Under the pieces are notes generated by a model. The model had not been told where the DNA came from. It saw only the letters and a list, made by a program, of their open reading frames with translations, and did not search any database. A stretch of DNA of 64,000 nucleotides, from positions 128,080 to 192,079 of the forward strand of contig MHKF01000012.1 in the NCBI GenBank assembly GCA_001818315.1, given 5' to 3'. Numbering within the stretch: the stretch's first letter is position 1; each line of letters starts with the position of its first letter. The position numbers were made by a program, and so were the translations under genes. Below are positions 1 to 64,000 of the stretch, in pieces. This DNA comes from Candidatus Kerfeldbacteria bacterium RIFCSPLOWO2_02_FULL_42_19. GTDB taxonomy: Bacteria > Patescibacteriota > Patescibacteriia > HO2-48-17.

Positions 1-15
1 GGTGCGATTCCAGGA

Positions 16-399
16 TTGTATGGGGAGACTCCGGATGGTCGGTGGCTTGCGATCGATCCACCGGAAAATTGTGTTGCGGTGCAGCCCGCGTGGCAACTCT
101 GGTATCTGACAGCTGGCAGAATTCCGCGCGTTCGTCATATGGTCATTTTCGATGAACGCAACCGTGATCGTCTTCAGCAAGCAAAACGGCAATGTTTGGG
201 ATTTCCTCGGACGCAACTCCAGTATTTCAGTCACGGTTGGACTGAAAATGTTTTACAACCGCTATCACCGTTTCGAAATGCGGAGTCTGAAAAACAATTT
301 CCACCGCAATGGGTCGGGGAATTCGTCCTCGACCGTCTGGAGGAAATTAATCTACTCAAAACTCGTCCGCTGCAAAGACCTCTTCCAGACAATTTCTAA
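16..399 (+). CDS. hypothetical protein; no recognisable family
   Basis: 127-aa ORF near the window edge with no motif I recognise; the true start is uncertain. Confidence 0.3.
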   Translation: MYGETPDGRWLAIDPPENCVAVQPAWQLWYLTAGRIPRVRHMVIFDERNRDRLQQAKRQCLGFPRTQLQYFSHGWTENVLQPLSPFRNAESEKQFPPQWVGEFVLDRLEEINLLKTRPLQRPLPDNF

Positions 400-458
400 C
401 AACCGATTATTCTGCGTTCAGTCAGTGCGTAGGACAATTCCAAAATTTCCTTTCTTTT

Positions 459-480
459 CACCCTGAAATTTTTCAGGGTG
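459..480. terminator. GC-rich hairpin (caccctgaaa/tttcagggtg) followed by an A/T-rich stretch, downstream of the first ORF
   Basis: Perfect 10-nt inverted repeat seen directly in the sequence. Confidence 0.3.
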
Positions 481-490
481 AAAACGTTTT

Positions 491-501
491 TGTGATATAA
501 T
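491..501 (+). promoter_or_regulatory. Extended -10 promoter element TGaTATAAT upstream of the glutaredoxin-like gene
   Basis: The sequence tgtgatataat lies 32 nt upstream of ATG 533; the same TG-n-TATAgT element sits in front of dnaG. Confidence 0.35.
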
Positions 502-532
502 ACACGTGTATTTGATTTTTGTTTTTTTGTAT

Positions 533-781
533 ATGGCGAATGTTACGATCTACACAACTCCAACGTGCGCATACTGTAAAATGACCAAGTCATTTTTTAA
601 AGAACACAACGTTACGTATAAAGAAATTGATGTAGCATCAGATGCGAAAGCAGCTGAAGTAATGATTCAAAAATCGGGTCAAATGGGAGTTCCAGTTACT
701 GTTGTGGAAAAAGAAGGTAAGGCAGAATTGATTGTTGGTTTTGATCAGGACAAGTTGTCCACTGCACTTGGTATTTCTTAA
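533..781 (+). CDS. glutaredoxin-like / NrdH-like thiol-disulfide protein
   Basis: 82 aa with a TPTCAYC (CxxC) motif near the N-terminus and a thioredoxin-fold pattern (GVPVTVV); I chose the internal Met 533 because the 506 start would lie inside the promoter. Confidence 0.7.
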   Translation: MANVTIYTTPTCAYCKMTKSFFKEHNVTYKEIDVASDAKAAEVMIQKSGQMGVPVTVVEKEGKAELIVGFDQDKLSTALGIS

Positions 782-824
782 TGTTGTTTTGTGAGCTACA
801 AAGTTTCGTAATTTAGATTGAGTT

Positions 825-1865
825 ATGAACCCTATGAACGTATCGCATCCCTATGATCTTATTATTATTGGCGCTGGTCCTGGCGGATGTGCTGCAGCTG
901 TATATGCTGGTCGAAAACAACTGAAGACACTTGTGATTACCGAAAGTTTTGGCGGCCAATCTATTGTTTCGAACAGTATTGAAAATTGGATTGGCGAAAA
1001 GACTATCAGTGGCGTTGAGCTTGCGAAGAAGTTAGAAGCGCATGTACGGGCGCAGGAGACTGTGACGGTGAAAACTGGAGAGAAAGTTATTGTTGTGCGT
1101 GAAGTCGGGGACATGTGTATTTCGACACTTGATTGGAAAAAACTAAGTAGCGTCGCCGCTTCTGCGAACGCTGCTTGCGAATACGAAGTTACGACTGATA
1201 AAGGAGGGGTCTTTCGTGCGAAAGCTCTACTTGTAGCGTCTGGCGGTCGTCGCCGTCGGCTCGATGTGCTAGGTGAAGCGCAGTTTGATGGCAAGGGCGT
1301 TTCGTATTGTTCTACCTGCGATGCTCCATTATTTCGCGGGAAAGATGTTGCCGTTGTTGGCGGAGGCAATGCTGGATTAGAAGCTTGCGTTGATCTTTTT
1401 CCTTACGCAAAGAAAATTTATCTTTTAAATATTGGTGACAAACTTGGCGGCGATCCTATTACGCAGAAACAGGTGTTCGATTCGTCACGGGTGACTGTGA
1501 TACATCACGCGCAAACAATGGAAATTTTTGGTGAAACGCTTGTGACGGGATTGAAATATCAAGATACGGTATCAGGCGTGGAAAAGAAGCTTGCGGCGCA
1601 GGGAGTTTTTGTGGAGATTGGTTCGATACCGAATTCGGAGTTTGTAAAGGATCTTGTCCAGATGAACAAGTACAACGAAATTATTGTGGATCATAAAACG
1701 CTTGCGACTTCGCGTCCAGGAATTTTTGCGGCAGGCGATGTGACCGATGAAATTTATAAGCAAAATAATACTTCAGTCGGTGACGCTGTCTCTGCAACTC
1801 TGTCTGCGTACAACTATCTTTTGAATATTTCGAAACAGACTCCCGCGGCTCAAGAAACAGTTTGA
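825..1865 (+). CDS. thioredoxin reductase-like FAD/NAD(P) pyridine-nucleotide disulfide oxidoreductase, with a ~30-aa insertion
   Basis: GAGPGGCAAAVYAGRK FAD-binding motif, CSTCD redox-active disulfide, second GGGNAG Rossmann motif, and AAGDVTD near the C-terminus. Confidence 0.7.
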   Translation: MNPMNVSHPYDLIIIGAGPGGCAAAVYAGRKQLKTLVITESFGGQSIVSNSIENWIGEKTISGVELAKKLEAHVRAQETVTVKTGEKVIVVREVGDMCISTLDWKKLSSVAASANAACEYEVTTDKGGVFRAKALLVASGGRRRRLDVLGEAQFDGKGVSYCSTCDAPLFRGKDVAVVGGGNAGLEACVDLFPYAKKIYLLNIGDKLGGDPITQKQVFDSSRVTVIHHAQTMEIFGETLVTGLKYQDTVSGVEKKLAAQGVFVEIGSIPNSEFVKDLVQMNKYNEIIVDHKTLATSRPGIFAAGDVTDEIYKQNNTSVGDAVSATLSAYNYLLNISKQTPAAQETV

Positions 1866-1901
1866 TATCAGTGAGTTTGGTGAATAATGTTTTTATAGTG
1901 T

Positions 1902-2669
1902 ATGTTCAATACTCTCTTCATCCCAGCCTTTATCGCGGGTTTTGTGACGTTTTTCGCTCCTTGCACGTTTCCGCTGGTGCCAGGGTATTTAGCTTTTATG
2001 AGTGGCATTTCTGTACATGATCTTTCGCAGTCGCAGCGTCTGAGACGATTACGCTTTCGCGTCTTTACGAACGGCCTTTTTTACGTTTTCGGTTTTAGTG
2101 TCATTTTTATTCTCCTCGGAAGTCTTTTTGGCCTTGGCGGTGGAATTTTTATTCAGTATCGCATTTGGTTCGCACGTATTGGCGGACTCCTTGTGATTTT
2201 TTTTGGAATTCTCATGCTCGATGTGCTTCGCATTCCTTTGTTGCGATTTTTGGAAAAAGAAAAACGTTTGCACTTGCCTCTGTGGATTCATCCTGGTCAT
2301 CCGTTCAGTTCGTTTCTTTTTGGCGCTGTTTTTGCTTTGGGATGGACTCCGTGCATTGGGCCGATTCTTGGGACCATTCTTATTTTCGCTTCCAATAGAG
2401 CGACTCTTGCAGCCGGCGCAACTTTACTTGCGGTTTTTGCTCTTGGTCTTGCGGTGCCATTTTTGCTTCTTGCTCTGTTTTACGGAAGTTTTTTTCGATA
2501 TTTTCAAAAAATACGTCGATATGTGCGAATGATTTCGCGCGTTGGAGGCGCACTCTTGATATTTCTTGGCATCCTTATAGTGTCCGGGAATATGAGTACG
2601 TGGATTGCTTGGTTTTATCGTTTGTTTCGGTTTTTGGATCTCGAAAATCGATTGCTCGAGTTTCTCTAG
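1902..2669 (+). CDS. ccdA: cytochrome c-type biogenesis / disulfide-reductant transfer membrane protein CcdA (DsbD core)
   Basis: Six predicted TM segments; the FFAPCTFPLVPGYLAF and GWTPCIGPILG motifs carry the two conserved Cys typical of CcdA. Confidence 0.75.
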   Translation: MFNTLFIPAFIAGFVTFFAPCTFPLVPGYLAFMSGISVHDLSQSQRLRRLRFRVFTNGLFYVFGFSVIFILLGSLFGLGGGIFIQYRIWFARIGGLLVIFFGILMLDVLRIPLLRFLEKEKRLHLPLWIHPGHPFSSFLFGAVFALGWTPCIGPILGTILIFASNRATLAAGATLLAVFALGLAVPFLLLALFYGSFFRYFQKIRRYVRMISRVGGALLIFLGILIVSGNMSTWIAWFYRLFRFLDLENRLLEFL

Positions 2670-2730
2670 TTTTTGATTCCAAAGGAGTTTTATTATACAA
2701 TCAAAGCACTTTATTTTTCTTTTTCATCCT

Positions 2731-3699
2731 ATGATGCGCGATGCAGTGCTTTCGTTTCATACTCAATTTGCTTTCGAGCCTGTGATTAATAATAAAGAAG
2801 TACTCGGGTCGCATATAAAGTTTCTCTTTGCGGGAATGGGCGGATCCCATCTTGCAGCCGATATTCTTCGCGGCTGGGATCCATCACTCGATATGATTAT
2901 TTGGCATAACTACGGCCTTCCAGCGATTGCCGAAGAGGCTTTGCGTGCTCGATTGTTTATTGCAAATTCATATTCAGGCAATACCGAGGAAACGATTGAT
3001 GCGCTTACGCAGGCTTTGAAGATCGGGATGTCGTGTTGCGCAATTGCTGTTGGAGGTAAACTTTTGGAAATTGCACAACAGCGCGGTTTACCGTATATTC
3101 AACTTCCTGATACTGGTATTCAGCCTCGTTCAGCACTCGGATTTTCAATACAAGCGTTGTGCACACTCCTCGGTCTTACGGAAGCCGCTTGTGAAGCGCG
3201 AGCCCTTGCGGATACGCTTAAACCTCAGGAATTGGAATCTTTAGGACAGGCGCTTGCAGACAGGCTTCACGATAAAGTCCCGGTTATCTATAGTTCTTTC
3301 CGTAATCAGGCGGTTGCGTACAATTGGAAAATTAAATTCAATGAGACCGGGAAGATTCCCGCGTTTTACAATACATTGCCCGAGTTGAATCATAATGAAA
3401 TGACGGGATTTGATGTTCAAGAGGCGAGCCGGCATTTATCGGAGCGATTTTCTTTTTTATTTTTAAGCGATACTGAAGACGATCCACGCGTGCAAAGACG
3501 TATGAATGTGCTTGAAGGTTTGTATCGTGAACGTGGATTTCCCGTAGAGGTTCTGGAACTTTCCGGGCAGTCTCGGTTTTATAGAATGTTCGCTTCTCTC
3601 GTTGTTGCAGATTGGACAGCTCTTTCTGTCGCGGAAGGCTACGGATTGGAATCTGAGCAAGTTCCTATGGTAGAAGAATTCAAAAAATTAATGCGGTAA
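2731..3699 (+). CDS. SIS-domain bifunctional phosphoglucose/phosphomannose isomerase (archaeal-type PGI/PMI)
   Basis: AGMGGSHLAADIL motif and the SIS-domain pattern at a length of ~320 aa. Confidence 0.55.
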   Translation: MMRDAVLSFHTQFAFEPVINNKEVLGSHIKFLFAGMGGSHLAADILRGWDPSLDMIIWHNYGLPAIAEEALRARLFIANSYSGNTEETIDALTQALKIGMSCCAIAVGGKLLEIAQQRGLPYIQLPDTGIQPRSALGFSIQALCTLLGLTEAACEARALADTLKPQELESLGQALADRLHDKVPVIYSSFRNQAVAYNWKIKFNETGKIPAFYNTLPELNHNEMTGFDVQEASRHLSERFSFLFLSDTEDDPRVQRRMNVLEGLYRERGFPVEVLELSGQSRFYRMFASLVVADWTALSVAEGYGLESEQVPMVEEFKKLMR

Positions 3700-3702
3700 T
3701 GT

Positions 3703-4548
3703 ATGCATCTCCTTTTTGATATTGGCGGAACAAATATTCGGCTGGCGGTTTCACGTGGCGGTCAATCGTTTGAAACACCAGTGATGTTTTCAACCCCACA
3801 GGATTTTGATATCGCGATGCAGCTTTTGGAATCTGAGGCCCGCAAACTTTCTCGTGTCTCCGTCTCTTCTGACGCTGCTTTTGCTGGTGTTGCCGGCGGC
3901 GTTGCTGGTCCGCTTTTGGATCACGGTGCCATGCTTATGAATGCACCGAATCTGTCTTTGTGGAATCGCAAGCCTTTGAAGGCAACACTCATGCGGATCT
4001 TCAAGACTTCGAACGTACGTATAGAAAATGATACAGATGTCGTCGGGTTAGGAGAAGCACTTTTTGGTGCAGCAAAGGGTTTTGAGACGGTTTTGTATAT
4101 GACCGTCAGTACGGGTGTTGGTGGAGCGTTTGTAGATCGCGGTAAAATTTTTACTGCAAAATATAGCCCTGAACCCGGGCATCAGATTATTGATCCAACA
4201 GGCGCTTTGGCTCCTTCAGGTTCTTTGGAAGATTATATTTCTGGAACTGCTTTGCAGCGTCGTTTTGGAAAGTCCGCACGTGATATTCAGGATCCAAAAA
4301 TTTGGGAGGAGTGCGCGCGTTACCTTGCTTATGGGTTGCACAATTCTATTGTTCACTACGCGCCGGAGGTTGTTGTCCTTGGCGGCAGTCTCATTACGAA
4401 ACCCGATGCGATTCCTTTTGAGAGTGTTATGCAGCATTTGAAACGTATTATGCGTATTTTTCCAGAACTTCCACAGATTCGGAAAGCCACGTTAGGAGAT
4501 TTTGGCGGACTCTACGGTGCCTTGGCCTTGTGTGGACAGCGTGTGTAG
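3703..4548 (+). CDS. ROK-family sugar kinase (glucokinase-like)
   Basis: N-terminal LLFDIGGTNIRLAV ATPase motif; GVGGAF; ROK length. Confidence 0.65.
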   Translation: MHLLFDIGGTNIRLAVSRGGQSFETPVMFSTPQDFDIAMQLLESEARKLSRVSVSSDAAFAGVAGGVAGPLLDHGAMLMNAPNLSLWNRKPLKATLMRIFKTSNVRIENDTDVVGLGEALFGAAKGFETVLYMTVSTGVGGAFVDRGKIFTAKYSPEPGHQIIDPTGALAPSGSLEDYISGTALQRRFGKSARDIQDPKIWEECARYLAYGLHNSIVHYAPEVVVLGGSLITKPDAIPFESVMQHLKRIMRIFPELPQIRKATLGDFGGLYGALALCGQRV

Positions 4549-4566
4549 TTCTGTTGCTCTTTTTAT

Positions 4567-4746
4567 CTGCATTTAAGATAAGGCAGGGGAAGGATATATT
4601 TTTTCAAATGTGTTGTGATAAGTACTTCATCAAATAGAGAGGAAAGTGTGCACTATAGTAACTCTTTCAAATACAGATCGTTCATGTTTGGATATCACAG
4701 CTTTTGAAAAATTTATCCTTCCCCTGCCTTATCTTAAAGTTGCAGT
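4567..4746. repeat. Family-A element, copy 1: a ~110-nt conserved core flanked by a locus-specific perfect ~30-bp inverted repeat
   Basis: Arms ctgcatttaagataaggcaggggaaggata / tatccttcccctgccttatcttaaagttgcag; the core is shared with 24925-25090 (ttttttcaaatgYgttgtgat…atagagaggaaagtgtg…ttcatgtttggatatcacagcWtttgaaaaa). Confidence 0.6.
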
Positions 4747-4854
4747 ATTACAATGTGTTTACTTATCCACAGACGGCGCTCTATAGACAACTGTCACTGT
4801 CGACGCTATAGTGAAAAGATGAGCGTTCTCTCGTTTATTTCTTAACGAGATTTT

Positions 4855-5199
4855 ATGTCTCCAAAAAATACGCATGTTCCTCGTGCTGCATCAAAAAAGT
4901 CCAAAAATCATGAGCCAACGAATATGGACATTCTCCAGGCTATTAATGATTTTGCGACTCATGTCGAACATCGATTTCAGAGGCTTGAGAATCGGATAGC
5001 AAAAGTTGAAGCTACAATGGTCACAAAAGATTACTTAGATCAAAGGCTGTTCGATTTGAAAACAGATACTATGACAGTTGTACGTCGGGAAGATCAAAGA
5101 TTCACTACTCTTGTCGATGTCTTATATAACCGAAAAATTTTGACTTCGCAAGATGTGGAACACGTGATGTCAATTGAACCTTCTGCAAAAATTTCGTAG
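4855..5199 (+). CDS. hypothetical coiled-coil protein
   Basis: 114-aa ORF with a lysine-rich N-terminus and a heptad-like middle; no family recognised. Confidence 0.35.
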   Translation: MSPKNTHVPRAASKKSKNHEPTNMDILQAINDFATHVEHRFQRLENRIAKVEATMVTKDYLDQRLFDLKTDTMTVVRREDQRFTTLVDVLYNRKILTSQDVEHVMSIEPSAKIS

Positions 5200-5294
5200 A
5201 CTTTGAAACTATACATGGGATTTATGAAGTTGTATGAGTGTCATGATTACATTCGCTCAACTATTTTTACATTTTTATTATTATTTTTTCGCTT

Positions 5295-5912
5295 ATGAAA
5301 GGATGTTGCAATAATACTGGCCTTTGTTGCCAGACAGGATCCCTGCTGACTCCCTTTGTTGGGAAAATTTTGCCGGACGGAACATTTAAAGTGTATCACG
5401 CAGGTAAAGATAAAACGGTTTCCCTTCGAGAATTTTTGGGTAAATGGCTTGTTTTATTTTTCTACCCAGCTGATTTTACTTTTGTATGTCCGACAGAACT
5501 TGAAGATTTAGCCGAACATTATACAGAAATTCAAAAAGTTAGCGCTGAGGTTTTGAGTGTGAGTACGGATACTGTGTATGTCCATAAGGCATGGCATGAT
5601 ACTTCAAAAGCTATTCGTAAGGTGCGATTTCCAATGCTTGCAGATCCAGCCGGTGCATTATGTCGAATACTCGGGACATATATTGAAGATGAAGGTTTGT
5701 CCTTGCGAGCTTCTGTGATTGTCGATCCCGATGGCGTGATTAAAGCGTACGAACTTCATGATAATAGTATTGGCCGGAGTGCTGCGGAACTCTTACGTAA
5801 ATTACAAGCGGCAAAGTTTGTACGCGAACATGGGGGTGAAGTGTGTCCAGCCAATTGGAAACCGGGAGCCAAAACTTTAAAACCAGGCATGGATTTGGTT
5901 GGAAAAATTTAA
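5295..5912 (+). CDS. 2-Cys peroxiredoxin (AhpC/Prx1 family)
   Basis: FFYPADFTFVCPTELEDL peroxidatic-Cys motif and a C-terminal VCPANW resolving-Cys motif. Confidence 0.8.
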   Translation: MKGCCNNTGLCCQTGSLLTPFVGKILPDGTFKVYHAGKDKTVSLREFLGKWLVLFFYPADFTFVCPTELEDLAEHYTEIQKVSAEVLSVSTDTVYVHKAWHDTSKAIRKVRFPMLADPAGALCRILGTYIEDEGLSLRASVIVDPDGVIKAYELHDNSIGRSAAELLRKLQAAKFVREHGGEVCPANWKPGAKTLKPGMDLVGKI

Positions 5913-5981
5913 ATTCGATCTGTTCCGTTTTGAATGTATCAAAATACCTCGTTTTTTTGCGAGGTATTTTGTGCTTTATTT

Positions 5982-6569
5982 TTAGAATCGCCTGAATCTT
6001 TTTTCTACTTCTGTCCAGTTGATGGCTTCAAAAAAAGCGTCGATGTATTCAGCGCGCTTTGTGCTGTAATCGGTGATGTAGGCGTGTTCAAACACGTCCA
6101 TCACAAAGAGGGGTGTGCATCCAGCCAAATGTCCTATGTCGTGTTCATTCACCCAAGTATTGAAGAGTTTTTTATCATGGGGGTCGCAATAGAGAATGAC
6201 CCAGCCGATGCCGCGCATTACCCCGGAAGCTTTAAAATCCTTCATCCAGTTATCAAAATTTCCAAATGTTTTTGTAAGCCTCTCGTTTGTTTTGAGCGCG
6301 CTGTTTTTGTTTTGTTTTTCTTTACTGAGATTTTCAAAATAATATTCGTGAAGACGCATGCCGTTCCATTCCCAGCCAAAACGGCGTTTGAGTTCAGCGT
6401 ATTCTGGCGTTGCGCTTTTGCCTTCTTGTCGATATTTTTCAAGAGTTTCTAATAGGGTATTCGTATTTTTTACGTATCCTTCGTAGAGCCCAAAGTGGGT
6501 CGTCAGGAGCGTGTCACTGAACCCGGGGGTTCCGAGAAGATTTTGAAAATTTTTTGGTGCGTAGGTCAT
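5982..6569 (-). CDS. Fe/Mn superoxide dismutase-family protein (divergent)
   Basis: C-terminal DVFEHAYITDY (cf. the DVWEHAYY metal-ligand motif), GWVIL, WNVVNW-like INWTEV; N-terminal His ligands only partly conserved. Confidence 0.6.
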   Translation of the reverse strand: MTYAPKNFQNLLGTPGFSDTLLTTHFGLYEGYVKNTNTLLETLEKYRQEGKSATPEYAELKRRFGWEWNGMRLHEYYFENLSKEKQNKNSALKTNERLTKTFGNFDNWMKDFKASGVMRGIGWVILYCDPHDKKLFNTWVNEHDIGHLAGCTPLFVMDVFEHAYITDYSTKRAEYIDAFFEAINWTEVEKRFRRF

Positions 6570-7101
6570 AGGTTTGACTCTTTAAGAGAATTATTTGTGA
6601 AATTATGGCTCTTTATGGATAAGATGGAAGAGTTTTTTTATTGAAAGGAGGAATGTTTCGGATTGAGCCCCTCAAAAAGGCCCGATATATGGATTATTTC
6701 CTAAAGCAGAAGTTTTCGCAAGGGGCTAAAATATAACAACCCCGAAAAGCAAGTATTGCTTCTGGGGTTGTTCAAAAGGTCTCTATTTTTAATCCCTCTC
6801 CAAAATTTTCTGCTCAGCCTTGTGCGGCGGCAGAGTGGAGGGTCACAATCTTAGAGAGGGAATTGTACATGAAGGAAAGGTGGGATTTGAGTCGGCGGGA
6901 ATCTATATGAACTCTGCGTTTGCAAATTTTACAAACACAGAGAGAAAGTTTTAAGGTTGAGGTTTGACTTTGAGCCTTTCGAACGAGGACTCCGAAATCT
7001 CATCGCGTCGTACGCAGTAACTTCTTATGCAAGAAGTCCTTCGCTATACGAACTCCGATAAGAGTCGCGCCTAGTCGGGTACTCAAAATCATTCTCAAAT
7101 C

Positions 7102-9945
7102 CTATGACGCTACATTTGTTGCACTGCGGCGATTTTTGAGAGAAGCGCAGTTTCCTGTCTCTGGGTCGACGTGCCTTTTTACTGCAGGCATTTCATGGAA
7201 AGGCACTCGTTCGCCGCAGTGTGGACAGAGGAATGTTTCTTCCCTGGTGCCGTTTTCGGCCGAGAAGAATCTGATTTGCTGCGGTCCACTCTGCAGGTGG
7301 ATGACCTCCACGTGAGTGTTTTCTTTCGGGGATTCGCCGAGTCGCACACCAAGTGTGGGCTCTTCCGCCTTGCCGTCGCGGTTGAAGGCAGCCTGTCGTC
7401 GCTCCCAGAAGTTGATTGCGGTGCGGGCATCTTTTTCCGGTTTCTTCGAACTCTCCTCACCGCCTTCTTTGGAGTCGTTCGCTATCTCTGCGCCGAGTTC
7501 CTGTACTTCGTGGAAGAATTCAGGGAGATCCGCGACGTGATCTTCGGCATCTTCTGGTGGAAGAGGAGGCGCTATCTCCTGATGCGCAGCTGTTGGGACC
7601 GCAGTCTCGATTGTCGCATTCCGAGCGAGAGCGGCGGTGAGTTCTTCGTAGTCACACAGCGCTTTTCTGAGTTTCTTTTCGGTTTCTTCGACTCGCTGCG
7701 TGAGTTCACTGATTGTCTTTTCTGATGTGACAAGCGTTTCGAGTCTGCCTTGTTCGGCAGCAGCAACTTTTTCTTCAGCACTTTTCGCGCGAATTTCTGC
7801 CACCGCTTCCTGTGATTTAGCTACTTCGGCGCGTCTTTCGGCAGTGATTTTTTTGGTATTCGCTTGCCGAAGCTCCTCGATGAGTCGAAGGTTCTCGTCA
7901 AGAAGCGCGTTCTTATTTGCTTCAGCATTTTGCGCCTGAATGCGGTAGAAGCCCGGGTTCGTGCACCCTTCGACGTCATTATTCTGTGACTCCATCTTAA
8001 TGATGTCGCTGAGTATCGGGGCCTCTTGTTTGAGCGCATCACGTTCGTTGCTGAGATTCGTATTTTTTCTACGAGCCTCATTCAAATCAACAATGATTTT
8101 CGTGCGCTCACGTTCGCTTGCTTGCAGATCCGCTTCGAGTTTTCGCTTTGTTTCTTGGAGTTGCTCGACCTTCTCTACAAGTATTCGAGTCTCGTGACCC
8201 GTGTCTCTCGTCATGTCTCCGATTTTCTTCTGAAGACTCTCTCGTGTTTTTTCCGACTTCTCGTAGTTTTTTTCGAGACGTCGGATTTTCTCTTGCTGAG
8301 TTTTGACAGTATCAGTATCGTCATCACTTGCAAACTGTCTCTTCAACACGAAGAGAATAATGAGTAGGAACGGGAGACACGCGAACATCAGAGGCGCGCG
8401 GCGCATGAAGACGTTCTGCGCGATCCAGTTATTGAGGGGATCAATGACTGGAATCCGGGTGGGATCTGCGGCAGGTTCGGCTGGCGGTGCGTCGACGGTT
8501 GGTGTTTCGGAGACGACGTTGCCGAACGTATTGGATTGCGGCAGAGTGTCATCTCGCTGAGGTTGCTGACCCTGTCCATCTTGCGAAGGCGTAGAGAGAC
8601 ACGCTGTCGAAGCTTTTGTTAGCTTTTCCTGCGTTTCGCTGAGTTTTTTCCGGAGCTTTTGAAGATCCTCCTCTGTTGCCTGCAATTTTTTGAGGGCATC
8701 ATCGAGGTCCTCCTTGAGGTTCTGCTTTTCTGTATGTAACGCAGCGGCGTTTTGACTCACCTCTTCCGATGTCGTATGCGTTTTTTTGAGGTATTTTACT
8801 TCATTACCCGGGTGGAGCGTTGCTTTTTTTACTCCTTCTTCTTCCACCCACATAGGACCGTTGAGCATCTCTAATTGCGCTTGATACTCACCCGAGGTAA
8901 ATTCCCCGGGATCATCTGACAGTCGTTGCGCGATGGACCAATACCCATCATTCGGTTCGACTGTCGTAGTATCGGTCAACTCCGTGGTCTCAAGATAGGC
9001 TAGGAGCGCTTTTAAAAATTTTTCCGATTGCTCCGCGTTTTCTTTTTCACTAAAGAAGTCGCGTCGCAGTTTGTCACCGCCATCTTGATCATCCTCCTTT
9101 ATAATGACGGTGCCAGTCTGAAAGCTGATTGTCACGGTCCCCATTGCAAACACTTTTCCGTTATCCCGAGCGATCTTGCTTTCGCTTTCGGGAGCTGTCG
9201 CAATGAAGTCTGCCTTGAGTTTGTTGACGATGTTCTCGGGCAGCCGGAACACGATTGTTCTTGATAACGTTCCGGTTTGCTGTACTTGCGCGCTGACCTC
9301 CTGTGTTTGTGGTGTTTCGGTTTTGATTGTTCTGTCTGTTTTCCTATCTTCAGGAGAGCCGAAACTTCCAATGCCAGGTGTGCCGTCGACTGATTTTTCC
9401 TTCTTTTCGGCATCGGTGGCGGGTTTTGCCTTGGCGTCAATGGGATCGCCTCCAACGCCTCTGTGTGCTGCAATACTGCGCGGCACTACCTTGAGTGTTT
9501 TTCGTCCCGCGATGATCTCTTGCTGTTTCTTCGGATCACGTCTTGCTACATTCGCGTTTTGAGCGAGTTCGGCAAGAGCGATTCTCAGATCTTGGCCGCT
9601 TCCGGAGACACTTGCGAACAAATTCTTACTCGCTCCAGTCTCTATGACTTCGTACCAGAGCAGAGTGTTTTCCTGTATTGCTCCATCGAAGACTTCGATG
9701 AGCAATTTGGGAATCTTGATCCCCGGAATGAAGATCTCCTGTGAGGAACACTGCATTTGTGTTCCTGCGGTGACTGCCTTCCCGTCTGGTGAACTGATTT
9801 TCACTACGAGATTCCGCAGTTCCGGTTCATTAGAGAGAATCCAACATTCTTGTTCTGCCCGCTCTTGATCCGCTGCGATTGCATCCACGATATTCAGAGC
9901 GAAAAAAACGCTCAACATCACGATCGTTGTTGTCATCAGTTTCAT
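7102..9945 (-). CDS. large signal-peptide/TM coiled-coil protein with a C-terminal zinc ribbon (hypothetical)
   Basis: 947 aa; N-terminal signal peptide; central TM (MFACLPFLLIILFVLK); long heptad-rich E/K/Q region; C-terminal CPHCG…C; GC content clearly higher than the neighbouring genes. Confidence 0.6.
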   Translation of the reverse strand: MKLMTTTIVMLSVFFALNIVDAIAADQERAEQECWILSNEPELRNLVVKISSPDGKAVTAGTQMQCSSQEIFIPGIKIPKLLIEVFDGAIQENTLLWYEVIETGASKNLFASVSGSGQDLRIALAELAQNANVARRDPKKQQEIIAGRKTLKVVPRSIAAHRGVGGDPIDAKAKPATDAEKKEKSVDGTPGIGSFGSPEDRKTDRTIKTETPQTQEVSAQVQQTGTLSRTIVFRLPENIVNKLKADFIATAPESESKIARDNGKVFAMGTVTISFQTGTVIIKEDDQDGGDKLRRDFFSEKENAEQSEKFLKALLAYLETTELTDTTTVEPNDGYWSIAQRLSDDPGEFTSGEYQAQLEMLNGPMWVEEEGVKKATLHPGNEVKYLKKTHTTSEEVSQNAAALHTEKQNLKEDLDDALKKLQATEEDLQKLRKKLSETQEKLTKASTACLSTPSQDGQGQQPQRDDTLPQSNTFGNVVSETPTVDAPPAEPAADPTRIPVIDPLNNWIAQNVFMRRAPLMFACLPFLLIILFVLKRQFASDDDTDTVKTQQEKIRRLEKNYEKSEKTRESLQKKIGDMTRDTGHETRILVEKVEQLQETKRKLEADLQASERERTKIIVDLNEARRKNTNLSNERDALKQEAPILSDIIKMESQNNDVEGCTNPGFYRIQAQNAEANKNALLDENLRLIEELRQANTKKITAERRAEVAKSQEAVAEIRAKSAEEKVAAAEQGRLETLVTSEKTISELTQRVEETEKKLRKALCDYEELTAALARNATIETAVPTAAHQEIAPPLPPEDAEDHVADLPEFFHEVQELGAEIANDSKEGGEESSKKPEKDARTAINFWERRQAAFNRDGKAEEPTLGVRLGESPKENTHVEVIHLQSGPQQIRFFSAENGTREETFLCPHCGERVPFHEMPAVKRHVDPETGNCASLKNRRSATNVAS

Positions 9946-9966
9946 GTTTCTTCTCCTTGCAGTTTT

Positions 9967-10117
9967 AGTTCCTACATTACTTGCAGTCTGTAGGAACTTG
10001 GTTGAAAAATTCTAGATTCAGAATTTATTCCGATAGGCAGGGCTGGCGGTTTGTGATTTTTTTCTCACAGACTGCCGGAAAAAGGTTCAATAAAAAGCTC
10101 TTTTCTAGCAGTCTGTG
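9967..10117. promoter_or_regulatory. Divergent intergenic region (large gene <-> dnaG) containing two perfect 10-bp palindromic hairpins that share a CAGTCTGT motif
   Basis: agttcctaca…tgtaggaact (9967-9998) and cacagactgc…gcagtctgtg (10067-10117); the same half-site recurs at 27258-27298 and 29984-30029. Confidence 0.3.
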
Positions 10118-10518
10118 CACGTCCGGTTTTTCTCTTTCTTTTGAGTATTTTCTAGCGGTTGTATTGCTGTATTTTCTTTCCTTCATTTTTCAAAGAACGT
10201 CACCAAAAGCGTAGTCATAAACATTGTCTTTGTCAATGTATATTTACAGTTTTTGGAAACAATTGAGTAAATCATGTATTGAAATTTTTGTCAATTTCGC
10301 ACAAAATTGAAAAAAGCGAATAGAAAAAACTTTTGTGAGAAATATCTGAAGGATATCATGACTTTCGCTTATGTTCCTCACTGGAGCAATCCTATTCGCT
10401 TTTTTTGAAAAAGGCTACTACCCGTCGGAATCCGAATCACTTCCTGCAAGAAGAAGAATCGGACGCGTAACATTACAAAAATAGTATACTTTGCCTTTGC
10501 TTTTTCGTCAAAAGCGGG

Positions 10519-10530
10519 TTGTGATATAGT
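10519..10530 (+). promoter_or_regulatory. Extended -10 element TGaTATAGT, 8 nt upstream of the dnaG ATG (possibly leaderless)
   Basis: ttgtgatatagt ends 7 nt before ATG 10538. Confidence 0.35.
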
Positions 10531-10537
10531 AACATAT

Positions 10538-12337
10538 ATGGATCAAGTCGCAGAAATCAAACGTCGACTCAACATTATCGACCTCGTGCAGGAATACGTT
10601 CCGATCAAAAAAGTCGGTACGAATTGGAAGGCGCGGTGCCCTTTTCATCAAGAAAAGACGCCGTCGTTTATGGTTTCCGAAGATAAACAAATCTGGCACT
10701 GCTTTGGCTGCAATGAAGGAGGGGATATGTTTCGTTTTTTACAAAAAATAGAAGGTTTGGAATTTCCGGAGGCGCTCCGCATTTTGGCTGCGAAAGCGCA
10801 TGTGACCCTTTCGCGTTGGGATCCGAAGATGCATACGCAACGAACGCGACTCCTTGAGGTGTTGACAGAAGCAGCGCGTTGGTATCATGAGACCTTACTT
10901 TCTGCTCCAGAGGCGGTGCGCGCCCGCGCGTATGCGCGAGAGCGAGGAATGACACGTGAGACGGTTGAAGATTTTTATCTTGGATATGCGAAAGAGACGA
11001 GGCAGACACTTTCGCAACATATGCTTACGAAGCGTTTTTCGGTACAGGATCTGATTGACGCTGGACTCCTCGTCAAAAATGATCATGGCGAGACGTACGA
11101 TCGTTTTCGTGGGCGGTTGATATTCACACTTTATGATTTGCAGGGAGAAGTCGTTGGATTTGCGGGACGTCTTTTAACACAGCGCACTGATCTTGCAAAG
11201 TATGTGAATTCGCCGGAAACTCCGGTGTATCACAAGAGTCGGTTTGTATATCATTTACATCGCGCGAAGCATGAGATTCGGGCGAAAGATGCTGTGATTG
11301 TGATGGAGGGATACATGGATGTGATTACTGCGTATCAGGCCGGAATTAAAAATGTTGTTGCGAGTTCGGGCACCGCACTGACGCGCGAGCAGATTCATTT
11401 GCTTGGGCGATACACAAAGAATATATTTTTTGCGTTTGATACGGATGCTGCTGGGAAAGAAGCTACGAAGCGCGCAGTGATTCCAGCGCTTGCTGCGGAT
11501 ATGCGTGCGCGTGTTGTCCTCACGCGCGGCGGAAAAGATCCGGACGAAGCAATTCGTAAGGATCGCGATGCGTTTTTGCACGCTGTTGAATCCGCTCCCG
11601 CGTTTATGGATTATTTTTGCGATACTCTCGCTTCTACGTACGATCCTTCCACCGTTGATGGAAAGAAACAGTACGCGCAGGAAATACTCTCGCTTTTGGT
11701 TCATCTTCCTGATATGGTAGAGCAACAACATTACCTTCAAGCGCTTGCTGAACGAGTGCATGTGGACGAGCGTATTTTGTACGAAAAATTTATTCACTTC
11801 GCAGCACGTGCCAACACTGTGGCTGGTTCGACTCCACAAACTTCGAGTGTTATTCCATCTGCGCAAATTTCTGCGCAGTCTCAGCTACTTCGTACCCCCA
11901 ATGTATTACTCGAGCGGCTCTTTGCTTGTATCTTCGCATTTCCAAAAACATTTCCCTTTATTATTGATCACCTTGATCCCGAATGGATGCGCGTCGGGGT
12001 TTTTCAAGAACTTTACAAGCGATTGATTATTTATTATACTCATCATCAAGATGTACAGTGGAAACAGATCGTGGACAATGTTTTAACTCCTGAAGATACT
12101 GAGCGATTTTCTCGTATGATTGTCGAGAGTCAAGAACTACTTTTGCAAGACGAACGTGTTATCATGCTTGAAATCGAACAGATTATTGCTCGCCTGCATA
12201 GGAATTATATTTTGGAACAACTTACTTCTCTTAAGCAAGATATTGCCGCGGCTGAACAGCGTAGGGAGACACAGAAACTTTCGGAACTTACGCATTTGCT
12301 TCGTGATTATACACAAAAACTTCATCAACTTTCTTAA
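10538..12337 (+). CDS. dnaG: DNA primase DnaG
   Basis: CHC2 zinc finger [11 protein letters not shown]…HCFGC; TOPRIM region ([17 protein letters not shown]); followed by rpoD as in the conserved macromolecular-synthesis operon. Confidence 0.85.
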
Positions 12338-12396
12338 GTCTCAATGAAAGTTTTTCTCGAAAAACTTGCTCTTTTATTTTTTGTTTAATTTTTTGT

Positions 12397-13761
12397 ATGC
12401 CAAGAACGCGCACACGTTTACGTGTCCATCGTAATAAAATTGTAAAAAAAAGTACTCGGGGCAAGCGCAAGCCAGAACCGAAGCGTTCTCGGAAAAAATC
12501 CGCATTGTCTTCGGTGCGTAAAAAATCTCATAACATTCGTCGATCAAAACATAATGCCTCAGCTCATGGCGCTCCAGGTCGCAAACCTCAGAAGCGAATC
12601 GGTTTGTCAACTGGAAAATCTCCTTTAAAAGCTCTCGGATTTTTACATCCGCCAGTGCCGCCGCGGGGATATACACCAACTTCGTGGCCGGAATCTGAAG
12701 CTCAGAAATTGTTTGCTAAGGGACAGATGCGCAGCTTTTTGACTGAAGATGAAATTTTACATACATTTCCTTTTATTGAAGATTATTTGCATGAATACGA
12801 ACATTTTTTGGGGCAACTCGAATACGGCGGAGTCGCCATTCGTGAGACAACGGGAAGTATTCTTGGACAACAACTCGCACCGCAAAACGAAACCCGGAAG
12901 CAGGTTTCTGATCGTAAGCCGTTCGATTTGGGTGACATTTCGAATGATTCTATTCAAATGTATTTGCGCGAGATTGGGAAAGTACCTCTTTTAAACAGTG
13001 AGGAAGAAATTCGACTTGCGAAACTCAAAGAAAGAGGGGAGCCGGACGCTAAACGGAAAATGATTGAAGCGAATTTGCGTCTCGTCGTAAGTATTGCAAA
13101 GAAGTTTACTGGCAGATCGCTTTCGCTTTTAGATCTCATTCAAGAGGGGAATGTTGGTTTGTTTCGCGCCGTGGAAAAGTTTGACTATCGGAAGGGGTAT
13201 AAATTTTCGACGTATGCGACCTGGTGGATTCGGCAGGCGATTACGCGTTCACTTGCAGATCAATCGCGCACGATTCGTATTCCGGTCCACATGGTCGAGA
13301 CGATTAATAAGTTTCAGCAGATAGAAAGGCAATTGATTCAAAGTCTTGGACGCGAGCCGCTGCCCGAAGAAATTGCCACTGAGATGGGCTTGCCGATCGA
13401 AAAAGTATTTCAGATTATAAAAATTTCGCAGGACACAGTTTCACTCGAAACGACTGTTGGAGATGATGATGAAGATTCAACGCTTGGGGATTTTATTGAA
13501 GATGCGAAGAGCGTGACACCGGATCGTGCAGCGGCTTTGGAGCTTTTGCGAGATCATGTGCGTGATGTGATTCGTGATTTAGTGCCCCGTGAACAAAAAA
13601 TTCTTGAGATGCGTTTTGGATTGCTCGACGGTGTTGCTCATACGCTCGAGGAAGTTGGTCAAGAGTTTGGTGTTACTCGAGAGCGTATCCGTCAGATTGA
13701 AGCAAAGTCACTGGAGCGCATCAAGCAACATGTCTCTATGAAAAAGCTTCAGGATTATTAG
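12397..13761 (+). CDS. rpoD: RNA polymerase primary sigma factor RpoD (sigma-70) with a basic N-terminal extension
   Basis: [12 protein letters not shown] region 2.x, IRIPVHMVE, region 4 [15 protein letters not shown]; the position after dnaG fits the operon. Confidence 0.85.
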
Positions 13762-13830
13762 TTAAAAATTTTTTTACAAGACACTTCGTTTCACATTATA
13801 AGAAAATTTAAAAGTTTTATGAGATAATTT

Positions 13831-13922
13831 CCAAAAGAGAGGAGGGGAAAACTATAGCTTTCGAAGCACTCACAATGCACAGTGTGCTGAGAAAGTTTTG
13901 TTTTCCCCTCCTCTCTTTTGGA
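13831..13922. repeat. Family-B hairpin repeat, copy 1 (between the convergent rpoD and TrmB genes; terminator-like)
   Basis: aaaagagaggaggggaaaactatagctttcgaagcactcacaatgcacagtgtgctgagaaag…cccctcctctctttt; the core is shared with 22319-22411, 32641-32721 (opposite orientation) and 62393-62477. Confidence 0.6.
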
Positions 13923-13986
13923 AATTGCCTTCAATTCGTTGCAAATGTTGATTTTGGACACACGACACCACAAATAACATTTCCGG

Positions 13987-14745
13987 TTATACGGAATGTG
14001 TCGCTTTTAGCATTTTCCAGACGAACAGGAAAAATTGTTGAAACATCTCGACAATACTTGACGACTCGATGATCACGCAGTAGGGGTCGTCTTCTTGCAA
14101 CGAGAAAAACGCCATCGCGTTTCCATAGATTGTGACCGAACAGGCAAATGGAAATTCATCAGGCAAGTATCTCACTTCCCTCAATTTATTTGAGTCTAAA
14201 TAATCATGAGCGGCATAAGGAAGGATAAGTTTTGTAAAGACGCCCATTTCCTCCCGATTCTTCAGCCAGTTTGGGAAATATTTTGGAAGGTACTTTAACA
14301 GATCCGGCTGGGATGTCGCGTAGATCTGTTTGATTTTCCTCTCTCGCAATGTTTCCAAAATATGCTCCAGACCAGTTTTGATTCCATCTAACCCGACATA
14401 GATTTTAGCTACTGGTACGTTTATGCTCCGCGGAATAATCGCTTGGAGTTGCGGCATGATCTCATTGATTGCCTCTTCTTTCTCCTTCAACTGGTTTACG
14501 AATTGATTTGTGCTTTCCGGCGTGAAGTAGGCTACGTTGTTTTTCCGTATTCGTGAGACAAATCCCTGTTGTTGCAAAGATTCGAGCGTGAGATAGACCG
14601 TAGTGCGGGGGATTCCTGTCTCTTTGGCGATTTCAAATGCCGTAGTTTCGACCTGTTTCAATAAAAAAATATAGATTACAGCTTCATTTTGGGTCAGGCC
14701 GTAGAGCCTCAACGCGTGAATTATATCCTTATTGTCGTTTTTCAT
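13987..14745 (-). CDS. TrmB-family sugar-responsive transcriptional regulator
   Basis: N-terminal wHTH (LRLYGLTQNEAVIYIFLL…TAFEIAKETGIPRTTVYLTLESLQQQGFV) plus a C-terminal sugar-binding-like domain, ~250 aa. Confidence 0.6.
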   Translation of the reverse strand: MKNDNKDIIHALRLYGLTQNEAVIYIFLLKQVETTAFEIAKETGIPRTTVYLTLESLQQQGFVSRIRKNNVAYFTPESTNQFVNQLKEKEEAINEIMPQLQAIIPRSINVPVAKIYVGLDGIKTGLEHILETLRERKIKQIYATSQPDLLKYLPKYFPNWLKNREEMGVFTKLILPYAAHDYLDSNKLREVRYLPDEFPFACSVTIYGNAMAFFSLQEDDPYCVIIESSSIVEMFQQFFLFVWKMLKATHSV

Positions 14746-14907
14746 GACAACAGTATAATAGCATATTTTTCTCTATTTTGCAATCTATTCTGTTATGCTG
14801 TTATTATTATGAGTCAAATTCTATGACTATTGATATTCATGCGTGTATCCTGTCTATAAAATTAAAGAATGATCCAAAAGTTCTTTCTTTAAGAAGGGGA
14901 ATCATGA

Positions 14908-15429
14908 TTGTTTATCAGAAAAAGGAGCAATGAGATGAATATCAATGAGCTTATCGATCAACTTGCGAAGCAAAACATGAGTGAACACTTCACGGCTAGT
15001 GTGGCGTACGGGTTTATGCGTGGGAAAACCCTGGAGATTGATCAAGCCCTGAAAAATGCCAACGAGGAAGATCGATTCTCCCTCGCCGTTAACCTCTTCC
15101 GTCTTTGGTTCGAGGCAGGCATGTGCCGCGAGCAGGAGCGATTAGAAGAAGCTAAGAGTGTCTTCGGTGAGATCTTCGAGAAGCACGGAGGCAGGTACGT
15201 GATGTATACGCTCACCGCCGATCGCAAACAGCTCCGCGTGTGGTACGGTCGTCCCGCTTGCATGGCACCCGACCACGTCGACAGTTGCGGACATAACCTG
15301 CTGTTCGGAGTCTATGGACATCCTGAGGTCGTACAACGGTACCTCAAAGCGTTTCGCGAGATACACAATCTCGACGAGATTCGGGTACCAAATGGCGTAT
15401 TGCTCTACATGCATTGGTCTGACCGCTAG
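14908..15429 (+). CDS. hypothetical protein; GC-rich orphan
   Basis: 173-aa ORF with clearly higher GC and different codon usage than its flanks; no family recognised. Confidence 0.45.
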   Translation: MFIRKRSNEMNINELIDQLAKQNMSEHFTASVAYGFMRGKTLEIDQALKNANEEDRFSLAVNLFRLWFEAGMCREQERLEEAKSVFGEIFEKHGGRYVMYTLTADRKQLRVWYGRPACMAPDHVDSCGHNLLFGVYGHPEVVQRYLKAFREIHNLDEIRVPNGVLLYMHWSDR

Positions 15430-15525
15430 TACCTTGGTCTTTGAACGCCCGCCGTTTATATAAAGGGTCTGTCGCCGAATACCATTTCTGTAAACGGCGA
15501 TAGACCCATAAACGGCGATAGTAAC

Positions 15526-15566
15526 AACCCGCTATGTCCTTTGGATCTTAGCGGGTTCTTTTTTTC
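15526..15566. terminator. Rho-independent terminator (bidirectional, between the 14908 gene and the znuB 3' end)
   Basis: aacccgct-[16-nt loop]-agcgggtt followed by cttttttt. Confidence 0.6.
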
Positions 15567-15589
15567 AAAATTGAGGGTTCATCAAATAC

Positions 15590-16384
15590 CTATCTTTTGG
15601 TGAATAAACTGAATATGAAAAAGATGAGGGCGATGATAACAATCGTGCCGCCAGGAGCAAGGTCGAGGAAGTAAGAAAGTACGAGGCCGGTGATCGTTGC
15701 TGTGAGCGAAAGTAGAATGGCAATTAAGAATGTCTGTCTAAAACTCCTTCCAAATTGGATAGCGGTTGTAACTGGAATCACCATAAGGGCGCCAATTAAG
15801 AGTATGCCAACAATTCGCATAGCCAGTGCTACTGCAATGCCGGCGAGCATCACCAGCAATGTATTGAAAGTTTTTGTTGGAAGCCCTTCTGCATACGCGA
15901 GTTCCTCATCAAAAGTTACGAGAAAGAATTCTTTGTAAAAAATGAGAATGACAGTAAGCGCAACAATGCCAAGGATAATAATGATGGCGACTTCATGCGG
16001 TGCGACGGTCGCAATACTTCCAAAGAGAAAACTCGCGAGATCGGTATTAACACCGTGACCGAGATTCACAAGTACTATCGCTATCGCGAGACTGCCAGAA
16101 AGAAAGAGCGCGAGTACTGCTTCGCTTAAAATTTTTTTATTTTGTCGAATCTGTTCTATCCCGAGCGCTGCGACGATTGTTATGACGACTGCTGCGATGA
16201 CGGGATTGATATTCAATAGTAAGCCAAGAGCAACGCCAACAAGTGCAATATGAGCGAGTGTATCGGCCATATACGCATATCTGCGCATCACAAGAAACGT
16301 TCCGATCATCGGAGCGATCAATGCAATCGCTATGCCCGCAGCGAGCGCCCGTATCATGAAATCATATTGTAGGAAATCGATCAT
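15590..16384 (-). CDS. metal (Zn/Mn) ABC transporter permease, ABC-3 family (ZnuB/MntB-like)
   Basis: ~8 TM segments; MADTLAHIALVGVALG is typical of ABC-3 permeases; downstream of an ATPase gene. Confidence 0.75.
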   Translation of the reverse strand: MIDFLQYDFMIRALAAGIAIALIAPMIGTFLVMRRYAYMADTLAHIALVGVALGLLLNINPVIAAVVITIVAALGIEQIRQNKKILSEAVLALFLSGSLAIAIVLVNLGHGVNTDLASFLFGSIATVAPHEVAIIIILGIVALTVILIFYKEFFLVTFDEELAYAEGLPTKTFNTLLVMLAGIAVALAMRIVGILLIGALMVIPVTTAIQFGRSFRQTFLIAILLSLTATITGLVLSYFLDLAPGGTIVIIALIFFIFSLFTKR

Positions 16385-16420
16385 AATGTTGTATGAAGAT
16401 CAAAAGGTTGGATTTTGCAC

Positions 16421-17194
16421 TTACGAGTATTTTTCAAGTGCTTCATGTTCGTGCGTCACTGGCTTAGCTGTTTTTTCGTAGAATTGTTCTACATATTCTT
16501 TTTTGTTAAATGATCGTGACGGTAACTGGCACATGAGTGTTTTATTCAAACAAAGGATCGTTTCGACTTGTTCAGCTACGACATCAATATCGTGAGAAAC
16601 CAGAAGAATCGTGATGCCAAATTTTTTGTTGAGTGTGTTCAATAAAGTATAGAAAGTTTTTTGCGCTTTGATGTCCACTCCAATTGTTGGTTCGTCGAGA
16701 ATGAGTATTTTTGGTTCGCGAGCAAGAGCGCGAGCAATGAATACCCGCTGACGTTCACCGCCTGATAGAGTTCCGATCAGTCGCTTTTGAAGATGCGTGA
16801 CGTTGGTGAGCGCCATACTTTGCTCAATGATTTTTTTGTCTTGGCGAGTTTGCCAATGAAAAACGCCACGTCTTGCTGTGCGGCCGCTCGCAACAATTTC
16901 CCACACCGTTGCTGGAAATTTTTTTTCAATGTCTGCCATTTTCTGCGGCACGTATCCCATTTCAAAATGTTTTTTCGCTGTTTTAATATCGTGACCAAAA
17001 ATAGAAATAGTACCAGCGTTCGGTTTAAGAAGTCCAAGAATAAGTTTCAGGAGCGTCGTCTTACCGCCGCCGTTAGGTCCGATAATTCCAACATATGCTC
17101 CTCTGGGTATCTGGAAAGAAAGATGTTCTAGAATCGTTGTTTGAAGGTATTGAAATGAGACGTCATTGAATTCAATACAGTGAATCGTGTGCAT
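16421..17194 (-). CDS. metal ABC transporter ATP-binding protein (ZnuC-like)
   Basis: Walker A GIIGPNGGGKTTLL, signature LSGGERQRV, Walker B ILILDEPT. Confidence 0.8.
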   Translation of the reverse strand: MHTIHCIEFNDVSFQYLQTTILEHLSFQIPRGAYVGIIGPNGGGKTTLLKLILGLLKPNAGTISIFGHDIKTAKKHFEMGYVPQKMADIEKKFPATVWEIVASGRTARRGVFHWQTRQDKKIIEQSMALTNVTHLQKRLIGTLSGGERQRVFIARALAREPKILILDEPTIGVDIKAQKTFYTLLNTLNKKFGITILLVSHDIDVVAEQVETILCLNKTLMCQLPSRSFNKKEYVEQFYEKTAKPVTHEHEALEKYS

Positions 17195-17350
17195 ACAATT
17201 TTGAAAAAAACCTTCGAGAACTCCGTGTCACCGGGGATATCAAGCAGGGTGCCAGAGTTCTTGAAGGCTGTGAAAAAAGTAATTTATGTTTTCATTGTAA
17301 CTTATCTTACTCAAAAAGCAAGTGTAATTCTTTTTCATTATTTTTTTGGA

Positions 17351-17713
17351 TTACGCAATGAGTTGATGAATCAGACTTACGAATTTGAGCCATTCTGCAG
17401 TGTTTTCCATGAGTATTATATGACCTTGTGTTGTAATGGCGTATTCTTTTTTTCGTGGGCCACGTTTTGATCGTTTCCATTGTGCCTCGATGAGTTTTTG
17501 CTTTTCAAGTTTGTGCAGGAGCGGGTAGAGCATGCCAGGTGAACATTTTAAAGCGCCGTTTGAATGAGTGCGTATCCAGTGACGGAGATAATACCCGTGC
17601 ATGGGTTGCTCTCTCAGCGCTGAAAGGATAATCGTTTCTGTTGTGCCTTTGAGGAGCTCTTTATGATTGAGTGTTATGTGCGGTAGAGAGCGAGGTTCGT
17701 CGTTGGATTTCAT
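17351..17713 (-). CDS. PadR-family transcriptional regulator
   Basis: ETIILSALREQPMHGYYL…GMLYPLLHKLEKQKLIEAQWK is a typical PadR winged helix; it is the first gene of an apparent PadR-znuC-znuB operon. Confidence 0.65.
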   Translation of the reverse strand: MKSNDEPRSLPHITLNHKELLKGTTETIILSALREQPMHGYYLRHWIRTHSNGALKCSPGMLYPLLHKLEKQKLIEAQWKRSKRGPRKKEYAITTQGHIILMENTAEWLKFVSLIHQLIA

Positions 17714-18040
17714 AAAACTTGATTTTTTCCTTGCGCTTTCGAAGCAGGGTTATTCATGGGATGAGTGAAAAATGGTATGTTACCTCTCGATATACCAATT
17801 ATATCTTACTACGATATAGTGTCAAGATTCTTCGAAGTACGAAGTGGCTTTTGTTGAGGATGCATCGAGAATGAGATCGGTTTTTTTTCGTATTTTTATG
17901 GACTGTAAAAGTATTCCCTCTTGAGCCGAAGTTTTTCCGTAATTGACCCACCAAAATTTTTATGGTAATCTTTAGCTGTCTCATGAATGTTTTTGCACAT
18001 TTATAATTTTTATTTTCGTCTTTCAGTACGAAAGACACGA

Positions 18041-18116
18041 TCCGCGGTAGCTCAGTTGGTAGAGCAGTTGGCTGTTAACCAATTGGTCGTGGGTTCGAGT
18101 CCCACCCGCGGAGCCA
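18041..18116 (+). tRNA. tRNA-Asn (anticodon GUU)
   Basis: 7-bp acceptor stem tccgcgg/ccgcgga, D-arm TAGCTCAGTTGGTAGAGC, anticodon loop cuGUUaa, T-arm GGTTCGAGTCC, encoded CCA; 76 nt. Confidence 0.85.
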
Positions 18117-18122
18117 TCACTT

Positions 18123-19649
18123 ATGCGTACTACCAAGCGAGTACTCAATATTATTCATATTGCTTCTGAAGTCGATCCGCTTTCTAAGCGCGGCGGTCTT
18201 GCTGATGTCGTTGAATCTTTGCCAAAAGCTCTCAAAGCTCTTGGACATGACGTATGTCTTTTTACTCCGCTCTATGGTTCGATTGATCGACAGCAGTTCC
18301 ATCTTCAGAATATTAAAAATGACATTCCTTTAAAGATCGATGCAACGACTTCCGTAAGTTTTCATATTTGGAAAGGTGAACTTCCTTCTGGTATCACTGT
18401 TTTCTTTATCGATAACCATGAATATTTCGGGCGATACAAAACTATCTATTTAAGCGAAGAAGGTTCTATCGCCGATAATGCCCGTTTTTTATTCTTTGAT
18501 CTTGCGGTGCTTAAGGTTATTATTGAACTTAATCTCAAACCAGATATTTTGCATTGTCATGATTACCAGTCTGGTCTTGTGCCTTATTTTCTCAAATATC
18601 GCTTTCGAAAAAGTAAGTTTTTCAAAAATACTGCAACGGTTTTCACAATACATAATCTCGTCTTTCAACTCGGTCGCAATTGGTGGGAAGTCCCCCCTGA
18701 ACTTAAAGACGACGGTCGATTGAAATTACCTTTGATGACCGCTGTCGATCAAATTTCCGCTATTAATTTTATGAAACGAGCGATCCTCACTGCTGATATG
18801 GTGAATACCGTTTCTGAGCAGTATGCTCTTGAAGTCCTGACGCCTGAAGTCGGTCAGAATCTTTATCGGTTGCTGAATAGCAAATACGATACGGGCCGGT
18901 TTATTGGTATCGTTAACGGCATTGATTACAATGAATACAATCCCGAAACAGACCCCGGCTTGTTTCGGAAGTTTTCCATCGATACATTGCAACTGAAACA
19001 AGAAAATAAAATCGGTCTGCAGAAAATGTTTCGACTGCCGTTGAATCCGTTGATTCCGGTGATCGGGAGTACGAGTCGTATTGCCGAACAAAAAGGTTTT
19101 GATCTCGTGATGCGTGTTGTCGAAACGTTCGCGCATTTGCCGTTGCAACTTATATTGTTTGGTGACGGTGGCCGTGAATATATTTCTTTTTTTAAAAATA
19201 TCGCACGTAGATATCCAAAGAAGATCGCAATCCAGCCTTTTGAAAGTCAGGATGAAACAAAAATTCTTGCGGGTTCCGATATGTTTTTGCTCCCTTCTCG
19301 ATTTGAACCGTGTGGACTTGGACAATTAAAAAGTTTACGATACGGTAGTATTCCCATTGTGCGTGCGACGGGTGGACTCATCGATACCGTAACAAATTAC
19401 GATCCCCGAACGCAGAAAGGAAATGGCTTCGTGTTCCGTAGTTATAATTCCAAACATCTACTGGTCGCTGTTGTTCGTGCTATGGAAAATTTCAAATATG
19501 CAAAGGAATGGAACGCGCTTGTTAAGCGCGGTATGCAACTTTCTTTTTCTTGGGCGCTGCCGGCAAAAAAATATGTCAAACTCTATCGTCATGCACTTCA
19601 TGTGAAAAACGGTAGTGATGCCGTCGATGTGTATAGCGAAAATACATGA
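18123..19649 (+). CDS. glgA: glycogen/starch synthase (GT5, GlgA-like), copy 1
   Basis: N-terminal IASEVDPLSKRGGLADVV (K-x-GGL motif); GT-B C-terminal region with E…PCGL. Confidence 0.8.
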   Translation: MRTTKRVLNIIHIASEVDPLSKRGGLADVVESLPKALKALGHDVCLFTPLYGSIDRQQFHLQNIKNDIPLKIDATTSVSFHIWKGELPSGITVFFIDNHEYFGRYKTIYLSEEGSIADNARFLFFDLAVLKVIIELNLKPDILHCHDYQSGLVPYFLKYRFRKSKFFKNTATVFTIHNLVFQLGRNWWEVPPELKDDGRLKLPLMTAVDQISAINFMKRAILTADMVNTVSEQYALEVLTPEVGQNLYRLLNSKYDTGRFIGIVNGIDYNEYNPETDPGLFRKFSIDTLQLKQENKIGLQKMFRLPLNPLIPVIGSTSRIAEQKGFDLVMRVVETFAHLPLQLILFGDGGREYISFFKNIARRYPKKIAIQPFESQDETKILAGSDMFLLPSRFEPCGLGQLKSLRYGSIPIVRATGGLIDTVTNYDPRTQKGNGFVFRSYNSKHLLVAVVRAMENFKYAKEWNALVKRGMQLSFSWALPAKKYVKLYRHALHVKNGSDAVDVYSENT

Positions 19650-20926
19650 AAAAAAATGTAACACAATTTTCTGGAGTCAGGCGTGAATCGCGCTCTATTC
19701 CTTGGGCAGCCCTTTTTCATATCTATCAACCAGATCACTGGGATCCGCGAGTGATTCGAAAGGTTGCAAAAGAAGCGTATTATCCCTTTCTACGCATGTT
19801 GCAAAAAAATCCGAATCATAAAATCACTTTGAATATTTGTGCTTCCCTTACCGAACAGTTGAGTCGTCACGGTATGTCGGACCTTTTGCGTGGCTTTGCT
19901 CTCTGCGCACAGCGCGGTCAAATTGAGTTTACTCAAACAGCAAAGTATCATCCTATTTTACCGAAATTACCGCGTAAGGAAATTATCCGGCAGTTTGAAT
20001 TGAACTATGCAACGAATCGAGCGTTTTTTGGAGAGGCTTTCGCGCCTCGAGGTGTGTTTTTACCGGAGATGTGCATGAATCACAATGTCGCTTCGATTAT
20101 TGCTGAGCTTGGATATGAGTGGATTGTGTTGGATGAAATTGCGTATGCCGGACGCATCGGCGATGTTTCGTTTCGTTATAAATATTACGATCCGAAGAGC
20201 ACATTATTGCTTTTATTCCGTAATAGAATCTTAAGCGATGTATTTTTCCGGTTGGATTTGAATACTGTCAGCGAATTTCGTAATTTTATACTCGAAAAAT
20301 TAGCGCCGCAGTCACCGCTCGTTACTGCGCTTGATGGAGAAAATCTTGGGCATCATCGCAAAGGTATGGACGGGATATATCATAAGCTTGTGCAAAGTCG
20401 ACCGTTTGTAACTATGACCTATTCTGAACTTCTCGCAACACTGCCACTCAGGAAACTCTCACATCCTTTACATCCTTCAAGTTGGGCTTCGCGTTCCGAA
20501 GAACTCGCCCGCGGAGTGCCTTATATTCGTTGGGATGATCCTACCAATCCGATTCACACGTTACTCTGGGAGATTACCCGAGGGGTCTTGAAGATTTTTT
20601 ATAAACACCAGGCGAAAACCGTTTTATGCGGTGAAGCACGGATTCGACTCGATCAGGCACTGAACAGCGATCAGTATTGGTGGGCATCCACACAACCTTG
20701 GTGGAGTGTGGAAATTCTTTTTGCAGCCCTCGATGAGTGGAAACAGGTACTTTCGCAACTCGCTGGCGTGCCTCAACAAGAGATTCAAAAGATTATGCGA
20801 CTTATCACTCGCACGAAACGTCTCGTACGTACATGGCAAGACAAGGGCGTTGCGGAGCGTCGCCGACTCGCCTATCTACGCACCGTGCAGGAGGCAAGTT
20901 TTCTTGGAGGTAAAACAGTTTTATGA
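19646..20926 (+). CDS. glycoside hydrolase family 57 protein (alpha-glucan-active), copy 1
   Basis: GH57 blocks HIYQP…, IEFTQTAKYHPILP, GVFLPEMC (nucleophile Glu region), WIVLDE; overlaps the next gene by 4 nt. Confidence 0.6.
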   Translation: MKKNVTQFSGVRRESRSIPWAALFHIYQPDHWDPRVIRKVAKEAYYPFLRMLQKNPNHKITLNICASLTEQLSRHGMSDLLRGFALCAQRGQIEFTQTAKYHPILPKLPRKEIIRQFELNYATNRAFFGEAFAPRGVFLPEMCMNHNVASIIAELGYEWIVLDEIAYAGRIGDVSFRYKYYDPKSTLLLLFRNRILSDVFFRLDLNTVSEFRNFILEKLAPQSPLVTALDGENLGHHRKGMDGIYHKLVQSRPFVTMTYSELLATLPLRKLSHPLHPSSWASRSEELARGVPYIRWDDPTNPIHTLLWEITRGVLKIFYKHQAKTVLCGEARIRLDQALNSDQYWWASTQPWWSVEILFAALDEWKQVLSQLAGVPQQEIQKIMRLITRTKRLVRTWQDKGVAERRRLAYLRTVQEASFLGGKTVL

Positions 20927-22317
20927 TTTGGACTAATTTTTTACATATTTATCAGCCGCCGACGCAGAAGCAACGATGGGTGCGTAAAATCGCTAACGAA
21001 AGTTACCGCAAACTCATTCGTGGATTTTTGGATAATCCCAAAGCCAAAGTTACGATGAATGTGAATGCTGTACTTCTGGAACTTTTCGATCGATATGGAT
21101 GTCAGGATGTGATTGCCGGATTGCGTGAACTTGGCGAGCGCGGACAGATTGAATTTACGGCATCAGCAAAATATCATCCTTTTTTGCCGCTTATGCCTGA
21201 GACTGAAATTGTTCGTCAGATCGGACTGAATACGGAAACAAATCGCAAGTATTTAGGTCCGGCGTATCAACCCAAAGGTTTTTTCCCGCCTGAAATGGCA
21301 TATAATCGGCGTGTCGGTGAGATTGTGAGTAAGCTCGGTTTTCGTTGGATTATTCTTGATGAACTCGCTTCTGCGCCTGCAACAGGGACACTGTCTGCGA
21401 GCGCACTGTATGAAATTAAAGGCATCCCCGATTTTTATGTTTTTTTTCGTGATCGCGCCATGAGCTTTCGAATTCTTTCTGCACAGGTTGGCGTGAGTGT
21501 GTTTTCAAGTAACATGTTGTTGGATTTTTTAGGTGATCGTTTGAATCGTAACGAATATTTACTTACGGCAATGGACGGCGAAACATTTGGACATCATCGA
21601 CCGGGTCTTGAGATGTTATTGTTTGAGATTTACAAAGCAGAGGGCATTACTTCTCTCACGATTTCTCAGCTTTTTGAACATTTTCACGAAAAACGTGTTA
21701 TTGATCCGCGTGATTCCACGTGGGCATTGATGCGTCGGGATTTGGAACGTAATACACCTTTTTCGCGTTGGAAGAATGAACAGAACGAAATTCAAATGTG
21801 GCAATGGGAGCTTACCGATTTGGCGATTCGGAATGTGGAGCACTTTGAACGCGCTAAGCAGGTTACTGCGGCACAGCGTGCAGCGCTCGATCGCGCGCTG
21901 CACAGCGATCAATATTGGTGGGCTTCCGCTGAGCCGTGGTGGAGTATTGAAATGATCGAGGCAGGTGCAAAAGAGTTACGGGATGTTGTTTTGAGTCTGA
22001 GTGTTTCAGCTGCTACAAAGCGTAAAGCAGAAGAACTCTACAAAAATATTTTGTATCGAGCTTTTGATTGGCAGCGGTCAGGCAAAGTCGAAACGATGGC
22101 GAAAATGGCGGATGAAGATGTGACGCAGCGCATTACGACCGAGATTCCTTATATTCCGGAAGAAGAATTTAATACGATCGTTGCGAATTTGACGAAGCAA
22201 ATGAAGCAGGCTGCAGATGCTTTAGAATACGAACGCGCAGCGCAGATTCGCGAGCGCATTAGCGAGTTGAATGCAAAGAAAGACGAAATTACACAACCGA
22301 AAGAGTATCGACCGTGA
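20923..22317 (+). CDS. GH57-family protein with a C-terminal UVR (UvrB/UvrC-type) domain
   Basis: GH57 blocks as in the upstream paralog, plus a C-terminal ANLTKQMKQAADALEYERAAQIRERISEL UVR motif. Confidence 0.6.
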   Translation: MIWTNFLHIYQPPTQKQRWVRKIANESYRKLIRGFLDNPKAKVTMNVNAVLLELFDRYGCQDVIAGLRELGERGQIEFTASAKYHPFLPLMPETEIVRQIGLNTETNRKYLGPAYQPKGFFPPEMAYNRRVGEIVSKLGFRWIILDELASAPATGTLSASALYEIKGIPDFYVFFRDRAMSFRILSAQVGVSVFSSNMLLDFLGDRLNRNEYLLTAMDGETFGHHRPGLEMLLFEIYKAEGITSLTISQLFEHFHEKRVIDPRDSTWALMRRDLERNTPFSRWKNEQNEIQMWQWELTDLAIRNVEHFERAKQVTAAQRAALDRALHSDQYWWASAEPWWSIEMIEAGAKELRDVVLSLSVSAATKRKAEELYKNILYRAFDWQRSGKVETMAKMADEDVTQRITTEIPYIPEEEFNTIVANLTKQMKQAADALEYERAAQIRERISELNAKKDEITQPKEYRP

Positions 22318-22318
22318 A

Positions 22319-22411
22319 GCGAGGAGTTGAGTGTAGGGATAGTATAGCTTTCGAAGCACTAACATTGTACTGTGTGCTGAGAAAGTATATTATCCCTACA
22401 CTCAACTCCTC
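22319..22411. repeat. Family-B hairpin repeat, copy 2 (after the GH57-UVR stop)
   Basis: gaggagttgagtgtagggatagtatagctttcgaagcactaacattgtactgtgtgctgagaaagtat…atccctacactcaactcctc. Confidence 0.6.
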
Positions 22412-22488
22412 GTGCAATCGATTTGGATTATTGCAACGATGCGCCTTCTCGGTCATAATAATATCAAGATGTTCATTTGTGATTTTTA

Positions 22489-23955
22489 ATGTACATGAAA
22501 GCATTGCGTGTTTTATTTATTGCTTCTGAATTGAATCCACTCGCAAAAGTTGGAGGTCTTGCGGATGTTATTGGAGCTTTGCCGAAAGCTCTCAAAAAGC
22601 AAGGTGTGGATGTGCGAATCATGATCCCAAAGTATAGCATGATTGATCCCAAGCAATATCCGATGCAGCGTATTGCGCGACGCATTCCGGTGCGCCTCTA
22701 TAATCGCACTTACTTGGTTAATGTTTTTACAACGAAACTTCCGGGCACTTCCATCACGGTATATCTCATCGATCAAAAGGATTTCTTTGCAGACGGCGGA
22801 GTGTATTATTCAAAGACAGCTCTTGTAGGTACTTTTAAAGAAATCGAGAGATTTTTGTTTTTCGGTCGTGCGGCCCTTGAAAGCCTTCCGCATCTCGGCT
22901 GGAAGCCAGATATTTTGCATTGTAATGATTGGCACACCGCGTTTATTCCTGTATGGCTTAAGACCATCTATTGTTGTCATCATCCATTTTACGCTTCACT
23001 TCGCACGTTATATACCATTCATAATCTTGCGAATCAAGGCATTGGTGATCTGAAGCTTTTAAAAGTTGCGAATGTTTCTACGCGAGCTCTCCCGAGTCTT
23101 GAACGTGATGCTCGGAATAATGATATTGATCTCATGGTACAAGGTATTCTCACAAGCGACGCGATCAATACGGTGAGTCCAACGTATGTGAAGGAGATTC
23201 TGACACCGGAATACGGTGAGCGTTTAGACCCAGTCCTCAAACTCCGCCAGCGTGATCTTTATGGGATTTTGAACGGTATTGATACGGATGTTTTTAATCC
23301 TTCCACTGATGTGCATATTCGACAGCGTTATTCGGTGAAGAGTTTTGAACAGAAGCAGATCAATAAGGCGGCCTTGCAACAAATGTGTGGTTTTCATGTC
23401 GATCCGCGTGTACCCGTTTTTGGTATGGTATCGCGTTTGACTCATCAAAAAGGATTCGATCTTTTAATCAAACTGCGTAAGGAACTTATAAAACTTCCTA
23501 TGCAACTTGTCATTTTGGGCACTGGCGATGCAACGATTGAAAAAGCCCTTGTGGCGCTCAGCAAACGATCGTCGCGCACGATGTGTATTTTTTTGAAATT
23601 TGATGCCAAGCTCGCGCAGATGATTTATGCTGGCAGTGATTTTTTTCTTATGCCTTCTCGGTTTGAACCGTGTGGCCTTGGACAAATGATTGCTATGCGC
23701 TATGGTACTCCGCCTGTTGTACGATCGACTGGAGGACTTGCTGATACCGTGCGGCACCTCAAAACAGGTGTCGTCTTCCATGATTATGCCGCCAAAGCAC
23801 TTCTTGCTGCTTTACACACGGCGATCCGTATCTATCACAATCCTCACGTGTATACTGCGTTAGCGAAAGCCGGCATGAGACAAGATCTTTCGTGGGGCAG
23901 TTCTGCTCAAGTGTATATGCGATTATATCGTAAACTCCTTGCATCCCATTCATAA
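22489..23955 (+). CDS. glgA: glycogen/starch synthase (GlgA-like), copy 2
   Basis: IASELNPLAKVGGLADVIGALP; GT-B C-terminal SRFEPCGL. Confidence 0.8.
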   Translation: MYMKALRVLFIASELNPLAKVGGLADVIGALPKALKKQGVDVRIMIPKYSMIDPKQYPMQRIARRIPVRLYNRTYLVNVFTTKLPGTSITVYLIDQKDFFADGGVYYSKTALVGTFKEIERFLFFGRAALESLPHLGWKPDILHCNDWHTAFIPVWLKTIYCCHHPFYASLRTLYTIHNLANQGIGDLKLLKVANVSTRALPSLERDARNNDIDLMVQGILTSDAINTVSPTYVKEILTPEYGERLDPVLKLRQRDLYGILNGIDTDVFNPSTDVHIRQRYSVKSFEQKQINKAALQQMCGFHVDPRVPVFGMVSRLTHQKGFDLLIKLRKELIKLPMQLVILGTGDATIEKALVALSKRSSRTMCIFLKFDAKLAQMIYAGSDFFLMPSRFEPCGLGQMIAMRYGTPPVVRSTGGLADTVRHLKTGVVFHDYAAKALLAALHTAIRIYHNPHVYTALAKAGMRQDLSWGSSAQVYMRLYRKLLASHS

Positions 23956-23964
23956 CATTATTCT

Positions 23965-24894
23965 ATGCGTCCAGAAATTCGTAAAGATTATATTCAAGAT
24001 AAATATGTGATCATCGCTCCTAAGCGTGCACAGCGTCCTCATGATATTGAAAAACCGGTCACGCAATTTAAGACTGAAATTCCTGCCATGTGCGCTTTCT
24101 GCCCACAAAATATTAATAAAGTGAAGCCGGTGTATAAGAAGGGTCGGGATCATGGTTGGTTGATTTATGTCGTGAAGAATATTTTTCCTGCCGTGTCGCT
24201 TGACAATCCGGAATCTTACGGAACGCAAGAAGTGATTATCGAAACACCGGATCACACAAAACACATGGATGATTTGCCTGAGCGACATATCGCGTCGCTT
24301 CTCCATACGTATGCCGAACGAACGCGCGCTTTGGAAAAAATTTTGAACATTGATTATATTTTAATTTTTAAAAATAACGGCGGTGCAGCCGGTGCATCCT
24401 TGAAACATTCCCATTCCCAGATTTTTGCGACACGCTTTGTTCCGCCGCAGTTGATGGATAAGTCCCGCAAGGTTTTTGAGTATAAGCTTTTCAACGGCAG
24501 GTGCGTTTATTGCGATACGATCGATAAAGAATCAAAAGGTCCGCGGTTTGTATATAAAGATCAACATGTCATTGCTTTTACTCCGTATGCATCGATGCAT
24601 AATTACGAAATTTGGATTATGCCGCTTCGGCATGTGGATAACATTACGAAACTCACGCACGTGGAACATCATTCTTTTGCTCGTATCTTAAAGCGCATTC
24701 TTAAGAAAATTACCTACCTCAATTTGCCGTACAATTATTATTTTCATCAACTCGTGAACGATACGGATCAGCATTTGTATTTGAAAATTGTACCGCGCGG
24801 TTCGGTCTGGGCGGGCGTGGAAATTGGGTCTGGCCTGGTGATTAATGCGATTGCGCCGGAGGAAGCTGCTAAGTATTATCGCGGTGAATTGTAA
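23965..24894 (+). CDS. GalT-type HIT-family nucleotidyltransferase (galactose-1-phosphate uridylyltransferase / ADP-glucose phosphorylase-like)
   Basis: CAFCPQN zinc/active-site motif and HSHSQIF (H-x-H-x-Q), with an internal duplicated half-domain. Confidence 0.6.
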   Translation: MRPEIRKDYIQDKYVIIAPKRAQRPHDIEKPVTQFKTEIPAMCAFCPQNINKVKPVYKKGRDHGWLIYVVKNIFPAVSLDNPESYGTQEVIIETPDHTKHMDDLPERHIASLLHTYAERTRALEKILNIDYILIFKNNGGAAGASLKHSHSQIFATRFVPPQLMDKSRKVFEYKLFNGRCVYCDTIDKESKGPRFVYKDQHVIAFTPYASMHNYEIWIMPLRHVDNITKLTHVEHHSFARILKRILKKITYLNLPYNYYFHQLVNDTDQHLYLKIVPRGSVWAGVEIGSGLVINAIAPEEAAKYYRGEL

Positions 24895-24924
24895 ATATTC
24901 GGGAATTTTCGTCCTGTAATTGAA

Positions 24925-25090
24925 AGAGTGAAGAACGGCGAGCATATGTTTTTTCAAATGCGTTGTGATTACCAACTTTATGAGATAGAGAGGAAAGTGT
25001 GTACGAGAGCAACTTTTTCAAACGAATATCATTCATGTTTGGATATCACAGCATTTGAAAAAACATATGCTCGCCGTTCTTCACTATTCA
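24925..25090. repeat. Family-A element, copy 2 (conserved core in a different, locus-specific perfect ~28-bp stem)
   Basis: Arms agtgaagaacggcgagcatatgtttttt / aaaaaacatatgctcgccgttcttcact; the core aligns with 4567-4746. Confidence 0.6.
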
Positions 25091-25110
25091 TATATCAAAA
25101 ATAAGGAGAT

Positions 25111-25308
25111 ATGGAATTTGCAAATCTGCGCTGTCCCTATTGCGGACATGTACAACAGGTGACGGTGCCACAAAAAAGTTGTCTTTTTTCGCATCGCTGC
25201 GCGCGATGTCATGATCTTATTACCGTACCATCGACGAGTTCGGAATGCTGTGTAATTTGCGCTTATTCCGATACGAAGTGTCCAGTGAGTCGCTCACAGA
25301 GTAAGTAA
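25111..25308 (+). CDS. small Cys-rich zinc-ribbon protein (hypothetical)
   Basis: 65 aa with CPYCG…C…C..C and a second CC..C cluster; weak support. Confidence 0.3.
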   Translation: MEFANLRCPYCGHVQQVTVPQKSCLFSHRCARCHDLITVPSTSSECCVICAYSDTKCPVSRSQSK

Positions 25309-25360
25309 GTTGGAGCCTAAACACAGCACAACCTCTTTACTTTGGTAGCTAAAGAGGTTG

Positions 25361-27184
25361 TTATGGCGAAAGATCAAGCCCCCATTGTTCGAGTATACTT
25401 TGGAGGTATTCGAGTGTCTTTGTGTCCATCTTTGGACTCATGAGTATTTTTGTTTTCCCGAGGCGCGCTAGTTGCTCAATTGTTTGTACACCCCAACGGT
25501 CTTTGAATCCTCGAATGATTTCTTTCGTGACGCCGTACTTGTTCAGACATTCGATATTTTTTTGTTTCGCCAATTCGGAAGGCCATAGTGGAATGTGCCG
25601 TGTTTCGTTTTTCCGTCTCCCTTGTTTCTTTTTTGATTCCTCCTTTGGTTTCTTGTGCTCTATCTCTTGGCTATCAGATGTTTGGTATGTCCGAACAAAC
25701 TGGGTGTTCAGGTTGAGCATCTCCGCGATCGTACTTATGGGCCATTCGAGATCATTAATAAGTCTTGCAATAATGATTTCGCGAATCATTTGCAGCTCTG
25801 GCGTGTTGCATGCGTATCGTATCGCGCGAAGACTCTGACCGAAACTCTCGCACATCTTTCGAACCAAATTTTCCCGAGCGACTTTTGCTCGGCGTGTCCA
25901 CGATATGCAACGTTGCACAGAACATTTTGGTTTCTTTTTAAAACATGCATCTTCTGGAAAAAGGTATTTTATTTTTTCCAAGATCTGTTTATTTTGACAC
26001 AGCCCAAGTACCCTTTTTTCTATTTGTCGTACTCGTTCCCGCGTGACACCGAGATATGCACCTACTTCTTCCAATGTCTCGCCGTCGCCGCCATTGAGAC
26101 AGAATCGTCTTTCAATACAAACCCGTTCTTGCTCAAAGAGATAACATGCGTCGAAAATTTCCTCGACGAGTTTTGTAAGTTTTTTATGCGTTTCTGCATC
26201 ACACAAACTTTCTTCTATCGAGCTGCCACTAGATACAAGATCACCTCTTGTCGCGCCGTGGTTTGCATCGTTTTGAAGAGATGCGTCCAGCGAGAGAGGA
26301 TGATCATAATTGCGTAATCGGTTGAATAGATCCAAAATTTTTTTCGAACTCGTATTCATGCGTGCTGCAAGTGATTCAATTGTTGGCCGTTCACCAGAAA
26401 GCATCTCTATCTGATAGGTTATTCTATTCAACCTTTGAAGCTCGACGATCAGATGGACTGGAAATATATGAGCCTCTGCAATAGCTCTCCACATCGCTTG
26501 TTTTATCCACCAGTGTGCATAGGTTGAGAAGCGGACTCCTCGCGTATAATCATAACGTTCTACGGCATGCATAAGACCGAGCGCGCCTTCCTGCAAGAGA
26601 CTGTCTTGCGCAAGCATTGGATCCCGGATTCTACCAATGATATTCATTAGATGCCCAAGCGTAGCGCCAACGAGGTTCAGATTTTGTTCCATAATTTGAT
26701 TGCGAGCGGCAAGTCTTTCCGCGGGTGTCCCTTCTCGGAATTGTTGGAAGAGTTTAAATTGGTTGCCGAGGATTTTTTGTGCTATCGCTTCTTCCTCTGG
26801 CGTTGTGGCCTTAAAGTGTGATGTCTCGTATGTGGCGGACAGATTTTTTGGACCAGTGAAATGACGACCGTCTCCTGCTGAAGTACGCAAATGCTCACAA
26901 CCGTACTCTTCGAGTGCTTGTTGGATTTCTGCGATAATATTATCCGCAGTGCCATGTGGCAGAGACCTTTGAACCCCTGCCCTTCTGATCTCTAGAAATG
27001 TTCGGCGTAGTTCCGCCTCACTTTTGAGTTTGAGTTTCGCGATTGTTGTAATGCCTGCACTGATCAGATAGAGTTTTGTGAATGGAGATATATTCAGCGC
27101 GTCTATCGATTCTCCGGTTTCTTGTTTGTTAAGGTGCTGCATGTGTCCCTCCTGTCTTTTCGTTGTGATGTATTCTGATTTCAC
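25361..27184 (-). CDS. sigma-70-family sigma factor with N- and C-terminal extensions that resemble RpoA alpha-CTD / HhH domains
   Basis: Region 2 YAHWWIKQAMWRAI; region 4 LEEVGAYLGVTRERVRQIE; N-terminal LNISPFTKLYLISAGITTIAKL and C-terminal IECLNKYGVTKE…TIEQLARLGKTKILMSPKMDTKTLEYLQSILEQWGLDL resemble the alpha-CTD pattern. Confidence 0.65.
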   Translation of the reverse strand: MKSEYITTKRQEGHMQHLNKQETGESIDALNISPFTKLYLISAGITTIAKLKLKSEAELRRTFLEIRRAGVQRSLPHGTADNIIAEIQQALEEYGCEHLRTSAGDGRHFTGPKNLSATYETSHFKATTPEEEAIAQKILGNQFKLFQQFREGTPAERLAARNQIMEQNLNLVGATLGHLMNIIGRIRDPMLAQDSLLQEGALGLMHAVERYDYTRGVRFSTYAHWWIKQAMWRAIAEAHIFPVHLIVELQRLNRITYQIEMLSGERPTIESLAARMNTSSKKILDLFNRLRNYDHPLSLDASLQNDANHGATRGDLVSSGSSIEESLCDAETHKKLTKLVEEIFDACYLFEQERVCIERRFCLNGGDGETLEEVGAYLGVTRERVRQIEKRVLGLCQNKQILEKIKYLFPEDACFKKKPKCSVQRCISWTRRAKVARENLVRKMCESFGQSLRAIRYACNTPELQMIREIIIARLINDLEWPISTIAEMLNLNTQFVRTYQTSDSQEIEHKKPKEESKKKQGRRKNETRHIPLWPSELAKQKNIECLNKYGVTKEIIRGFKDRWGVQTIEQLARLGKTKILMSPKMDTKTLEYLQSILEQWGLDLSP

Positions 27185-27257
27185 TCAAGTCTTCTGTGAC
27201 TTGAGATGAGGGTATAACGTTAGTTTTGTGTCGTCAAGCATGTCTTAAAAACGCAAT

Positions 27258-27298
27258 CAGACTGTGAAAACTTTTTGAGAGATGTTTCGCACAGTCTG
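27258..27298. terminator. hairpin cagactgtgaaaac…gtttcgcacagtctg, 12 nt after the stop of paralog A
   Basis: Inverted repeat seen directly; a homologous hairpin sits at 29984-30029. Confidence 0.4.
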
Positions 27299-27310
27299 TT
27301 TGAGAATGTT

Positions 27311-28060
27311 TCAAAAGAATTTTTCCTCAATCATTCGGAGCCACCGAAGCCATTTTTCTGGATCGGCGTCGAACTCCGGGCGTTTGAGGGTCAGGACGTT
27401 TCGTGCGAGCACAGCGTCGAAAGTAGTCCCGTCGAAGCTTCCCAGAATGACGCCGATGAACAGGCCGGAGTTGATGTGCACGTCTTGTTGCATGCACGAT
27501 GACACCTGCGTGCTGTGATCTGGTTCTTCGTGAAAGAGATGTTCGAGCTTTGGTGCAGCGTTGATGAGTTTTTGTTTGTATTGTTGTGTGAACGTTTCTT
27601 TCGCTGCATACTTCGCGTTTGTGTGTACAAAGAGCCGGAGGAACCTTCCGAGCATTCGCCACAGAAAGATCAATGTCGTGAGGCTTTCGTGTCCCAAGAT
27701 CTGTATGATTGCGTTGAGTGCGCAGGGGTCAATCACGAGGGAATTTTCGTATCCCTGGTGGAGGAGATGAGGCTGCATGAAGACGAGGGGCTTTATGAAG
27801 TCTGGTTCGCGGTGCTGTGGGATTGTCGACATCAGGACTCGCGGTTTGAGCTGTAGATCATGGGGGAGTTGCTCGGCGAAGCCTAGGAAGTTAAGCTTGA
27901 GGAATTCAGCGGGGTTATACTCTTCTGCTTTGGCGAATCCTGGCTCGTCATCCATGTATCCGAAGATACCAAGTCTCTCTTTTTGTGTATCCAGTTTTTG
28001 CATCTTTTTTCCTTTCTTTGATTTTTTGTTCCTCGGGTTTTCCGAAAATATTTGCGGCAT
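27311..28060 (-). CDS. uncharacterised protein, paralog A of 30039-30737 (no recognised family)
   Basis: 249 aa; shares LWRMLGRFLRLFV and the C-terminal DVHINSGLF.GV.LGSF.G.TF…LAR.VLT.KRPEF…WLRMIE.KFF with paralog B (~45-70% identity by block). Confidence 0.55.
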   Translation of the reverse strand: MPQIFSENPRNKKSKKGKKMQKLDTQKERLGIFGYMDDEPGFAKAEEYNPAEFLKLNFLGFAEQLPHDLQLKPRVLMSTIPQHREPDFIKPLVFMQPHLLHQGYENSLVIDPCALNAIIQILGHESLTTLIFLWRMLGRFLRLFVHTNAKYAAKETFTQQYKQKLINAAPKLEHLFHEEPDHSTQVSSCMQQDVHINSGLFIGVILGSFDGTTFDAVLARNVLTLKRPEFDADPEKWLRWLRMIEEKFF

Positions 28061-28109
28061 TATTGACGAATGGCGCTTTTGAGAGCAAAGTTCTCATAAG
28101 CTTCGATCT

Positions 28110-28946
28110 TTGTCAAGAGGTTTCTATTCGAGGAGATTGATGATAATGGAAAAAAACACTGTTTATTGTCAGATTCGTAAGCAATGGATTACCGCAGCCA
28201 TCTGCAGTATGTTGCAAGGTGTTCCGGATTGCGCTGGTTGTGCAGCTCCGACGCGACAATGCGAGCATTGTAAAAAACGGATTGTTGAATTTCCGGATAC
28301 CGGTTTGTGCAGGGAGTGTTCACAGAAGGATCCGGAGCAACATAATGCATCTCTGGCTCATTCTATTCCTTCGCGTTCTATGCGTTGGACGCTTTGGCAC
28401 GTTCAAGAAGATCAACCCAACTTTCAGGAGCTTTTGGCACAGGCAGAAACGCTTGTGAGGAAAGAAGGAAAAGCATCGGCGCGTCTCCTCTGTCAGAAAT
28501 TCAATGTAACGCATAGCATTGCAAAGCGGCTGATTCAGGCTTTGGAGACGAGTAGTATTATAGGTCCACCTTATGCTCGTAGACCGCGACGCGTTTTGTC
28601 AGTTCGATCTTCTGTAGATGTTCCCAGTCAAAATCAACCTGAGAACGAGTCTACTGATAAGCCAGTTCTTCCGGTCGGTGAGACTGTTTCTTCAGTCTCT
28701 TCTGATACAGTGCTTGAGACACAGGTTTTCTCTCTTACTCTACCATCGTACTTATGTCACGATGTTTCGGGTGAGTCTACCCATGATTCGGCTGCCGTGG
28801 GTTGGTCTCTCAAGATGGAGTTACTTGTGCGTATTCTGCAGGTGTTGCCTTCACAATCTCAAGCGTCAAAAATTATTCGGACAATCATGGACGACGTCCG
28901 TATCATTCACGCGATCCAACATCTGTTCATCCCCGCTGATCATTAA
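28110..28946 (+). CDS. Cys-rich zinc-binding protein with an FtsK-gamma-like winged-helix domain
   Basis: N-terminal 8-Cys cluster (CQ…C…CAGC…C..C…C..C); middle EGKASARLLCQKFNVTHSIAKRLIQALETSSIIGPP matches the FtsK gamma (GKAS-S-LLQRRL…RLID…GIV) pattern. Confidence 0.5.
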   Translation: MSRGFYSRRLMIMEKNTVYCQIRKQWITAAICSMLQGVPDCAGCAAPTRQCEHCKKRIVEFPDTGLCRECSQKDPEQHNASLAHSIPSRSMRWTLWHVQEDQPNFQELLAQAETLVRKEGKASARLLCQKFNVTHSIAKRLIQALETSSIIGPPYARRPRRVLSVRSSVDVPSQNQPENESTDKPVLPVGETVSSVSSDTVLETQVFSLTLPSYLCHDVSGESTHDSAAVGWSLKMELLVRILQVLPSQSQASKIIRTIMDDVRIIHAIQHLFIPADH

Positions 28947-28947
28947 G

Positions 28948-28980
28948 AGACTACTCTGTATGGAGTAGTCTTTGCCTTTT
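28948..28980. terminator. bidirectional terminator hairpin between the convergent 28110 and ParB-like genes
   Basis: agactactc-tgtatg-gagtagtct followed by ttgcctttt. Confidence 0.45.
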
Positions 28981-29046
28981 ATGACATACTACTCTGTCGC
29001 AATGAAAAAACACAGAAGGTGGATATTGTCCACCTTCTTGAGAAAG

Positions 29047-29898
29047 TTACGATTTTTTGTGTGTCTTCAATTCAGTTTCTACTGTTTCTATTTTTTGTTT
29101 GAGAAGTTGCAGGATCGCTACAAGCGTTTCCCGTTGCATCGCGTTGCTACTGGGGATATCGAAATGTTCGAGTCCTTCGAATGTAGCGGCGATAAATCCG
29201 CGTAGTTTTTCAAAAGTGATCACGAGTTGCCTCTTTTCTGTTTGTCTTCTCACATGACGTTGCATTCGAGCCAGCAGTCTATGGGCTGGCAATCTTTCTT
29301 TGACAGCGATGGTCGCTGCATTGAGTTGCTGCTCCGGATTAATTTCCATGATGATCTTCGCGCAAGCAATGTTGATTTCGCCAGCGGCAATCATTTTTTG
29401 TATCGCTTCAGACAGTTTCAAGAGCTGGAGTCGTTCTTCTACGAAGACGGAACTTTTTCCGATGATTCTTCCTACTGCGCTGCGGTTGCCCTGATAATGT
29501 TCGACGAGTTTTGCGATGGCTTTTGCTGTTTCAATGGGGCCAAAGTTTTTGCGTTGCACGTTACGTACTACAGCAATCTCCAGCGCTTCACCTTGCGAGA
29601 CGTATTTTATGATCGCGGGAACCGTACTCCAGTTGGCAGAAATCGCAGAACGCAGACGTCGTTCCCCGTCAATCAACTCGAAATATCCTTCTTGATCATC
29701 TGCTGTGCGTACTTCAATGGGATCCAGCATCCCTTTTTGTCGGAGCGATTCAGCAAAGTATTCAATATCCTCCTGATCAAACGCCTCGCGGAACTGATAA
29801 CGTCCAGTAATGATTCGATTCACCGGAATGTCGCGACGCTCTTCTGTGTTTGTTTCGTGAATATTCTGTGTCATGTCATCCTCCTTTGTTGGTGGCAT
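29047..29898 (-). CDS. ParB/Spo0J-like nuclease-domain protein
   Basis: ParB N-terminal box LIDGERRLRSA, preceded by LDPIEV; HTH-like middle; no parA adjacent. Confidence 0.6.
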   Translation of the reverse strand: MPPTKEDDMTQNIHETNTEERRDIPVNRIITGRYQFREAFDQEDIEYFAESLRQKGMLDPIEVRTADDQEGYFELIDGERRLRSAISANWSTVPAIIKYVSQGEALEIAVVRNVQRKNFGPIETAKAIAKLVEHYQGNRSAVGRIIGKSSVFVEERLQLLKLSEAIQKMIAAGEINIACAKIIMEINPEQQLNAATIAVKERLPAHRLLARMQRHVRRQTEKRQLVITFEKLRGFIAATFEGLEHFDIPSSNAMQRETLVAILQLLKQKIETVETELKTHKKS

Positions 29899-29983
29899 GC
29901 CCTTACTTCACTGCGCTTACTACCTTATCAATGAGAAGTTTTCTTTGTCAATTGAAATTTATTCTGTTTTGTCGTGAAGACAT

Positions 29984-30029
29984 AATCAGACTGCTTGAAA
30001 CGATTTTTCGCGTTTCTCACAGTCTGATT
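29984..30029. terminator. hairpin aatcagactgcttgaaacg…cgtttctcacagtctgatt, 10 nt after the stop of paralog B
   Basis: Homologous to the 27258-27298 hairpin. Confidence 0.4.
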
Positions 30030-30038
30030 AGAAAAGTT

Positions 30039-30737
30039 TCAAAAAAATTTACCTTCGATCATTCGTAGCCACTGAAGCCACTGCTCAGGATTTTTTTCGA
30101 ATTCAGGACGTTTGTGGGTGAGTACTTTTCGCGCGAGCGTGGCGCTGAAAGTATCACCGTTGAAACTGCCAAGTAGAACCCCTACGAAAAGGCTCGAGTT
30201 GATGTGCACATCGTCTTGCGCACCCGGTTTGAGATTAATGCTATGCTCAGGCTCTTCGCGAAAGAAGTTTTCGAGACTCGGCGCAGCCTCGATAATGCTT
30301 CGCTCTTGTTCTAGTGTGAACATTTCCGTCGTCTGAAATTTTCCATTAGCGAGTACGAAGAGCCTCAGAAAACGTCCCAACATACGCCACAACATGATTA
30401 ACGTCCAGAAATCATCCAAATTCCAGATATCCTGCACTAGTATACGCATTGTGTCCGGGTAGATGATGAGACAATTTTTCGCAACAGGGGCTTGCGGGCC
30501 GAAAAAGGTAAGTCCTCGCACAGCGTTCTCTGCAGTTGGTGGTTCTTTCATGAACAAAATTTGCGGTGGATTTTGATGTGTATGAGGTAGTTTTTCTGCA
30601 AAGCTGATAAAATTGACTCTTAGGAATTCCTCGGGACGATATCTGTCGGACAACTGAAATTCTGGATCATCGTTCAAGTATCCATACAGATTCAATCTCT
30701 CATCTTGTTTGCCCTGTTTTTGCATCTCTACATTCAC
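30039..30737 (-). CDS. uncharacterised protein, paralog B of 27311-28060
   Basis: 232 aa; same conserved blocks as paralog A. Confidence 0.55.
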   Translation of the reverse strand: MNVEMQKQGKQDERLNLYGYLNDDPEFQLSDRYRPEEFLRVNFISFAEKLPHTHQNPPQILFMKEPPTAENAVRGLTFFGPQAPVAKNCLIIYPDTMRILVQDIWNLDDFWTLIMLWRMLGRFLRLFVLANGKFQTTEMFTLEQERSIIEAAPSLENFFREEPEHSINLKPGAQDDVHINSSLFVGVLLGSFNGDTFSATLARKVLTHKRPEFEKNPEQWLQWLRMIEGKFF

Positions 30738-30928
30738 CTCCTTTCTTTCCGAACTCTACATAATATCGAATATCGAAATATCGAAGGACAATTTTGAAAG
30801 GAACGTTCTCACACGAGATCTGTTTTGTCAAGAATATTTTGGCACAAGCAGAACTGTACACGCTCAAGACGTGACGCAAAATATTTGCTATACTTTATGG
30901 AGCTATTTTATTTTATCAACAATCCATT

Positions 30929-32062
30929 ATGCAAAACAAATATATTTTTTTTCCAATATTAGCACTTTTACTTGTGTTCCCTTTTCGCTTTGCGGAGGCA
31001 AAAACATATGTCTCCATTAACGGCATCAGTAACGGTGTCGCGTTGTATGCGTATAAGGGTCCGGAACTTCTCAATAAACTTGCTAAAGTTGTGAAAAGCG
31101 GTGGTTCGATCGCGCAAGCGAAGGCACGAGCGCTTTTTAAAAAACACACGATTACGATTGGTAATGTCGTAAAGAGTAAGGGCACGCAAGGCGATGCGGA
31201 GAGTACGCATGTTCGCGCGGGGTCTTTGTTTTTTGGAAAAGCAAAGTTTAAGGCGGCAAAAAAAGGTCAGACCGTGAAGAATTTTCCTATTGTTTATCAC
31301 GTTGATGGGGATCTGAAGTGTTATATTCCAGATGAGGATGTTCCTGAGGATTATGCGATTGCTTATGTAGAAACACAAGTGCGATTTAATAACGATGATA
31401 AATTTATCGGTAGCGCTCTTGTTGATGGCCGCACCGGATTTGACGGTGGCGACGGGGATCTCGCGGGAAAATTTACAGAAAAAGACGAATACAATGTTTC
31501 GATAAAGAAAGATTTTTCGGTGAATCTCGGTAATCTCAAAGATGGCAAAACGTACCCGCTCTTGTTTTTTGGAGCGACGTTGGTTTCCTATGCCGCTGAT
31601 ATACCAGTTGATTATTGTACCGCTGATTTTTATAGCACCGGCGAATTTGGTGTAAGTGAAAAGAACAAAAAATCAAAAGGTAATTTTACGTTTGAACCTG
31701 CCGTGACGGTAACCGCGACGCCTGATTCACAACCCTGGGATCGAAGTGATATCCCAGATATCACCGTCTATGTTGAAAGTAGTAATACAACGCTTATTAA
31801 TACGATTGATGTGAATCAAGTGCAATTATTCGAACGACTCGGAGATGTTGGCCAAATGCAACCGAAGTCTATTTTGGACACCGGAGATTTTGATGGTGAT
31901 GGAGTGAGCGATCGAGGCATCGTGTTTGATGGTTTGCAGCTTTATACGATTCTGCAACTTACAACACTTGGGCATAAGGATAATCCGTTGCTTTATCTCA
32001 TCGGAGAAACAACGAGCGGCACTCCTTTTGCAGGAAAATTCCGTTTTGAGACGCAGGAATAA
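30929..32062 (+). CDS. secreted hypothetical protein
   Basis: N-terminal signal peptide MQNKYIFFPILALLLVFPFRFAEA; 377 aa, Gly/Asp-rich; no family recognised. Confidence 0.45.
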   Translation: MQNKYIFFPILALLLVFPFRFAEAKTYVSINGISNGVALYAYKGPELLNKLAKVVKSGGSIAQAKARALFKKHTITIGNVVKSKGTQGDAESTHVRAGSLFFGKAKFKAAKKGQTVKNFPIVYHVDGDLKCYIPDEDVPEDYAIAYVETQVRFNNDDKFIGSALVDGRTGFDGGDGDLAGKFTEKDEYNVSIKKDFSVNLGNLKDGKTYPLLFFGATLVSYAADIPVDYCTADFYSTGEFGVSEKNKKSKGNFTFEPAVTVTATPDSQPWDRSDIPDITVYVESSNTTLINTIDVNQVQLFERLGDVGQMQPKSILDTGDFDGDGVSDRGIVFDGLQLYTILQLTTLGHKDNPLLYLIGETTSGTPFAGKFRFETQE

Positions 32063-32108
32063 TTGTTCATTCTTTTTGACAGATTGATGAGTCGGAGATA
32101 GTATTCCT

Positions 32109-32486
32109 TTGGGTTGTTATTGTGATCTTGTTACGACACAAGACTTTTCCCGTCACATGGAAAACAGGAGGTTAAACATGTGTCATTTTGTACAGGTACC
32201 TGTGAGTCAAAATTTTGTACTTTGGGAATTGCCGATTCAAGAACCAGATACAGAACACACGTGTTCTGGACTTGGTTTGCGGGTCACTTCTGAAGGCAAA
32301 GTCGTAGACGTCGAACACTGCTCGCGTTGTTTCCCAAACCTCACAATTGCTCCTGGCACGCAATTGTGCTTGCCGGAGAATATTCCGTCATGGAAAGAGG
32401 CAGCTCATCGGGTTGACGGTTTCAGCAGTATGGTCACCCCGACCGAGGTTCTCGGGTCTCTCTTGCAATCCCGAAGTGCTGCGTGA
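32109..32486 (+). CDS. hypothetical small protein (weak)
   Basis: ORF only, several Cys; an alternative start at 32179 is possible. Confidence 0.2.
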   Translation: MGCYCDLVTTQDFSRHMENRRLNMCHFVQVPVSQNFVLWELPIQEPDTEHTCSGLGLRVTSEGKVVDVEHCSRCFPNLTIAPGTQLCLPENIPSWKEAAHRVDGFSSMVTPTEVLGSLLQSRSAA

Positions 32487-32640
32487 GATCGATCGTTTGA
32501 CTCGTTTTTTTTCTCTTTCTGTGAGCAGGTTTTGCCTGCTCCGCTTCTTGAGATTGTGATGTTCGCTCTCGTAGTTTCAAGAAGCTGAGTACTTGTATCG
32601 GGACTGTCGCCGAATGTTATTTTTTGTTCAATACACGAAA

Positions 32641-32721
32641 CAAAAGAGGAGGATGACTCTCCTTTCTCAGCACACTGTGCAGTGTCAGTGCTTCGAAAGC
32701 AAGAGTCATCCTCTTCTTTTG
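32641..32721. repeat. Family-B hairpin repeat, copy 3 (inverted orientation)
   Basis: aaaagaggaggatgactctcctttctcagcacactgtgcagtgtcagtgcttcgaaagcaagagtcatcctcttctttt. Confidence 0.6.
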
Positions 32722-32895
32722 TTTTGCACATTGCATAAGAAAACGGTATTCGTGGACAGTCCCATATCGCGTCGTTATTTTCTTTTTGAGTAGAATGTTT
32801 TATATTTTAAGCAGTTGACTATTTTTATCTGTTGTTTTTTTATTCTCGGTGTGAAGAACAAAATATCCATACATCGTAGGTTTTGTTTCGCGAGC

Positions 32896-34380
32896 ATGCT
32901 TGCGATCTTCCTTTTGGTATTTTTTACGCAGGGCGTATGGGCTCAGACGAAAGACGTCGTTGGACTCAACGTCCATTGGGCGCTCGGAGGTTTCAATCGC
33001 GAAGGCAAATATCAAAAGCGTCTCCGTGACGGCAAAACCCAATGGGCGCGTGAACATTTTTATCAGGAAGTGATTATGGGCGAAGGTCAGGAAGGCTGGC
33101 TTGCGCGATACGATTATGTCATGCGTCAATACAAAGGATTGAATATTCAGGTTGTCGGTATGCTTGCCTACGGTCGGCAGCACGGAGATTTCAATCAACC
33201 TGATCTTTCGGAATGGGAGGAGTTTGTGACAACGGTTGTGCGTCGATATGGAAAAGACGTTGCTGTGTGGGAAGTATGGAACGAGCCTGACTCGCCGGAT
33301 TTTTTAGTACCAAATACTGCTGCGGCATATATCCCCATTTTAAATGTTGCATCGAAAGTGATTCGAAAATACGATCCACATGCGCGCATACTCAACGGCG
33401 GCTTGAGTTTTCCAAATGCAAGTTTTGCACGCACATTGTATGAGCAGGTGCCGAAGGATTTTGATGCTCTTGCGTTTCACGTGTATACGTGTCGCCAACC
33501 GAATCATAATCTTCTGCAGGCGCAGCTCGCTGAAATCGATACGGTATTGCGCACGTACGCTCCTAAGGATCGTGTTTGGGTAACGGAATTTGGGTGTTCT
33601 ACGGGTTCATCTGGGATTACTCAGGAATATGCGACGGCGTATAAACAGGAAGTTTTGGACATTCTATTCGCCTATCCGTGGATGGAACGCGCGTTCATTT
33701 ATACGATTCGCAATCGCGACGATGCAGGTGCGTATGAAAATAATTTTGGACTTCTGGATGTCGACATGGAGATTTTGCCTGGTTGGGTTTGGTATCAGGG
33801 CTTACTTCGAGGTCCTTATGATCAAAAGCGTGTTGATAGCCGTACACAAACTGCTCAAGCAAAAAAACTGCGCAAGGAACTCGAACATTATTTTGGTAAG
33901 GGGAATATTCCTGTGCATGGCGAACGTTGGACTCAGCTTGTGGATGCCTATGTGTACGGCGGGTATACCGTGAAAGCGATTGCACAAGGTATTCGTTTTG
34001 GCGGAAAAACTGTTCATCCGACGATTCTGTGGAAGGTGTGGAGAAAACAGGAGATTTATCAAGACTATATTAATAAAGATTGGACAGGAAAGATGTTTAT
34101 TCACGCGTACGGAAAGCCGCGGATTTCTGCTGCGAAAGAGCAGGAAAAATCCGAGAAACTTTTGTCGATACTCAAAGAAGATTATCATTTTGATCAACTG
34201 CGTATAAACGCAGATAATTGGCCTTTGCTCTCGAAGGCGTATATATATGGGAACTATCCAGAAGAAGCGATTGCGCGAGTGCAGATTTCCGGCGGCAAAA
34301 CTGTACATCCAGAAATTTCGTGGCACGCGTGGCGCAAACGAACTGAATATCAAGAAGGTATGAAAGTACCGCTTCCATGA
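32896..34380 (+). CDS. clan GH-A glycoside hydrolase (GH5-like) with a signal peptide and two C-terminal ~95-aa tandem repeats
   Basis: VWEVWNEPD (acid/base NEP motif) and VTEFGCS (nucleophile TEF); C-terminal repeats YVYGGYTVKAIAQGIRFGGKTVHPTILWKVWRK / YIYGNYPEEAIARVQISGGKTVHPEISWHAWRK; start taken at the Met before the hydrophobic signal. Confidence 0.55.
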   Translation: MLAIFLLVFFTQGVWAQTKDVVGLNVHWALGGFNREGKYQKRLRDGKTQWAREHFYQEVIMGEGQEGWLARYDYVMRQYKGLNIQVVGMLAYGRQHGDFNQPDLSEWEEFVTTVVRRYGKDVAVWEVWNEPDSPDFLVPNTAAAYIPILNVASKVIRKYDPHARILNGGLSFPNASFARTLYEQVPKDFDALAFHVYTCRQPNHNLLQAQLAEIDTVLRTYAPKDRVWVTEFGCSTGSSGITQEYATAYKQEVLDILFAYPWMERAFIYTIRNRDDAGAYENNFGLLDVDMEILPGWVWYQGLLRGPYDQKRVDSRTQTAQAKKLRKELEHYFGKGNIPVHGERWTQLVDAYVYGGYTVKAIAQGIRFGGKTVHPTILWKVWRKQEIYQDYINKDWTGKMFIHAYGKPRISAAKEQEKSEKLLSILKEDYHFDQLRINADNWPLLSKAYIYGNYPEEAIARVQISGGKTVHPEISWHAWRKRTEYQEGMKVPLP

Positions 34381-34431
34381 TGTTTTTTGATTGTATTGCC
34401 AGACTGCGAAATTCGCGATAAAGTCAGTACG

Positions 34432-35670
34432 ATGGCGCAGATATATAAAAAAATAATTCTTCCTCTGATTTTTGCGGTAGCTTTTTTTTTATTTCCAGCA
34501 GATGCTGCTTTTGCGCAAGAAGCGAATCGCACTTGGTGCGCAGCTCGTGTGCTTTTTCAGGATAAGGTTTTGCAGCGCGTGTATGATGCTTTTATACAAG
34601 ATTCCTGGCCTTCGTGGTACGCTCATTCTGGTAGAGAACTCGGTGCTTTTGTTTCAACATGCGATCAGCCTCATCGATTGGTTATTGGACTTTCAGAAGT
34701 TTCCGATCCTTTACCAAACTTTTATTATTCGGCTTTTTTGTACATGCATATATCTCCAACGGGGCATGTGCCGCGCAAGGAAGCTTCTGAGATTGTCATT
34801 CTTGGCAAGCAAACTCCAGATGTTCTTTTACAAGTTGCCAGTATGCCGCGCGTGGCAGAATATCTTACCAAAATGTATCCAACACGTGGGATTGTCGTAG
34901 CGAACGCTCCCAAACTCTCCGGCGAGCCGATTCCGGAAGGTTTTTCCGGCTTAACTTTTGATTTGTTTCAGTCCTATATTCCATCCGCACAAGATGAAGT
35001 CAAAACGTATCTCGCGTATGATTGGCAGAACGGAACATTGTGGTATCGTTTGCCGCTCGATAAAAAGTGGGAGGAATTTCCTGAAGTTGATAATGTGACT
35101 GTACAATATACGCAGGCAGCGGCTGCGATTTCTGAAGGCTGTACGGTGCGTTTTACAGAAAATGATTTTATATTCGGCAAGCTTTCGATACAATCGCAAG
35201 CGCAGTTTATTCTCACTTCCACGCTTCCTGATTGTCCGCCAGAATTTGAAGTCACTATGAATCTCGAAGAATTGGCAGCGCTTGCTCATAAGGAGACGAC
35301 GACTCAACCGGTTGATAAACGCCCACTCACAGCGACATTCGAAGGAACACCAATCGAATCCCCTTTGCATCCTTTTTTTAGAGATTTTATTGTGAGTGTT
35401 CCTGTATCGCATACGATATTAACTGCTGATCTCCTGACTGTGCCGCAAGGACTTCTCACTGTAGGTCGTTTACACTCGATTCTTTTTCAGCACTTTCTCA
35501 ATATCCTTGCTTTGATGTTGTTTGCGGTTGGTATTTTGTTATTCGCTCTTGTTTTGTACGCCCGACTGATTTATCCTTCTTCTCTTTTGGCTCCCACGGT
35601 GTCATCCAAAAAATCTTTACAGAAAACTGACGCGTCTGTCGATCATCATTCCGCGTCTTCTTCATCTTAA
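34432..35670 (+). CDS. hypothetical exported protein with a C-terminal TM anchor
   Basis: Signal peptide ILPLIFAVAFFLFPADAAFA; C-terminal hydrophobic segment plus a Ser-rich tail. Confidence 0.45.
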   Translation: MAQIYKKIILPLIFAVAFFLFPADAAFAQEANRTWCAARVLFQDKVLQRVYDAFIQDSWPSWYAHSGRELGAFVSTCDQPHRLVIGLSEVSDPLPNFYYSAFLYMHISPTGHVPRKEASEIVILGKQTPDVLLQVASMPRVAEYLTKMYPTRGIVVANAPKLSGEPIPEGFSGLTFDLFQSYIPSAQDEVKTYLAYDWQNGTLWYRLPLDKKWEEFPEVDNVTVQYTQAAAAISEGCTVRFTENDFIFGKLSIQSQAQFILTSTLPDCPPEFEVTMNLEELAALAHKETTTQPVDKRPLTATFEGTPIESPLHPFFRDFIVSVPVSHTILTADLLTVPQGLLTVGRLHSILFQHFLNILALMLFAVGILLFALVLYARLIYPSSLLAPTVSSKKSLQKTDASVDHHSASSSS

Positions 35671-35679
35671 ATATTTTCT

Positions 35680-36810
35680 ATGCTCGGAGCTTTTCCCTCA
35701 CAAATGATTGAAAAACTTTTTACTGCCGGTCATATTCATGGAGCTGCTTTGCAGAATATACAACCTTCTTCGCTTGATCTTACACTTAGCGAGGAACTTT
35801 ATCGCGTGGAAGGCGTTTTTTTGCCACAGCGCGGAGAGCACGTACGTGATTTGATTGACATGTTTCACGCGCAGTCTGTAACTTTTGCTGAACCGCTTCA
35901 ATGTCACGGAGTGTATCTGTGTCGTCTGAATGAGCGTTTAGTGCTACCCGAGAGCGTCTATGCGTATGCGAATAACAAGTCGTCTACCGGTAGGATTAAT
36001 TTGCAGGTGCGTCTGCTTTGCGATGGCGTTCCGAAGTTTGATCAGATTCCCAAAAGCTACTGTGGCGAGTTGTGGATTCTTGTTGCGCCGCATTCATTTA
36101 GTATTGCTTTGCAACCAGGACAGTCGCTCAATCAGATGCGTTTTTTCAACGCGGATACGCGGCTTTCGGAAGAAGAACATCGCGCGCTCTATAGTTTTCA
36201 ACCGCTTTTGTATCAATTTGATGGAAAGTCATTCCCTGCAGCCGAAGTACTGTTTGATAAAGGTGGCGGTATCACGATGACGATTGATTTTGATCAGGAT
36301 ATTATTGGGTATGTTGCATTTCCGAATTCCGCAAAAGTTTTGGACTATGCGCGAAGGGATTATAAACCCGAAGATTTTTTTGAGCCTATTTGTCGACTGA
36401 AAAAGAATCAGTTAGTATTGAATAGAGAGGGATTTTACATTTTTTCCACGAAGGAATACATCGCTGTGCCGCCGGAATTTTCGGTCGAGATGATTGCGTA
36501 TGATCCAACCAAAGGCGAGTTCCGTACGCACTATGCTGGATTTTTTGATCCCGGCTGGGGTTTTGGAGCGCGCGGCGAACTGAAAGGTACGCCGGCGGTA
36601 CTCGAAGTGTACCCGCACGATCATAACTTTATCTTCCGTGATGGACAGCCGATTTGCAAAATGGTCTACGAGCGACTTGCGACGTTTCCAGATCGTATCT
36701 ACGGCGTAGGCGACCTCGGTTCACATTATCAGCATCAGCGCGGCCCGTGCCTTTCCAAACATTTTGTGCAGCACGCAAAAGTAGCTGCGAGTGTTTTGAG
36801 TCAAATATAA
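35680..36810 (+). CDS. dCTP deaminase-like protein, long tandem-domain form (dUTPase superfamily)
   Basis: N-terminal IQPSSLDLTLSEELYRV (cf. Dcd VQPASVDLRLG), SSTGRINLQV (GRSS.ARLG-like), ALQPGQSLNQMRFF; the second half carries THYAGFFDPGW (a DPGW motif). Confidence 0.5.
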   Translation: MLGAFPSQMIEKLFTAGHIHGAALQNIQPSSLDLTLSEELYRVEGVFLPQRGEHVRDLIDMFHAQSVTFAEPLQCHGVYLCRLNERLVLPESVYAYANNKSSTGRINLQVRLLCDGVPKFDQIPKSYCGELWILVAPHSFSIALQPGQSLNQMRFFNADTRLSEEEHRALYSFQPLLYQFDGKSFPAAEVLFDKGGGITMTIDFDQDIIGYVAFPNSAKVLDYARRDYKPEDFFEPICRLKKNQLVLNREGFYIFSTKEYIAVPPEFSVEMIAYDPTKGEFRTHYAGFFDPGWGFGARGELKGTPAVLEVYPHDHNFIFRDGQPICKMVYERLATFPDRIYGVGDLGSHYQHQRGPCLSKHFVQHAKVAASVLSQI

Positions 36811-36975
36811 TTTTGTTGCAGTGAGAGGGTATATTGCTGGGCGACTCTTTTTGCGAGCGGGTACGGTTCGAGCGAAATGCAATGGAGCGAGAGAGCGAAC
36901 AAAAAGTGTCAGTGAGTCCACACGCTGGGTGGACGAACGGCACAGCAATATACCCTCTCACTGCAACAAAATTTT
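36809..36975. repeat. ~165-bp element: a perfect 31-bp inverted repeat flanking a ~100-nt core, between the dcd-like and thyA-like genes
   Basis: aattttgttgcagtgagagggtatattgctg … cagcaatataccctctcactgcaacaaaatttt; the core contains gagagagcgaacaaaaagtgtcagtga, which resembles the Family-A core block agagaggaaagtgtg. Confidence 0.5.
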
Positions 36976-36987
36976 TTACCAAACTTC

Positions 36988-38517
36988 ATGACCCACACTA
37001 TGCCTGCAAAAGATTTTCCAAAAGAATGGCCGATCTATTTTAAAGACAATATTATCGTTGGAAATCTTCAGAATTCTGTTGGAATTGCCTGTCTTTGGAC
37101 GCCGAAAGTCATGTTCGCACGAAAGTTAAACGCCGCAAGTTACTGCGTTTTGAGTCAGTTGTATTCGAACGACGGCATTAATCCAATTTTGCGCAATGTT
37201 TTAGCTCGGCCGCAAATTCATACGATTGTTATTTGCGGGCAGGATAAAATTGGTTCAGCCGATGCGCTGACAAAGCTTTGCGTTAGCGGTATTGATGAGA
37301 AATACAAGATAATCGGTAAACTCGAGGCAAAGGTGGATAAGGAGATTCCGCGCGAGGCCGTGGAACTTTTTCGTAGGAACGTAAAGATTGTGGATATGCG
37401 TGGCGTGCTCGATGCGGCGAAAATTCAACAAGCCGTGCGCGAACACGCAGCGCCGAACACACCGTGGGCAGCGCCGCAACTTTTTCCTGAACCAGAACTT
37501 TCAACCGAACGTTTTCCGATCGATCCTCACGGAGTCAAGATTCGTGAGAAGTATGTCGCGCAAGCGTGGCTTCGGGTGCTGTATTATATTATGCGCTTCG
37601 GCGCGGAAAAACCTACGCATCACGGCACGAATCAAAAAGAACTCCTGAATATGATGACGATTATCACTGACGAAGATCCCGAAAATATCCATTGGGCAGA
37701 TTGGTTCAATTTTACACGCGAGCACTTTGAAGGGTATAAGCTACAAGTCATGAGTGCGGAATCGATTCCTAGTCTGGAGTATACGTACGGCATGCGATTG
37801 CGGAATCACGATGGCGTGAATCAGATTGAGACGCTTATTGCAAAAATTCGAGAGGAATATTTTTCCCGACGCGCTGTTGCTTTTACGTGGAATGTCGCTC
37901 AGGATAACGTGAGTCAGCATCCGCCGTGCCTTGATCTCGTACAGGTGATTGTGCAGGACGATACGCTTCACATGACGTGTTACTTTCGTTCGAATGACAT
38001 GTTCCGCGCATGGCCGGAAAATGCGTTGGCCTTGCGCACGATGCACAAGGAGATTGCCGACGGAGTGGAATTGCCGATGGGCGAAATGTGTATTATTTCT
38101 CACAGCGCTCATGTGTACGAAGAAAACTATAATGAAGTGAAGGAGCTTTTGAAAAATTATTATGCGAAAGAGGTTGTTTTTTGCCGTTTTGATCCGCGTG
38201 GCAATTTTACGATTCACGTGAATCGCGAAAAGCGTCAGTTAGAAATGATCATGATGACGCCGAAAGGTGAGAAGATTGTCAAATACGAAGCACCCGATGC
38301 GTTCCGTATGATGCAAAAATTGGTCGCTGATGAAGCAGTTAGCGAGATTGGGCACGCGTTAGATTTGGGTGAGGAGCTCATGGAAGCAGAAATTTGTTTG
38401 CGTACAGGCCTTGAATATCGGCAGGATATCACAGGACGTACGCAATTTTTAAAGGAACTTGATCAGCTTTTGGCAGCACGCAGGCAAGAGGAACGAATCT
38501 TCGCGCGTTCAAGATGA
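36988..38517 (+). CDS. thymidylate synthase (ThyA-fold) homolog with a ~170-aa N-terminal extension
   Basis: RRAVAFTWNVAQD…HPPCLDLVQVIVQD…CYFRSNDMFRAWPENALALRTMHKEIA…ISHSAHVYEENYNE parallels the ThyA blocks R..WNP.D…PPCH…QF.V…YQRS.D…PFNIASYALL…GD.HIY.NH, including the catalytic Cys. Confidence 0.55.
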   Translation: MTHTMPAKDFPKEWPIYFKDNIIVGNLQNSVGIACLWTPKVMFARKLNAASYCVLSQLYSNDGINPILRNVLARPQIHTIVICGQDKIGSADALTKLCVSGIDEKYKIIGKLEAKVDKEIPREAVELFRRNVKIVDMRGVLDAAKIQQAVREHAAPNTPWAAPQLFPEPELSTERFPIDPHGVKIREKYVAQAWLRVLYYIMRFGAEKPTHHGTNQKELLNMMTIITDEDPENIHWADWFNFTREHFEGYKLQVMSAESIPSLEYTYGMRLRNHDGVNQIETLIAKIREEYFSRRAVAFTWNVAQDNVSQHPPCLDLVQVIVQDDTLHMTCYFRSNDMFRAWPENALALRTMHKEIADGVELPMGEMCIISHSAHVYEENYNEVKELLKNYYAKEVVFCRFDPRGNFTIHVNREKRQLEMIMMTPKGEKIVKYEAPDAFRMMQKLVADEAVSEIGHALDLGEELMEAEICLRTGLEYRQDITGRTQFLKELDQLLAARRQEERIFARSR

Positions 38518-38625
38518 TGTTTCCTACCTTTCTATGAACCTCACGTTGTTTTGACAATTTTTATTATCCGTGATACCCCTTTCTTACTACGTTCTACGTT
38601 CCAATAGGAAAAAAAGGAGAGAAAA

Positions 38626-39453
38626 ATGGAGCAGCAGAAGTTAAGTAGATACTTTGTTGTTTGTTTCGGTGAATGGATCAGTAAGATTTTTTCGCCTCAT
38701 CGAATCGATAACCTTTCTGTGGATTTTGTTGCGGTCGTTGAGGGAGAACAAATGATTCACTGTACATTCACACCCGCGTCGCTGTTCGATCCACCTCAAA
38801 CTTTAAAATTTCTAGCGCAGACGCTGGACGGGATCGTAAAACAATCTCAGGCTGTTGCTGGAAGAGTCCAGGCATACATCAAAACGCGACTTATCCAAGC
38901 CGAAGTCAAGGGACAGCCGATCATTGATGTTCATCATACGAAAACATTCCGCACTGCTGCGGGTTTTGTGGCGGGCTTGGAAGTGTCTATTACCTTTACT
39001 CCGCTCGTGCCACTTCGTCCCTTGAAGGAGAGTACGCACAACATCATCCATACATTTTCGGATTTTTTTTCGGAGTATCATTTGATTCGAGAGGGTTGTC
39101 GCGTGGAGGAGGGACTGTTCGTTGGATTGGCGGCTCAGATGATTGCAGAGACTCTCGCGCGGATGCTTTTTGAAGCTGCGATGGCGAATCCGCCGGTTTT
39201 ACCGGACAAGCGTGCTGAGCGATACGATTCCCTTCAAGCCCAAATCAAGGCGCATGAAGCAAAGCTCCAGGAATTACGGCAGCAGATGAAAGCGCTTGGT
39301 TCGCCCGAAGGGTGTGCCGGTGAAGATGATGGACAGTACTGCAGTCAGAGTTTCTGGTTGGAGGCTGATGGGAAAATACCGGACGGCTGGACAGTGGACT
39401 TCTGTGGAGATGGATGCTGTACGAAATTTTACTGCCCGGAGCATGCGCGATGA
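38626..39453 (+). CDS. hypothetical protein with a Cys-rich C-terminus; GC-rich
   Basis: 275-aa ORF, higher GC than the flanks, C-terminal CAGEDDGQYC…DFCGDGCCTKFYCPEH. Confidence 0.4.
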   Translation: MEQQKLSRYFVVCFGEWISKIFSPHRIDNLSVDFVAVVEGEQMIHCTFTPASLFDPPQTLKFLAQTLDGIVKQSQAVAGRVQAYIKTRLIQAEVKGQPIIDVHHTKTFRTAAGFVAGLEVSITFTPLVPLRPLKESTHNIIHTFSDFFSEYHLIREGCRVEEGLFVGLAAQMIAETLARMLFEAAMANPPVLPDKRAERYDSLQAQIKAHEAKLQELRQQMKALGSPEGCAGEDDGQYCSQSFWLEADGKIPDGWTVDFCGDGCCTKFYCPEHAR

Positions 39454-39481
39454 TCGGGAATTCGTGAAAGGAGGTGATTGC

Positions 39482-39916
39482 ATGGGGCAAAATTTACGAC
39501 CAACTGCTTTACAATTGGAAGAGTTGGAGAAGTTGGGTCTTCCAGTTTCAGGGAATCCGTGGATTACGTTCGACGCCTGCCGTGAACTCCTTTTGTTCAT
39601 TATTCATGGAAATTATACTGTGGGCAAGATCAGAGATGAACGAGCGACTATCGCGGTATCTTATTGGAAGCAGTGGGTTGGTAAGAGAGTCGAATCGCAA
39701 GCGAGCTTCGCTCCTGGCCATGGAGAGGTTCTCTATCTGAAGCCTCATAAGGTTGAGGATGTAGGGGCGTTACGCAGAGATTCACACGGACGCTTCGATC
39801 ATCTCTTTCCGTTTCAGGCGAGTGTTCGTTTCGATGATGGACGAAAGAAAATACTTGCATTGTCGCATCTTCGCCTACTCAAGAAAACAGAAAGCGATGT
39901 TTCGGAGGTCTCATGA
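39482..39916 (+). CDS. hypothetical protein
   Basis: 144-aa ORF preceded by an aggaggtg SD-like sequence 6 nt upstream; I preferred it over the overlapping 39296 start. Confidence 0.35.
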   Translation: MGQNLRPTALQLEELEKLGLPVSGNPWITFDACRELLLFIIHGNYTVGKIRDERATIAVSYWKQWVGKRVESQASFAPGHGEVLYLKPHKVEDVGALRRDSHGRFDHLFPFQASVRFDDGRKKILALSHLRLLKKTESDVSEVS

Positions 39917-39938
39917 GGTCGTTTTAGAAGTTTGCTCC

Positions 39939-40163
39939 TTAGAGTTTTTTGGAGAAAAGGGCACGTTGTTTCTGCACTGGTATTTTCAATGTGCCCTTTT
40001 GTGTTTTGTCACAAAAAATTTCTCCGTGTTCAAAATTAATCGTTATTTGATCGCCAGAAGCGAGGCATTGCGTCGCATTATTCGTTCCGACAATACAAGG
40101 AATATGGAATTCACGCGCGATGATCGCAGGATGACTCGTCACTCCACCTCGGTCCATGAGCAT
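39939..40163 (-). pseudogene. orphan PEP-utilising-enzyme mobile (phosphohistidine) domain fragment, probably a gene remnant
   Basis: MLMDRGGVTSHPAIIAREFHIPCIVGTNNATQCLASGDQITINFEHGEIF matches the PEP-utilising mobile-domain consensus GGRTSHAAI.ARE.GIP.VVG…G; only ~74 aa and it abuts trxB antisense. Confidence 0.4.
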
Positions 40164-40214
40164 GATCAGATAATATTTGCTTTTAGTCTGGTTTTTTCTT
40201 ATGATGAAACACAT

Positions 40215-41162
40215 ATGTCCGAGATTCACAAACTTATCATTATCGGCTCCGGTCCTGCTGGAATTACTGCGGCGTTGTATGCGGCACGAGCAGACCTCGC
40301 GCCGATTGTTTTGCTTGGCAAAGAACCTGGTGGACAACTTATGACGACAACTGATGTGGAAAATTATCCTGGTTTTCCCGAGGGCATACAAGGCCCGGAG
40401 CTTATGCAGAAGTTTATGGATCAAGCAAAGCGTTTTGGCGCGAAACTTGTCAGTGAATCCGTTGTACGCGTCGATTTTTCTAGTCCGCCGCACAAGGTTT
40501 ATGTGAGCGCGAGCGTTGGTGAAAAAGAATATAGAGGTGAAGCGGTGATCGTTGCGACCGGTGCTTCTGCTATGTGGCTTGGTTTGGAATCTGAAGCACG
40601 ATTACGCGGACGCGGCGTTTCGAGTTGCGCTACATGCGATGGAGCTTTTTTTCGCAATAAGTCCGTAGTTGTCGTCGGCGGTGGAGATACCGCTCTGGAA
40701 GAAGCGCTTTTTTTGACGAAGTTTTCAACGAAAGTCACAGTTGTGCACCGACGCGATGCATTGCGCGCAAGCAAAATTATGCAGGATCGTGCTTTCGGAA
40801 ATTCAAAGATAGCTTTCATTTGGAATGTTGAAGTCATCGAGGTATTAGGTTCACAGAAAGTAGAAAGTGTGAAATTGCGTGATACAAAAACAGGCGCAGA
40901 GTCGATTTTCCCCTGTGAAGGACTTTTTATTGCCATCGGTCATAAACCGAATACAGACGTTTTTAAGAACGTGCTCCAACTCGATAAAAAGGGTTACATT
41001 GTTCCCGAAGATGAAACCGCGAGCGGCATCGAAGGTATTTTTATTGCCGGTGACGTAGGTGATATTCGATATCGACAGGCAGTAACAGCCGCGGGTTCCG
41101 GATGTAAAGCTGCGATGGATGCCGAACGTTGGCTCGAAGAACGCACATCTCACAGCGTGTAG
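40215..41162 (+). CDS. trxB: thioredoxin-disulfide reductase
   Basis: IIGSGPAGITAALYAAR FAD motif, CATCDG redox centre, GGGDTALEEA NADPH motif, FIAGDV; start placed at Met 40215 rather than the long upstream ORF. Confidence 0.8.
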   Translation: MSEIHKLIIIGSGPAGITAALYAARADLAPIVLLGKEPGGQLMTTTDVENYPGFPEGIQGPELMQKFMDQAKRFGAKLVSESVVRVDFSSPPHKVYVSASVGEKEYRGEAVIVATGASAMWLGLESEARLRGRGVSSCATCDGAFFRNKSVVVVGGGDTALEEALFLTKFSTKVTVVHRRDALRASKIMQDRAFGNSKIAFIWNVEVIEVLGSQKVESVKLRDTKTGAESIFPCEGLFIAIGHKPNTDVFKNVLQLDKKGYIVPEDETASGIEGIFIAGDVGDIRYRQAVTAAGSGCKAAMDAERWLEERTSHSV

Positions 41163-41228
41163 TGTTTTTTATGCAGCAATTCATTTCGTGATATGATAAC
41201 CATGTGATAGTTTTCTATTAAATTTTCT

Positions 41229-41810
41229 ATGGATAAGCGCTCTCAGAAGATTTCCAAAAATTTTACGTCGAAGGATTACGTTGGCATTATCATCGCTCTT
41301 TTGATTGTAGTTCTCGCACTGCTCGGTCGTTGGTATTTTCAAAAAGAAGGTCGTGTGACGCAAGACAAAACAACTTCCGGTGCTGCTTCTGAGAATAGTT
41401 CGAATTCAGTAAACGATGCTGATACGCCGGCGTCTCGTTTGTTCTTTTTACGGCCTACGCAAGTCTCTTTCGATGAGCAGTTGGATATACGTGTGATTTT
41501 AAGTGAACTCGTCTTTATACCTTGTCCGACATCGGAGCTCGGGTGTCGTTTTCAGGAATTTCGAGCAGGTATTATTGTGTCTGTTGTATCGGAACCACAA
41601 AATACAACTCGGCTTTTATTTAACAACTTCCCTTCCGAACAATTCGCTTTTGGAAAACGTTTCCGCCTACTTGACGCTGCTCAGGATTTTGTTCGTTTGC
41701 TCGTCGTGGAATCTACCAGTACGGAATCTGCAACAATCGATACCGGTACATCTCAAAATTTTGTGATCACCGTTGATGACGCCGAAGTCGTCGATTCTCC
41801 GCAGAAGTAG
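41229..41810 (+). CDS. hypothetical membrane-anchored protein
   Basis: Single N-terminal TM (VGIIIALLIVVLALLG), then an acidic extracytoplasmic region. Confidence 0.4.
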   Translation: MDKRSQKISKNFTSKDYVGIIIALLIVVLALLGRWYFQKEGRVTQDKTTSGAASENSSNSVNDADTPASRLFFLRPTQVSFDEQLDIRVILSELVFIPCPTSELGCRFQEFRAGIIVSVVSEPQNTTRLLFNNFPSEQFAFGKRFRLLDAAQDFVRLLVVESTSTESATIDTGTSQNFVITVDDAEVVDSPQK

Positions 41811-42066
41811 TGATATACTGCGACGCCGACTGGAAATTAACACCACATTTCATGGACCAGTATAATCGGGGCGCAAAAAGGATGTTGTGCGACCTATCTG
41901 AATTCCACAACTTTTCCGTATGCTCTCCTTGGATTCAGTGCGGTTTCATAGTGTGATATCCATAGTTATAAGTCACGGTGGATAGGCGTTTCGAAAAAAT
42001 AGACATGCACTCCTTGACGTAGACGTACAAAAAAATCTACATACTTGTTGATGACGATGAGACACA

Positions 42067-43692
42067 TTATGGTGAAACCAGATAAAATGTTTCGTTGACA
42101 CCATGAAATTGATCAGTCAATGTGATATCCGGTCGATAGTGCGGTTCGCTGACATAACTTGTTTCAAATGGGCTCCCCGTTAAAATGACTTTTGGATTCT
42201 GCTGCAGGAAGCTGTGAATGTCAATCACTGTATTCCACTTGGAGAATTGTTTAGTGAAGATTTCATATACAAAATAATTTGGATACAGTTGGGTTAACTC
42301 CCAATTATATGATTGTGACACACTATTATTGCCAAAATTTAAAGCAAATTCAAGTGATGATGATCGAAAATAATGAAAAACGGTATAATCAGCATAGCGT
42401 TCTTGTAATTCTTGTTGAAGAGAGAGTACTTCTTGCTTGGTATTCTTTTCTACCGTATTTAATTTTTTCACTTCTGAAAAGGTAAGTGCCATCGATTGAC
42501 CAGCGAACACAAAAAAAAGAATAGTCAGACATATTGTTGCAACCGTTTTTGGTTCATGAAAATGACGCAATTGGAGAAGAGCACAACAAATCATCATAGC
42601 TGTAAGTGGTACGAACGGCAAATAATAATATTGGATCATATGCTTGGCAATAAAACCAAAGGCGAGAATTTGGGTGATCGCTGCAGCTGCACCCACACGA
42701 AATGTCATTGTTTGGAGATACTGTCGCCGTTGTGGCAAAACAATGATGCTCACGATACTGACGAGTAAAAAAAGAATGATGACTTCGAAAATATGGGGAA
42801 AACCATCAAGTAATATTTTGAGATTACTCCAATAGACCGACCAATCTAGAATTTGTGCAGTTCCGGCACCATGAATACCACTGTGTTGAAAAATCTTTAT
42901 TACCCAATCGAATAACTCTGCATAGCGCTGTCGAATAGGTAAGGTAAAAAAAAAGAAAAAACTAACGGCGCTTATCAAATAGAGTAATTTTAAACGGATT
43001 GTACGGATGATAATGAGAGGAAGGACAATCGTTGGCAAAAAATTCATTTTGGTGGCAATACCTAAACCAATAATCATTGCAGCTATGAGCGCATACACTA
43101 TGCCATGGCGCCAAGTTTGTTGCTTTGATTTGAGCATCATCACTAGCCACAGCATGAGCAATAATACTACTGTTAACAACATAGCTTCGGGTGCTACTTT
43201 CACTAAGCTATTCATTGGTATATAGCTAGAAAAAAATGGCGCGGTTTGTAGCAGCCATCCCAACCAAACGTTTTTTAATTTGTAATAAGCCGTAAAGCCG
43301 ATCGTACTTAATAGTAATGCATTGATGATGAGGAATACATAGCTCACTGTTTGTAAATATAATTCCGGATTTGTAAGCACGTCGGTTTCAAGTGTTGGCC
43401 AATCATAAACAAAATTGTTGCGTAGAAAGTGAACACACCGCATCACAATGGCAATAAAAATTTGTACCGGCGTACCAGGATGATCAATATGGCCAATGGG
43501 TAAATCTTCAATCACATTGAGTGCATTCATGAGATACGCATAATCTGGATCATAATTTGAACCTGACCAATATGGACCGCGCGAATTTTTAAGATACATC
43601 CCCAAGACAACAAAGAGTCCGGGAATGACGATAAAGCCTATCCAACGAGCTACAATTTTCCATTTGAAATGACGTGTGCCAATGATATTCAT
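42067..43692 (-). CDS. polytopic membrane protein, GT-C-like (ArnT/PMT-type) putative glycosyltransferase, paralog 1
   Basis: ~12 TM segments; conserved N-terminal loop YWSGSNYDPDYAYLMNALNVIEDLPIGHIDHPGTPVQ; tandem with its paralog. Confidence 0.45.
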   Translation of the reverse strand: MNIIGTRHFKWKIVARWIGFIVIPGLFVVLGMYLKNSRGPYWSGSNYDPDYAYLMNALNVIEDLPIGHIDHPGTPVQIFIAIVMRCVHFLRNNFVYDWPTLETDVLTNPELYLQTVSYVFLIINALLLSTIGFTAYYKLKNVWLGWLLQTAPFFSSYIPMNSLVKVAPEAMLLTVVLLLMLWLVMMLKSKQQTWRHGIVYALIAAMIIGLGIATKMNFLPTIVLPLIIIRTIRLKLLYLISAVSFFFFFTLPIRQRYAELFDWVIKIFQHSGIHGAGTAQILDWSVYWSNLKILLDGFPHIFEVIILFLLVSIVSIIVLPQRRQYLQTMTFRVGAAAAITQILAFGFIAKHMIQYYYLPFVPLTAMMICCALLQLRHFHEPKTVATICLTILFFVFAGQSMALTFSEVKKLNTVEKNTKQEVLSLQQELQERYADYTVFHYFRSSSLEFALNFGNNSVSQSYNWELTQLYPNYFVYEIFTKQFSKWNTVIDIHSFLQQNPKVILTGSPFETSYVSEPHYRPDITLTDQFHGVNETFYLVSP

Positions 43693-43700
43693 AGTCTGTG

Positions 43701-45077
43701 TTATCGAGGATAAAGTTCTTGTAACTCAACTGTATATGAGCCGTACGCAAAGTTATTACCGGCCTGCAAAGCCGAGTACTGGCCGGCACTTGTTTCATGA
43801 GTCGCAAGAAATTCCTTTTGCGTTTGTCGTTCAATGTCAATAGCTTGCGAGGTTTGACGAGAGCCTGAGATAATCGACTGTACAAATATAAAAATAAACA
43901 AAACTGCCAGGTAAACTCCGCTGGCATTTCGATGTTGAGATTTATTGCGCAATTGCATGAGAATACAACAAACTATAATGCCAGTCAGTGGAATAAATGG
44001 TATAAAATAATGATAACGCATATGTTTTGCAATCATCACCAGACTCAATAATTGACTAACGATGGCAGCTGCACCCACACGAAATGTCATTGTTTGGAGA
44101 TACTGCCGCCGTTGTGGCAAAACAATGATGCTCACGATACTGACGAGTAAAAAAAGAATGATGACTTCGAAAATACGGGGAAAACCATCGATTAATCCTT
44201 GCAAGTTGTTCCAATAGAGAGGCCAATCAATCACACCAACTGTACCGCTCCCGTGAATACCTGTATGTTGAAAAATACTTCCAAACCAATGAAATAATTT
44301 ATTGTATTGTGATCGAATCGGCCATGTCCACAAGAAAAAAAATCCAATCGTACTAGCGAAATACAATAATTTTAAGCGGATGGTTTGAATAATGAATAAC
44401 GGCACAATAAGCATTGGCAAAAAATTGACTTTGGTTGCAATACCCAAACCAACGATACTAGCAGCCACCAAACTAGAGTCGATCGCTTGGCGCCGATTGA
44501 ATTTGGTTTTCCCGAGCATTACGACTAACCAACAAATCAATAGCAAGACAATGGTCAATAATAATCCTTCCGGCGCCACTTTCGTGAAACTGTACATTGG
44601 TATGAATGAGCTCAGGAATGGCGTCGACTGCAAAATAATGGCAAAATAATAGTTTTTCAGTATCCCATATGTTATTATTCCAACGGTCAATAATAATACT
44701 GAATTGATGATCAGTAATGTATAACTGATGGCCTGTAAATACAATTCTGGATGTATTAGAACATCTGTTTCGAGCGTTTGTAAATCATATTGGGCACCAT
44801 TGCGTATAAGATGAGACGTTTTAATCACGAGTGCACTGAATAATTGTACCGGCGTACCAGGATGATCAATATGGCCAATGGGTAAATCTTCAATCACATT
44901 GAGTGCATTCATGAGATACGCATAATCTGGATCATAATTTGAACCTGACCAATATGGACCGCGCACATTTTTTATAAATATCCCTGTCATCAATAATGCG
45001 ACCGGAAGGATCAGCAAGCCGCACCCCAGTAACCAGGATTTCCAACTCAAGTGTCGCAACCAATTTACCAGCTGCAT
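43701..45077 (-). CDS. GT-C-like polytopic membrane protein, paralog 2
   Basis: Same N-terminal loop block; the internal 35-aa stretch EVIILFLLVSIVSIIVLPQRRQYLQTMTFRVGAAA is identical to paralog 1. Confidence 0.45.
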   Translation of the reverse strand: MQLVNWLRHLSWKSWLLGCGLLILPVALLMTGIFIKNVRGPYWSGSNYDPDYAYLMNALNVIEDLPIGHIDHPGTPVQLFSALVIKTSHLIRNGAQYDLQTLETDVLIHPELYLQAISYTLLIINSVLLLTVGIITYGILKNYYFAIILQSTPFLSSFIPMYSFTKVAPEGLLLTIVLLLICWLVVMLGKTKFNRRQAIDSSLVAASIVGLGIATKVNFLPMLIVPLFIIQTIRLKLLYFASTIGFFFLWTWPIRSQYNKLFHWFGSIFQHTGIHGSGTVGVIDWPLYWNNLQGLIDGFPRIFEVIILFLLVSIVSIIVLPQRRQYLQTMTFRVGAAAIVSQLLSLVMIAKHMRYHYFIPFIPLTGIIVCCILMQLRNKSQHRNASGVYLAVLFIFIFVQSIISGSRQTSQAIDIERQTQKEFLATHETSAGQYSALQAGNNFAYGSYTVELQELYPR

Positions 45078-45253
45078 ATTATTTGAGCAATGGCATTAAA
45101 AAAATACTGACAATCAATAACAGATAGTAGACATTTATAGATATCAGACAAATTTAATTTTGTTTCAAGCAAAGTAATCATTTTTAAAAGTAGCCAGCTG
45201 TGACGAAGGTGAGAAATATTGGTGGTGTCCTATGTTTGTGCCTTATATCGTAA

Positions 45254-46084
45254 TTAAAGATGATATGAAACTCCAATCCCAGCACCGGCATACCAATGAT
45301 GGAGGGGCTGCTCTTGAAAGAATAAAAAAGCTCGTTTCGTACGCTGACTAAATTCCCACAACTTTGATGAACAGTGAACATTGTCTCCGAGAATGATTGC
45401 TCGTGGTGATAATTTCGCTTGCACAGTCTCGTACTCGCGCAGTTCATATTCCTGAGAATGATCGCTGTCATTAATAAAAAGATCGATTGTCTGAGATAAT
45501 GTGTTCAGTGACGCGATTGAATCGCCATAGAGTATTTTGGCATATTCAGAGTATGGTAGCTGCAATAAATATCCAGCCACCGGGTCGATATCAGTCGTAT
45601 ATAAGTAGCCAGGTGCACCATCATGAGCATTACGTTTTAAAGCAGCCGCAATAATGCATGAACCAAGCCCCTTATTGGTTCCAGTTTCAACGACGATCTT
45701 CGGTTTCATCGCTCGAACAAATGCATACCAGCCAATGCGACGACTGTATTTTGCTGTTGAATCAGCAATATAGCGTTCGGGAGCCTGCTGTGTGAAACGA
45801 ACGATATGATCGTGTAATGCCTGATCATGGACAATTTCATCAATATATCGTTGTACGTCGCCTACAGGTTGATGGGTGACAGTAGCAACAAAGGCAATCA
45901 AATATTGCCTATTCAGGGCAGTGAGATCATATGTAAAATTATCAATCTCACGCGAAGTGAATGTCCAATGGAGTAATTGTTTGAATGTTGGTATGACATA
46001 ATGAGCACCAAACCAAAAACGGTATGGTATAAGCAGGATGCGACCTGCCGCCGTTGTTTTTAAAAAATGTTTCAACTTCTCCAT
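45254..46084 (-). CDS. class I SAM-dependent methyltransferase (TylF/CmcI-like O-methyltransferase family)
   Basis: IVVETGTNKGLGS SAM-binding motif and LFINDSDHS…E, at a length of ~276 aa. Confidence 0.5.
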   Translation of the reverse strand: MEKLKHFLKTTAAGRILLIPYRFWFGAHYVIPTFKQLLHWTFTSREIDNFTYDLTALNRQYLIAFVATVTHQPVGDVQRYIDEIVHDQALHDHIVRFTQQAPERYIADSTAKYSRRIGWYAFVRAMKPKIVVETGTNKGLGSCIIAAALKRNAHDGAPGYLYTTDIDPVAGYLLQLPYSEYAKILYGDSIASLNTLSQTIDLFINDSDHSQEYELREYETVQAKLSPRAIILGDNVHCSSKLWEFSQRTKRAFLFFQEQPLHHWYAGAGIGVSYHL

Positions 46085-46360
46085 AGCTCCATTGTGGATC
46101 TAAAAATAATGGCGTTGTGGTATTTCAATAATCAGCAAAGTGTGCCGTAATCCTTACTTCTCAACTGCTGCTGTGCTCACCTCATCGGTTCGGTAACGGA
46201 CGTTAAATAGACGGCGCCACCCCCTGCGACTAATGTTGTAGTTTAACATCGCTCAACTGGGTCGTCAATTTTTCGCAAGTTTATTTTTTTTCACAACCAA
46301 CGGATGATTTCCTGGGAAACAGAAAATTTTTTAAGAAAAGCTTTGCGTTCCGTTTTCATC

Positions 46361-47318
46361 TTAACGTACCCAAGCGTTGTATTCTTTGAGTCGCCCCTGC
46401 TTCTCATAAAGAAGGCGTGGATTCAGGATTTCTCGGGGAATTTGTTTGAGAAGCATGGCGTTCTCGGGTGCGTTCACGTTAGCGATCTCGTACCCGAAGT
46501 CAGGATCGCGTTGCCATCGAATTTTTCCTTCAATCATAACTTCTAACATGGCCGAGGAGTGAGGAATTTTTATTTTGAGCGCACGCCCTGCTGAGACGTC
46601 TTGTGCATCACCACCGATAAACCCTGTGTTCATCATCCACATCTCAACTCCTTTCATGCTCCTGGCAATCTCACTGAAACGTTCGGCCTGAAGACGATGA
46701 ATTCTGGGGAAGAAGGGCTGTGTAAATGGGGATCGAATTCTGCCGTGTTCTTTCCCTGCAACCGAGGTTTTAGTGGTCTCTCCGAGCATAAAATACGCTG
46801 TAGCCTGTGCGGGCGAAGTGAAGCGGAGGATGCCTGGCGTTGCAGCGTCGCTCCCTGCATCACGATTCAAAATCCCCATAAGCTTGACTTGCGGGATATT
46901 TCGAAAATTTGCAGCATTTTTTATTGCGCTCATTGGGATGATCGAACGACTGTTCTGAGTCCAGATCACAAAATCCCATCCATCTTTTGAGATGCCGCGT
47001 TCATCAACGATTTCTTTAAATGAAACTTTTGACAAAATATAGTTGTCCACATTTTCAGCCACGGCGCCGTTGCGATTCGATCAGCTTCTGCGCCTTTTCT
47101 GGAGGAATTGTATTCGAGGAGTAGCAGTCCTTCTCCGCATCAGGAGCAATAATGTAGGTGTATTGATCTATCCTCGCTTTGTTCCGCGAGATCTTGTTCA
47201 AACTCCCGTAAGCAGTTCGGATCGTTACCGATGTGTATTCCAATGCGAGTTCCTGGAGTTCTTTCTGATTTGGATTTTCAATATATCTTACTTTGTAAGG
47301 TTTCAAATTGTGTGACAT
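46361..47318 (-). pseudogene. pckA: ATP-dependent PEP carboxykinase (pckA) remnant: N-terminal 87 aa and C-terminal 233 aa in different frames; the central kinase region is missing
   Basis: N-terminal ORF 47055-47318 (…YGSLNKISRNKARIDQYTYIIAP…) and C-terminal ORF 46361-47062 (…EMWMMNTGFIGG…LLYEKQG…) match the two PckA ends; no GLSGTGKTT P-loop region; 8-nt overlap with a frame change. Confidence 0.55.
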
Positions 47319-47399
47319 GTCCGTCTGCTTTACTACTTTTGAACCTACTGGTATCTTATATTAAGCTTGGCTATTTTATGAGTCTTTTTCTTATTATTT

Positions 47400-48233
47400 A
47401 TGGGTTCTGAATCAATAAAATACGAGATTACACCTCCAAAGGGACTTATAAGGTTCAACCTTCCGGAGATTTGGAGATTTAAGGACCTGTTTTATATTTT
47501 GGTCTGGCGAGATATTAAGGTTCGGTATAAGCAGACGGTTTTAGGTATTCTGTGGGCTCTGTTTCAGCCATTTTTGACGATGGTGATTTTTACTATCTTC
47601 TTTAGTGTTTTTGCAAAAGTTCCTTCCGATAACGCCCCTTATCCCATTTTTGTTTATTCTGGTTTGCTCTTTTGGAACTATTATTCGACCGCTCTAACGA
47701 ATGCGAGTAATTCACTTATCAATAATGAGGGGATTGTGCAAAAAGTCTATTTTCCGCGTCTCATTTTACCGATCTCAACTGTGTTGACACCGATAGCAGA
47801 CTTTATATTTGCCTTTTTTATTTTATTGGGATTAATGGTTTATTATCATTTTACCCCCGGAATTTTAGGCCTTCTGCTTGTACCTCTCTTGCTTCTCATT
47901 TCTATTTTCAGCGCTCTTGGGCTTGGATTATTACTCTCTGCTGTGAATACTAAATATCGAGATGTTCGCTACATCCTTCCTTTCTTTATGCAAATTTTAC
48001 TTTTTATTACGCCTGTCATTTATCCCGTCTCTATTATTCCAGAACAATTTCGCTGGTTGGCTTTCTTTAATCCAATGACCGGCGTGATCACTCTTGCTCG
48101 CAATGTTATTATCGGGGTAGGGGAAGTAAATTTCGGACACATTGGTGTTTCCGTATTCGTGAGTGTCGTTTTACTCTTCATTGGCCTCGCTTACTTTAGA
48201 AAAACAGAACGCTTCTTCGCCGACGTATTATAA
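47400..48233 (+). CDS. ABC-2 type polysaccharide/O-antigen export permease (Wzm/TagG-like)
   Basis: RDIKVRYKQTVLGILWALFQP signature, six TM segments. Confidence 0.7.
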   Translation: MGSESIKYEITPPKGLIRFNLPEIWRFKDLFYILVWRDIKVRYKQTVLGILWALFQPFLTMVIFTIFFSVFAKVPSDNAPYPIFVYSGLLFWNYYSTALTNASNSLINNEGIVQKVYFPRLILPISTVLTPIADFIFAFFILLGLMVYYHFTPGILGLLLVPLLLLISIFSALGLGLLLSAVNTKYRDVRYILPFFMQILLFITPVIYPVSIIPEQFRWLAFFNPMTGVITLARNVIIGVGEVNFGHIGVSVFVSVVLLFIGLAYFRKTERFFADVL

Positions 48234-48247
48234 GGTATTATGATACT

Positions 48248-49474
48248 ATGCAATCAATTATTCAAGTTGAAAAACTGAGCAAAAAATTTCATATTGGCCA
48301 AAAAGAGCACTACTATTCTTTGCGTGACTCCTTAGTGGATGCCATCACTTTTAGGCAGAAAAAAAAATATGATATCTTCTGGGCATTGAAAGATATTAAT
48401 TTTGAAGTTCAACCCGGCGAAGCACTGGGAATTATAGGCCGCAATGGAGCTGGTAAAAGCACTCTCTTGAAAATTCTTTCTCAGATCACTCCGCCGACCA
48501 CTGGGCGAATCAAAATTGGAGGACATGTAGCTTCTCTCTTAGAGGTCGGTACTGGTTTTCACCCAGAACTCACAGGCCATGAAAATATTTACTTAAACGG
48601 TGCAATTTTAGGTATGTCCCGTAAAGAAATAAAAAGAAAGTTCGATGAGATTGTGACTTTTGCTGAAATTGAAAAATTTCTCAATACGCCAGTGAAACGT
48701 TATTCTTCTGGAATGTATGTAAGACTCGCTTTCGCTGTGGCTGCCCATTTGGAACCGGAGATATTAGTAATCGACGAGGTTTTAGCAGTTGGCGATGTTC
48801 AGTTCCAAAGAAAATGCTTGAATAAAATGAATGAAATTTCTCAAAAAGATGACCGCACGGTTCTTTTTGTCAGCCACAATACAGGAGCTATCCAGACTCT
48901 ATGTGAACATTGCATCTTGCTTGATCAAGGAAAAATAATAATGCAAGGAGACACTCCGAGAGTCATTGAGAAGTATTTGAGAACATTTAATGACACAATA
49001 CTGATTGATCGTAAAGACAGAATCGGTAAAGGTGAAATCCGACTTACAGATGTCTCTTTCGAAAATTCTGCAGGAGAAGAAGTCGCATCTTTCATCTCAG
49101 AAAAAGACGCTATACTTAAGATAAGGTACGAATCGGTGAACAATTCAGACACAGATTTGAGAGATGTTGATATTGGCATTGGAATAGATGATAGTATTGG
49201 TCAGAGAATTGCTGGTCTATCTACAGTTGGTAATAAAAATTTTCCTGACCGCATTAAAAAGAGTGGTTTGTTTATATGTACCATCAAAACATTACCTTTG
49301 AATACGGGACGCTTTTATCTGACCTTGATTTTACGCCACAAGGGCGAGATTATGGATTGGATTCAGCAAGCTGCCTTTTTTGATGTTGAGAACCTGCAAA
49401 ATTTCAACTATGGCTCATCGCTCTCAAGATCAGACGGCCCTTTTTTAATTAATCATTTATGGACAGTACAATGA
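48248..49474 (+). CDS. polysaccharide ABC exporter ATP-binding protein (Wzt/TagH-like) with an extra C-terminal domain
   Basis: Walker A GIIGRNGAGKSTLL, YSSGMYVRLAFA signature, ILVIDEVLAVGD; ~150-aa C-terminal extension. Confidence 0.75.
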   Translation: MQSIIQVEKLSKKFHIGQKEHYYSLRDSLVDAITFRQKKKYDIFWALKDINFEVQPGEALGIIGRNGAGKSTLLKILSQITPPTTGRIKIGGHVASLLEVGTGFHPELTGHENIYLNGAILGMSRKEIKRKFDEIVTFAEIEKFLNTPVKRYSSGMYVRLAFAVAAHLEPEILVIDEVLAVGDVQFQRKCLNKMNEISQKDDRTVLFVSHNTGAIQTLCEHCILLDQGKIIMQGDTPRVIEKYLRTFNDTILIDRKDRIGKGEIRLTDVSFENSAGEEVASFISEKDAILKIRYESVNNSDTDLRDVDIGIGIDDSIGQRIAGLSTVGNKNFPDRIKKSGLFICTIKTLPLNTGRFYLTLILRHKGEIMDWIQQAAFFDVENLQNFNYGSSLSRSDGPFLINHLWTVQ

Positions 49475-50145
49475 TAGCGATTCAACAGTTCGTTTCAAAA
49501 ATCAGAGCTAGGTTTTTCAAATCTCAATATCTTGATCCCGATTTTGATAAACGAGGAGCAACGACCAACGAAGAAATTGATCTGTTTTGGCAAGACGAAC
49601 AAAGAGTCAAAGAGTACCTCGTTCAGGAACGTTTAGATTTCTTTCAGGAGGTAGCTCATAAAATACCTTATTCCGAAGATGTTAAATCAGTCATTGATAT
49701 CGGATGTGGCTCAGGACACGTTCTCTTCCATTATTCAAAGATACATCATATTAAGGAAGAAGCTCTCGTTGCGTGCGAAATCTCAATTCATGCTCTTTTG
49801 CAAGTGAATAAATTGCTTCCTAGGGTTAATCTACTAAGAGTTGATTTGCTTTTATTGCCCCATTTATTGAATCACAAGTTTGATTTGGCTATTGCTACTG
49901 AAATTCTCGAACACTTACAGCAACCCCAGAAGTACTTAAAGAGTATAATAGAGATACTGAATCTTGGAGGAAAAGTTCTCATTACTATCCCCAATGGTGA
50001 TCTCGACAATTGGAGCGGACACGTGAATTTCTGGAATAAGAATCAATTTAAAGAATTTCTTGGAAAATTCAATGAAATAGAGTTGGTATATTCGGAAACC
50101 TTATCAAGTAATGATCTTTTATTTGTAATTAAAAAAGTGAGATGA
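49459..50145 (+). CDS. class I SAM-dependent methyltransferase
   Basis: VIDIGCGSGHVLF motif I. Confidence 0.55.
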   Translation: MDSTMIAIQQFVSKIRARFFKSQYLDPDFDKRGATTNEEIDLFWQDEQRVKEYLVQERLDFFQEVAHKIPYSEDVKSVIDIGCGSGHVLFHYSKIHHIKEEALVACEISIHALLQVNKLLPRVNLLRVDLLLLPHLLNHKFDLAIATEILEHLQQPQKYLKSIIEILNLGGKVLITIPNGDLDNWSGHVNFWNKNQFKEFLGKFNEIELVYSETLSSNDLLFVIKKVR

Positions 50146-51203
50146 TGAGCATTAGTATGAAGACAGTTCATTTCGCCATCTTAGGGTGCGGTAAAATTGG
50201 TACAAGGCATGCCGAAAAAATGCGTAGTGTGGATTATGTACGTCTCAATGCTGTATGTGATATAGTCGGTGAAAAAGCAGATATTCTCTCAGAGAAGCAT
50301 GTTTGTAGATCCTATCACAGCATAGAACAGATGCTTAAAGACCCGGATATCGATTTTGTGAATATTTGCACTCCTTCAGGCTTACACGCACAGCACTCCA
50401 TCATGTGTTTAAATGCCGGCAAGAATGTTCTCTGTGAAAAACCAATGGCACTTACCGTAAAAGATGCTGTCAATATGCGCAAGGCAGCTGAGAAAAACGG
50501 TAAAATGTTGTATGTTGTCAAACAGAATCGGTACAATCCACCAGTCAAACTCGTGAAGCAATTGATCGACGAAAAAAAATTTGGCAGACCCATTTTGGCT
50601 GTGGTAAATATGTTCTGGAATAGAAACGACGATTATTACAAAAGCGATCCTTGGCGTGGAACATTAAAACTCGATGGTGGAACGATTTATACACAAGCAA
50701 GCCATTTTGTCGATTTGCTTCTTATGTTTTTGGGTAAACCAAAGTCTGTCTACGCTTTAATAGGAACAAAGAACCATAACATTGAAATTGAAGACACAGG
50801 AGTGATCACCGTACATTTTGAAAATGGTGCTTATGGAACAATGAATTATACTACTTGTGCCACAAAGAAGAATTTTGAAGGATCTATAACCCTCATCTTT
50901 TCCAAAGGCACTATTAAGATCGGCGGAGAGTATATTAATACCATCGAATACTTTCAAGTTGAAGGTGTAGATGGTTACGAACTAGAGCCCAGTGTAGTGG
51001 AAGCTAATGATTACGGTACATACCGTGGTTCTATGTCAAATCATCATGAAGTTTTTAAGGACATCGTCAGAAAGTTTAACAACAGTCAAGATAATGGTAA
51101 CCTTGTATATGGAGACGAAGCAATTGAGACTATCGCTTTAATTGAAAAAGCTTTGGAGTCAGCACGAAACGAAAAAATAATAACTATAAAAGATGAACTA
51201 TGA
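50142..51203 (+). CDS. Gfo/Idh/MocA-family NAD(P)-dependent sugar oxidoreductase (WbpB-like)
   Basis: N-terminal Rossmann segment HFAILGCGKIGTRHAEK; EKP motif. Confidence 0.65.
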   Translation: MMSISMKTVHFAILGCGKIGTRHAEKMRSVDYVRLNAVCDIVGEKADILSEKHVCRSYHSIEQMLKDPDIDFVNICTPSGLHAQHSIMCLNAGKNVLCEKPMALTVKDAVNMRKAAEKNGKMLYVVKQNRYNPPVKLVKQLIDEKKFGRPILAVVNMFWNRNDDYYKSDPWRGTLKLDGGTIYTQASHFVDLLLMFLGKPKSVYALIGTKNHNIEIEDTGVITVHFENGAYGTMNYTTCATKKNFEGSITLIFSKGTIKIGGEYINTIEYFQVEGVDGYELEPSVVEANDYGTYRGSMSNHHEVFKDIVRKFNNSQDNGNLVYGDEAIETIALIEKALESARNEKIITIKDEL

Positions 51204-52174
51204 AACAAGTTCGTATTCTTTTGACATCCGTTGGAGTTGAAACAGGTCCTAATGTCATTAATGCACTAAAAAAATCTTCTGACTTCACTCCATATATTAT
51301 TGGCACGGATAACGATCCTCTTGCTGCAGGTCTGTATTTATGTGATGAAAAAGTTATTGCCCCTAGGATAGATACGCCTGATTATATGTCACATCTTATG
51401 CAAGTTTGTCATACATACAGGGTTGATATCATTATTCCACTCCTCTCAAAGGAAATGCCTTTCTTTGCTAGTGCATCCCAACTCTTAAAAGAGAAAGCAG
51501 GAATTAAAATCGCGATTTCTGATCCAAAAACTATTCAACTTTGTGCAGATAAAAATTTGTTCGTGAAGTTCTTAATTGATCATAATATCCCAGCTCCTCG
51601 TGCTTTTGATGAGCAAGACATAAAGGAAACAGATTTTCCTCTCTTTGTCAAGCCTATTACTGGCAGTTCGAGTCGTTATGCTATTCGAGTGAATTCTCTT
51701 GCTGATCTTGAATATATCAAAAGAATTGCCGGTCCACTTTCCATTCAAGAATTACTCACCGGACCCGAGTACACCGTCGATACATTATGTGATTTAGAAG
51801 GTACATTGGTCACAGCCGTCATTAGGGAACGTCTTGAGGTTAAAGATGGTAAAGCAGTCAAAGGGCGTACAGTGAAAGATGATGATTTGATACAGCTTAT
51901 CAAGAATCTTGTAAGTTATGTGAAAATTATTGGTCCATCCAATATTCAATGCATTAAAAATCAAGGAATTTATACATTTTTTGAAATTAATACGCGCTTC
52001 TCTGCCGGTGGACTTCCTCTCACTGTTGTAGCAGGAGTCAATTTACCTGCTTTGCTTGTGAAAATACATCTTGGAATGGAAATTCATCCCGAAGAGTTGT
52101 TGTATAGAGAGAATGTATATATGAGCAGATATCTCACCGAGGTCTTTCCTCAACCAGTAAGGAATTTACTATGA
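51200..52174 (+). CDS. ATP-grasp domain protein (probable sugar-modifying ligase)
   Basis: Carbamoyl-phosphate-synthase-like ATP-grasp layout; sits inside a sugar-modification operon. Confidence 0.45.
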   Translation: MKQVRILLTSVGVETGPNVINALKKSSDFTPYIIGTDNDPLAAGLYLCDEKVIAPRIDTPDYMSHLMQVCHTYRVDIIIPLLSKEMPFFASASQLLKEKAGIKIAISDPKTIQLCADKNLFVKFLIDHNIPAPRAFDEQDIKETDFPLFVKPITGSSSRYAIRVNSLADLEYIKRIAGPLSIQELLTGPEYTVDTLCDLEGTLVTAVIRERLEVKDGKAVKGRTVKDDDLIQLIKNLVSYVKIIGPSNIQCIKNQGIYTFFEINTRFSAGGLPLTVVAGVNLPALLVKIHLGMEIHPEELLYRENVYMSRYLTEVFPQPVRNLL

Positions 52175-53175
52175 GAATAGCTGGTTCACAGATTCTCGTT
52201 ACAGGTGGTGCAGGATTTATCGGCTCTCATATAGTTGCATCACTTGTGAGAGATGGAGCTCGTGTGACAGTTTTTGATAATTTTAGCTTTGGACGCCATG
52301 AGAATTTATCCAAAATTGCGAATAATATTGAAGTAATAGAGGGAGATATTCTCGACGAAAAAAAACTTAATAAAGTAATGAAGGGTAAAAATATCGTTTC
52401 ACATCAAGCTGCGCAGTTGGAAATATTTTTAGCTAGCGCTGATCCGTACGCAGATCTTAAAATAAATACACTTGGAACCCTCAATGTTTTACAAGCCGCT
52501 CAAAAAAATGGTGTCGCTAAGGTAATTAATGCTTCATCCGCTTGCGTTTATGGACAAAAAAATGGTTCCGTAACTGAAGAGAGTATGCCTATACCAAATT
52601 GGGAATATGGTGTGAGTAAACTAGCTGCTGAAAGATATGGTACTATCTATTCAACTTATAAGAATTTACCAGTTGTTAGTTTGCGTTATGGTATTACTTA
52701 TGGTCCTAGAGAATGGTTTAGGCGCGTTTTGACGATATTCATTAAACGTGCAATTCAAGGAAAAGACTTAGTCATTTTCGGTGAAGGTGCACAAATCCGT
52801 GATTTTATCTCCGTCCACGATGTTGTCGCACTTCATAATTTCGCAATACAAGACGATATTTGTCAAGGAGATTCCTTTAATGTTGGTACCAATATCGGTA
52901 CAAGTATCAAGGAGCTTGCAGAAATAGTCATAAAAGTAACTGGTAGGAATTTAAAGATTCTCCACGAAGACATCAGAGAAGGTGAATTTTCTAAACTTGT
53001 TCCCGAGAAAAAACGCAATACTGCTGAACTTCAATGTATGCTTCTAGATTCGAGTAAAGCCACCAAAGTATTTAGGTGGAAACCGTTAGTATCTCTAGAA
53101 CAAGGCATACGAGAAGAATATGAATGGGCACAAGAAAATTTGAGCTTTTGGAAAAAAATACACTACTCAGCCTGA
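52171..53175 (+). CDS. NAD-dependent nucleotide-sugar epimerase/dehydratase (SDR family)
   Basis: ILVTGGAGFIGSH; YGVSK (Y-x3-K). Confidence 0.75.
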   Translation: MRIAGSQILVTGGAGFIGSHIVASLVRDGARVTVFDNFSFGRHENLSKIANNIEVIEGDILDEKKLNKVMKGKNIVSHQAAQLEIFLASADPYADLKINTLGTLNVLQAAQKNGVAKVINASSACVYGQKNGSVTEESMPIPNWEYGVSKLAAERYGTIYSTYKNLPVVSLRYGITYGPREWFRRVLTIFIKRAIQGKDLVIFGEGAQIRDFISVHDVVALHNFAIQDDICQGDSFNVGTNIGTSIKELAEIVIKVTGRNLKILHEDIREGEFSKLVPEKKRNTAELQCMLLDSSKATKVFRWKPLVSLEQGIREEYEWAQENLSFWKKIHYSA

Positions 53176-53185
53176 TTAGAAAAAC

Positions 53186-53899
53186 ATGAAAAAAGTTAAC
53201 ACGAGTTACTACCAATCCACAGACGGTCAGAACGTGAAAAGAATCTTAGTTGACTCCTATCTGATCTTTATTAACGAGATAATCGAGCAAGGCGATTTCA
53301 ACACCGTTATACAAATGGGTTATGGCGATGGTGAAGTGATTGAAAGACTGATGAACAAAGTCAAGCATGTTATCGTTATCGAGGGCGATTATGAGCTTTA
53401 CCGTAGAGCGATCGCTGAACACAAAAAAAATGATCATGTACTAATTATCAATTCTTTTTTTGAGCATTTTTTCCTAAAAAACAAAGTTGATCTTGTGCTC
53501 GGTAATCATGTTCTTGAACATGTTGATGATCCCGGCACTGTATTACATATGACTCGTCAGTGGCTCAAAAATACTGGTAAAGCGCTTTTTACTGTTCCAA
53601 ATGCTACATCTCTTCATCGTAGAATAGGTAAGGAAATGGGTTTATTGAAATCGATTTATGATTTGAACCCACAAGATCGCAAAGTTGGCCATCAAAGAGT
53701 TTATGATTGGCAATCATTTAATGATGAACTTCAAAATTCAGGTTACAAAATAATCAAAGCAGGTGGCTTTAACATTAAGTTGACATCACAAAAACAGATG
53801 AAAGATTGGTCTCATGAATTGTTGCGCGCTATTTTTTTAATTAGCCTCGAATGCCAACCACAAATATGCTCAAACCTTTATGCAATCTGCCGAAATTAA
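53186..53899 (+). CDS. class I SAM-dependent methyltransferase (type 11)
   Basis: VIQMGYGDGEVIERL; DLVLGNHVLEHVDDP. Confidence 0.5.
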   Translation: MKKVNTSYYQSTDGQNVKRILVDSYLIFINEIIEQGDFNTVIQMGYGDGEVIERLMNKVKHVIVIEGDYELYRRAIAEHKKNDHVLIINSFFEHFFLKNKVDLVLGNHVLEHVDDPGTVLHMTRQWLKNTGKALFTVPNATSLHRRIGKEMGLLKSIYDLNPQDRKVGHQRVYDWQSFNDELQNSGYKIIKAGGFNIKLTSQKQMKDWSHELLRAIFLISLECQPQICSNLYAICRN

Positions 53900-54533
53900 A
53901 AAATCACTCTTTGTCGATATAGATGGACCGATTCTGGACGTTTCTGAACGGTATTATAATGTCTATTATGATTTTTGTAGACAGAATAATATAAGGCCGG
54001 TTTCTAAAAAGTATTACTGGCAAAAGAGACGCAGGAAACAAAATGTCTCTCTGAAGTCTTCACTTACGGAGAAATATAAAGAATTTTGGATAAAAACAAT
54101 AGAACTACCACAATACACTCATTTTGACACCATACGTCCACACACGATTGAAGTTCTTGCTAAACTGCAGCAAAATTGTAATCTGTACGCCGTGTCACTC
54201 AGACAGAACGCAGAAACAGAAAAAAAAACATTAAAGCAATTTGGCGTTTCCGAATTTTTTAATAACATTTATATCGCGCCACCTTCCCTTTTTGAGACAA
54301 TGAAGAACTGGCGGATTAAAAGAGCATTAATTCATGAGATTGCGTCACTGGGTGATATAATCATTGGAGACACACCTACTGATATTAAATGTGGTCAAAG
54401 TTTAAGATTCATTACGGTTGCAGTGCTCTCAGGCATAACGAACTACAGTCTGCTTAAGTCTTATCAGCCTGATTACATTATTAGAAAAATTGATTCTCTT
54501 CCAAGATTATTAGATAGAAACAATTTGCTATGA
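53880..54533 (+). CDS. HAD-superfamily hydrolase
   Basis: Motif I LFVDIDGPILD; ~217 aa. Confidence 0.5.
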   Translation: MQSAEIKKSLFVDIDGPILDVSERYYNVYYDFCRQNNIRPVSKKYYWQKRRRKQNVSLKSSLTEKYKEFWIKTIELPQYTHFDTIRPHTIEVLAKLQQNCNLYAVSLRQNAETEKKTLKQFGVSEFFNNIYIAPPSLFETMKNWRIKRALIHEIASLGDIIIGDTPTDIKCGQSLRFITVAVLSGITNYSLLKSYQPDYIIRKIDSLPRLLDRNNLL

Positions 54534-55627
54534 AGGTACCTTTAGTTGATTTAAAAAGACAATATGTTCAGATCCAATCTGAAATTGCAACGGCAATACA
54601 ACAGGTTATTACTGACACAGCCTTTGTCTTAGGGAAATATACGGAACAATTCGAAGTTGAGTTTGCTCGCTACTGCCAGGTTCAACATTGCGTTGGTTTA
54701 AATTCTGGCAGCGATGGTTTGTTACTCGCCTATATTGCTTGTGGCGTCAAAGCTGGTGATGAAGTGATTACTGTTGCCCATACCTTTTTCGCCACCACCG
54801 AACCCTTGGCTCATCTTGGTGCTACACCAGTCTTTGTTGATATTGATCCCACTACCTATCTTATTGATCCTGAAAAAATTGAAGCGGCTATAACTCCAAA
54901 AACTAAAGTGATTGTTCCTGTGCACCTTTATGGCCAAATGGCGGATATGACAAACATAATGGCTATCGCCAGGAAATATAACTTGAAAGTGATTGAAGAT
55001 TGTGCCCAAGCTCACGGTGCAACTCATCAAGGCCAAAAAGCCGGCACCTTCGGCGACATTGGAATCTATAGTTTTTACCCTGGAAAAAATCTTGGTGCTT
55101 ATGGCGACGCTGGTTGCATAGTTACCAACAATAGCGAATACGCTCAGTTAGTGAGAAAATTACGGGATCACGGCCGAAGCAGTAAATATGAATATGACAT
55201 TGCTGGTTATAGTTCTAGAATGGATGGTTTACAGGCAGCAATTCTCTCAACCAAATTAAAATATCTAGAGAAGTGGAATAAGGCAAGAAGAAAAGCCGCA
55301 GCTCACTACAATGAACTCTTACCTGAAGAAATTAAAAAACCAGTTGAAACGAAGAACAATCGTCATGTCTACCATCTTTATGTGATTGAGGTAGCGAATC
55401 GCAATAGAGTTCTTTCATATCTCACAGAGAATGGTGTTGAAGCTGGCATTCATTATCCTATTCCGTTGCACTTGCAACCACCCTACTCGGCATCAGTTAT
55501 GAGTCATACATCCTTACCTCGCACCGAAGCGGCTGCGAAAAATATTTTATCCCTACCTCTTTTCCCTGAGATCACCGACGAAGAACTTCAATATATCGTG
55601 CGTCAAGTTAAAACAGCAATAAAGTAA
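54530..55627 (+). CDS. DegT/DnrJ/EryC1/StrS-family PLP-dependent sugar aminotransferase
   Basis: MKVPLVDLKRQY N-terminus; full fold-type I layout for sugar aminotransferases; Lys in YSFYPGKNLGAYGD. Confidence 0.8.
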   Translation: MKVPLVDLKRQYVQIQSEIATAIQQVITDTAFVLGKYTEQFEVEFARYCQVQHCVGLNSGSDGLLLAYIACGVKAGDEVITVAHTFFATTEPLAHLGATPVFVDIDPTTYLIDPEKIEAAITPKTKVIVPVHLYGQMADMTNIMAIARKYNLKVIEDCAQAHGATHQGQKAGTFGDIGIYSFYPGKNLGAYGDAGCIVTNNSEYAQLVRKLRDHGRSSKYEYDIAGYSSRMDGLQAAILSTKLKYLEKWNKARRKAAAHYNELLPEEIKKPVETKNNRHVYHLYVIEVANRNRVLSYLTENGVEAGIHYPIPLHLQPPYSASVMSHTSLPRTEAAAKNILSLPLFPEITDEELQYIVRQVKTAIK

Positions 55628-56730
55628 TGAAAATTTTGATTCTCGATACTTATTATCCCGCATTCCTAGATGATTTTTATCATCGATATCCTACAATATC
55701 GGACGAAAAATATGAAGATCAGTTGCAAGCCTTACTGAACCAACAATTCGGCACTGCTGATTTTTACTCCAAAAATTTGCGTCTCTTAGGTCATGAAGCT
55801 AAAGATATTATTTATAATGCCGAATCATTACAAAACAAGTGGGCTCAAGAACATAATATACATTTTAAGTACAATATCACGGAAATCATTCCGATCTTGT
55901 ATCGATACCTTCAGAAAAGATGGCCGGAACGAATTTTGTTGGATCAAATTAAGAATTATCAACCGGATATTCTTTATATACAAAATGTGAGTGTTCTTTC
56001 TTCTGGTTTTCTCTATCGCATAAAGCCATCACTCAAAATGTTGGTCGGTCAAATTGCTTCGCCATTCGATTCTAAGATCGATCTCAGTGTTTATGATCTC
56101 TTGATCTCAGCAGCCCCAAACTTTGTCCAACACTTTCGTCAGCGAGGCTACGCTTCAGAACGCTTAAAAATTGGTTTTGAATCTACTATTCTTTCTCAAT
56201 TGAAGAAAAATCGAATAACTTGGAATACAATCTTTATCGGTGGTTTTACCGGTCCACATCTGAAAACTACTCGTCTTTTAGAAAAAGTTGCGGTCGAAGT
56301 TCCGATCGATTTTTGGGGCTATGACGCGTACAATTTGGACCATGACAGTCCGATACGACAACGTTTCCATGGGCCGGTTTGGGGAGTTGAAATGTATTCT
56401 GTTCTTCATAACTCTAAAATCGCAATCAATCGTCATGTAGATGAAGCCGAAAATTATGCTGGCAATATGCGAATCTACGAAGTAACTGGTACAGGCACTC
56501 TGCTCATCACTGATATGAAGGATAATTTAGGTGAGTTGTTTAAGATCGGCGAGGAAATCGAAACGTATTCTTCTCCTGAAGAGTTGATCGCAAAAATTAA
56601 GTTTTATTCTCATAATGAATCAGCACGTCAAAAAATTGCTCATGCCGGACAACAACGGACACTCAAAGACCATAATTATTATCAACGAATGAAAGAGCTC
56701 ATCCAGATTCTTAAAAGGTATACGCCATGA
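55627..56730 (+). CDS. CgeB-like glycosyltransferase (GT1-like), paralog 1
   Basis: C-terminal YEVTGTGTLLITD…GEEIETYSSPEELIAKIKFY…IAHAGQQRTLKDH matches the CgeB-family C-terminus. Confidence 0.45.
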   Translation: MKILILDTYYPAFLDDFYHRYPTISDEKYEDQLQALLNQQFGTADFYSKNLRLLGHEAKDIIYNAESLQNKWAQEHNIHFKYNITEIIPILYRYLQKRWPERILLDQIKNYQPDILYIQNVSVLSSGFLYRIKPSLKMLVGQIASPFDSKIDLSVYDLLISAAPNFVQHFRQRGYASERLKIGFESTILSQLKKNRITWNTIFIGGFTGPHLKTTRLLEKVAVEVPIDFWGYDAYNLDHDSPIRQRFHGPVWGVEMYSVLHNSKIAINRHVDEAENYAGNMRIYEVTGTGTLLITDMKDNLGELFKIGEEIETYSSPEELIAKIKFYSHNESARQKIAHAGQQRTLKDHNYYQRMKELIQILKRYTP

Positions 56731-57842
56731 AATTTCTCATCATTGATACATATTATCCCTCTTTTCTTAAAAGTTTCCGTCATAAGTATCCAGAATCATT
56801 GGGGATGTCTTATCAGGAACAACGGCAATTTTTACTTGATCAAAAATTCGGTACTTCGGATTTCTATTCTGGAAATTTCAAAAAGCTTGGGCATCAAGCT
56901 GAAGATATTATCGTGAATGATCTTTATCTTCAGTTTCGGTGGGCTCAAGAAAGAAATTTTTTTGTTTCTGAATCACGTTTTAAGGCTCGCATGCGGGTTT
57001 TACTTCGGGCTTATCATCTTCTTGGTCCACCGCGATGGATTCAAGAGATTGCTTTAGCTCAGATTCAAGAATATAAACCAGACATTATCTATATCCATAA
57101 TTTGACTATTTTTAGCCCTGATTATTTTCAAAAAATAAAAAAACAATGCCAATTCGTAGTTGGTCAAATTGCTTGTCCTCTACCGCCAAAAATATATTGG
57201 GAAAACTACGATCTGATTGTCACTTCATTTCCTCACTTTGTGCAAAGATTTCGCCAGCAAGGCATCAAGAGTGAATATTTAAAAATAGCTTTCGAACCTC
57301 ACATTCTTGACCTCGTTAGCAAACAGCCACGTATTTATAACGTTTCTTTTATTGGTAGTTATTCCTATCATCATAAGGGCGGGACGCAGATTCTGGAAGA
57401 TGTTGCACGGAAAGTGAAAGTTGATTTTTGGGGCCTGAAACAATTTTTCATGTCGCCATTCTCACCGATTGGTCGACGGTATCATGGAAGTGCATGGGGT
57501 CTCGATATGTATACTTTACTTGCTCAGAGCAGAATTGTTATTAACCGTCACATTGGCGCGGCTCAGAACTATGCTAATAACATGCGACTGTACGAATCAA
57601 CCGGAATGGGCGCTCTTTTAATTACTGACATGAAAGACAATTTGAATCATTTATTTCACATCGGCAAAGAGATTATTGCTTATTCGGATGTTGAGGATTT
57701 AGTTGATAAGATTCGTTACTATCTTGAACATGAGAAAGAACGCGCCGAGATTGCTCAGGCTGGACAACAGCGAACTCTTCAGGAGCATACGTATGAAAAC
57801 AGGATGAAGGAACTTTTAACTATTTTAGCAAAATATTTATGA
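56727..57842 (+). CDS. CgeB-like glycosyltransferase, paralog 2
   Basis: Collinear with the upstream paralog (YESTGMGALLITD…IAQAGQQRTLQEH). Confidence 0.45.
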   Translation: MKFLIIDTYYPSFLKSFRHKYPESLGMSYQEQRQFLLDQKFGTSDFYSGNFKKLGHQAEDIIVNDLYLQFRWAQERNFFVSESRFKARMRVLLRAYHLLGPPRWIQEIALAQIQEYKPDIIYIHNLTIFSPDYFQKIKKQCQFVVGQIACPLPPKIYWENYDLIVTSFPHFVQRFRQQGIKSEYLKIAFEPHILDLVSKQPRIYNVSFIGSYSYHHKGGTQILEDVARKVKVDFWGLKQFFMSPFSPIGRRYHGSAWGLDMYTLLAQSRIVINRHIGAAQNYANNMRLYESTGMGALLITDMKDNLNHLFHIGKEIIAYSDVEDLVDKIRYYLEHEKERAEIAQAGQQRTLQEHTYENRMKELLTILAKYL

Positions 57843-58507
57843 ACAAAGACAACCGTAATTATGTTTTTACTTCCGATTCCCTTTCAGAGAGAGATGAATA
57901 CCAGAGGATGGCTAGTTGGATTCCTGGTGGCAGTAGAGTGATTGATTTGGGGAGCGGCGATGGCTCACTTTTAGCGTTATTGCAGAAACGAGGCATTCAG
58001 GGTGAAGGAATTGAAATTGCTGAAAGCGGCGTCGAGATCACAAAAAAGAGGGGTATCAAAGCGCAAATTGGACGAATTGATGTGCCGTTGCCATATAAAG
58101 ATAAAGAATTTGATTATGCTCTTTGTAACGTGACCATACAGATGGTGATGTACCCGGAAGTATTACTGCAAGAAATGAAACGTATTGCAAAGTACCAAAT
58201 CCTTTCCTTTCCTAATTTCGCTTTTCTTCCCAATCGTCTTGACCTACTCATTCGTGGGCGAATGCCTCATTTCATGATTCCTAGTTATAAATGGTATTCC
58301 ACTGGGCATATTCATCAACTCTCTATCAATGATTTTTCCGATCTTTGTAAAGAATTAAATCTCAAAATTCTCGATTCCAAGCATATCCGTCCAGACGTAC
58401 TCAGGCTCCATATCTTCCAAGTCCCACATTTTATCTTAAGACGCTTTCCTAATGTATTCGTTAGTACCGCAATTTTTCTAACAAAAGAAAAGGAAATAGC
58501 GAAATAA
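57839..58507 (+). CDS. MetW-like class I SAM-dependent methyltransferase
   Basis: VIDLGSGDGSLLALL…GIEI…FDYALCNVTIQMV matches the MetW-type MTase pattern. Confidence 0.5.
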   Translation: MNKDNRNYVFTSDSLSERDEYQRMASWIPGGSRVIDLGSGDGSLLALLQKRGIQGEGIEIAESGVEITKKRGIKAQIGRIDVPLPYKDKEFDYALCNVTIQMVMYPEVLLQEMKRIAKYQILSFPNFAFLPNRLDLLIRGRMPHFMIPSYKWYSTGHIHQLSINDFSDLCKELNLKILDSKHIRPDVLRLHIFQVPHFILRRFPNVFVSTAIFLTKEKEIAK

Positions 58508-58590
58508 ATACAATATGTATATCCAAGAAAGATTCATTGTATGAAATCAGCGTATATGTTATATTCTTGCTGAGAATTGTAAAATATAAG

Positions 58591-58950
58591 ATGGCTTACA
58601 TTCTGTTAGTGCTTGCAATAGGAATGAACGTTACCGCACAACTTCTTCTCAAATATGTTGCGAAACAGATGCAATTTTTTGATGTTGCAGTGAATAAAGT
58701 TGTTCTGATAAAAACACTTCTTTTGCAACCGGCTTTTTGGATTGCATTAGTTTCGTATGGCATCAGCTTCGGGCTTTATTTAGTCGTGTTGTCAAAATTA
58801 GAATTGAGTAAAGCCTATCCGATCAGTAGTACTGCTGGCATTGTGCTTATTGTTGTTATATCCATTTTTACCTTTCATGAACCTTTGACGTTTCCCAAAA
58901 TTCTAGGCGTAGGATTAGGTTTGCTCGGTATTTTGTTATTATTTAAATAA
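58591..58950 (+). CDS. small 4-TM EamA/SMR-like transporter (ArnE/ArnF-like Und-P-sugar flippase subunit)
   Basis: 119 aa, four TM segments, directly upstream of a GT2 gene. Confidence 0.45.
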   Translation: MAYILLVLAIGMNVTAQLLLKYVAKQMQFFDVAVNKVVLIKTLLLQPAFWIALVSYGISFGLYLVVLSKLELSKAYPISSTAGIVLIVVISIFTFHEPLTFPKILGVGLGLLGILLLFK

Positions 58951-58952
58951 GC

Positions 58953-60356
58953 ATGCACTATCAGGCTATTGTTGAATTTATGAACCAACAAGCTGCTCGT
59001 CGTACGAAGTGGCGCGAGCGCAATTGGTATTATTACGAAGATCTCGTCAGTTTTTTACAATATAATGTCCCCCAAAATAGCCGAGTATTAGAAATTGGCT
59101 GTGGTGATGGCTATCTTTTACATCAGCTTCAACCCATGTATGGGGTTGGTATTGATATTGCCCCGGCCATGATTGAACAAGCTCAACAAAAATACCCTGA
59201 CTTGCATTTTTTTGTTATGGATGTTGAGCAACTGAAACTCCAAGAAACTTTCGATTATATTATTCTCTCTGATACTATTGGTTATTTTTATGATGTACAG
59301 AAGGTGTTAAATAATTTACGCAGCGTTTCTCATAGCGGGACAAGAGTGCTTATTACGTATCAAAATTTTTTGTGGTCACCGTTACTTCAACTCGTGGAAC
59401 TGCTCCATCTCAAAATGCCCTCTAAGAAATTGAATTGGCTCAATGTAGGCGATTTAGTGAATTTACTTAACTTAGAAAATTTTGAGGTTGTAAAAAGTGG
59501 TCATCGCTTACTTCTTCCATGGTATATTCCTTTCCTTTCAAAATTCATGAACAAATATTTGGCACACCTACCCTTATTGAATCAGTTGTGTTTGACGAGT
59601 TTTGTTATTGCCCGTCCTTGCATTCCAACGCAAGAATATAGTGTGAGTGTGATCATTCCAGCGCGCAATGAACGCGGTAATATTGAACAAGCTGTTCAAC
59701 GTATTCCTCACTTAGGGAAACACACAGAAATTATTTTTGTTGAAGGTCATTCCAATGATAATACTTTAACCGAAATTCAACGAGTGTGTCAGAACTATGC
59801 TGACAAACTTGACATCAAATATGCTGTACAAGACGGCAAGGGCAAAGGTGACGCGGTACGTAAAGGCTTTGCTATGGCTCACGGTGATATCTTGATGATT
59901 CTCGATGCTGATTTAACTGTTCGTCCAGAAGATTTGCCGAAATTTTATCAAGCTATCGCTTCGGGGAAAGGTGAATTTATCAATGGTTGTCGTTTAGTAT
60001 ACCCTATGGAAAAAGAGGCTATGCGTATTTTGAATATGATCGCAAATCGTTTTTTCTCTGTAACTTTTTCATGGTTATTGGGTCAGCGCATTAAAGATAC
60101 TCTCTGTGGCACGAAAGTCATTTGTAAAAAAGCCTATGAGCAATTAGCAAGTAATCGAGCATTTTTTGGTGATTTCGATCCATTTGGTGATTTTGATTTG
60201 TTATTCGGTGCAGCGAAGTTAAATTTAAAAATCGTAGAGTTACCCATACGTTACCAGGCACGAGTATACGGTTCAACGAATATTTCACGTTTCCGACACG
60301 GGTTTATTCTTTTGAAAATGGTCTTGTTTGCGATGAATAAAATTAAATTTATTTAA
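58953..60356 (+). CDS. fusion protein: N-terminal class I SAM methyltransferase plus C-terminal GT2 polyprenyl-phosphate glycosyltransferase (DPM1/ArnC/GtrB-like)
   Basis: VLEIGCGDGYLLHQL…ILSDTIGYF (MTase); VSVIIPARNERGNIEQAV…ILDADLT (GT2 DxD). Confidence 0.65.
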   Translation: MHYQAIVEFMNQQAARRTKWRERNWYYYEDLVSFLQYNVPQNSRVLEIGCGDGYLLHQLQPMYGVGIDIAPAMIEQAQQKYPDLHFFVMDVEQLKLQETFDYIILSDTIGYFYDVQKVLNNLRSVSHSGTRVLITYQNFLWSPLLQLVELLHLKMPSKKLNWLNVGDLVNLLNLENFEVVKSGHRLLLPWYIPFLSKFMNKYLAHLPLLNQLCLTSFVIARPCIPTQEYSVSVIIPARNERGNIEQAVQRIPHLGKHTEIIFVEGHSNDNTLTEIQRVCQNYADKLDIKYAVQDGKGKGDAVRKGFAMAHGDILMILDADLTVRPEDLPKFYQAIASGKGEFINGCRLVYPMEKEAMRILNMIANRFFSVTFSWLLGQRIKDTLCGTKVICKKAYEQLASNRAFFGDFDPFGDFDLLFGAAKLNLKIVELPIRYQARVYGSTNISRFRHGFILLKMVLFAMNKIKFI

Positions 60357-60412
60357 AAACTCATGCACTGGAAACAGTATGTTTTATTTGCACTTCTTAT
60401 AAGCTTCAACGC

Positions 60413-62353
60413 GTGTCGGCCTTCGATAATTCAAGAAATGAGTGTATGCAAGAAATAATATTCGTTACGATCATTCTTTTTGTCTGGGGTATTTTAAGTC
60501 TCGGTATCGGGCACTCCATCTTACGTAAATTATCTTGGCAAGCGAATGACGCTGTTTCTATCAGCATCGCTTATTTATTGGGTTTTGCTGTGTTGGCATA
60601 TAGTTTGGTGCTGTTAGGTTTAATCAAACTCTTTACGCTTCCGGCAGTCAGTATCGTAGGAGTTATCTATGTCGTACTTTTTGGACGAGGCGGTTTGCGC
60701 CAATTTTGGCAGTTCGTCATCAGCAGTGTGCATTTGAGTAAAAATATCTGGCGTACGCATCGTTGGTTGATAGTGCCGTTATTAGCTGTGGCAGTGTTTG
60801 TTCTCGTGAATTATCTTGCAAGTTTTGCTCCACCCACAGCACGCGATGAAATTTCTTATCATCTCCCAGAGGCGCGTGCACTCGTCTCAAGTCAGTCATT
60901 AGATTTTCTTACTAATGCTAAAAATTTTTATACGAATCTTCCACTCCTCTTAGAGGTCGTGTATGCCTGGGGTATTTTGGTGTCAGGCTATTCGTTGGCG
61001 CACGTCATGCACTACAGTATTTGGTTAGCTTTTTGCTTGTTTATATTTGGTTGGTTATACGAATATTTTGGTCGAACAACCGCGACGTGGTCGATAGTCG
61101 GTTTGTTTTTACTCACGCAAGTTGTGACTACGGCCACGAGCGGTTTAGTAGATACTGCCTATATGGTGCTCGAAATTATGAGCGTCTGTTTATTCATAAC
61201 TTGGTTTCATAGCAAACAAAATACAACTCTTGCCTTGGCTGGTATTATGATCGGCTTCGCTTTATCTATCAAATATTCTCCTCTCTTTACCGCTAGTTTA
61301 CTCGCTGTATTCATTGCAGGTGTCAGCTTTCCCCGACGTCAGTGGAGACCATTCATTTGGTTTGTATTACCTGTTGTCTTGGTTGGAGGATTTTGGTACA
61401 TCAAAAATTTCATTGTTTATTTCAATCCTACCTATCCGCTCCTCTTCGGACATGCCGACTATGGTGAAGCGGAATATCTTTCATTGATCGCAGCGATCCA
61501 AGATTTTGTTGTACCGCGAACGTTGTGGAATTATGTACAGATTCCGGTAACTTTTTATTTAGCTTGGACCAAGAGTGATTATCCACTCCTGTCGTTATCC
61601 TATCAACCCCAAAGCCTGATTGTATTGTTCAGTCTTGCCAGTTTGCCTTGGCTAATTGCACTCAAACGAGCCAGATTGGTCGTTCTGATACTGTTTTCTT
61701 ATATGATTGTCTATAGTTTGTATTGGTTCTTTATTGCGACTCATCAAGTACGTTTTTTGGATACAATTACTATTGTGCTGCTGTTGTTAGCAGTTATTGC
61801 TATTACCCGCTTGCCACGATATTGGAAATATGTGCCGGTCGCCATTTTATTCATTGCCATCATCGGTATTGGCTTACGTTACGATATTCGGAGTTATTTG
61901 CTCCATGTGATAGACGCCGCTATCGCTCAGCGCTGGATGCGTAAAAATGAAATTTATTACTTGATTGATCACATGAGTAAAAAGGATTATTTGGAATCGC
62001 ACTTTGGTTGCGGGGTATTAGCTCTTGACTACCTGGATACTACAAATCCAAACGTCAAGGTGTTAGATAATTGGACCGCATGGCATGATCACCAATTTAA
62101 GTTTTACGATCAGCACAGTCGTTTCATCAGTTTTCCGCCTGATTTGCCAGTTACAGATGTCAACAGCTTTATTCAAAGTAATGGTATTGGCTATATTTAT
62201 TTTGATACGAGAGCTAAAAATGATTTTGCGAATAGTACCGATCCATTTTTCAGGGAACACTATCGCGCCCGGTCAAACCAAGAACAACAATTGCTCGACG
62301 GCGCTACTTTGGTATTTGAATCAACTACCTGTCAACTCCATCGTTTACGATAA
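60413..62353 (+). CDS. polytopic GT-C-like membrane protein (ArnT/PMT-like glycosyltransferase candidate)
   Basis: ≥12 TM segments; ARDEISYHLPEA loop with a DE motif after the early TM segments; follows the GT2 and flippase genes. Confidence 0.5.
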   Translation: MSAFDNSRNECMQEIIFVTIILFVWGILSLGIGHSILRKLSWQANDAVSISIAYLLGFAVLAYSLVLLGLIKLFTLPAVSIVGVIYVVLFGRGGLRQFWQFVISSVHLSKNIWRTHRWLIVPLLAVAVFVLVNYLASFAPPTARDEISYHLPEARALVSSQSLDFLTNAKNFYTNLPLLLEVVYAWGILVSGYSLAHVMHYSIWLAFCLFIFGWLYEYFGRTTATWSIVGLFLLTQVVTTATSGLVDTAYMVLEIMSVCLFITWFHSKQNTTLALAGIMIGFALSIKYSPLFTASLLAVFIAGVSFPRRQWRPFIWFVLPVVLVGGFWYIKNFIVYFNPTYPLLFGHADYGEAEYLSLIAAIQDFVVPRTLWNYVQIPVTFYLAWTKSDYPLLSLSYQPQSLIVLFSLASLPWLIALKRARLVVLILFSYMIVYSLYWFFIATHQVRFLDTITIVLLLLAVIAITRLPRYWKYVPVAILFIAIIGIGLRYDIRSYLLHVIDAAIAQRWMRKNEIYYLIDHMSKKDYLESHFGCGVLALDYLDTTNPNVKVLDNWTAWHDHQFKFYDQHSRFISFPPDLPVTDVNSFIQSNGIGYIYFDTRAKNDFANSTDPFFREHYRARSNQEQQLLDGATLVFESTTCQLHRLR

Positions 62354-62392
62354 TGGAGCTGCCGTTGAATCCCGTTTCTTGTACAATGTGCA

Positions 62393-62477
62393 AAGCAAAA
62401 GAGGAGGAAGGCGAGAGCTTCCGAAGCACTGACAGTGCACAGTGTGCTTCGGAAGCTCTCGCCTTCCTCCTCTTTTG
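62393..62477. repeat. Family-B hairpin repeat, copy 4 (between convergent genes)
   Basis: aaaagaggaggaaggcgagagcttccgaagcactgacagtgcacagtgtgcttcggaagctctcgccttcctcctcttttg. Confidence 0.6.
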
Positions 62478-62665
62478 TCTATAATCACAATGTATTTTTC
62501 ACAGGCGGAAGCGTATTCAGCTGCAGTCCTTTAATAATCCGAAGCTTTGAGTTTACCTATCACAAATAAAAGCGCATCGAATCGGATCGGTGCATATACC
62601 CATAACTGTCCACAATCCTGCATATAGGCTAAAACTTGATTTTTCCCTGCGCTCTTGGCGCAGGG

Positions 62666-63037
62666 TCATTCATTGACAATGACACTCATGAGGAGTACGA
62701 CTGCTGCAGTGATTTTTGATTGAGTCAAAGCTCTACGAAGCCAGTACCACAAGGTTTGCCAAAGGCGACGACATTCACGGGTAATTGTCTTTATAAAGGC
62801 AATCCACAGTAGTCCAAAGATGCTATAGACAACTGTCGCTTTAAACTGTCCTATCAATCCCAGTAATAATCCAATATTTCCTAAGATACCCAGACCAATA
62901 AGATACGCTACACTCACAATGACTGCGTAGTGGTGCTCAAAGCGCAACCGACGCAATAACGACATTCCCATGCCGATAGCGAGGCTACTGAAAAAGAATG
63001 CTAGTAAAGTATTAGAAACGATGGAAATGATACTCAT
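62666..63037 (-). pseudogene. truncated N-terminal fragment (123 aa) of a GT-C-like membrane-protein paralog
   Basis: LRRLRFEHHYAVIVSVAYLIGLGILGNIGLLLGLIGQF parallels LRKLSWQANDAVSISIAYLLGFAVLAYSLVLLGLIKLF at the N-terminus of the 60413 gene; a stop follows after 123 aa. Confidence 0.4.
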
Positions 63038-63654
63038 TTCAACGCGAACACGAAGTTATTTAAACCAAGTTGCCAGGTACTCGTTTTTATTTTTTCTTGT
63101 TTGAATCCAGCTTGGGCAAGTAGATCGCGCAGGTCTTGATCGGACATATAACATTTGTGATCAGAAATTTCTGTAGCATCCGTGACATGCAAACGAAAAG
63201 CTAAAAGTTCTAGTAATGGCTTATTCGCTGGTGTTGGTGTTGTGAGTAATAGTCTCCCATTCGGTTTTAAGATGCGATACACTTCACGCAAATGTTGCTG
63301 ACGATCCGATAAATGTTCAAGCACAGCTAATGAAGTTACTACATCCATAGCGTTATCTGGCAGCGGGATATGTTGATTCACATTAGCTGGTTGTAATGTT
63401 ACTCGATCATTCGATAGTTGCGTATCAACTGCAATATCAAAACCATAGGCTTTTGTAAATCGATCTTGGTACGTAAATAAAAATCGTCCGCGATATCCGC
63501 AGCCCATATCACATACTATGCTCCTCTCTGGGATAGAACGAATAACATGTTGCATTCGAAGATGAGCCAGAAAATCTTCGAGCCAATAACGTTTTGTCTG
63601 ACCATGTGATGTAGTGCGGTGATCATGGTTATGATGGTGATGTGTCTCGCTCAT
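63034..63654 (-). CDS. class I SAM-dependent methyltransferase (type 11)
   Basis: IVCDMGCGYRGRFL motif I; DVVTSLAVLEHL. Confidence 0.6.
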   Translation of the reverse strand: MSETHHHHNHDHRTTSHGQTKRYWLEDFLAHLRMQHVIRSIPERSIVCDMGCGYRGRFLFTYQDRFTKAYGFDIAVDTQLSNDRVTLQPANVNQHIPLPDNAMDVVTSLAVLEHLSDRQQHLREVYRILKPNGRLLLTTPTPANKPLLELLAFRLHVTDATEISDHKCYMSDQDLRDLLAQAGFKQEKIKTSTWQLGLNNFVFALK

Positions 63655-63663
63655 AGAATATTA

Positions 63664-64000
63664 TTATTTATGAATTTTTGCCATATTTTTTTGTACTGCT
63701 GCTTCCAATTCACTAAAACGTCGGTTGATGGTACTGATAACAAAACCAGTTAATGCCACGAACACACTGACTAATACTAACCCAACCGCTAGTACTGCAG
63801 TTGGTAAACGCAACACTAAACCAGTACGGAAAAATTCAGAAATCACTATACTCCCAGTAATGACACCGGGTATAAAAAATAATAAAGCCAATAAAATAAA
63901 GAACTTTATCGGACGATAATCCCGCAAAATTTGAAAAATGGTCAGTAAAATTTTTGTACCATCCCGGAAGGTATGAAGTTTCGAAACGCTTCCGGCTGGT
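63664..64000 (-). CDS. C-terminal part of a GT2 GtrB/ArnC-like glycosyltransferase (partial; runs off the window edge)
   Basis: The frame stays open to nt 64000; the C-terminus has two TM helices and RTGLVLRLP, which is typical of the membrane-anchoring tail of polyprenyl-phosphate GT2 enzymes. Confidence 0.35.
   Translation of the reverse strand, partial: PAGSVSKLHTFRDGTKILLTIFQILRDYRPIKFFILLALLFFIPGVITGSIVISEFFRTGLVLRLPTAVLAVGLVLVSVFVALTGFVISTINRRFSELEAAVQKNMAKIHK

Follow-up and report, generated by a model that had tools for sequence, protein, structure and literature searches.

REP/BIME and REPIN sequences of Enterobacteria and Pseudomonas are short, non-coding and non-autonomous palindromes of intergenic and 3′ regions, often lying in operons; their transcripts form stable hairpins with effects on mRNA stability and termination. 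Correia (CREE), ERIC/IRU and RUP/BOX elements are MITE-like, non-coding intergenic insertions of 100–200 bp which form long hairpins, vary in presence between relatives and can also sit in operons. Correia elements can be processed by RNase III. A mobile segment at the centre of a palindrome is seen with IS200/IS605 and PATEs, IS1397/ISKpn1 in BIMEs and IS1111/IS110 in attC or REP sites, and integron attC sites are sequence-variable, imperfect palindromes located right after stop codons. Template-switch hairpins have perfect reverse-complement stems and show multi-base compensation without G-U, stem extension and loop inversion (Monttinen & Loytynoja, 2022, PMC8794818; inverted-repeat expansion, PMC13100816; proteobacterial inverted repeats, PMC5941160).

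The hairpins described here, from a 64,000-nucleotide stretch (the window) of the genome of an uncultivated groundwater bacterium, Candidatus Kerfeldbacteria (CPR), resemble each of these systems in the respects named, and differ from all of them. REP/REPIN units have conserved paired arms and a variable spacer, whereas here it is the paired arms that vary, and these are perfect and much longer; no GTAG-type conserved tip was seen, nor any RAYT or other Y1/HUH gene in the annotated loci. In Correia, ERIC, RUP and BOX elements the terminal inverted repeats are conserved family-wide and the target site is duplicated (TA in Correia), whereas here the arms are unique to each copy and the 50-nt flanks of eight elements contain no significant direct repeat (best scores all p ≥ 0.08). 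Hairpin-targeting insertion sequences depend on a transposase and an already existing palindrome, whereas the empty sites of a sister species hold no target hairpin, and no transposase or other mobility gene was found among the Pfam-annotated genes of ~84 kb, in which several large ORFs are without a Pfam match. The attC sites have conserved outer R″/R′ core sites around a variable centre, whereas the present elements are flanked by syntenic housekeeping genes rather than cassettes, with no integrase. Finally, template switching is described as a source of mutations in genes or repeats that already exist, whereas these elements are a dispersed family with a common core, and no source sequence for their arms can be seen at the empty sites.

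We put at roughly one in two the probability that the two principal elements, A1 and A2 (family A), are a lineage-restricted, non-coding, non-autonomous palindromic insertion element whose arms are kept perfect by template switching at the DNA level and which is transcribed by read-through as a hairpin. This assessment covers ~84 kb of the genome, two A copies and ~9 kb of one close relative.

Structure and location of the family A elements

A1 (4567–4745) and A2 (24927–25085) have in common a core of ~115 nt (Table 1), identical at 95 of 115 aligned positions (83%) and with the invariant blocks TTTTTTCAAATG, GTTGTGAT, ATAGAGAGGAAAGTGTG, TTCATGTTTGGATATCACAGC and TTTGAAAAA. A 21-mer and a 17-mer of the core each occur exactly twice in the window, the expected numbers being 0.00 and 0.07. 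The outer arms are no more similar between the copies than shuffled sequence is (z = 0.8), and of the terminal repeats only the inner one, of the core (TTTTTTCAAATGYGTTGTGAT / ATCACAGCWTTTGAAAAA), is common to both. The conserved core and the unrelated perfect arms of the original prediction were thus both found, and its description of the elements as the inverse of a classical MITE, in which the terminal inverted repeats are conserved, is correct.

The perfect arms of A1 comprise 25 bp (4572–4596 / 4714–4738); beyond a 2-nt bulge there are five outer pairs, CTGCA/TGCAG (4567–4571 / 4741–4745), and one T.T mismatch occurs at the arm/core junction. A2 pairs perfectly over 35 bp (24927–24961 / 25051–25085), 22 of which are copy-specific (AGTGAAGAACGGCGAGCATATG) while the other 13 form the terminal inverted repeat of the core itself (TTTTTTCAAATGC / GCATTTGAAAAAA). 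The perfect, locus-specific stems had been put at 28–30 bp, which is slightly generous but essentially right. There are no G-U pairs whatsoever in the A arms. Folding energies range from −75 to −82 kcal/mol (z = −10 to −14), and six perfect stems of at least 20 bp are present in the window as against none in 30 shuffles, in which the longest stem was 15 bp. Independent assemblies from several samples carry identical elements, so they are not assembly artefacts.

A1 starts 18 nt past the stop codon of the ROK gene (4548) and A2 30 nt past that of GalT (24894), both in the orientation of their flanking genes. The + strand ORFs expected downstream are present at 4855–5199 (114 aa) and 25111–25308 (66 aa), but their placement looks incidental; for the 114-aa ORF a separate, conserved promoter lies downstream of A1.

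Table 1. Coordinates of the palindromic elements within the window
Feature	Position	Strand	Description
A1 whole insert	4549..4763	+	~215 bp, missing in sister species; ROK stop to conserved TTATCCACAG; 18 nt + hairpin + 17–18 nt
A1 left arm	4567..4596	+	CTGCA + TTTAAGATAAGGCAGGGGAAGGATA; copy-specific, 70% purine
A1 conserved core	4597..4713	+	Imperfect terminal inverted repeat TTTTTTCAAATGTGTTGTGAT / ATCACAGCTTTTGAAAAA; internal GAAAG..CTTTC hairpin; invariant blocks 4634–4650, 4681–4701
A1 right arm	4714..4745	+	25-bp perfect complement of 4572–4596, GT bulge, TGCAG
B1	13826..13926	+	27-bp perfect arms around 40-nt B core GCTTTCGAAGCACTNACANTGNACNGTGTGCTGAGAAAG
B2	22320..22412	+	B core in 27-bp arms (one G.T); in sister orthologue, both sides differ in 5 of first 15 arm pairs
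A2 whole insert	24895..25097	+	~200 bp, missing in sister species, which has 17 nt between GalT stop and ATG of next ORF
A2 left arm	24927..24948	+	AGTGAAGAACGGCGAGCATATG; copy-specific
A2 conserved core	24949..25063	+	83% identity to A1 core; terminal inverted repeat TTTTTTCAAATGC / GCATTTGAAAAAA perfect in A2
A2 right arm	25064..25085	+	Perfect complement of 24927–24948
B3	32595..32768	-	Minus-strand B core in ~175-nt imperfect hairpin; outer arm CAAAAGAGGAGGA common to B4
C	36809..36973	+	31-bp perfect arms (34 at 97%); unrelated 103-nt core; missing in sister species, where flanking genes overlap (ATGA)
B4	62396..62477	+	34-bp perfect hairpin holding fully paired B-core variant

Empty sites in a sister species

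The insertion sites of A1, A2 and a further hairpin, C, were compared with a sister species, the only close relative of the source bacterium, in which the ROK and GalT proteins have 80 and 90% amino acid identity, respectively. There, TTATCCACAG follows directly after the ROK stop, a spacer of 17 nt separates the GalT stop from the next ATG, and the stop of the dCTP deaminase gene overlaps the next start; none of the three sites has a hairpin or any arm sequence. In one more distant member of the Kerfeldbacteria, a 75-nt ROK–AhpC spacer is likewise without a hairpin. Given that core and arms are both missing, A1, A2 and C, arms included, are shown by this comparison to be derived insertions of ~200–220 bp at gene ends and not insertions into older hairpins. 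Both A copies entered their intergenic sites recently. As in MITEs, presence is polymorphic between close relatives at all three loci. For C as well as for both A elements, the comparison contradicts one of two explanations offered previously, in which the core enters the loops of pre-existing hairpins such as terminators; empty-site hairpins lacking the core were sought at these orthologous loci in the sister species and none was present. The flanking genes there are 17 nt apart or overlapping, an indication of operons, and two of the elements lie inside operons. The Pfam domain of the dCTP deaminase ends at residue 362, roughly the end of the sister protein and the limit of its homology to the window protein, so that the 15-residue tail of the latter reads into the insert.

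Further hairpins and concerted change of the arms

The same architecture is found in eight elements within ~84 kb, namely two of family A, four of family B, C, and D, which lies just outside the window. In each, a conserved central module with its own imperfect inverted repeat is placed inside Watson-Crick-perfect arms of 21–35 bp that differ from copy to copy. C is the third element that had been noticed as having the same architecture and a different core, and the B core of 40 nt is present inside four further long hairpins. The arms of B1, B3 and B4 are partly homologous; B3 and B4 have an outer arm in common (23/25) and differ in the inner 7–8 bp, a block pattern closer to modular replacement than to uniform drift. 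The 5′ arm is purine-rich in all seven window elements (0.55–0.90), and likewise in D and the sister hairpin (manual count). Nested palindromes occur in D and B3.

Between B2 and its sister orthologue, nine of 15 arm pairs are the same, one has changed on one side and five have changed on both sides with pairing kept. Across the family B alignment, 95.3% of cells are paired and double changes occur in 18 pairs (27 cells) as against two one-sided cells, a level of covariation reached in 0 of 500 shuffles; almost no G-U is involved. Both arms thus change together in family B, with double changes far outnumbering one-sided or G-U changes, as is expected of template switching. For family A the end state alone is visible, in the form of unrelated but perfect arms. 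The arms are also rich in SNPs, with two of nine polymorphic positions of ~44 kb falling within ~300 nt of arms, both of them fresh mismatches. A search for the arm source gave one 15/16 reverse-complement match between the A2 left flank and the A1 core (E = 0.21).

Proposed maintenance and transcription of the elements

Template switching has been documented to build perfect stems, lengthen them and introduce compensatory changes of several bases in a single step (PMC8794818; PMC13100816; PMC5941160). In the elements described here, template switching during replication between the palindrome halves would keep the arms perfect and possibly lengthen them. Under such homogenisation, arm sequence would drift at an approximately neutral rate while pairing stays perfect, and the similarity of the cores would mean either that the core is the copied part or that it is selected.

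No promoter-like or terminator-like site was found in A2 or C, and the sole promoter-like match in A1 straddles the junction of arm and core and has no conserved counterpart in A2. The short G+C-rich stem, small loop and U tract of an intrinsic terminator were not seen at A1, A2 or C; no T run follows the A arms, and a T6 is present after C only. With no detectable promoter, the elements would have to be transcribed by read-through, as what are predicted to be very stable intercistronic RNA hairpins. They would probably act on the cell in the manner of REP/BIME, ERIC or Correia elements, through mRNA 3′-end protection, RNase III processing or partial intercistronic termination. The core P1 helix contains a conserved U.G and the B cores a tandem G.A, both on the gene-sense strand, and these would also fit an RNA role. 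The elements are a natural case for how long perfect hairpins arise and persist.

Certain observations do not agree with this model. Template switching copies local sequence, yet the arms of A1, A2 and C are unrecognisable at the sister empty sites, and each insert has 12–45 nt of unique non-palindromic flank, so the origin of the arms is not accounted for by this process. The block pattern of B3 and B4 also counts against it, and the purine richness of the 5′ arms is not predicted.

Alternative explanations

The other explanation originally offered was that family A is a structured ncRNA gene with a functional core and a long closing helix drifting by compensatory change. We regard such a gene as unlikely, although the core is far better conserved than the arms, its internal hairpins are kept through G-C/G-U changes on the + strand, and the consensus fold, with the conserved U.G in P1, is more stable on the + strand (−21.4 kcal/mol) than on the − strand (−11.1 kcal/mol). 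Both copies are also co-oriented with their flanking genes, and the strong covariation of the family B arms upholds that part of the explanation in which the helix changes on both sides and stays paired. It is the selected, trans-acting RNA gene that is disfavoured, because G-U and one-sided changes are nearly absent, no conserved promoter or terminator was found, and neither an Rfam match nor conservation outside the lineage was detected. The A and C elements matched no Rfam family even at E ≤ 10, generic miRNA-precursor models matched B hairpins only, and the gathering threshold was passed in the window by a tRNA at 18041 alone; the A cores have no copy in the sister species or in any collection searched. 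The ratio of 27 double to two one-sided changes in family B is unlike that of RNA families, the B3 core is opposite in orientation to its flanking genes, and the two A sequences contain 0 compensatory pairs inside the core. The scarcity of G-U and one-sided changes, with the missing promoter, Rfam match and wider conservation, points to palindrome maintenance at the DNA level rather than to such a gene.

It is doubtful that the core is a small mobile element which enters the loops or centres of pre-existing palindromes, in the manner of IS200/IS605, IS1397 or IS110-type elements, the arms being older host structures. The core does own a terminal inverted repeat, CATATG flanks A2 on both sides, B3 and B4 resemble a B core within a common outer palindrome, CAATGTGCAAARCAAAAGARGAGGA, and the palindromes of D and B3 are nested. 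Against this, besides the empty sister sites and the lack of a transposase among the Pfam-annotated genes of the ~84 kb, pairing is more perfect in the outer arms than in the inner repeat, contrary to what is expected of older arms, and there is no consistent target duplication, CTTTCTA being present on both sides of D only.

Similarly improbable, and to our knowledge a mechanism without precedent, is that the arms are synthesised anew at each insertion, for instance by self-primed snap-back copying of a single-stranded 3′ end folded on the inverted repeat of the core, only the central module being inherited. If true, CPR bacteria would have a class of mobile DNA not previously described, adding a unique perfect stem of 22–35 bp and a short filler per integration. 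This would explain the inverse-MITE architecture, the missing target duplications and also the purine bias of the 5′ arm, which is strand-symmetric and could reflect a templating or tailing bias. Consistent with it, arms and short unique flanks are missing together at the three empty sites, the arms are unique and perfect, and arm mismatches are seen only as rare fresh SNPs. There is, however, no candidate reverse transcriptase, HUH enzyme or polymerase nearby, the arms of B1, B3 and B4 are partly homologous, and the orthologous B2 pair shows in-place divergence, so de novo synthesis is not needed.

It is very improbable that a small protein is encoded by the core. The candidate ORFs would have 46 aa in A1, starting at GTG 4646, and 52/58 aa in A2 (24946–25104), with GAGAGGA ahead of the start. 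Both copies keep this frame open, four of ten codon differences are synonymous (read by eye) and gene callers annotate the A2 ORF in some assemblies, but the A1 ORF is called in none, the C-terminal halves extend into the unrelated arms, the Shine-Dalgarno-like sequence lies just ~3 nt from the GTG, and a search of 1.84 billion representative proteins gave, apart from the ORF itself, just one spurious repeat protein, with no conserved peptide found for family A. Scarcely credible, too, is an invertible DNA switch (inverton) for the downstream ORF with the arms as recombinase targets, for although inverted repeats of 22–30 bp surround a segment of ~90–117 bp upstream of a gene and the B3 core runs opposite to those of B1 and B2, the segment is a very short one for a recombinase to invert and contains no promoter conserved between copies, no invertase or recombinase is present in the window, the repeats are unrelated from locus to locus, and all independent assemblies carry a single orientation.

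Structure of the family A elements

The palindromes described here form a real family of insertion elements, non-autonomous and restricted to one lineage, in which the usual pattern of conservation is inverted. A conserved core between unique arms is the reverse of what every standard repeat-finder and MITE-finder assumes, and elements of this pattern are probably under-reported. The two family A copies, A1 and A2, lie where they had originally been predicted. Their cores are 83% identical (95/115), and exact occurrences of the 21-mer TTCATGTTTGGATATCACAGC and the 17-mer ATAGAGAGGAAAGTGTG in the window are confined to these two loci, with ~0 expected for each. Only the outer 22 bp of the A2 stem are specific to that copy, the inner 13 bp (TTTTTTCAAATGC / GCATTTGAAAAAA) being part of the shared core. 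Similarity between the arms of A1 and A2 is at the level of shuffled sequence (z = 0.8), and the predicted pattern of a conserved core within arms unrelated between copies was therefore borne out. Both elements have folding energies of -68 to -82 kcal/mol on the two strands, 10-14 SD below shuffles. Some contigs of independent assemblies stop within the A cores (L006 at window position ~4689 and L020 at 25027), which is consistent with a repeat or hairpin breaking the assembly graphs, as expected for a repeat. Besides contig breaks, such elements also give false miRNA-like RNA matches.

Elements of the same plan

The core-in-arms architecture is general in the genome from which the window is taken. 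Four further long inverted repeats (family B) enclose a common 40-nt core, GCTTTCGAAGCACTNACANTGNACNGTGTGCTGAGAAAG, which is a hairpin in its own right with a tandem G.A/A.G mismatch. B3 and B4 have in common an outer arm, CAAAAGAGGAGGA (Shine-Dalgarno-like), and its complement CCTCCTCTTTTG; the outer arm and adjoining flank are alike at 23/25 positions, while the 7-8 bp beside the core differ, and this block-wise similarity is a modular pattern. The third element of the original prediction, with the same architecture and another core, was confirmed as C, and a singleton, D, was found outside the window. All seven window elements are intergenic, most starting 0-30 nt past a stop codon. Six perfect stems of at least 20 bp are present in the window and none in 30 shuffles, where the longest stem was 15 bp. 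The 5' arm is purine-rich in 7/7 window elements (0.55-0.90) and, by our own count, likewise in D and in the B-like hairpin of the sister species; this bias is strand-symmetric, since the two strands of a palindrome have the same sequence.

Palindromic elements and their coordinates (window positions unless a contig is named)
Element	Position	Description
A1	4567-4745	Arms 4572-4613 / 4697-4738 (repeat search); 25-bp perfect stem plus 5 pairs past a GT bulge (exact-stem scan)
A2	24927-25085	Arms 24924-24961 / 25051-25088 (repeat search); 35-bp perfect stem, 24927-24961 / 25051-25085 (exact-stem scan)
B1	13826-13926	B core within copy-specific perfect arms
B2	22320-22412	B core within copy-specific arms; upstream of glgA
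B3	32620-32742	B core on minus strand
B4	62396-62477	B core within copy-specific perfect arms
C	36809-36973	31-34-bp arms; unrelated core
D	L010 2126-2251, ~7 kb upstream of window start	Singleton; 126-nt nested palindrome, 16-bp perfect outer arms
Sister B-like hairpin	L014 3129-3194	24-bp perfect; upstream of glgA
Distant CPR relatives	L015 3136-3218	Inverted repeat
Distant CPR relatives	L022 17446-17563	Inverted repeat
Distant CPR relatives	L022 4730-4908	Inverted repeat
Distant CPR relatives	L021 11523-11649	Inverted repeat

Empty sites in the sister species

Exact protein matches assign the window to Candidatus Kerfeldbacteria bacterium RIFCSPHIGHO2_02_FULL_42_14, a CPR organism of the Rifle aquifer, and the elements are identical across independent assemblies (GCA_001818735.1, GCA_001818335.1 and several from ENA/Logan). 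The sole close relative in a collection of 5.8 billion proteins was one organism, from Logan run SRR22388088 (the sister species), with ROK and GalT proteins 80 and 90% identical to those of the window; the next relatives are at 54% (ROK) and 69% (GalT). Contigs of the sister species cover the orthologous sites of A1, A2 and C. At the A1 site, its ROK stop codon is followed by one base and then TTATCCACAG; in the window, 18 nt, the hairpin and another 17-18 nt precede that same TTATCCACAG. Downstream, both sequences share a promoter-like TAGACA-17-TATAGT and, in the 5' UTR of the next gene, a conserved hairpin. At the A2 site, the GalT stop and the start codon (ATG) of the same small ORF are separated by 17 nt in the sister species and by 216 nt in the window. 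At the C site, the sister dCTP deaminase stop overlaps the start of the next gene (ATGA); the window has ~220 extra nt and a deaminase with a 15-residue tail reading into the insert. The Pfam domain of the deaminase ends at residue 362, approximately where the sister protein and homology to it stop. A more distant member of the Kerfeldbacteria with the same gene order, taken as outgroup, has a ROK-AhpC spacer of 75 nt with no hairpin. The three empty sites, together with the outgroup, show that A1, A2 and C are insertions derived in the window's lineage, each comprising the core, its arms and a unique flank of 12-45 nt, those of A2 and C lying inside operons. It had been proposed that the core was inserted into the loops of pre-existing hairpins; in its simple form this is contradicted, the empty sites at A1, A2 and C having no such hairpin.

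Near the A1 site, the small hairpin TCTCGTTTATTTCTTAACGAGA (window 4829-4850) lies immediately 5' of the ATG of a 114-aa ORF and is identical in the sister species (L009 ~1623-1645), and a similar TTTCTTAACCGAAATTTTATG is found ahead of AhpC in one distant member of the Kerfeldbacteria (L021 ~10905-10925). The hairpin may represent a conserved element of the 5' UTR. The gene 3' of C (36988-38517) encodes 509 aa with MtrA-like, thymidylate-synthase and pterin-binding DUF4346 domains, an unusual fusion adjoining dCTP deaminase.

The genomic behaviour of the elements most resembles that of REP/BIME, ERIC and Correia-type repeats, although the conserved termini and target duplications by which MITEs and REPs are defined are missing. 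No significant flanking direct repeats or target-site duplications were found, the only feature resembling one being a direct repeat, CTTTCTA, 2 nt beyond each arm of D. Within the ~84 kb examined, no gene with a Pfam annotation was identified as a mobility gene.

No promoters or terminators conserved in the elements were found. As A2 and C lie in operons and contain no promoter-like sites, the genes downstream must be transcribed through the hairpins, and the elements would act as intercistronic RNA hairpins. Lying between co-transcribed housekeeping genes, hairpins this stable (-75 to -87 kcal/mol) must either influence how the mRNA is processed or be tolerated actively, here in the setting of a reduced CPR genome with small repair and regulatory repertoires.

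Evolution of the arms

The arms were demonstrated to evolve in concert. The sister species carries a B-like hairpin at the position orthologous to B2, adjoining a conserved promoter region. Counting outward from a shared AGTATAGCTTTCGA, nine of the first 15 pairs are identical in the two hairpins, one has a one-sided difference (G.T versus G-C) and five differ in both arms yet still form Watson-Crick pairs. The stem of B2 extends ~12 bp further outward than that of the sister species, and the apical loops are unrelated. Upstream of the sister hairpin, an opposite-strand 407-aa gene takes the place of the window's GH57 gene, the break in synteny coinciding with the hairpin.

When the arms of the four B copies and the sister hairpin were aligned (32 pairs), 95.3% of cells were paired, and changes on both sides affected 18 pairs (27 cells) compared to two cells changed on one side only; neither shuffling nor sliding the register came close to this. 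The ratio of 27:2, with almost no G-U, is unlike that of RNA families drifting through wobble pairs and is of the kind that DNA-level copying from arm to arm yields. Among near-identical strains, two of nine polymorphic positions in ~44 kb fall within ~300 nt of perfect arms, indicating that the arms are mutation-prone. Both are fresh mismatches: C>A at 13915 (B1) in GCA_001818735.1 and T>C at 62468 (B4) in one ENA scaffold.

Template switching during replication is documented to make and extend perfect stems, to invert loops and to produce multi-base compensatory changes in a single event (PMC8794818; also PMC13100816, PMC5941160), and would maintain the pairing of the arms. Long, perfect, fast-evolving hairpins whose halves change in concert offer a clean natural example of what this model predicts, and are rarely seen as a dispersed family. 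The A2 left flank with the start of the arm (24914-24929, CTGTAATTGAAAGAGT) matches the reverse complement of part of the A1 core (4661-4676, ACTCTTTCAAATACAG) at 15/16 positions, which could be a template-switch footprint, though E = 0.21. Against template switching, the process draws on neighbouring sequence as its template, but nothing recognisable as the arms is present at the empty sites; neither the modular arms of B3 and B4 nor the purine-rich 5' arms are accounted for. For the arms of family A the end state alone is visible, unrelated yet perfect; by analogy with family B, they may either have diverged in concert past recognition or have been rebuilt. Any real novelty would sit in how the elements spread and where their arms come from, and if the arms are made at insertion, this would be a new transposition chemistry.

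The other original explanation, a structured ncRNA whose closing helix drifts, stood in part. The consensus fold of the + strand is better than that of the - strand and a few pairs are kept via G-U, but the two sequences contain no compensatory core pairs and no promoter. At gathering thresholds Rfam detected only tRNA in the window, and at E <= 10 only generic miRNA-precursor matches on B hairpins.

Three further readings were rejected. A small protein is suggested by a frame open in both cores, but the 52-aa ORF of A2 matched only itself among 1.84 billion representative proteins, and the gene called at 24946-25104 in some public annotations is probably spurious. An inverton was dismissed, as there is neither a promoter nor a recombinase and every assembly has the same orientation. 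Spacer-like capture of the arms from foreign DNA was likewise dismissed, 20-21-mers of the A1, A2 and C arms having no match in IMG/VR; no third copy of these arm sequences was found in the window.

Distribution

The A 21-mer had no exact match in GTDB representative genomes, JGI metagenome contigs or IMG/VR, and the B-core pattern had none in IMG/VR and GTDB representative genomes. A degenerate, translation-based search of JGI contigs with the A core returned 90 pattern matches, none of them confirmed, and the full A1 element had no blastn match in phage and plasmid collections. The source genome is seemingly absent from the DNA collections scanned, and these negatives concern other genomes rather than further copies in the source genome. 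Searches with nhmmer at maximum sensitivity, covering ~150 kb from the window, its flanks and relatives, gave no extra or degenerate copies of A, B, C or D. A sliding 160-nt folding scan separated the elements from background too weakly to reveal decayed copies.

More distant CPR relatives have their own perfect inverted repeats of 17-26 bp around 31-141 nt (e.g. TTGTCATTCCCGCGAAAGCGGGAATC), with sequences unrelated to A-D. Hairpin-flanked intergenic elements may thus be widespread in this group, the plan being common and each family narrow.

Elsewhere in the window, a low-G+C block at ~48000-60000 (0.38 versus 0.44), with no long hairpins, contains glycosyltransferase, methyltransferase, aminotransferase and ABC (Wzm/Wzt-like) genes and is probably a surface-polysaccharide island. 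A minus-strand ORF at 7102-9945 encodes 947 aa with no Pfam match, and a 160-nt stretch inside it (8401-8560) folds unusually well (-70 kcal/mol).

Follow-up and report, generated by a model that had tools for sequence, protein, structure and literature searches.

A 947-residue orphan protein with a predicted single-pass envelope topology, encoded beside dnaG in a relative of Candidatus Kerfeldbacteria

The window analysed here, a stretch of 64,000 nucleotides, carries on its minus strand a complete open reading frame of 947 codons plus stop (positions 7102..9945), which encodes a singleton orphan protein. The frame opens with an ATG at 9945, and a canonical Shine-Dalgarno sequence was read directly 7 nt upstream of it (AAGGAG, 9953..9958, minus strand). 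A public protein, P0001, was identical from residue 4 onwards; because of the position of AAGGAG, the start MKLMTTT was preferred over the M4 start of that public gene call. Moreover, two ENA assemblies were found to carry a sequence identical to the frame, and a JGI contig matched the adjoining 3′ end of dnaG at 100%. The open frame, the ribosome-binding site and the presence of the same sequence in independent metagenome assemblies establish that this is a real gene. That the frame is instead non-functional or mis-called, for instance through gene decay or chimeric assembly, is scarcely credible, even though the protein is a singleton without relatives and was modelled with low confidence over most of its length. 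Against this stand, besides the ribosome-binding site and the identical assemblies, the 947 open codons, which at about 50% G+C far exceed chance, a codon usage and an order of G+C content over the codon positions (GC1>GC3>GC2) that resemble those of native genes, and a coherent domain logic (signal peptide, transmembrane helix, and Cys/His residues on the predicted cytoplasmic side).

The gene is housed in a variable slot between Prx and DnaG, within an otherwise syntenic backbone (TrxR-DsbD-PGI-ROK-Prx...DnaG-RpoD) that is colinear with that of Candidatus Kerfeldbacteria RIFCSPHIGHO2_12_FULL_48_17, to which DnaG and RpoD are 48% and 78% identical, respectively. The host is an uncultivated Patescibacteria/CPR bacterium with Candidatus Kerfeldbacteria as its nearest sampled relative; the genome and metagenome collections yielded no relative with a DnaG more than 48% identical. 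This backbone was shared only by the Kerfeldbacteria contigs L003 and L056, and no other CPR locus inspected shows the arrangement. In the former, the slot holds a 332-aa protein (L003:8539-9537) encoded divergently from dnaG and composed of a signal-peptide or transmembrane segment, a transmembrane helix and a coiled coil, and contig L056 shows the same reading frame. It resembles the 947-aa protein in its place within the colinear backbone and its divergent orientation relative to dnaG-rpoD, as well as in its signal/transmembrane segment, transmembrane helix and cytoplasmic E/K/Q-rich coiled coil, but it has an external loop of only about 15 residues and lacks both the ectodomain and the Cys/His tail. 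Since no significant similarity between the two proteins was found by BLASTP (best E=1.5), their homology is unproven and the 332-aa protein is a counterpart by position. No signalling, pilus or division genes adjoin the 947-aa gene. As a side observation, parB and the gene of an FtsK-gamma protein lie about 18-20 kb from it.

Both ends of the transcription unit were inspected for RNA elements. The earlier note had drawn attention to a 10-bp hairpin in the leader, and a perfect repeat is indeed found there, with a 12-nt loop (AGTTCCTACA-N12-TGTAGGAACT, 9967..9998, minus strand, 22-53 nt upstream of the ATG). This hairpin leaves the ribosome-binding site uncovered, and its loop holds the over-represented heptamer CAGACTG. 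However, the window contains 32 short inverted repeats, this one included, and the hairpin is unremarkable because many other intergenic regions of the window are far more structured (z from -7 to -13). The palindrome AGTTCCTACA was also considered as a repeated operator and rejected, with no other exact copy in the window. On the opposite side of the gene, strongly structured sequence extends from the stop codon on (6725..7101, minus strand, -129.3 kcal/mol, z=-7.8; plus-strand folding, z=-3.9), which is probably a structured 3′ UTR of the 947-aa gene. A terminator-like hairpin in it, AACAACCCCAGAAGCAA-UAC-UUGCUUUUCGGGGUUGUU followed by AUAUUUUAG (6735..6772, minus strand), likely marks the transcript end. 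The Rfam search of leader and trailer (gathering threshold and E<=1) returned chance-level matches only.

The overall layout of the protein proposed previously, namely a signal peptide, an ectodomain, one transmembrane segment, a cytoplasmic coiled coil and a Cys/His end, was found to be present on sequence grounds (all coordinates on the minus strand). Residues 1-25 (9871..9945) are signal-peptide-like, with MK, an 18-residue hydrophobic core and AIA|AD (Kyte-Doolittle; -3/-1 rule by eye); if left uncleaved, they would form a first transmembrane helix and the remaining topology would be unchanged. They are followed by an acidic N-terminal ectodomain region with Cys34 and Cys66 (residues 26-135, 9541..9870), for which no family or fold match was found in Pfam or PDB sequence searches, a basic linker with many K, P, T and E residues and no predicted secondary structure (136-225, 9271..9540), a second ectodomain region predicted as mixed alpha/beta at low confidence (226-393, 8767..9270), a predicted extracytoplasmic coiled-coil helix (394-446, 8608..8766, pLDDT 62-74, with heptads scoring higher than 99% of shuffles) and an acidic membrane-proximal stalk with 14% proline (447-516, 8398..8607). 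The only internal hydrophobic segment includes MFACLPFLLIILFVLK and peaks at residues 517-536 (Kyte-Doolittle), where hydropathy places a single transmembrane helix (APLMFACLPFLLIILFVLKR, 8338..8397). Beyond it come a cytoplasmic helical rod (547-776, 7618..8307) with helices at 547-654, 664-739 and 742-776, interrupted at 655-663 (NNDVEGCTN), an acidic linker that contains proline and is predicted to form two short helices (777-860, 7366..7617) and a small beta-rich C-terminal region with a Cys/His motif (861-947, 7105..7365).

In the predicted topology, residues 26-516 would lie outside, as an acidic ectodomain of about 490 aa, and residues 537-947 inside. The hydropathy and the AXA motif fit a type-I bitopic protein and the Cys/His cluster falls on the predicted cytoplasmic side, the charges flanking the transmembrane helix being symmetric (RR / KR). 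The E/K/Q-rich regions, that is, residues 394-446 and the three helices of the rod, were predicted as long helices, and the heptad signal exceeded the 99th percentile of shuffles at residues 386-452, 551-581 and 735-778. A cytoplasmic coiled coil of about 350 residues had been proposed; E/K/Q-rich helices with heptads do occur on that side, but the rod spans about 230 residues and a further coiled coil (394-446) is predicted to be extracytoplasmic. The AF2 models were run without an alignment, with a full-length mean pLDDT of 46 and low confidence outside the helices.

Near the C-terminus, the motif C907-P-H-C910-G...H917...H925...C933 was found, which follows the pattern F-x-C907-x2-C910-x5-F-x5-V-x2-H925-x7-C933 and contains H909 and H917 in addition. 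It had been interpreted as a zinc ribbon. Zinc ribbons consist of two Cys knuckles (CxxC or CxxH) on two beta-hairpins, providing four ligands. The C-terminus shares with them a CxxC knuckle, and CPHCG...C is present as described, but this is the only CxxC; in place of a second knuckle, C907/C910 are followed by just the isolated candidate ligands H917, H925 and C933, and the C-terminus does not qualify as a zinc ribbon. The region looks closer to a C2H2/C2HC finger, as judged from the low-confidence model, in which a beta-beta-alpha arrangement surrounds the CxxC (strands 904-906 and 913-915, helix 916-924, pLDDT about 50). Fingers of this class (UBZ; bacterial Ros/MucR) have in common with it the spacing F-x-C-x2-C...F...V-x2-H...C and the predicted beta-beta-alpha, whereas the ligand spacing of the 947-aa protein, C-x2-C-x14-H-x7-C (or x6-H), is non-canonical. 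The best Pfam match of the C-terminus was zf_UBZ (E=0.0028, 17.7 bits), below the cut-off of 25.6; ROS_MUCR did not match in this region, and the comparison with PDB sequences gave nothing significant.

No family could be assigned by the earlier note, and this holds after exhaustive searches. Pfam (whole protein and four segments), NCBIfam, PADLOC and PHROGs yielded only sub-threshold coiled-coil or CxxC noise, while an exhaustive phmmer search of 1.84 billion representative proteins and a word-index search with the whole protein returned only the protein itself. The word-index search with the ectodomain gave nothing at E<=10 and missed even the self match, which makes this negative unreliable. 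Furthermore, there was no match to the protein in an IMG/VR scan and a phage tblastn search, nothing below E=0.02 in PDB sequence searches (ectodomain, LysM-like segment and C-terminus), no paralogue within the window, no internal repeat and nothing relevant in a literature search. An SMC / MukB / JetC-like identity, which calls for an ABC-type ATPase head (Walker A/B) and a hinge on either side of the coiled coil, was considered and discarded, with only weak coiled-coil matches to JetC and LmuB (E 0.01-0.6) and no SMC_N or hinge domain in the Pfam search. A chemotaxis or sensor receptor was discarded as well, as HAMP, MCPsignal and HisKA/HATPase were without a match in Pfam or NCBIfam at E<=1. 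Overall, the 947-aa protein has neither a catalytic nor a known binding domain.

In the ectodomain, residues 328-342 (TVEPNDGYWSIAQRL) form a weak half-motif reminiscent of LysM, and this stretch can be aligned with beta1-alpha1 of solved LysM domains (5k2l, E=0.74). With phmmer, the LysM-like segment matched PDB LysM chains at E=0.74-0.97 over 18 residues, and hhalign against four solved LysM sequences gave a probability of 10% over 15 columns, for a segment picked post hoc; this score was equalled by 1 of 300 shuffles. When the segment was searched in isolation, the Pfam LysM profile (PF01476), which describes a beta-alpha-alpha-beta domain of about 44 residues, gave no match up to E=10. An AF2 single-sequence model of residues 318-395 (78 aa) showed beta-alpha-alpha-(beta hairpin)-beta over 323-386 at a pLDDT of 48.5, and its Foldseek search against the PDB retrieved no LysM (best E=1.3), the confidence of the model being too low for this to be meaningful. 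A LysM identity was not adopted, as the segment is below the Pfam threshold and its profile match is weak and partial.

Regarding base composition, the gene had the highest G+C content of the 50 reading frames in the window (0.503 vs. a mean of 0.426, z=2.1), in agreement with the earlier note, but the enrichment in GAG, GCG and CGC that this note also claimed was not observed (codon fractions in the gene and its neighbours of 0.36/0.32, 0.34/0.33 and 0.22/0.23, respectively). The actual codon shift is one of NNC over NNT. Since this shift is common to all the minus-strand genes of the window, the horizontal acquisition previously suggested is not supported. In particular, C3/(C3+T3) was 0.59 in the 947-aa gene, 0.42-0.76 in the eight other minus-strand genes and 0.21-0.39 in the plus-strand genes; the distance in codon usage was 0.234 to the minus-strand pool, the smallest among minus-strand genes, vs. 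0.406 to the plus-strand pool, and GC3 had a z of 0.76 among minus-strand genes. The G+C content expected from the amino-acid composition was 0.474, compared to 0.503 observed and 0.448 in the pool, which accounts for about half of the excess. The dinucleotide signature was outlying (delta* 0.111, rank 2 of 79), its source being the half of the gene that encodes the coiled coil. Flanking direct repeats, tandem repeats, tRNA genes, and integrase or mobility genes were all absent around the gene.

It is decidedly unlikely, then, that a surface or adhesion gene was horizontally acquired, with its high G+C content and odd codons as the marks of a recent import into the Prx-DnaG slot. The top G+C content, of which about 3 points remain beyond the amino-acid composition, and the outlying dinucleotide signature would fit such an import, as would the different gene content between Prx and DnaG in the closest relative. 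However, the turnover of the slot requires no recent transfer, because these genomes share just 46-78% identity in their backbone proteins, no donor or homologue was found in any library searched, the mobility hallmarks are lacking, the specific codon claim fails, and the third-position composition and codon usage agree with those of the other minus-strand genes. The unusual composition of the gene is explained by strand bias and by its amino-acid content, and is native rather than foreign. More generally, where third codon positions are strongly asymmetric between the replication strands, a gene set against neighbours on the opposite strand can seem to have 'foreign' codon usage. The true compositional island of the window is a low-GC block located elsewhere, at 42-64 kb.

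Taking the above into account, the gene quite possibly encodes a genuine, native, lineage-specific type-I single-pass envelope protein acting as a trans-membrane tether or scaffold, a function deduced purely from its architecture. Such a protein would dimerise via its coiled coils and serve as a passive connection, in which the acidic two-lobed ectodomain, carried on a helical and Pro-rich stalk, may contact the wall, a surface layer or a partner cell. On the inner side, the rod of about 230 residues would keep the small zinc-finger-like module at a distance beneath the membrane, and there the module could engage a partner in the cytoplasm, either protein or nucleic acid. If this reading is true, the protein would be a candidate link between the surface and the interior of an ultra-small, probably host-attached cell. 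As one sequence without comparative signal, it is at present an annotation-level result; still, a CPR envelope protein of nearly 1000 residues with a clear topology has no relative among about 15 billion predicted proteins, and much of the CPR envelope proteome is still outside every known family.

Other functions were weighed on the same architecture. The roles put forward by the earlier note, an adhesin or a protein of the divisome or of secretion, are guesses. A trans-membrane signal transducer, whose ectodomain would sense a ligand or surface contact, whose coiled coil would pass the signal on as in chemoreceptors or sensor kinases, and whose C-terminal zinc finger would deliver the output by binding DNA or a partner protein, is rather unlikely; the succession of signal peptide or first transmembrane helix, ectodomain, transmembrane helix and long helices broken at 655-663 recalls the helical hairpin of receptors, and the Cys/His finger could bind nucleic acid, but HAMP, MCPsignal, HisKA and HTH were all without score at E<=1, the finger match is sub-threshold and no partner signalling genes adjoin. 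It is quite unlikely that the protein is a FimV/HubP- or EzrA-like organiser of the pole, the division site or the pilus, with a degenerate LysM-like element that would anchor the ectodomain to peptidoglycan and a coiled coil that would recruit cytoplasmic machinery. The alignment of TVEPNDGYWSIAQRL to LysM, the hhalign score rarely reached by shuffles and the secondary structure predicted at 323-386 would agree with it, together with an ectodomain, transmembrane helix and acidic cytoplasmic region that resemble the FimV/HubP layout; nevertheless, LysM is unmatched in Pfam, the profile match is short and post hoc, the model of the segment has a pLDDT of 48 and yields no LysM with Foldseek, the FimV C-terminal motif and TPR are absent, and parB and FtsK-gamma are distant, without pilus or division genes adjoining. 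Finally, it is highly improbable that the protein is the founding member of a class of CPR-specific trans-envelope connectors, in which a contact-sensing ectodomain at the surface of an episymbiotic Patescibacterium would be linked, mechanically or informationally and via the coiled coils on the two sides of the membrane, to a zinc finger that binds the nucleoid or a cytoplasmic machine, the whole having evolved in situ from the short transmembrane and coiled-coil gene that occupies this locus in Kerfeldbacteria.

As for known systems, the FimV/HubP layout comprises a periplasmic LysM domain, a single transmembrane helix, an acidic cytoplasmic region and a conserved C-terminal FimV motif. The 947-aa protein is like FimV/HubP/TspA (Pseudomonas, Vibrio, Neisseria) in its secreted N-terminal region, its one transmembrane helix, its large acidic helix-rich cytoplasmic part and, possibly, an ectodomain element that binds the wall. 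Unlike them, it has no LysM domain detectable by Pfam or fold, neither the FimV C-terminal motif nor TPR, an ectodomain of about 490 aa instead of about 100, no sequence similarity and a CPR host. Membership in FimV/HubP was rejected: the transmembrane helix and the acidic cytoplasmic region are present, but no FimV-type C-terminal domain was found in Pfam or NCBIfam. With the EzrA, DivIVA/GpsB-associated and PcsB/EnvC scaffolds, the protein shares membrane-attached long coiled coils that act as spacers without enzymatic domains, while none of the EzrA, DivIVA/GpsB-associated, PcsB and EnvC families gave a score in Pfam or NCBIfam. EzrA is anchored at its N-terminus and lacks an ectodomain, and hydrolase or activator domains are present in PcsB and EnvC. 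Compared to these monoderm coiled-coil scaffolds, the 947-aa protein has its predicted coiled coils on both faces of the membrane.

The ORF under study comprises 947 codons on the minus strand (7102..9945), with the Shine-Dalgarno sequence AAGGAG lying 7 nt upstream of its first ATG. In public annotation, the identical protein (database entry P0001, 944 aa) begins at the second Met, but the spacing of the ribosome-binding site favours the longer start. Two hydrophobic segments appeared in the hydropathy profile: residues 1-25 (MK, an 18-residue core and AIA/AD, breaking between AIA and AD) and residues 517-536, a TM helix that includes the single TM segment MFACLPFLLIILFVLK previously proposed. 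Given this secretory N-terminus and the one TM helix, residues 26-516 are predicted to face outward and residues 537-947 to be cytoplasmic, and an uncleaved signal anchor would leave the same sidedness. The product is an orphan of a CPR bacterium, a predicted bitopic envelope protein with coiled coils.

Long helices were predicted with moderate confidence at residues 394-446, 547-654, 664-739 and 742-776 by single-sequence AlphaFold, in a model that was poor overall (mean pLDDT 46), and a crude heptad score exceeded the 99th percentile of shuffles at residues 386-452, 551-581 and 735-778. These two results bear out the coiled-coil description in the earlier note, which had described a cytoplasmic coiled coil of ~350 residues; the cytoplasmic rod was found to span ~230 residues, and one coiled coil of 50 residues sits outside the membrane, followed by a proline-rich stalk (14% proline). 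The C-terminus reads F-L-C907-P-H-C910-G-...-F916-H917-...-V922-K-R-H925-...-C933, and the zinc ribbon formerly assigned to it is not demonstrated, because only one CxxC knuckle is present. Its spacing resembles that of a C2H2/C2HC finger, as does a beta-beta-alpha fold predicted by AlphaFold at low confidence, and the best Pfam match was zf_UBZ, below threshold (17.7 bits vs. a cut-off of 25.6 bits).

Searches of Pfam, NCBIfam, PADLOC and PHROGs returned only sub-threshold coiled-coil or CxxC noise. Both a word-index search of 5.8 billion clusters and an exhaustive phmmer search of 1.84 billion representatives retrieved the protein itself only; in the word-index search it lay on contigs from a pair of ENA assemblies, with 2-3 base differences to the window across 15-19 kb. 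PDB sequence searches, IMG/VR and phage tblastn were negative, and neither a paralogue within the window nor an internal repeat was found. A word-index query with the ectodomain (371 aa) gave nothing at E<=10 and missed even the identical P0001, which the full-length query did retrieve; this negative was discounted, and word-index negatives on sub-sequences call for caution. Residues 328-342 (TVEPNDGYWSIAQRL) showed a likeness to the beta1-alpha1 part of LysM, with a fern chitinase LysM among the best PDB matches (E=0.74). For this segment, picked post hoc, hhalign with a small profile built from LysM domains of solved structure aligned 15 columns at 10% probability, a score reached by 1 of 300 shuffles. 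The second half of LysM did not align, Pfam LysM was silent on the segment, and Foldseek with a 78-residue segment model (pLDDT 48.5) found no LysM.

The G+C content of the gene (0.503) was the highest among the 50 long ORFs of the window (mean 0.426, z=2.1). The richness in GAG, GCG and CGC reported in the earlier note did not hold on counting (0.36 vs. 0.32, 0.34 vs. 0.33 and 0.22 vs. 0.23, respectively), and the codon difference consisted in a preference for NNC over NNT (CTC, GTC, GAC), which is a strand effect. At 1-42 kb, C3/(C3+T3) was 0.21-0.39 in all plus-strand genes, which are T3- and G3-rich, and 0.42-0.76 in all minus-strand genes, which are C3- and A3-rich, with a value of 0.59 for this gene; the asymmetry is strong enough for neighbours on opposite strands to seem to differ in codon dialect. 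Its codon-usage distance to the pooled minus-strand genes (0.234) was the smallest among minus-strand genes, compared to 0.406 to the plus-strand pool, and its GC3 was ordinary for that strand (z=0.76). The G+C content predicted from its amino acids and minus-strand codon usage was 0.474, against 0.448 for the pool and 0.503 observed; therefore, about half of the excess is compositional, and the rest lies inside the native spread. The dinucleotide signature did stand out (delta* 0.111, rank 2 of 79), owing to the 3' half coding for the coiled coils, while the half coding for the ectodomain was normal. No tRNA, integrase, flanking direct repeats or tandem repeats were found at the borders. The earlier observations were largely correct; horizontal acquisition is not supported and seems unlikely, given strand-matched codon usage, normal GC3 and borders free of mobility marks. 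The true compositional island of the window is a surface-polysaccharide cluster at 42000-64000 (G+C content of 0.36-0.40 vs. ~0.45 elsewhere, deviant dinucleotide signature), coding for a Wzm/Wzt-type ABC exporter, glycosyltransferases, methyltransferases and several unannotated proteins.

Since no homologues were found, any explanation of the protein rests on its anatomy: helical rods on both membrane faces, a small Cys/His module ending the cytoplasmic rod, and an ectodomain that is acidic and two-lobed, with a linker that is basic and disordered. It has no domain for catalysis or transport. The protein is most simply read as a dimeric tether or scaffold across the membrane, which would link a cytoplasmic partner with a contact outside the cell, either the wall, the surface layer or a partner cell. 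Topology and helices follow from the predictions described, while dimerisation, zinc binding and all binding partners are what we infer from them. Less likely readings are a signal transducer, which would share the ectodomain, TM helix and long cytoplasmic helices, and a FimV/HubP-like organiser, which would share the ectodomain, TM helix and acidic cytoplasmic region, with a LysM likeness confined to the 15-residue segment. An imported adhesin would account for the high G+C content, to be set beside the native codon usage, and a spurious ORF for the missing relatives, to be set beside the well-placed ribosome-binding site and the same codon usage.

Nothing unusual surrounds the gene: its neighbours code for an AhpF/TrxR-like reductase, a DsbD-like protein, PGI/PMI, a ROK kinase, peroxiredoxin, Fe/Mn SOD, DnaG and RpoD. 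Among 185,579 species genomes, DnaG came closest to Ca. Kerfeldbacteria (48%), with Moranbacteria and Parcubacteria next, and RpoD was 78% identical to the Kerfeldbacteria protein; JGI metagenome contigs added no closer relative beyond one fragment, 100% identical. The backbone TrxR-DsbD-PGI-ROK-Prx...DnaG-RpoD is colinear between the window and the syntenic Kerfeldbacteria contig. The Prx-DnaG interval holds the SOD and the orphan gene in the window, and an RmlD-like epimerase, a secreted TIG-domain protein and a 332-aa protein in the relative. The latter matches the orphan gene in position and orientation and combines a signal/TM segment with another TM helix and a coiled coil rich in E, K and Q, but the two proteins have no detectable similarity (BLASTP E=1.5); the parallel is one of position and architecture, with orthology not demonstrated. 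This arrangement was absent from the other CPR loci examined. The long divergent intergenic region towards dnaG also contains a 13-codon mini-ORF (10180-10221, minus strand; MFMTTLLVTFFEK) that loosely resembles the N-terminus of the orphan protein itself (MKLMTTTIVMLSVFF) and may be chance or a remnant.

The 10-bp hairpin noted upstream (9967-9998) is real and leaves the ribosome-binding site unobstructed; it is not distinctive, as one of 32 short inverted repeats in the window. The 377 nt right after the stop codon (6725-7101, minus strand) fold at -129.3 kcal/mol (z=-7.8, other strand z=-3.9), finish with a terminator-like hairpin (6735-6772) and are probably a highly structured 3' UTR; Rfam gave no match, the sequence is unique within the window, and the fetched loci contained no homologue. 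Nine intergenic regions fold at z -7 to -13, most on both strands. Extraordinary structure on both strands, with z in this range relative to dinucleotide shuffles (ViennaRNA), was seen at 4549-4854, 13762-13986, 15430-15589, 22318-22488, 24895-25360, 32063-32814, 36811-36987 and 62354-63033. This both-strand structure, together with unstructured intergenic regions at 39-47 kb (z about 0), suggests that long palindromic terminators or elements form a system throughout the genome. A long-hairpin family, absent from Rfam, had four intergenic copies, usually at gene 3' ends (13826-13930, 22317-22420 and 62385-62490 on the plus strand, 32628-32732 on the minus strand). Its apical core of ~40 nt (GCTTTCGAAGCACTnACAnTGnACnGTGTGCTGAGAAAG) is conserved, contains symmetric GA/GA internal loops and is flanked by perfectly paired stems of 20-34 bp that vary in sequence between copies, with compensatory changes in 17 of 32 pairs across only four copies; a covariance model found it in contigs of this organism only and in none of 38 other loci, mostly CPR. 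The two copies of a second family (4564-4742 and 24925-25085), both after the 3' ends of plus-strand genes, share a ~120-nt core (83% identity over 119 nt) between perfectly complementary stems of 25-30 bp unrelated in sequence, the reverse of a MITE, in which the terminal repeats are conserved.

Finally, the heptamer CAGACTG occurred 12 times vs. 4.8 expected, a count attained by none of 100 shuffles. Seven copies (9984-9990, 10068-10074, 10109-10115, 27258-27298 and 29987-30026) are arranged as inverted pairs at three intergenic places on the minus-strand side, namely upstream of the orphan gene, of a 607-aa sigma-like gene and of parB; these copies share the extended motif CAG(A/T)CTGTG(A/C)GAAA and could represent an operator common to the three genes or a further family of hairpins. 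The 607-aa protein (25361-27184, minus strand), with one such pair directly upstream of its gene, has sigma-70 regions 2 and 4 plus a long extra C-terminal part; as a second sigma-like factor it is unusually large. Moreover, a 509-aa fusion (36988-38517, plus strand) of MtrA-like N-terminal, thymidylate-synthase-like and PterinBD/DUF4346 domains adjoins a bifunctional-type dCTP deaminase (35680-36810), an unusual thymidylate-synthesis arrangement.

Follow-up and report, generated by a model that had tools for sequence, protein, structure and literature searches.

The question raised by this stretch of the Candidatus Kerfeldbacteria genome, analysed over its whole length of 64,000 nucleotides (the window), is what the four copies of a hairpin-forming repeat, Family B, represent. 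CPR/Patescibacteria genomes are about 1 Mb in size, densely coded and usually called poor in mobile DNA. A preliminary description of the window regarded the repeats as REP-like or terminator-associated. The analysis indicates that Family B is probably the central stem-loop of one MITE subfamily in this genome, a non-autonomous element whose hairpin may serve as a terminator. Objects of this kind are expected among bacterial repeats; the sequence itself has no match in Rfam or in the literature searched.

The four copies are real. Their core, GAAGCACTNACANTGNACNGTGTGCT, occurs exactly four times in the window and not at all in 100 shuffles of it, and none is expected by chance. A covariance model built on the core strand from 27 family members recovers the same four sites (each with E ≤1e-20), the next best match having an E value of about 0.6. 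Family B gives 27 hits across 22 metagenome loci; copies outside the window were retrieved with the core as the query, and part of the apparent extra conservation of the core therefore reflects ascertainment. No copy of the motif was found in 729 kb of other Patescibacteria DNA. An Rfam comparison had been proposed for the core, and no Rfam 15 family matches it at or above the gathering score (only a tRNA passes); at relaxed thresholds the only matches are sub-threshold models of animal and plant miRNA precursors, that is, generic perfect hairpins. A literature search for the core gave no match. The hint that Family B is kin to a second repeat, Family A, is not borne out, local alignments between the two being no better than those of shuffles (z −1.3 to 2.6).

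Each copy forms the apex of a near-perfect hairpin with a stem of 27–35 bp, and the window hairpins fold with dG values of −53 to −71 kcal/mol (z −7 to −13 against shuffles). The 38-nt apex comprises a bulged G, the inner stem CTTTC/GAAAG, tandem G-A (GA/GA), AGCAC/GTGCT and then a 14-nt loop (UNACANUGCACAGU; the loop is also given as TNACANTGCACAGT), which in copy 1 is carried on a perfect 27-bp outer stem. The inner stem had been described as differing between copies while staying complementary, and this holds across the family: among the 27 copies, 28 of 35 pairs have changed on both sides and 91.7% of cells are paired, a level reached by none of 500 shuffles. The outer stem said to be common to three copies fares less well; AAAAGAGGAGG is exact in copy 4, whereas copy 1 has AAAAGAGAGGAGG and copy 3 has AAAAGAAGAGG/AAAAGAGGAGG. 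Copy 4 has a perfect 34-bp stem, with Watson–Crick pairs where others have the GA/GA internal loop. The mirrored, near-perfect stems may be kept by selection on the hairpin, or by templated correction of the palindrome from one arm to the other.

Table 1. Positions, structure and neighbouring genes of the Family-B copies, and of a small element with the same kind of ends, in the window
Feature	Position	Strand	Core	Hairpin arms	Description	Gene context
Copy 1	13826-13926	+	13863-13888	13826-13852/13900-13926	TIR-less Family-B hairpin; fold −65.3 kcal/mol, z −11; covariance model 96 bits	Between convergent genes: sigma-70 gene (12397-13761 +) and TrmB-like gene (13987-14745 −)
Copy 2	22320-22412	+	22353-22378	22320-22346/22386-22412	TIR-less Family-B hairpin; 27-bp stems	After GH57-UVR gene (20923-22317 +), upstream of glycogen-synthase-like gene (22489-23955 +)
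Copy 3	32600-32763	−	32669-32694	32620-32660/32702-32742	Complete 164-bp MITE; central Family-B hairpin 32641-32721; TIRs GGGACTGTCGCCGAATG (32600-32616) and GGGACTGTCCACGAATA (32747-32763, reverse strand); flanking pentamers GTATC (32595-32599) and ATATC (32764-32768)	Downstream of putative 125-aa ORF
Copy 4	62355-62529	+	62423-62448	62396-62429/62444-62477	Complete MITE, ~175 bp; decayed TIRs; central hairpin 62396-62477	After gene 60413-62353; neighbours convergent
Mini-element	15465-15507	.			43 bp, little beyond two TIRs of the family of copies 3 and 4; flanked by ATAAA (15460-15464, 15508-15512)	

Two of the four repeats are larger than the preliminary description had them, since copies 3 and 4, with their terminal inverted repeats (TIRs) included, measure 164 and ~175 bp. 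Both are full Family-B elements, while the hairpins of copies 1 and 2 carry the same 38-nt apex but no TIRs. Full elements are about 162–186 bp long and non-coding (only spurious ORFs overlap them), and are bounded by conserved TIRs of 16–24 bp which read GGGWCTGTCGCCGAATRC, also written GGGWCTGTCGCCGAATRCNNTTTC. The end sequence GGGWCTGTCGCCGAAT is found at both ends of copy 3 (with 0 and 3 mismatches) and in at least 12 related Family-B elements, and is decayed in copy 4, where GGAGCTGCCGTTGAAT has 11 of 16 matches and the right end reads ATTCAGCTGCAGTCC. Copy 4 nevertheless aligns with other full elements across 62349-62533, and copy 3 is 92.5% identical to locus L006 across 161 bp. No TIR remnant was detected by nhmmer in copies 1 and 2. 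Element ends are modular: the TIRs common to the 12 or more Family-B elements also bound elements with other interiors, and in Patescibacteria genomes they delimit over 100 elements whose sizes differ from these (from 37 to about 240 bp), the smallest being 37-bp perfect palindromes. Two end types occur in all combinations, giving a doublet-like architecture.

That the TIR family transposes is demonstrated by its target-site duplications (TSDs). An exact 5-bp flanking repeat, never one of 6 bp or more, accompanies 50 of 111 TIR-bounded elements compared to 1.4% in mismatched-flank controls, the duplicated targets being AT-rich pentamers such as ATTAA, TTATA and ATAAT. Within the Family-B subfamily, 2 of 12 elements have exact pentamers and a further 2 of 12 have one mismatch, against 3.3% in controls; the flanks of copy 3 match at four of five positions and those of copy 4 at three of five. 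The mini-element has an exact duplication and shows past activity of the TIR family in this genome. Family-B loci share the repeats only, their flanks being unrelated between loci, and Family-B elements are absent from the orthologous sites examined in relatives. At the site of copy 2, relatives lack the hairpin and have two additional genes in its place. No empty-/occupied-site polymorphism was found, the population contigs all being identical at copy 2.

The combination of 16–24 bp TIRs and 5-bp TSDs points to cut- or copy-and-paste by an inverted-repeat transposase, as for a MITE, and not to movement by a RAYT. The elements would then be moved in trans by a transposase recognising their 18-bp ends, probably one of the DDE type. 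None of the roughly 58 window ORFs encodes a RAYT or any other transposase. A search of the genome fragments for an autonomous parent with the same TIRs, covering ORFs beside unpaired TIRs, long repeats shared between loci, and the window, gave no candidate; no Y1 transposase lies beside any TIR examined, and the loci analysed contain none of the Tn3 family.

More than 107 loci in metagenome-assembled genomes of Patescibacteria carry the TIR, and a MITE superfamily with clear 5-bp duplications, recognisable by the single end sequence GGGNCTGTCGCCGAAT, extends across Kerfeldbacteria, Magasanikbacteria, Falkowbacteria and many other metagenome-assembled genomes. The superfamily is abundant enough to break assemblies. 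Recognition of the family aids genome finishing and the annotation of intergenic DNA, and its members can mark recent mobility as well as gene flow among CPR lineages.

All 27 Family-B copies found lie between genes, in agreement with the intergenic placement first described for the window. Copies 1 and 4 are indeed the two that sit between convergent genes. The further claim that the repeats lie right after stop codons holds to the letter for copy 2 (3 nt past the stop) and, when its full element is considered, for copy 4 (1–2 nt past the TAA), but copies 1 and 3 are 64 and 114 nt away. Of 21 intergenic regions with Family-B copies, 10 are convergent compared to a background of 16% (p = 6e-4), an enrichment which is not seen for the wider TIR family. 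If AT-rich targets that contain stop codons were used, and insertions into genes or promoters were selected against, the surviving elements would lie directly behind stops, in many cases with convergent genes on the two sides, and could point either way.

The hairpins also resemble terminators. In 21 of 27 copies, copies 1, 3 and 4 among them, the base of the hairpin has CCTCCTCTTTT(G/T)YTTT on both strands, and an A-tract, a GC-rich polypurine/polypyrimidine stem and a T-tract (at least four T) follow one another on both strands, again in 21 of 27; copy 1 has a T-tract on both strands, and copy 2 and three relatives lack it. Other gene-end hairpins in the window, with stems of 13–20 bp, have the same layout. 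Intrinsic terminators usually have a stem of about 5–14 bp and a loop of 3–8 nt; the long stem and 14-nt loop of Family B exceed this size, and a terminator scanner made no Family-B call for that reason. The layout suggests a central hairpin that is tolerated as a terminator in both directions and may be used as one. Once transcribed, the palindrome would probably act in this way or as a hairpin that protects the 3′ end, and either role would account for an enrichment between convergent genes that the wider TIR family does not share. Should Family B terminate in both directions, a transposon would be seeding terminators in organisms where transcription signals are essentially uncharacterised. 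The initial label of REP-like or terminator-associated thus stands as far as dispersed extragenic palindromes, their bias towards gene 3′ ends with convergent placement and the A-tract/stem/T-tract layout are concerned, but the TIRs and 5-bp TSDs speak against REPs proper.

The only really odd part of Family B is its TIR-less copies. In these the apex is 87–97% conserved while the stems are just 31–57% like the consensus; in copies 1 and 2 the figures are 92–95% and 50–57%, and copy 2 has an apex conserved at 92% on stems only 50% alike to the consensus. An apex kept on unrelated yet perfect stems is not what plain MITE decay would lead one to expect. The preliminary suggestion of a protein-binding hairpin is possible for the conserved apex. 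Such an apex, together with strong covariation and very stable folds on the core strand, would be expected if the hairpin were primarily a functional RNA, either a 3′-UTR cis-regulatory motif or a small RNA, with an apex bound by protein or RNA and a long lower stem constrained only to pair, that a MITE merely captured and spread. This reading appears unlikely. Asymmetric features of the apex are retained in 22 of 27 copies, but the GA/GA internal loop has become Watson–Crick paired in about five. The model scores 92–99 bits on the core strand and 54–74 on the reverse, but this preference arises by construction since the model was built on the core strand. Stem mispairs are about equally often G-T (15) and A-C (11), G-U pairs being rare and no commoner than A-C mispairs, and so carry no strand-specific RNA signature; RNAs under selection do not typically have perfect stems of 27–37 bp in which indels are mirrored. 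Where the neighbouring genes are in tandem, copies show no preferred orientation with respect to the gene upstream (five same, four opposite). The lack of an Rfam match also counts against a functional RNA, as does the absence of the motif both from the 729 kb of other Patescibacteria sequence and from orthologous sites in the relatives examined.

Another way to account for the TIR-less copies is that the 38-nt apex is itself a tiny mobile or convertible module which entered the loops of native hairpins, for example terminators, and on one occasion the centre of a MITE, creating the B type. Stems that are perfect yet essentially unrelated to the consensus would fit, palindrome centres are demonstrably struck by another mobile element (L072), and other hairpins here and in related genomes have polypurine stems of a similar kind topped by conserved apical modules that differ from this one. 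However, copy 2 and locus L017 have the stem features CGAGGAG..TAGGG..AGTATA in common, and therefore the kinship of some TIR-less copies, at least, goes further than the apex. The native hairpins of the window are also shorter, no apex-free version of any such stem was found, and we know of no mechanism or enzyme for a mobile 38-nt apex unit; entry of this kind is considered very unlikely. There is a small chance of a broader version, in which the apex would be a functional recognition module in itself, bound by a protein of the host or of the element or else a minute mobile or convertible unit that enters hairpin loops, set on arbitrary perfect stems, and this lineage would have 'modular hairpins' (Family B, Family A, 36809-36973, and 631-735 of L008) made or kept perfect by arm-to-arm copying; on that view Family B would not be just the decaying interior of a MITE. 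Least probable, and also very unlikely, is that these are REP/REPIN-type repeats, palindromic units or doublets that a REP-associated tyrosine transposase (HUH/Y1) would move in the form of single-stranded hairpins. They are extragenic palindromes at gene 3′ ends, their smallest members are perfect 37-bp palindromes, their ends are doublet-like, and one palindrome hosts an element of the IS110 family, relatives of which insert in REPs. Nevertheless, 45% of the elements lie within a direct duplication of fixed 5-bp length and HUH/Y1 single-strand transposition makes none, the ends read GGGWCTG in place of a GTAG-type head, and neither the window nor the flank of any TIR examined holds a Y1 transposase.

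Comparison with known systems places the MITE reading in context. REP/BIME/REPIN repeats of Enterobacteria and Pseudomonas are likewise extragenic palindromes concentrated behind stops and between convergent genes, mosaics of two end types, targets of IS110-family elements and possible agents of mRNA 3′-end stability or termination. They differ in being moved by a RAYT (Y1) without a fixed target duplication, in contrast to the 5-bp TSD here and the lack of a RAYT in the DNA examined, and the part of Family B first described as conserved is the loop, not a REP stem. The Correia (CREE) elements of Neisseria are bacterial MITEs that fold into long hairpins. Like them, the elements described here are non-coding and roughly 100–200 bp long, end in inverted repeats and duplicate a short target; they occur in tens of copies per small genome, mostly between genes and in either orientation, and the entire element is a long imperfect palindrome. 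A transcribed Correia element can be a terminator or an RNase III substrate, effects that are putative for Family B. The two have no sequence similarity, the TIR here being GGGWCTGTCGCCGAAT and the host a CPR bacterium; the TSD is an AT-rich 5 bp where that of Correia is TA, and only in Family B does the apex persist on unrelated stems in TIR-less copies.

The inverted repeat of Tn3 is GGGGTCTGACGC, and those of the Tn3 family carry an inner TAAG. Ends of the present elements start with a run of G, and the first 11 nt of the TIR, GGGTCTGTCGC, appear to resemble the Tn3 repeat; the inner TAAG is absent at positions 35–38, and some elements are as short as 37 bp. The TIR had no match in plasmid and phage collections. 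A Tn3-like transposase as mover is treated as a lead only. Tn3-derived TIMEs are flanked by AT-rich direct repeats of 5 or 6 bp, and their defining feature is a pair of 38-bp inverted repeats with homology to the ends of Tn3-family transposons (PMC4133298). The elements described here are alike in being non-autonomous, in their AT-rich insertion sites and in their 5-bp duplications, but only ~18–24 bp of their ends are conserved compared to 38 bp. As in TIME-COMPs, one locus (L004, 6149-7313) has a passenger gene enclosed by two elements in a composite-like arrangement.

The core of Family B, GAAGCACTNACANTGNACNGTGTGCT, has exactly four exact matches in the window, at the positions given in the preliminary description, and occurs in 0 of 100 shuffles, which rules out a chance origin. 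Each copy tops a very stable hairpin (dG -53 to -71 kcal/mol, z -7 to -13). A covariance model, R1, built from 27 Family-B members and run on the window with filters off, recovered the same four sites at E <=1e-20 and no further copies, the next best match having E ~0.6. A known RNA family is ruled out as the identity of the repeat: Rfam holds no matching family, and relaxed thresholds return only generic miRNA-precursor models, below their cut-offs. The window (G+C 42.6%) is densely coding and of housekeeping character—primase, sigma factors, glycogen metabolism, a polysaccharide cluster—and encodes no transposase of any kind.

A scan for the core in metagenome contigs gave 27 matches in 22 loci. 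When these were aligned with 130-nt flanks, conservation ran well beyond the hairpin. Most copies are 162-186 bp long with inverted-repeat ends, GGGWCTGTCGCCGAATRCNNTTTC, and carry subterminal modules of two kinds, with every combination present. The window and the other loci match in the repeats alone, the flanks being unmatched. Terminal inverted repeats (TIRs) of the Family-B type also bound elements with quite different interiors, among them a mini-element in the window (Table). Together with a 5-bp target-site duplication (TSD), such ends are the signature of a miniature inverted-repeat transposable element (MITE), moved by a transposase recognising ends of ~18 bp, of which the Family-B hairpin is the centre. 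The REP-like or terminator-associated repeat proposed at the outset is right in kind, the family being extragenic, 3'-biased and palindromic, but incomplete, and Family B does not strictly count as a REP.

Table. Coordinates of Family-B copies and other features in the window, with examples from outside loci
Feature	Position	Structure	Setting
Family B, copy 1	13826-13926	no trace of TIRs	convergent spacer, sigma-70 gene / TrmB-like gene
Family B, copy 2	22320-22412	no trace of TIRs	3 nt past GH57-UVR gene stop; glycogen-synthase-like gene downstream
Family B, copy 3	32600-32763	complete element, minus-strand core; one TIR perfect, the other with 3 mismatches; flanking pentamers GTATC/ATATC	two plus-strand ORFs on either side
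Family B, copy 4	about 62355-62529	complete element, ends decayed	convergent spacer, end of polysaccharide cluster
Mini-element	15465-15507	43 bp, barely more than two TIRs (GGGTCTGTCGCCGAATACC...CGGCGATAGACCC); exact duplication ATAAA/ATAAA	between genes 14908-15429 (+) and 15590-16384 (-)
Family A, two copies	4572-4738; 24924-25088	outer stems 38-42 bp, unrelated between copies, 88-97% self-complementary; interior about 120 nt, 83% identical between copies	
Single hairpin	36809-36973	34-bp arms 97% complementary; 97-nt G+C-richer interior; dG -87 kcal/mol	between dCTP-deaminase gene and thymidylate-synthase-like gene
Diverged tandem paralogue pair	27284-27491 / 30012-30219	74% DNA identity; proteins without Pfam matches	
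Diverged tandem paralogue pair	42683-43602 / 44065-44984	91-92% DNA identity; proteins without Pfam matches	
160-164 bp form, examples	L036 1900-2061; L039 5002-5162; L044 1-161	aligns end to end	outside loci

A TIR scan of GTDB species representatives reached at least 107 loci; among the matches listed, almost all are Patescibacteria MAGs (Kerfeld-, Magasanik- and Falkowbacteria, the Parcubacteria group and unnamed bins). At least 114 TIR-bounded elements were found in total, falling into discrete size classes: 37 bp (a perfect palindrome), 44, 53, 75, 85 and about 130 bp, a dominant class of 160-164 bp, the B type of 172-186 bp, and 207-242 bp. An exact 5-bp direct repeat flanks 50 of the 111 elements with usable flanks, against 1.4% in a control for which left and right flanks were taken from different elements, and in none of the 111 is the repeat longer than 5 bp. 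The duplicated pentamers are AT-rich (ATTAA, TTATA, ATAAT, CTTAA etc.), and a stop codon, or the complement of one, is often included. The signal is present but weaker in B-type elements than in the wider family, with at most one TSD mismatch in 4 of 12 versus 3.3% of controls; this, together with their more diverged TIRs, suggests that the B-type insertions are older.

The superfamily TIR, GGGNCTGTCGCCGAATRCNNTTTC, recurs Patescibacteria-wide in the GTDB representatives (loci L032-L138), in elements of 37 to about 240 bp. The 160-164 bp form aligns across Kerfeldbacteria, Magasanikbacteria and unnamed MAGs; its conserved internal blocks are arranged as AAATTTTGAGG-hairpin-GCCGAAAAATTTTGA, and 16 of 41 pairs covary between the arms. 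In the MAG H43-bin112_1 (JBBTVV01...; for example L080, L081, L082, L104), most TIR matches are found 25-55 nt from the end of a contig, and in many cases a contig has one at either end; the repeat there is evidently common and uniform enough to break the k141 assembly. At another locus (L004 6149-7313, with a reversed copy in L022), a GDSL-lipase gene (6332-7144, minus) is enclosed by a pair of identical B-type elements whose core, AGTACTAACAATACACAGTGTGCT, is slightly diverged. This resembles a composite transposon; a clear TSD was not seen around it.

The transposase acting on these TIRs was not found: the ORFs adjoining unpaired TIRs are housekeeping genes, and the only long repeat common to the loci is an orthologous glycosyltransferase gene region. 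The sole transposase near a TIR is that of an IS110-family gene (PF01548 + PF02371, 374 aa) in Candidatus Falkowbacteria (L072 3195-4742), nested within the AT-rich centre of one TIR-bounded element. An IS110-family enzyme cannot account for TIRs and a 5-bp TSD; the locus shows that TIR palindromes are targets for another mobile element, and their own movement is not explained thereby. Some IS110-family elements target REP palindromes, and the insertion is reminiscent of these. Judged by their anatomy, attC sites, retron msr/msd, CRISPR repeats and IS200/IS605 ends were dropped as identities: attC sites are conserved at the stem base and not at the apex, genes for reverse transcriptase, Cas proteins or TnpA/TnpB are lacking nearby, and a TSD is present. 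An AT-rich 5-bp TSD and ends starting GGGTCTG are reminiscent of the Tn3 family and its miniature derivatives, the TIMEs (PMC4133298); here, however, conservation covers only ~18-24 nt, the inner TAAG is missing and no Tn3-type transposase turned up, so that this affiliation is a lead only.

In the alignment of the 27 Family-B copies (A1) the proposed helix is 91.7% paired, and two-sided changes occur in 28 of 35 pairs, amounting to 113 cells versus 33 in shuffles, a level reached by 0 of 500 shuffles; the signal is lost when the partners are offset by 1-3 columns. In many copies the stems pair perfectly, and an indel in one arm is matched in the other. One-sided G-U changes are few, and G-T mispairs (15) are about as frequent as A-C mispairs (11), which gives no sign of one strand as a selected RNA. 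Symmetric covariation of this sort is also found in the wider 160-164 bp family, the TIRs themselves included. Two ends that must bind the same protein would likewise be expected to change in mirrored fashion, and the covariation is therefore not proof of RNA structure.

All 27 Family-B copies are intergenic, and 10 of the 21 intergenic regions that hold them are convergent, whereas the share of convergent regions among all those of the same DNA is 16% (p = 6e-4). Two copies lie in divergent regions and about nine between tandem genes, the core following the direction of transcription in five of these and opposing it in four. In 21 of the 27, both strands read CCTCCTCTTTT(G/T)YTTT at the hairpin base; copy 2 and three other copies without TIRs have no T-tract. 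Other gene-end hairpins in the window share this A-tract/stem/T-tract design with shorter stems. In anatomy and position the B hairpin would fit a bidirectional terminator or 3'-end protector. Its placement could equally reflect insertions surviving where they are least harmful. The ends of TIR elements often lie 0-3 nt from stop codons, and convergent regions are not over-represented among the sites of the wider TIR family (13 of 77 versus a background of 14%). A consensus terminator scan gave 17 hits versus 16 expected, with a loop limit that leaves out the Family-B hairpins.

Five copies lack TIRs, namely copies 1 and 2 of the window and those in loci L001, L016 and L017. Their 38-nt apex, the hairpin tip, is 87-97% identical to the consensus, while their stems of 27-37 bp are only 31-57% alike, yet perfectly paired. 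Copies outside the window were found through the core, and its apparent conservation is inflated by this; ascertainment notwithstanding, uniform neutral decay cannot keep 20-22 specified positions while the stems are randomised. Selection may act on an apex bound by protein or RNA, the stems may reflect arm-to-arm templated correction of palindromes, or the apex module may have entered pre-existing hairpins. The same design, in which polypurine/polypyrimidine stems that are unique and perfect enclose an interior either conserved or unique, recurs in Family A, in the single hairpin of the window and in a hairpin of an outside locus (L008 631-735). The literature searched describes neither MITEs in CPR bacteria nor these TIR strings. 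The main points of note are how widely the TIR superfamily extends among CPR genomes, and the unexplained TIR-less hairpins.

Even with up to six mismatches allowed, the Family-B core does not occur in 729 kb of DNA from other Patescibacteria loci, and it has 0 matches in GTDB species representatives, among which the source species or lineage appears to be missing. Viral contigs, plasmids and phages gave no matches, and an origin from these was rejected. At copy 2 the population contigs show no differences from one another. The elements are absent at the corresponding sites in relatives; with flanking-gene orthologues of only 43-68% protein identity and insufficient collinearity, this shows absence of the element and not a clean empty site. 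At the copy-2 site, relatives have two extra genes with 2-6 nt spacers downstream of the GH57-UVR gene, and in one relative a convergent methyltransferase gene lies 4 nt downstream of the 646-aa gene. The TrmB-like homologues show no synteny at all. The two extra genes (L140/L141 10001-14736 compared with window 20923-23955) encode a protein of ~330 aa of unknown function and a PHP-domain protein, and sit before the second glycogen-synthase-like gene; the window is without them, and its 171-bp spacer there carries hairpin copy 2.

The kinship between Families A and B hinted at in the preliminary description was not borne out, there being no significant similarity between them. Family A has no Rfam match, and the hairpin at 36809-36973 has no second copy in the window or any locus. 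A Family-A block, TTTGGATATCACAG, recurs in duplicate in the polypurine-stem hairpin of L008.
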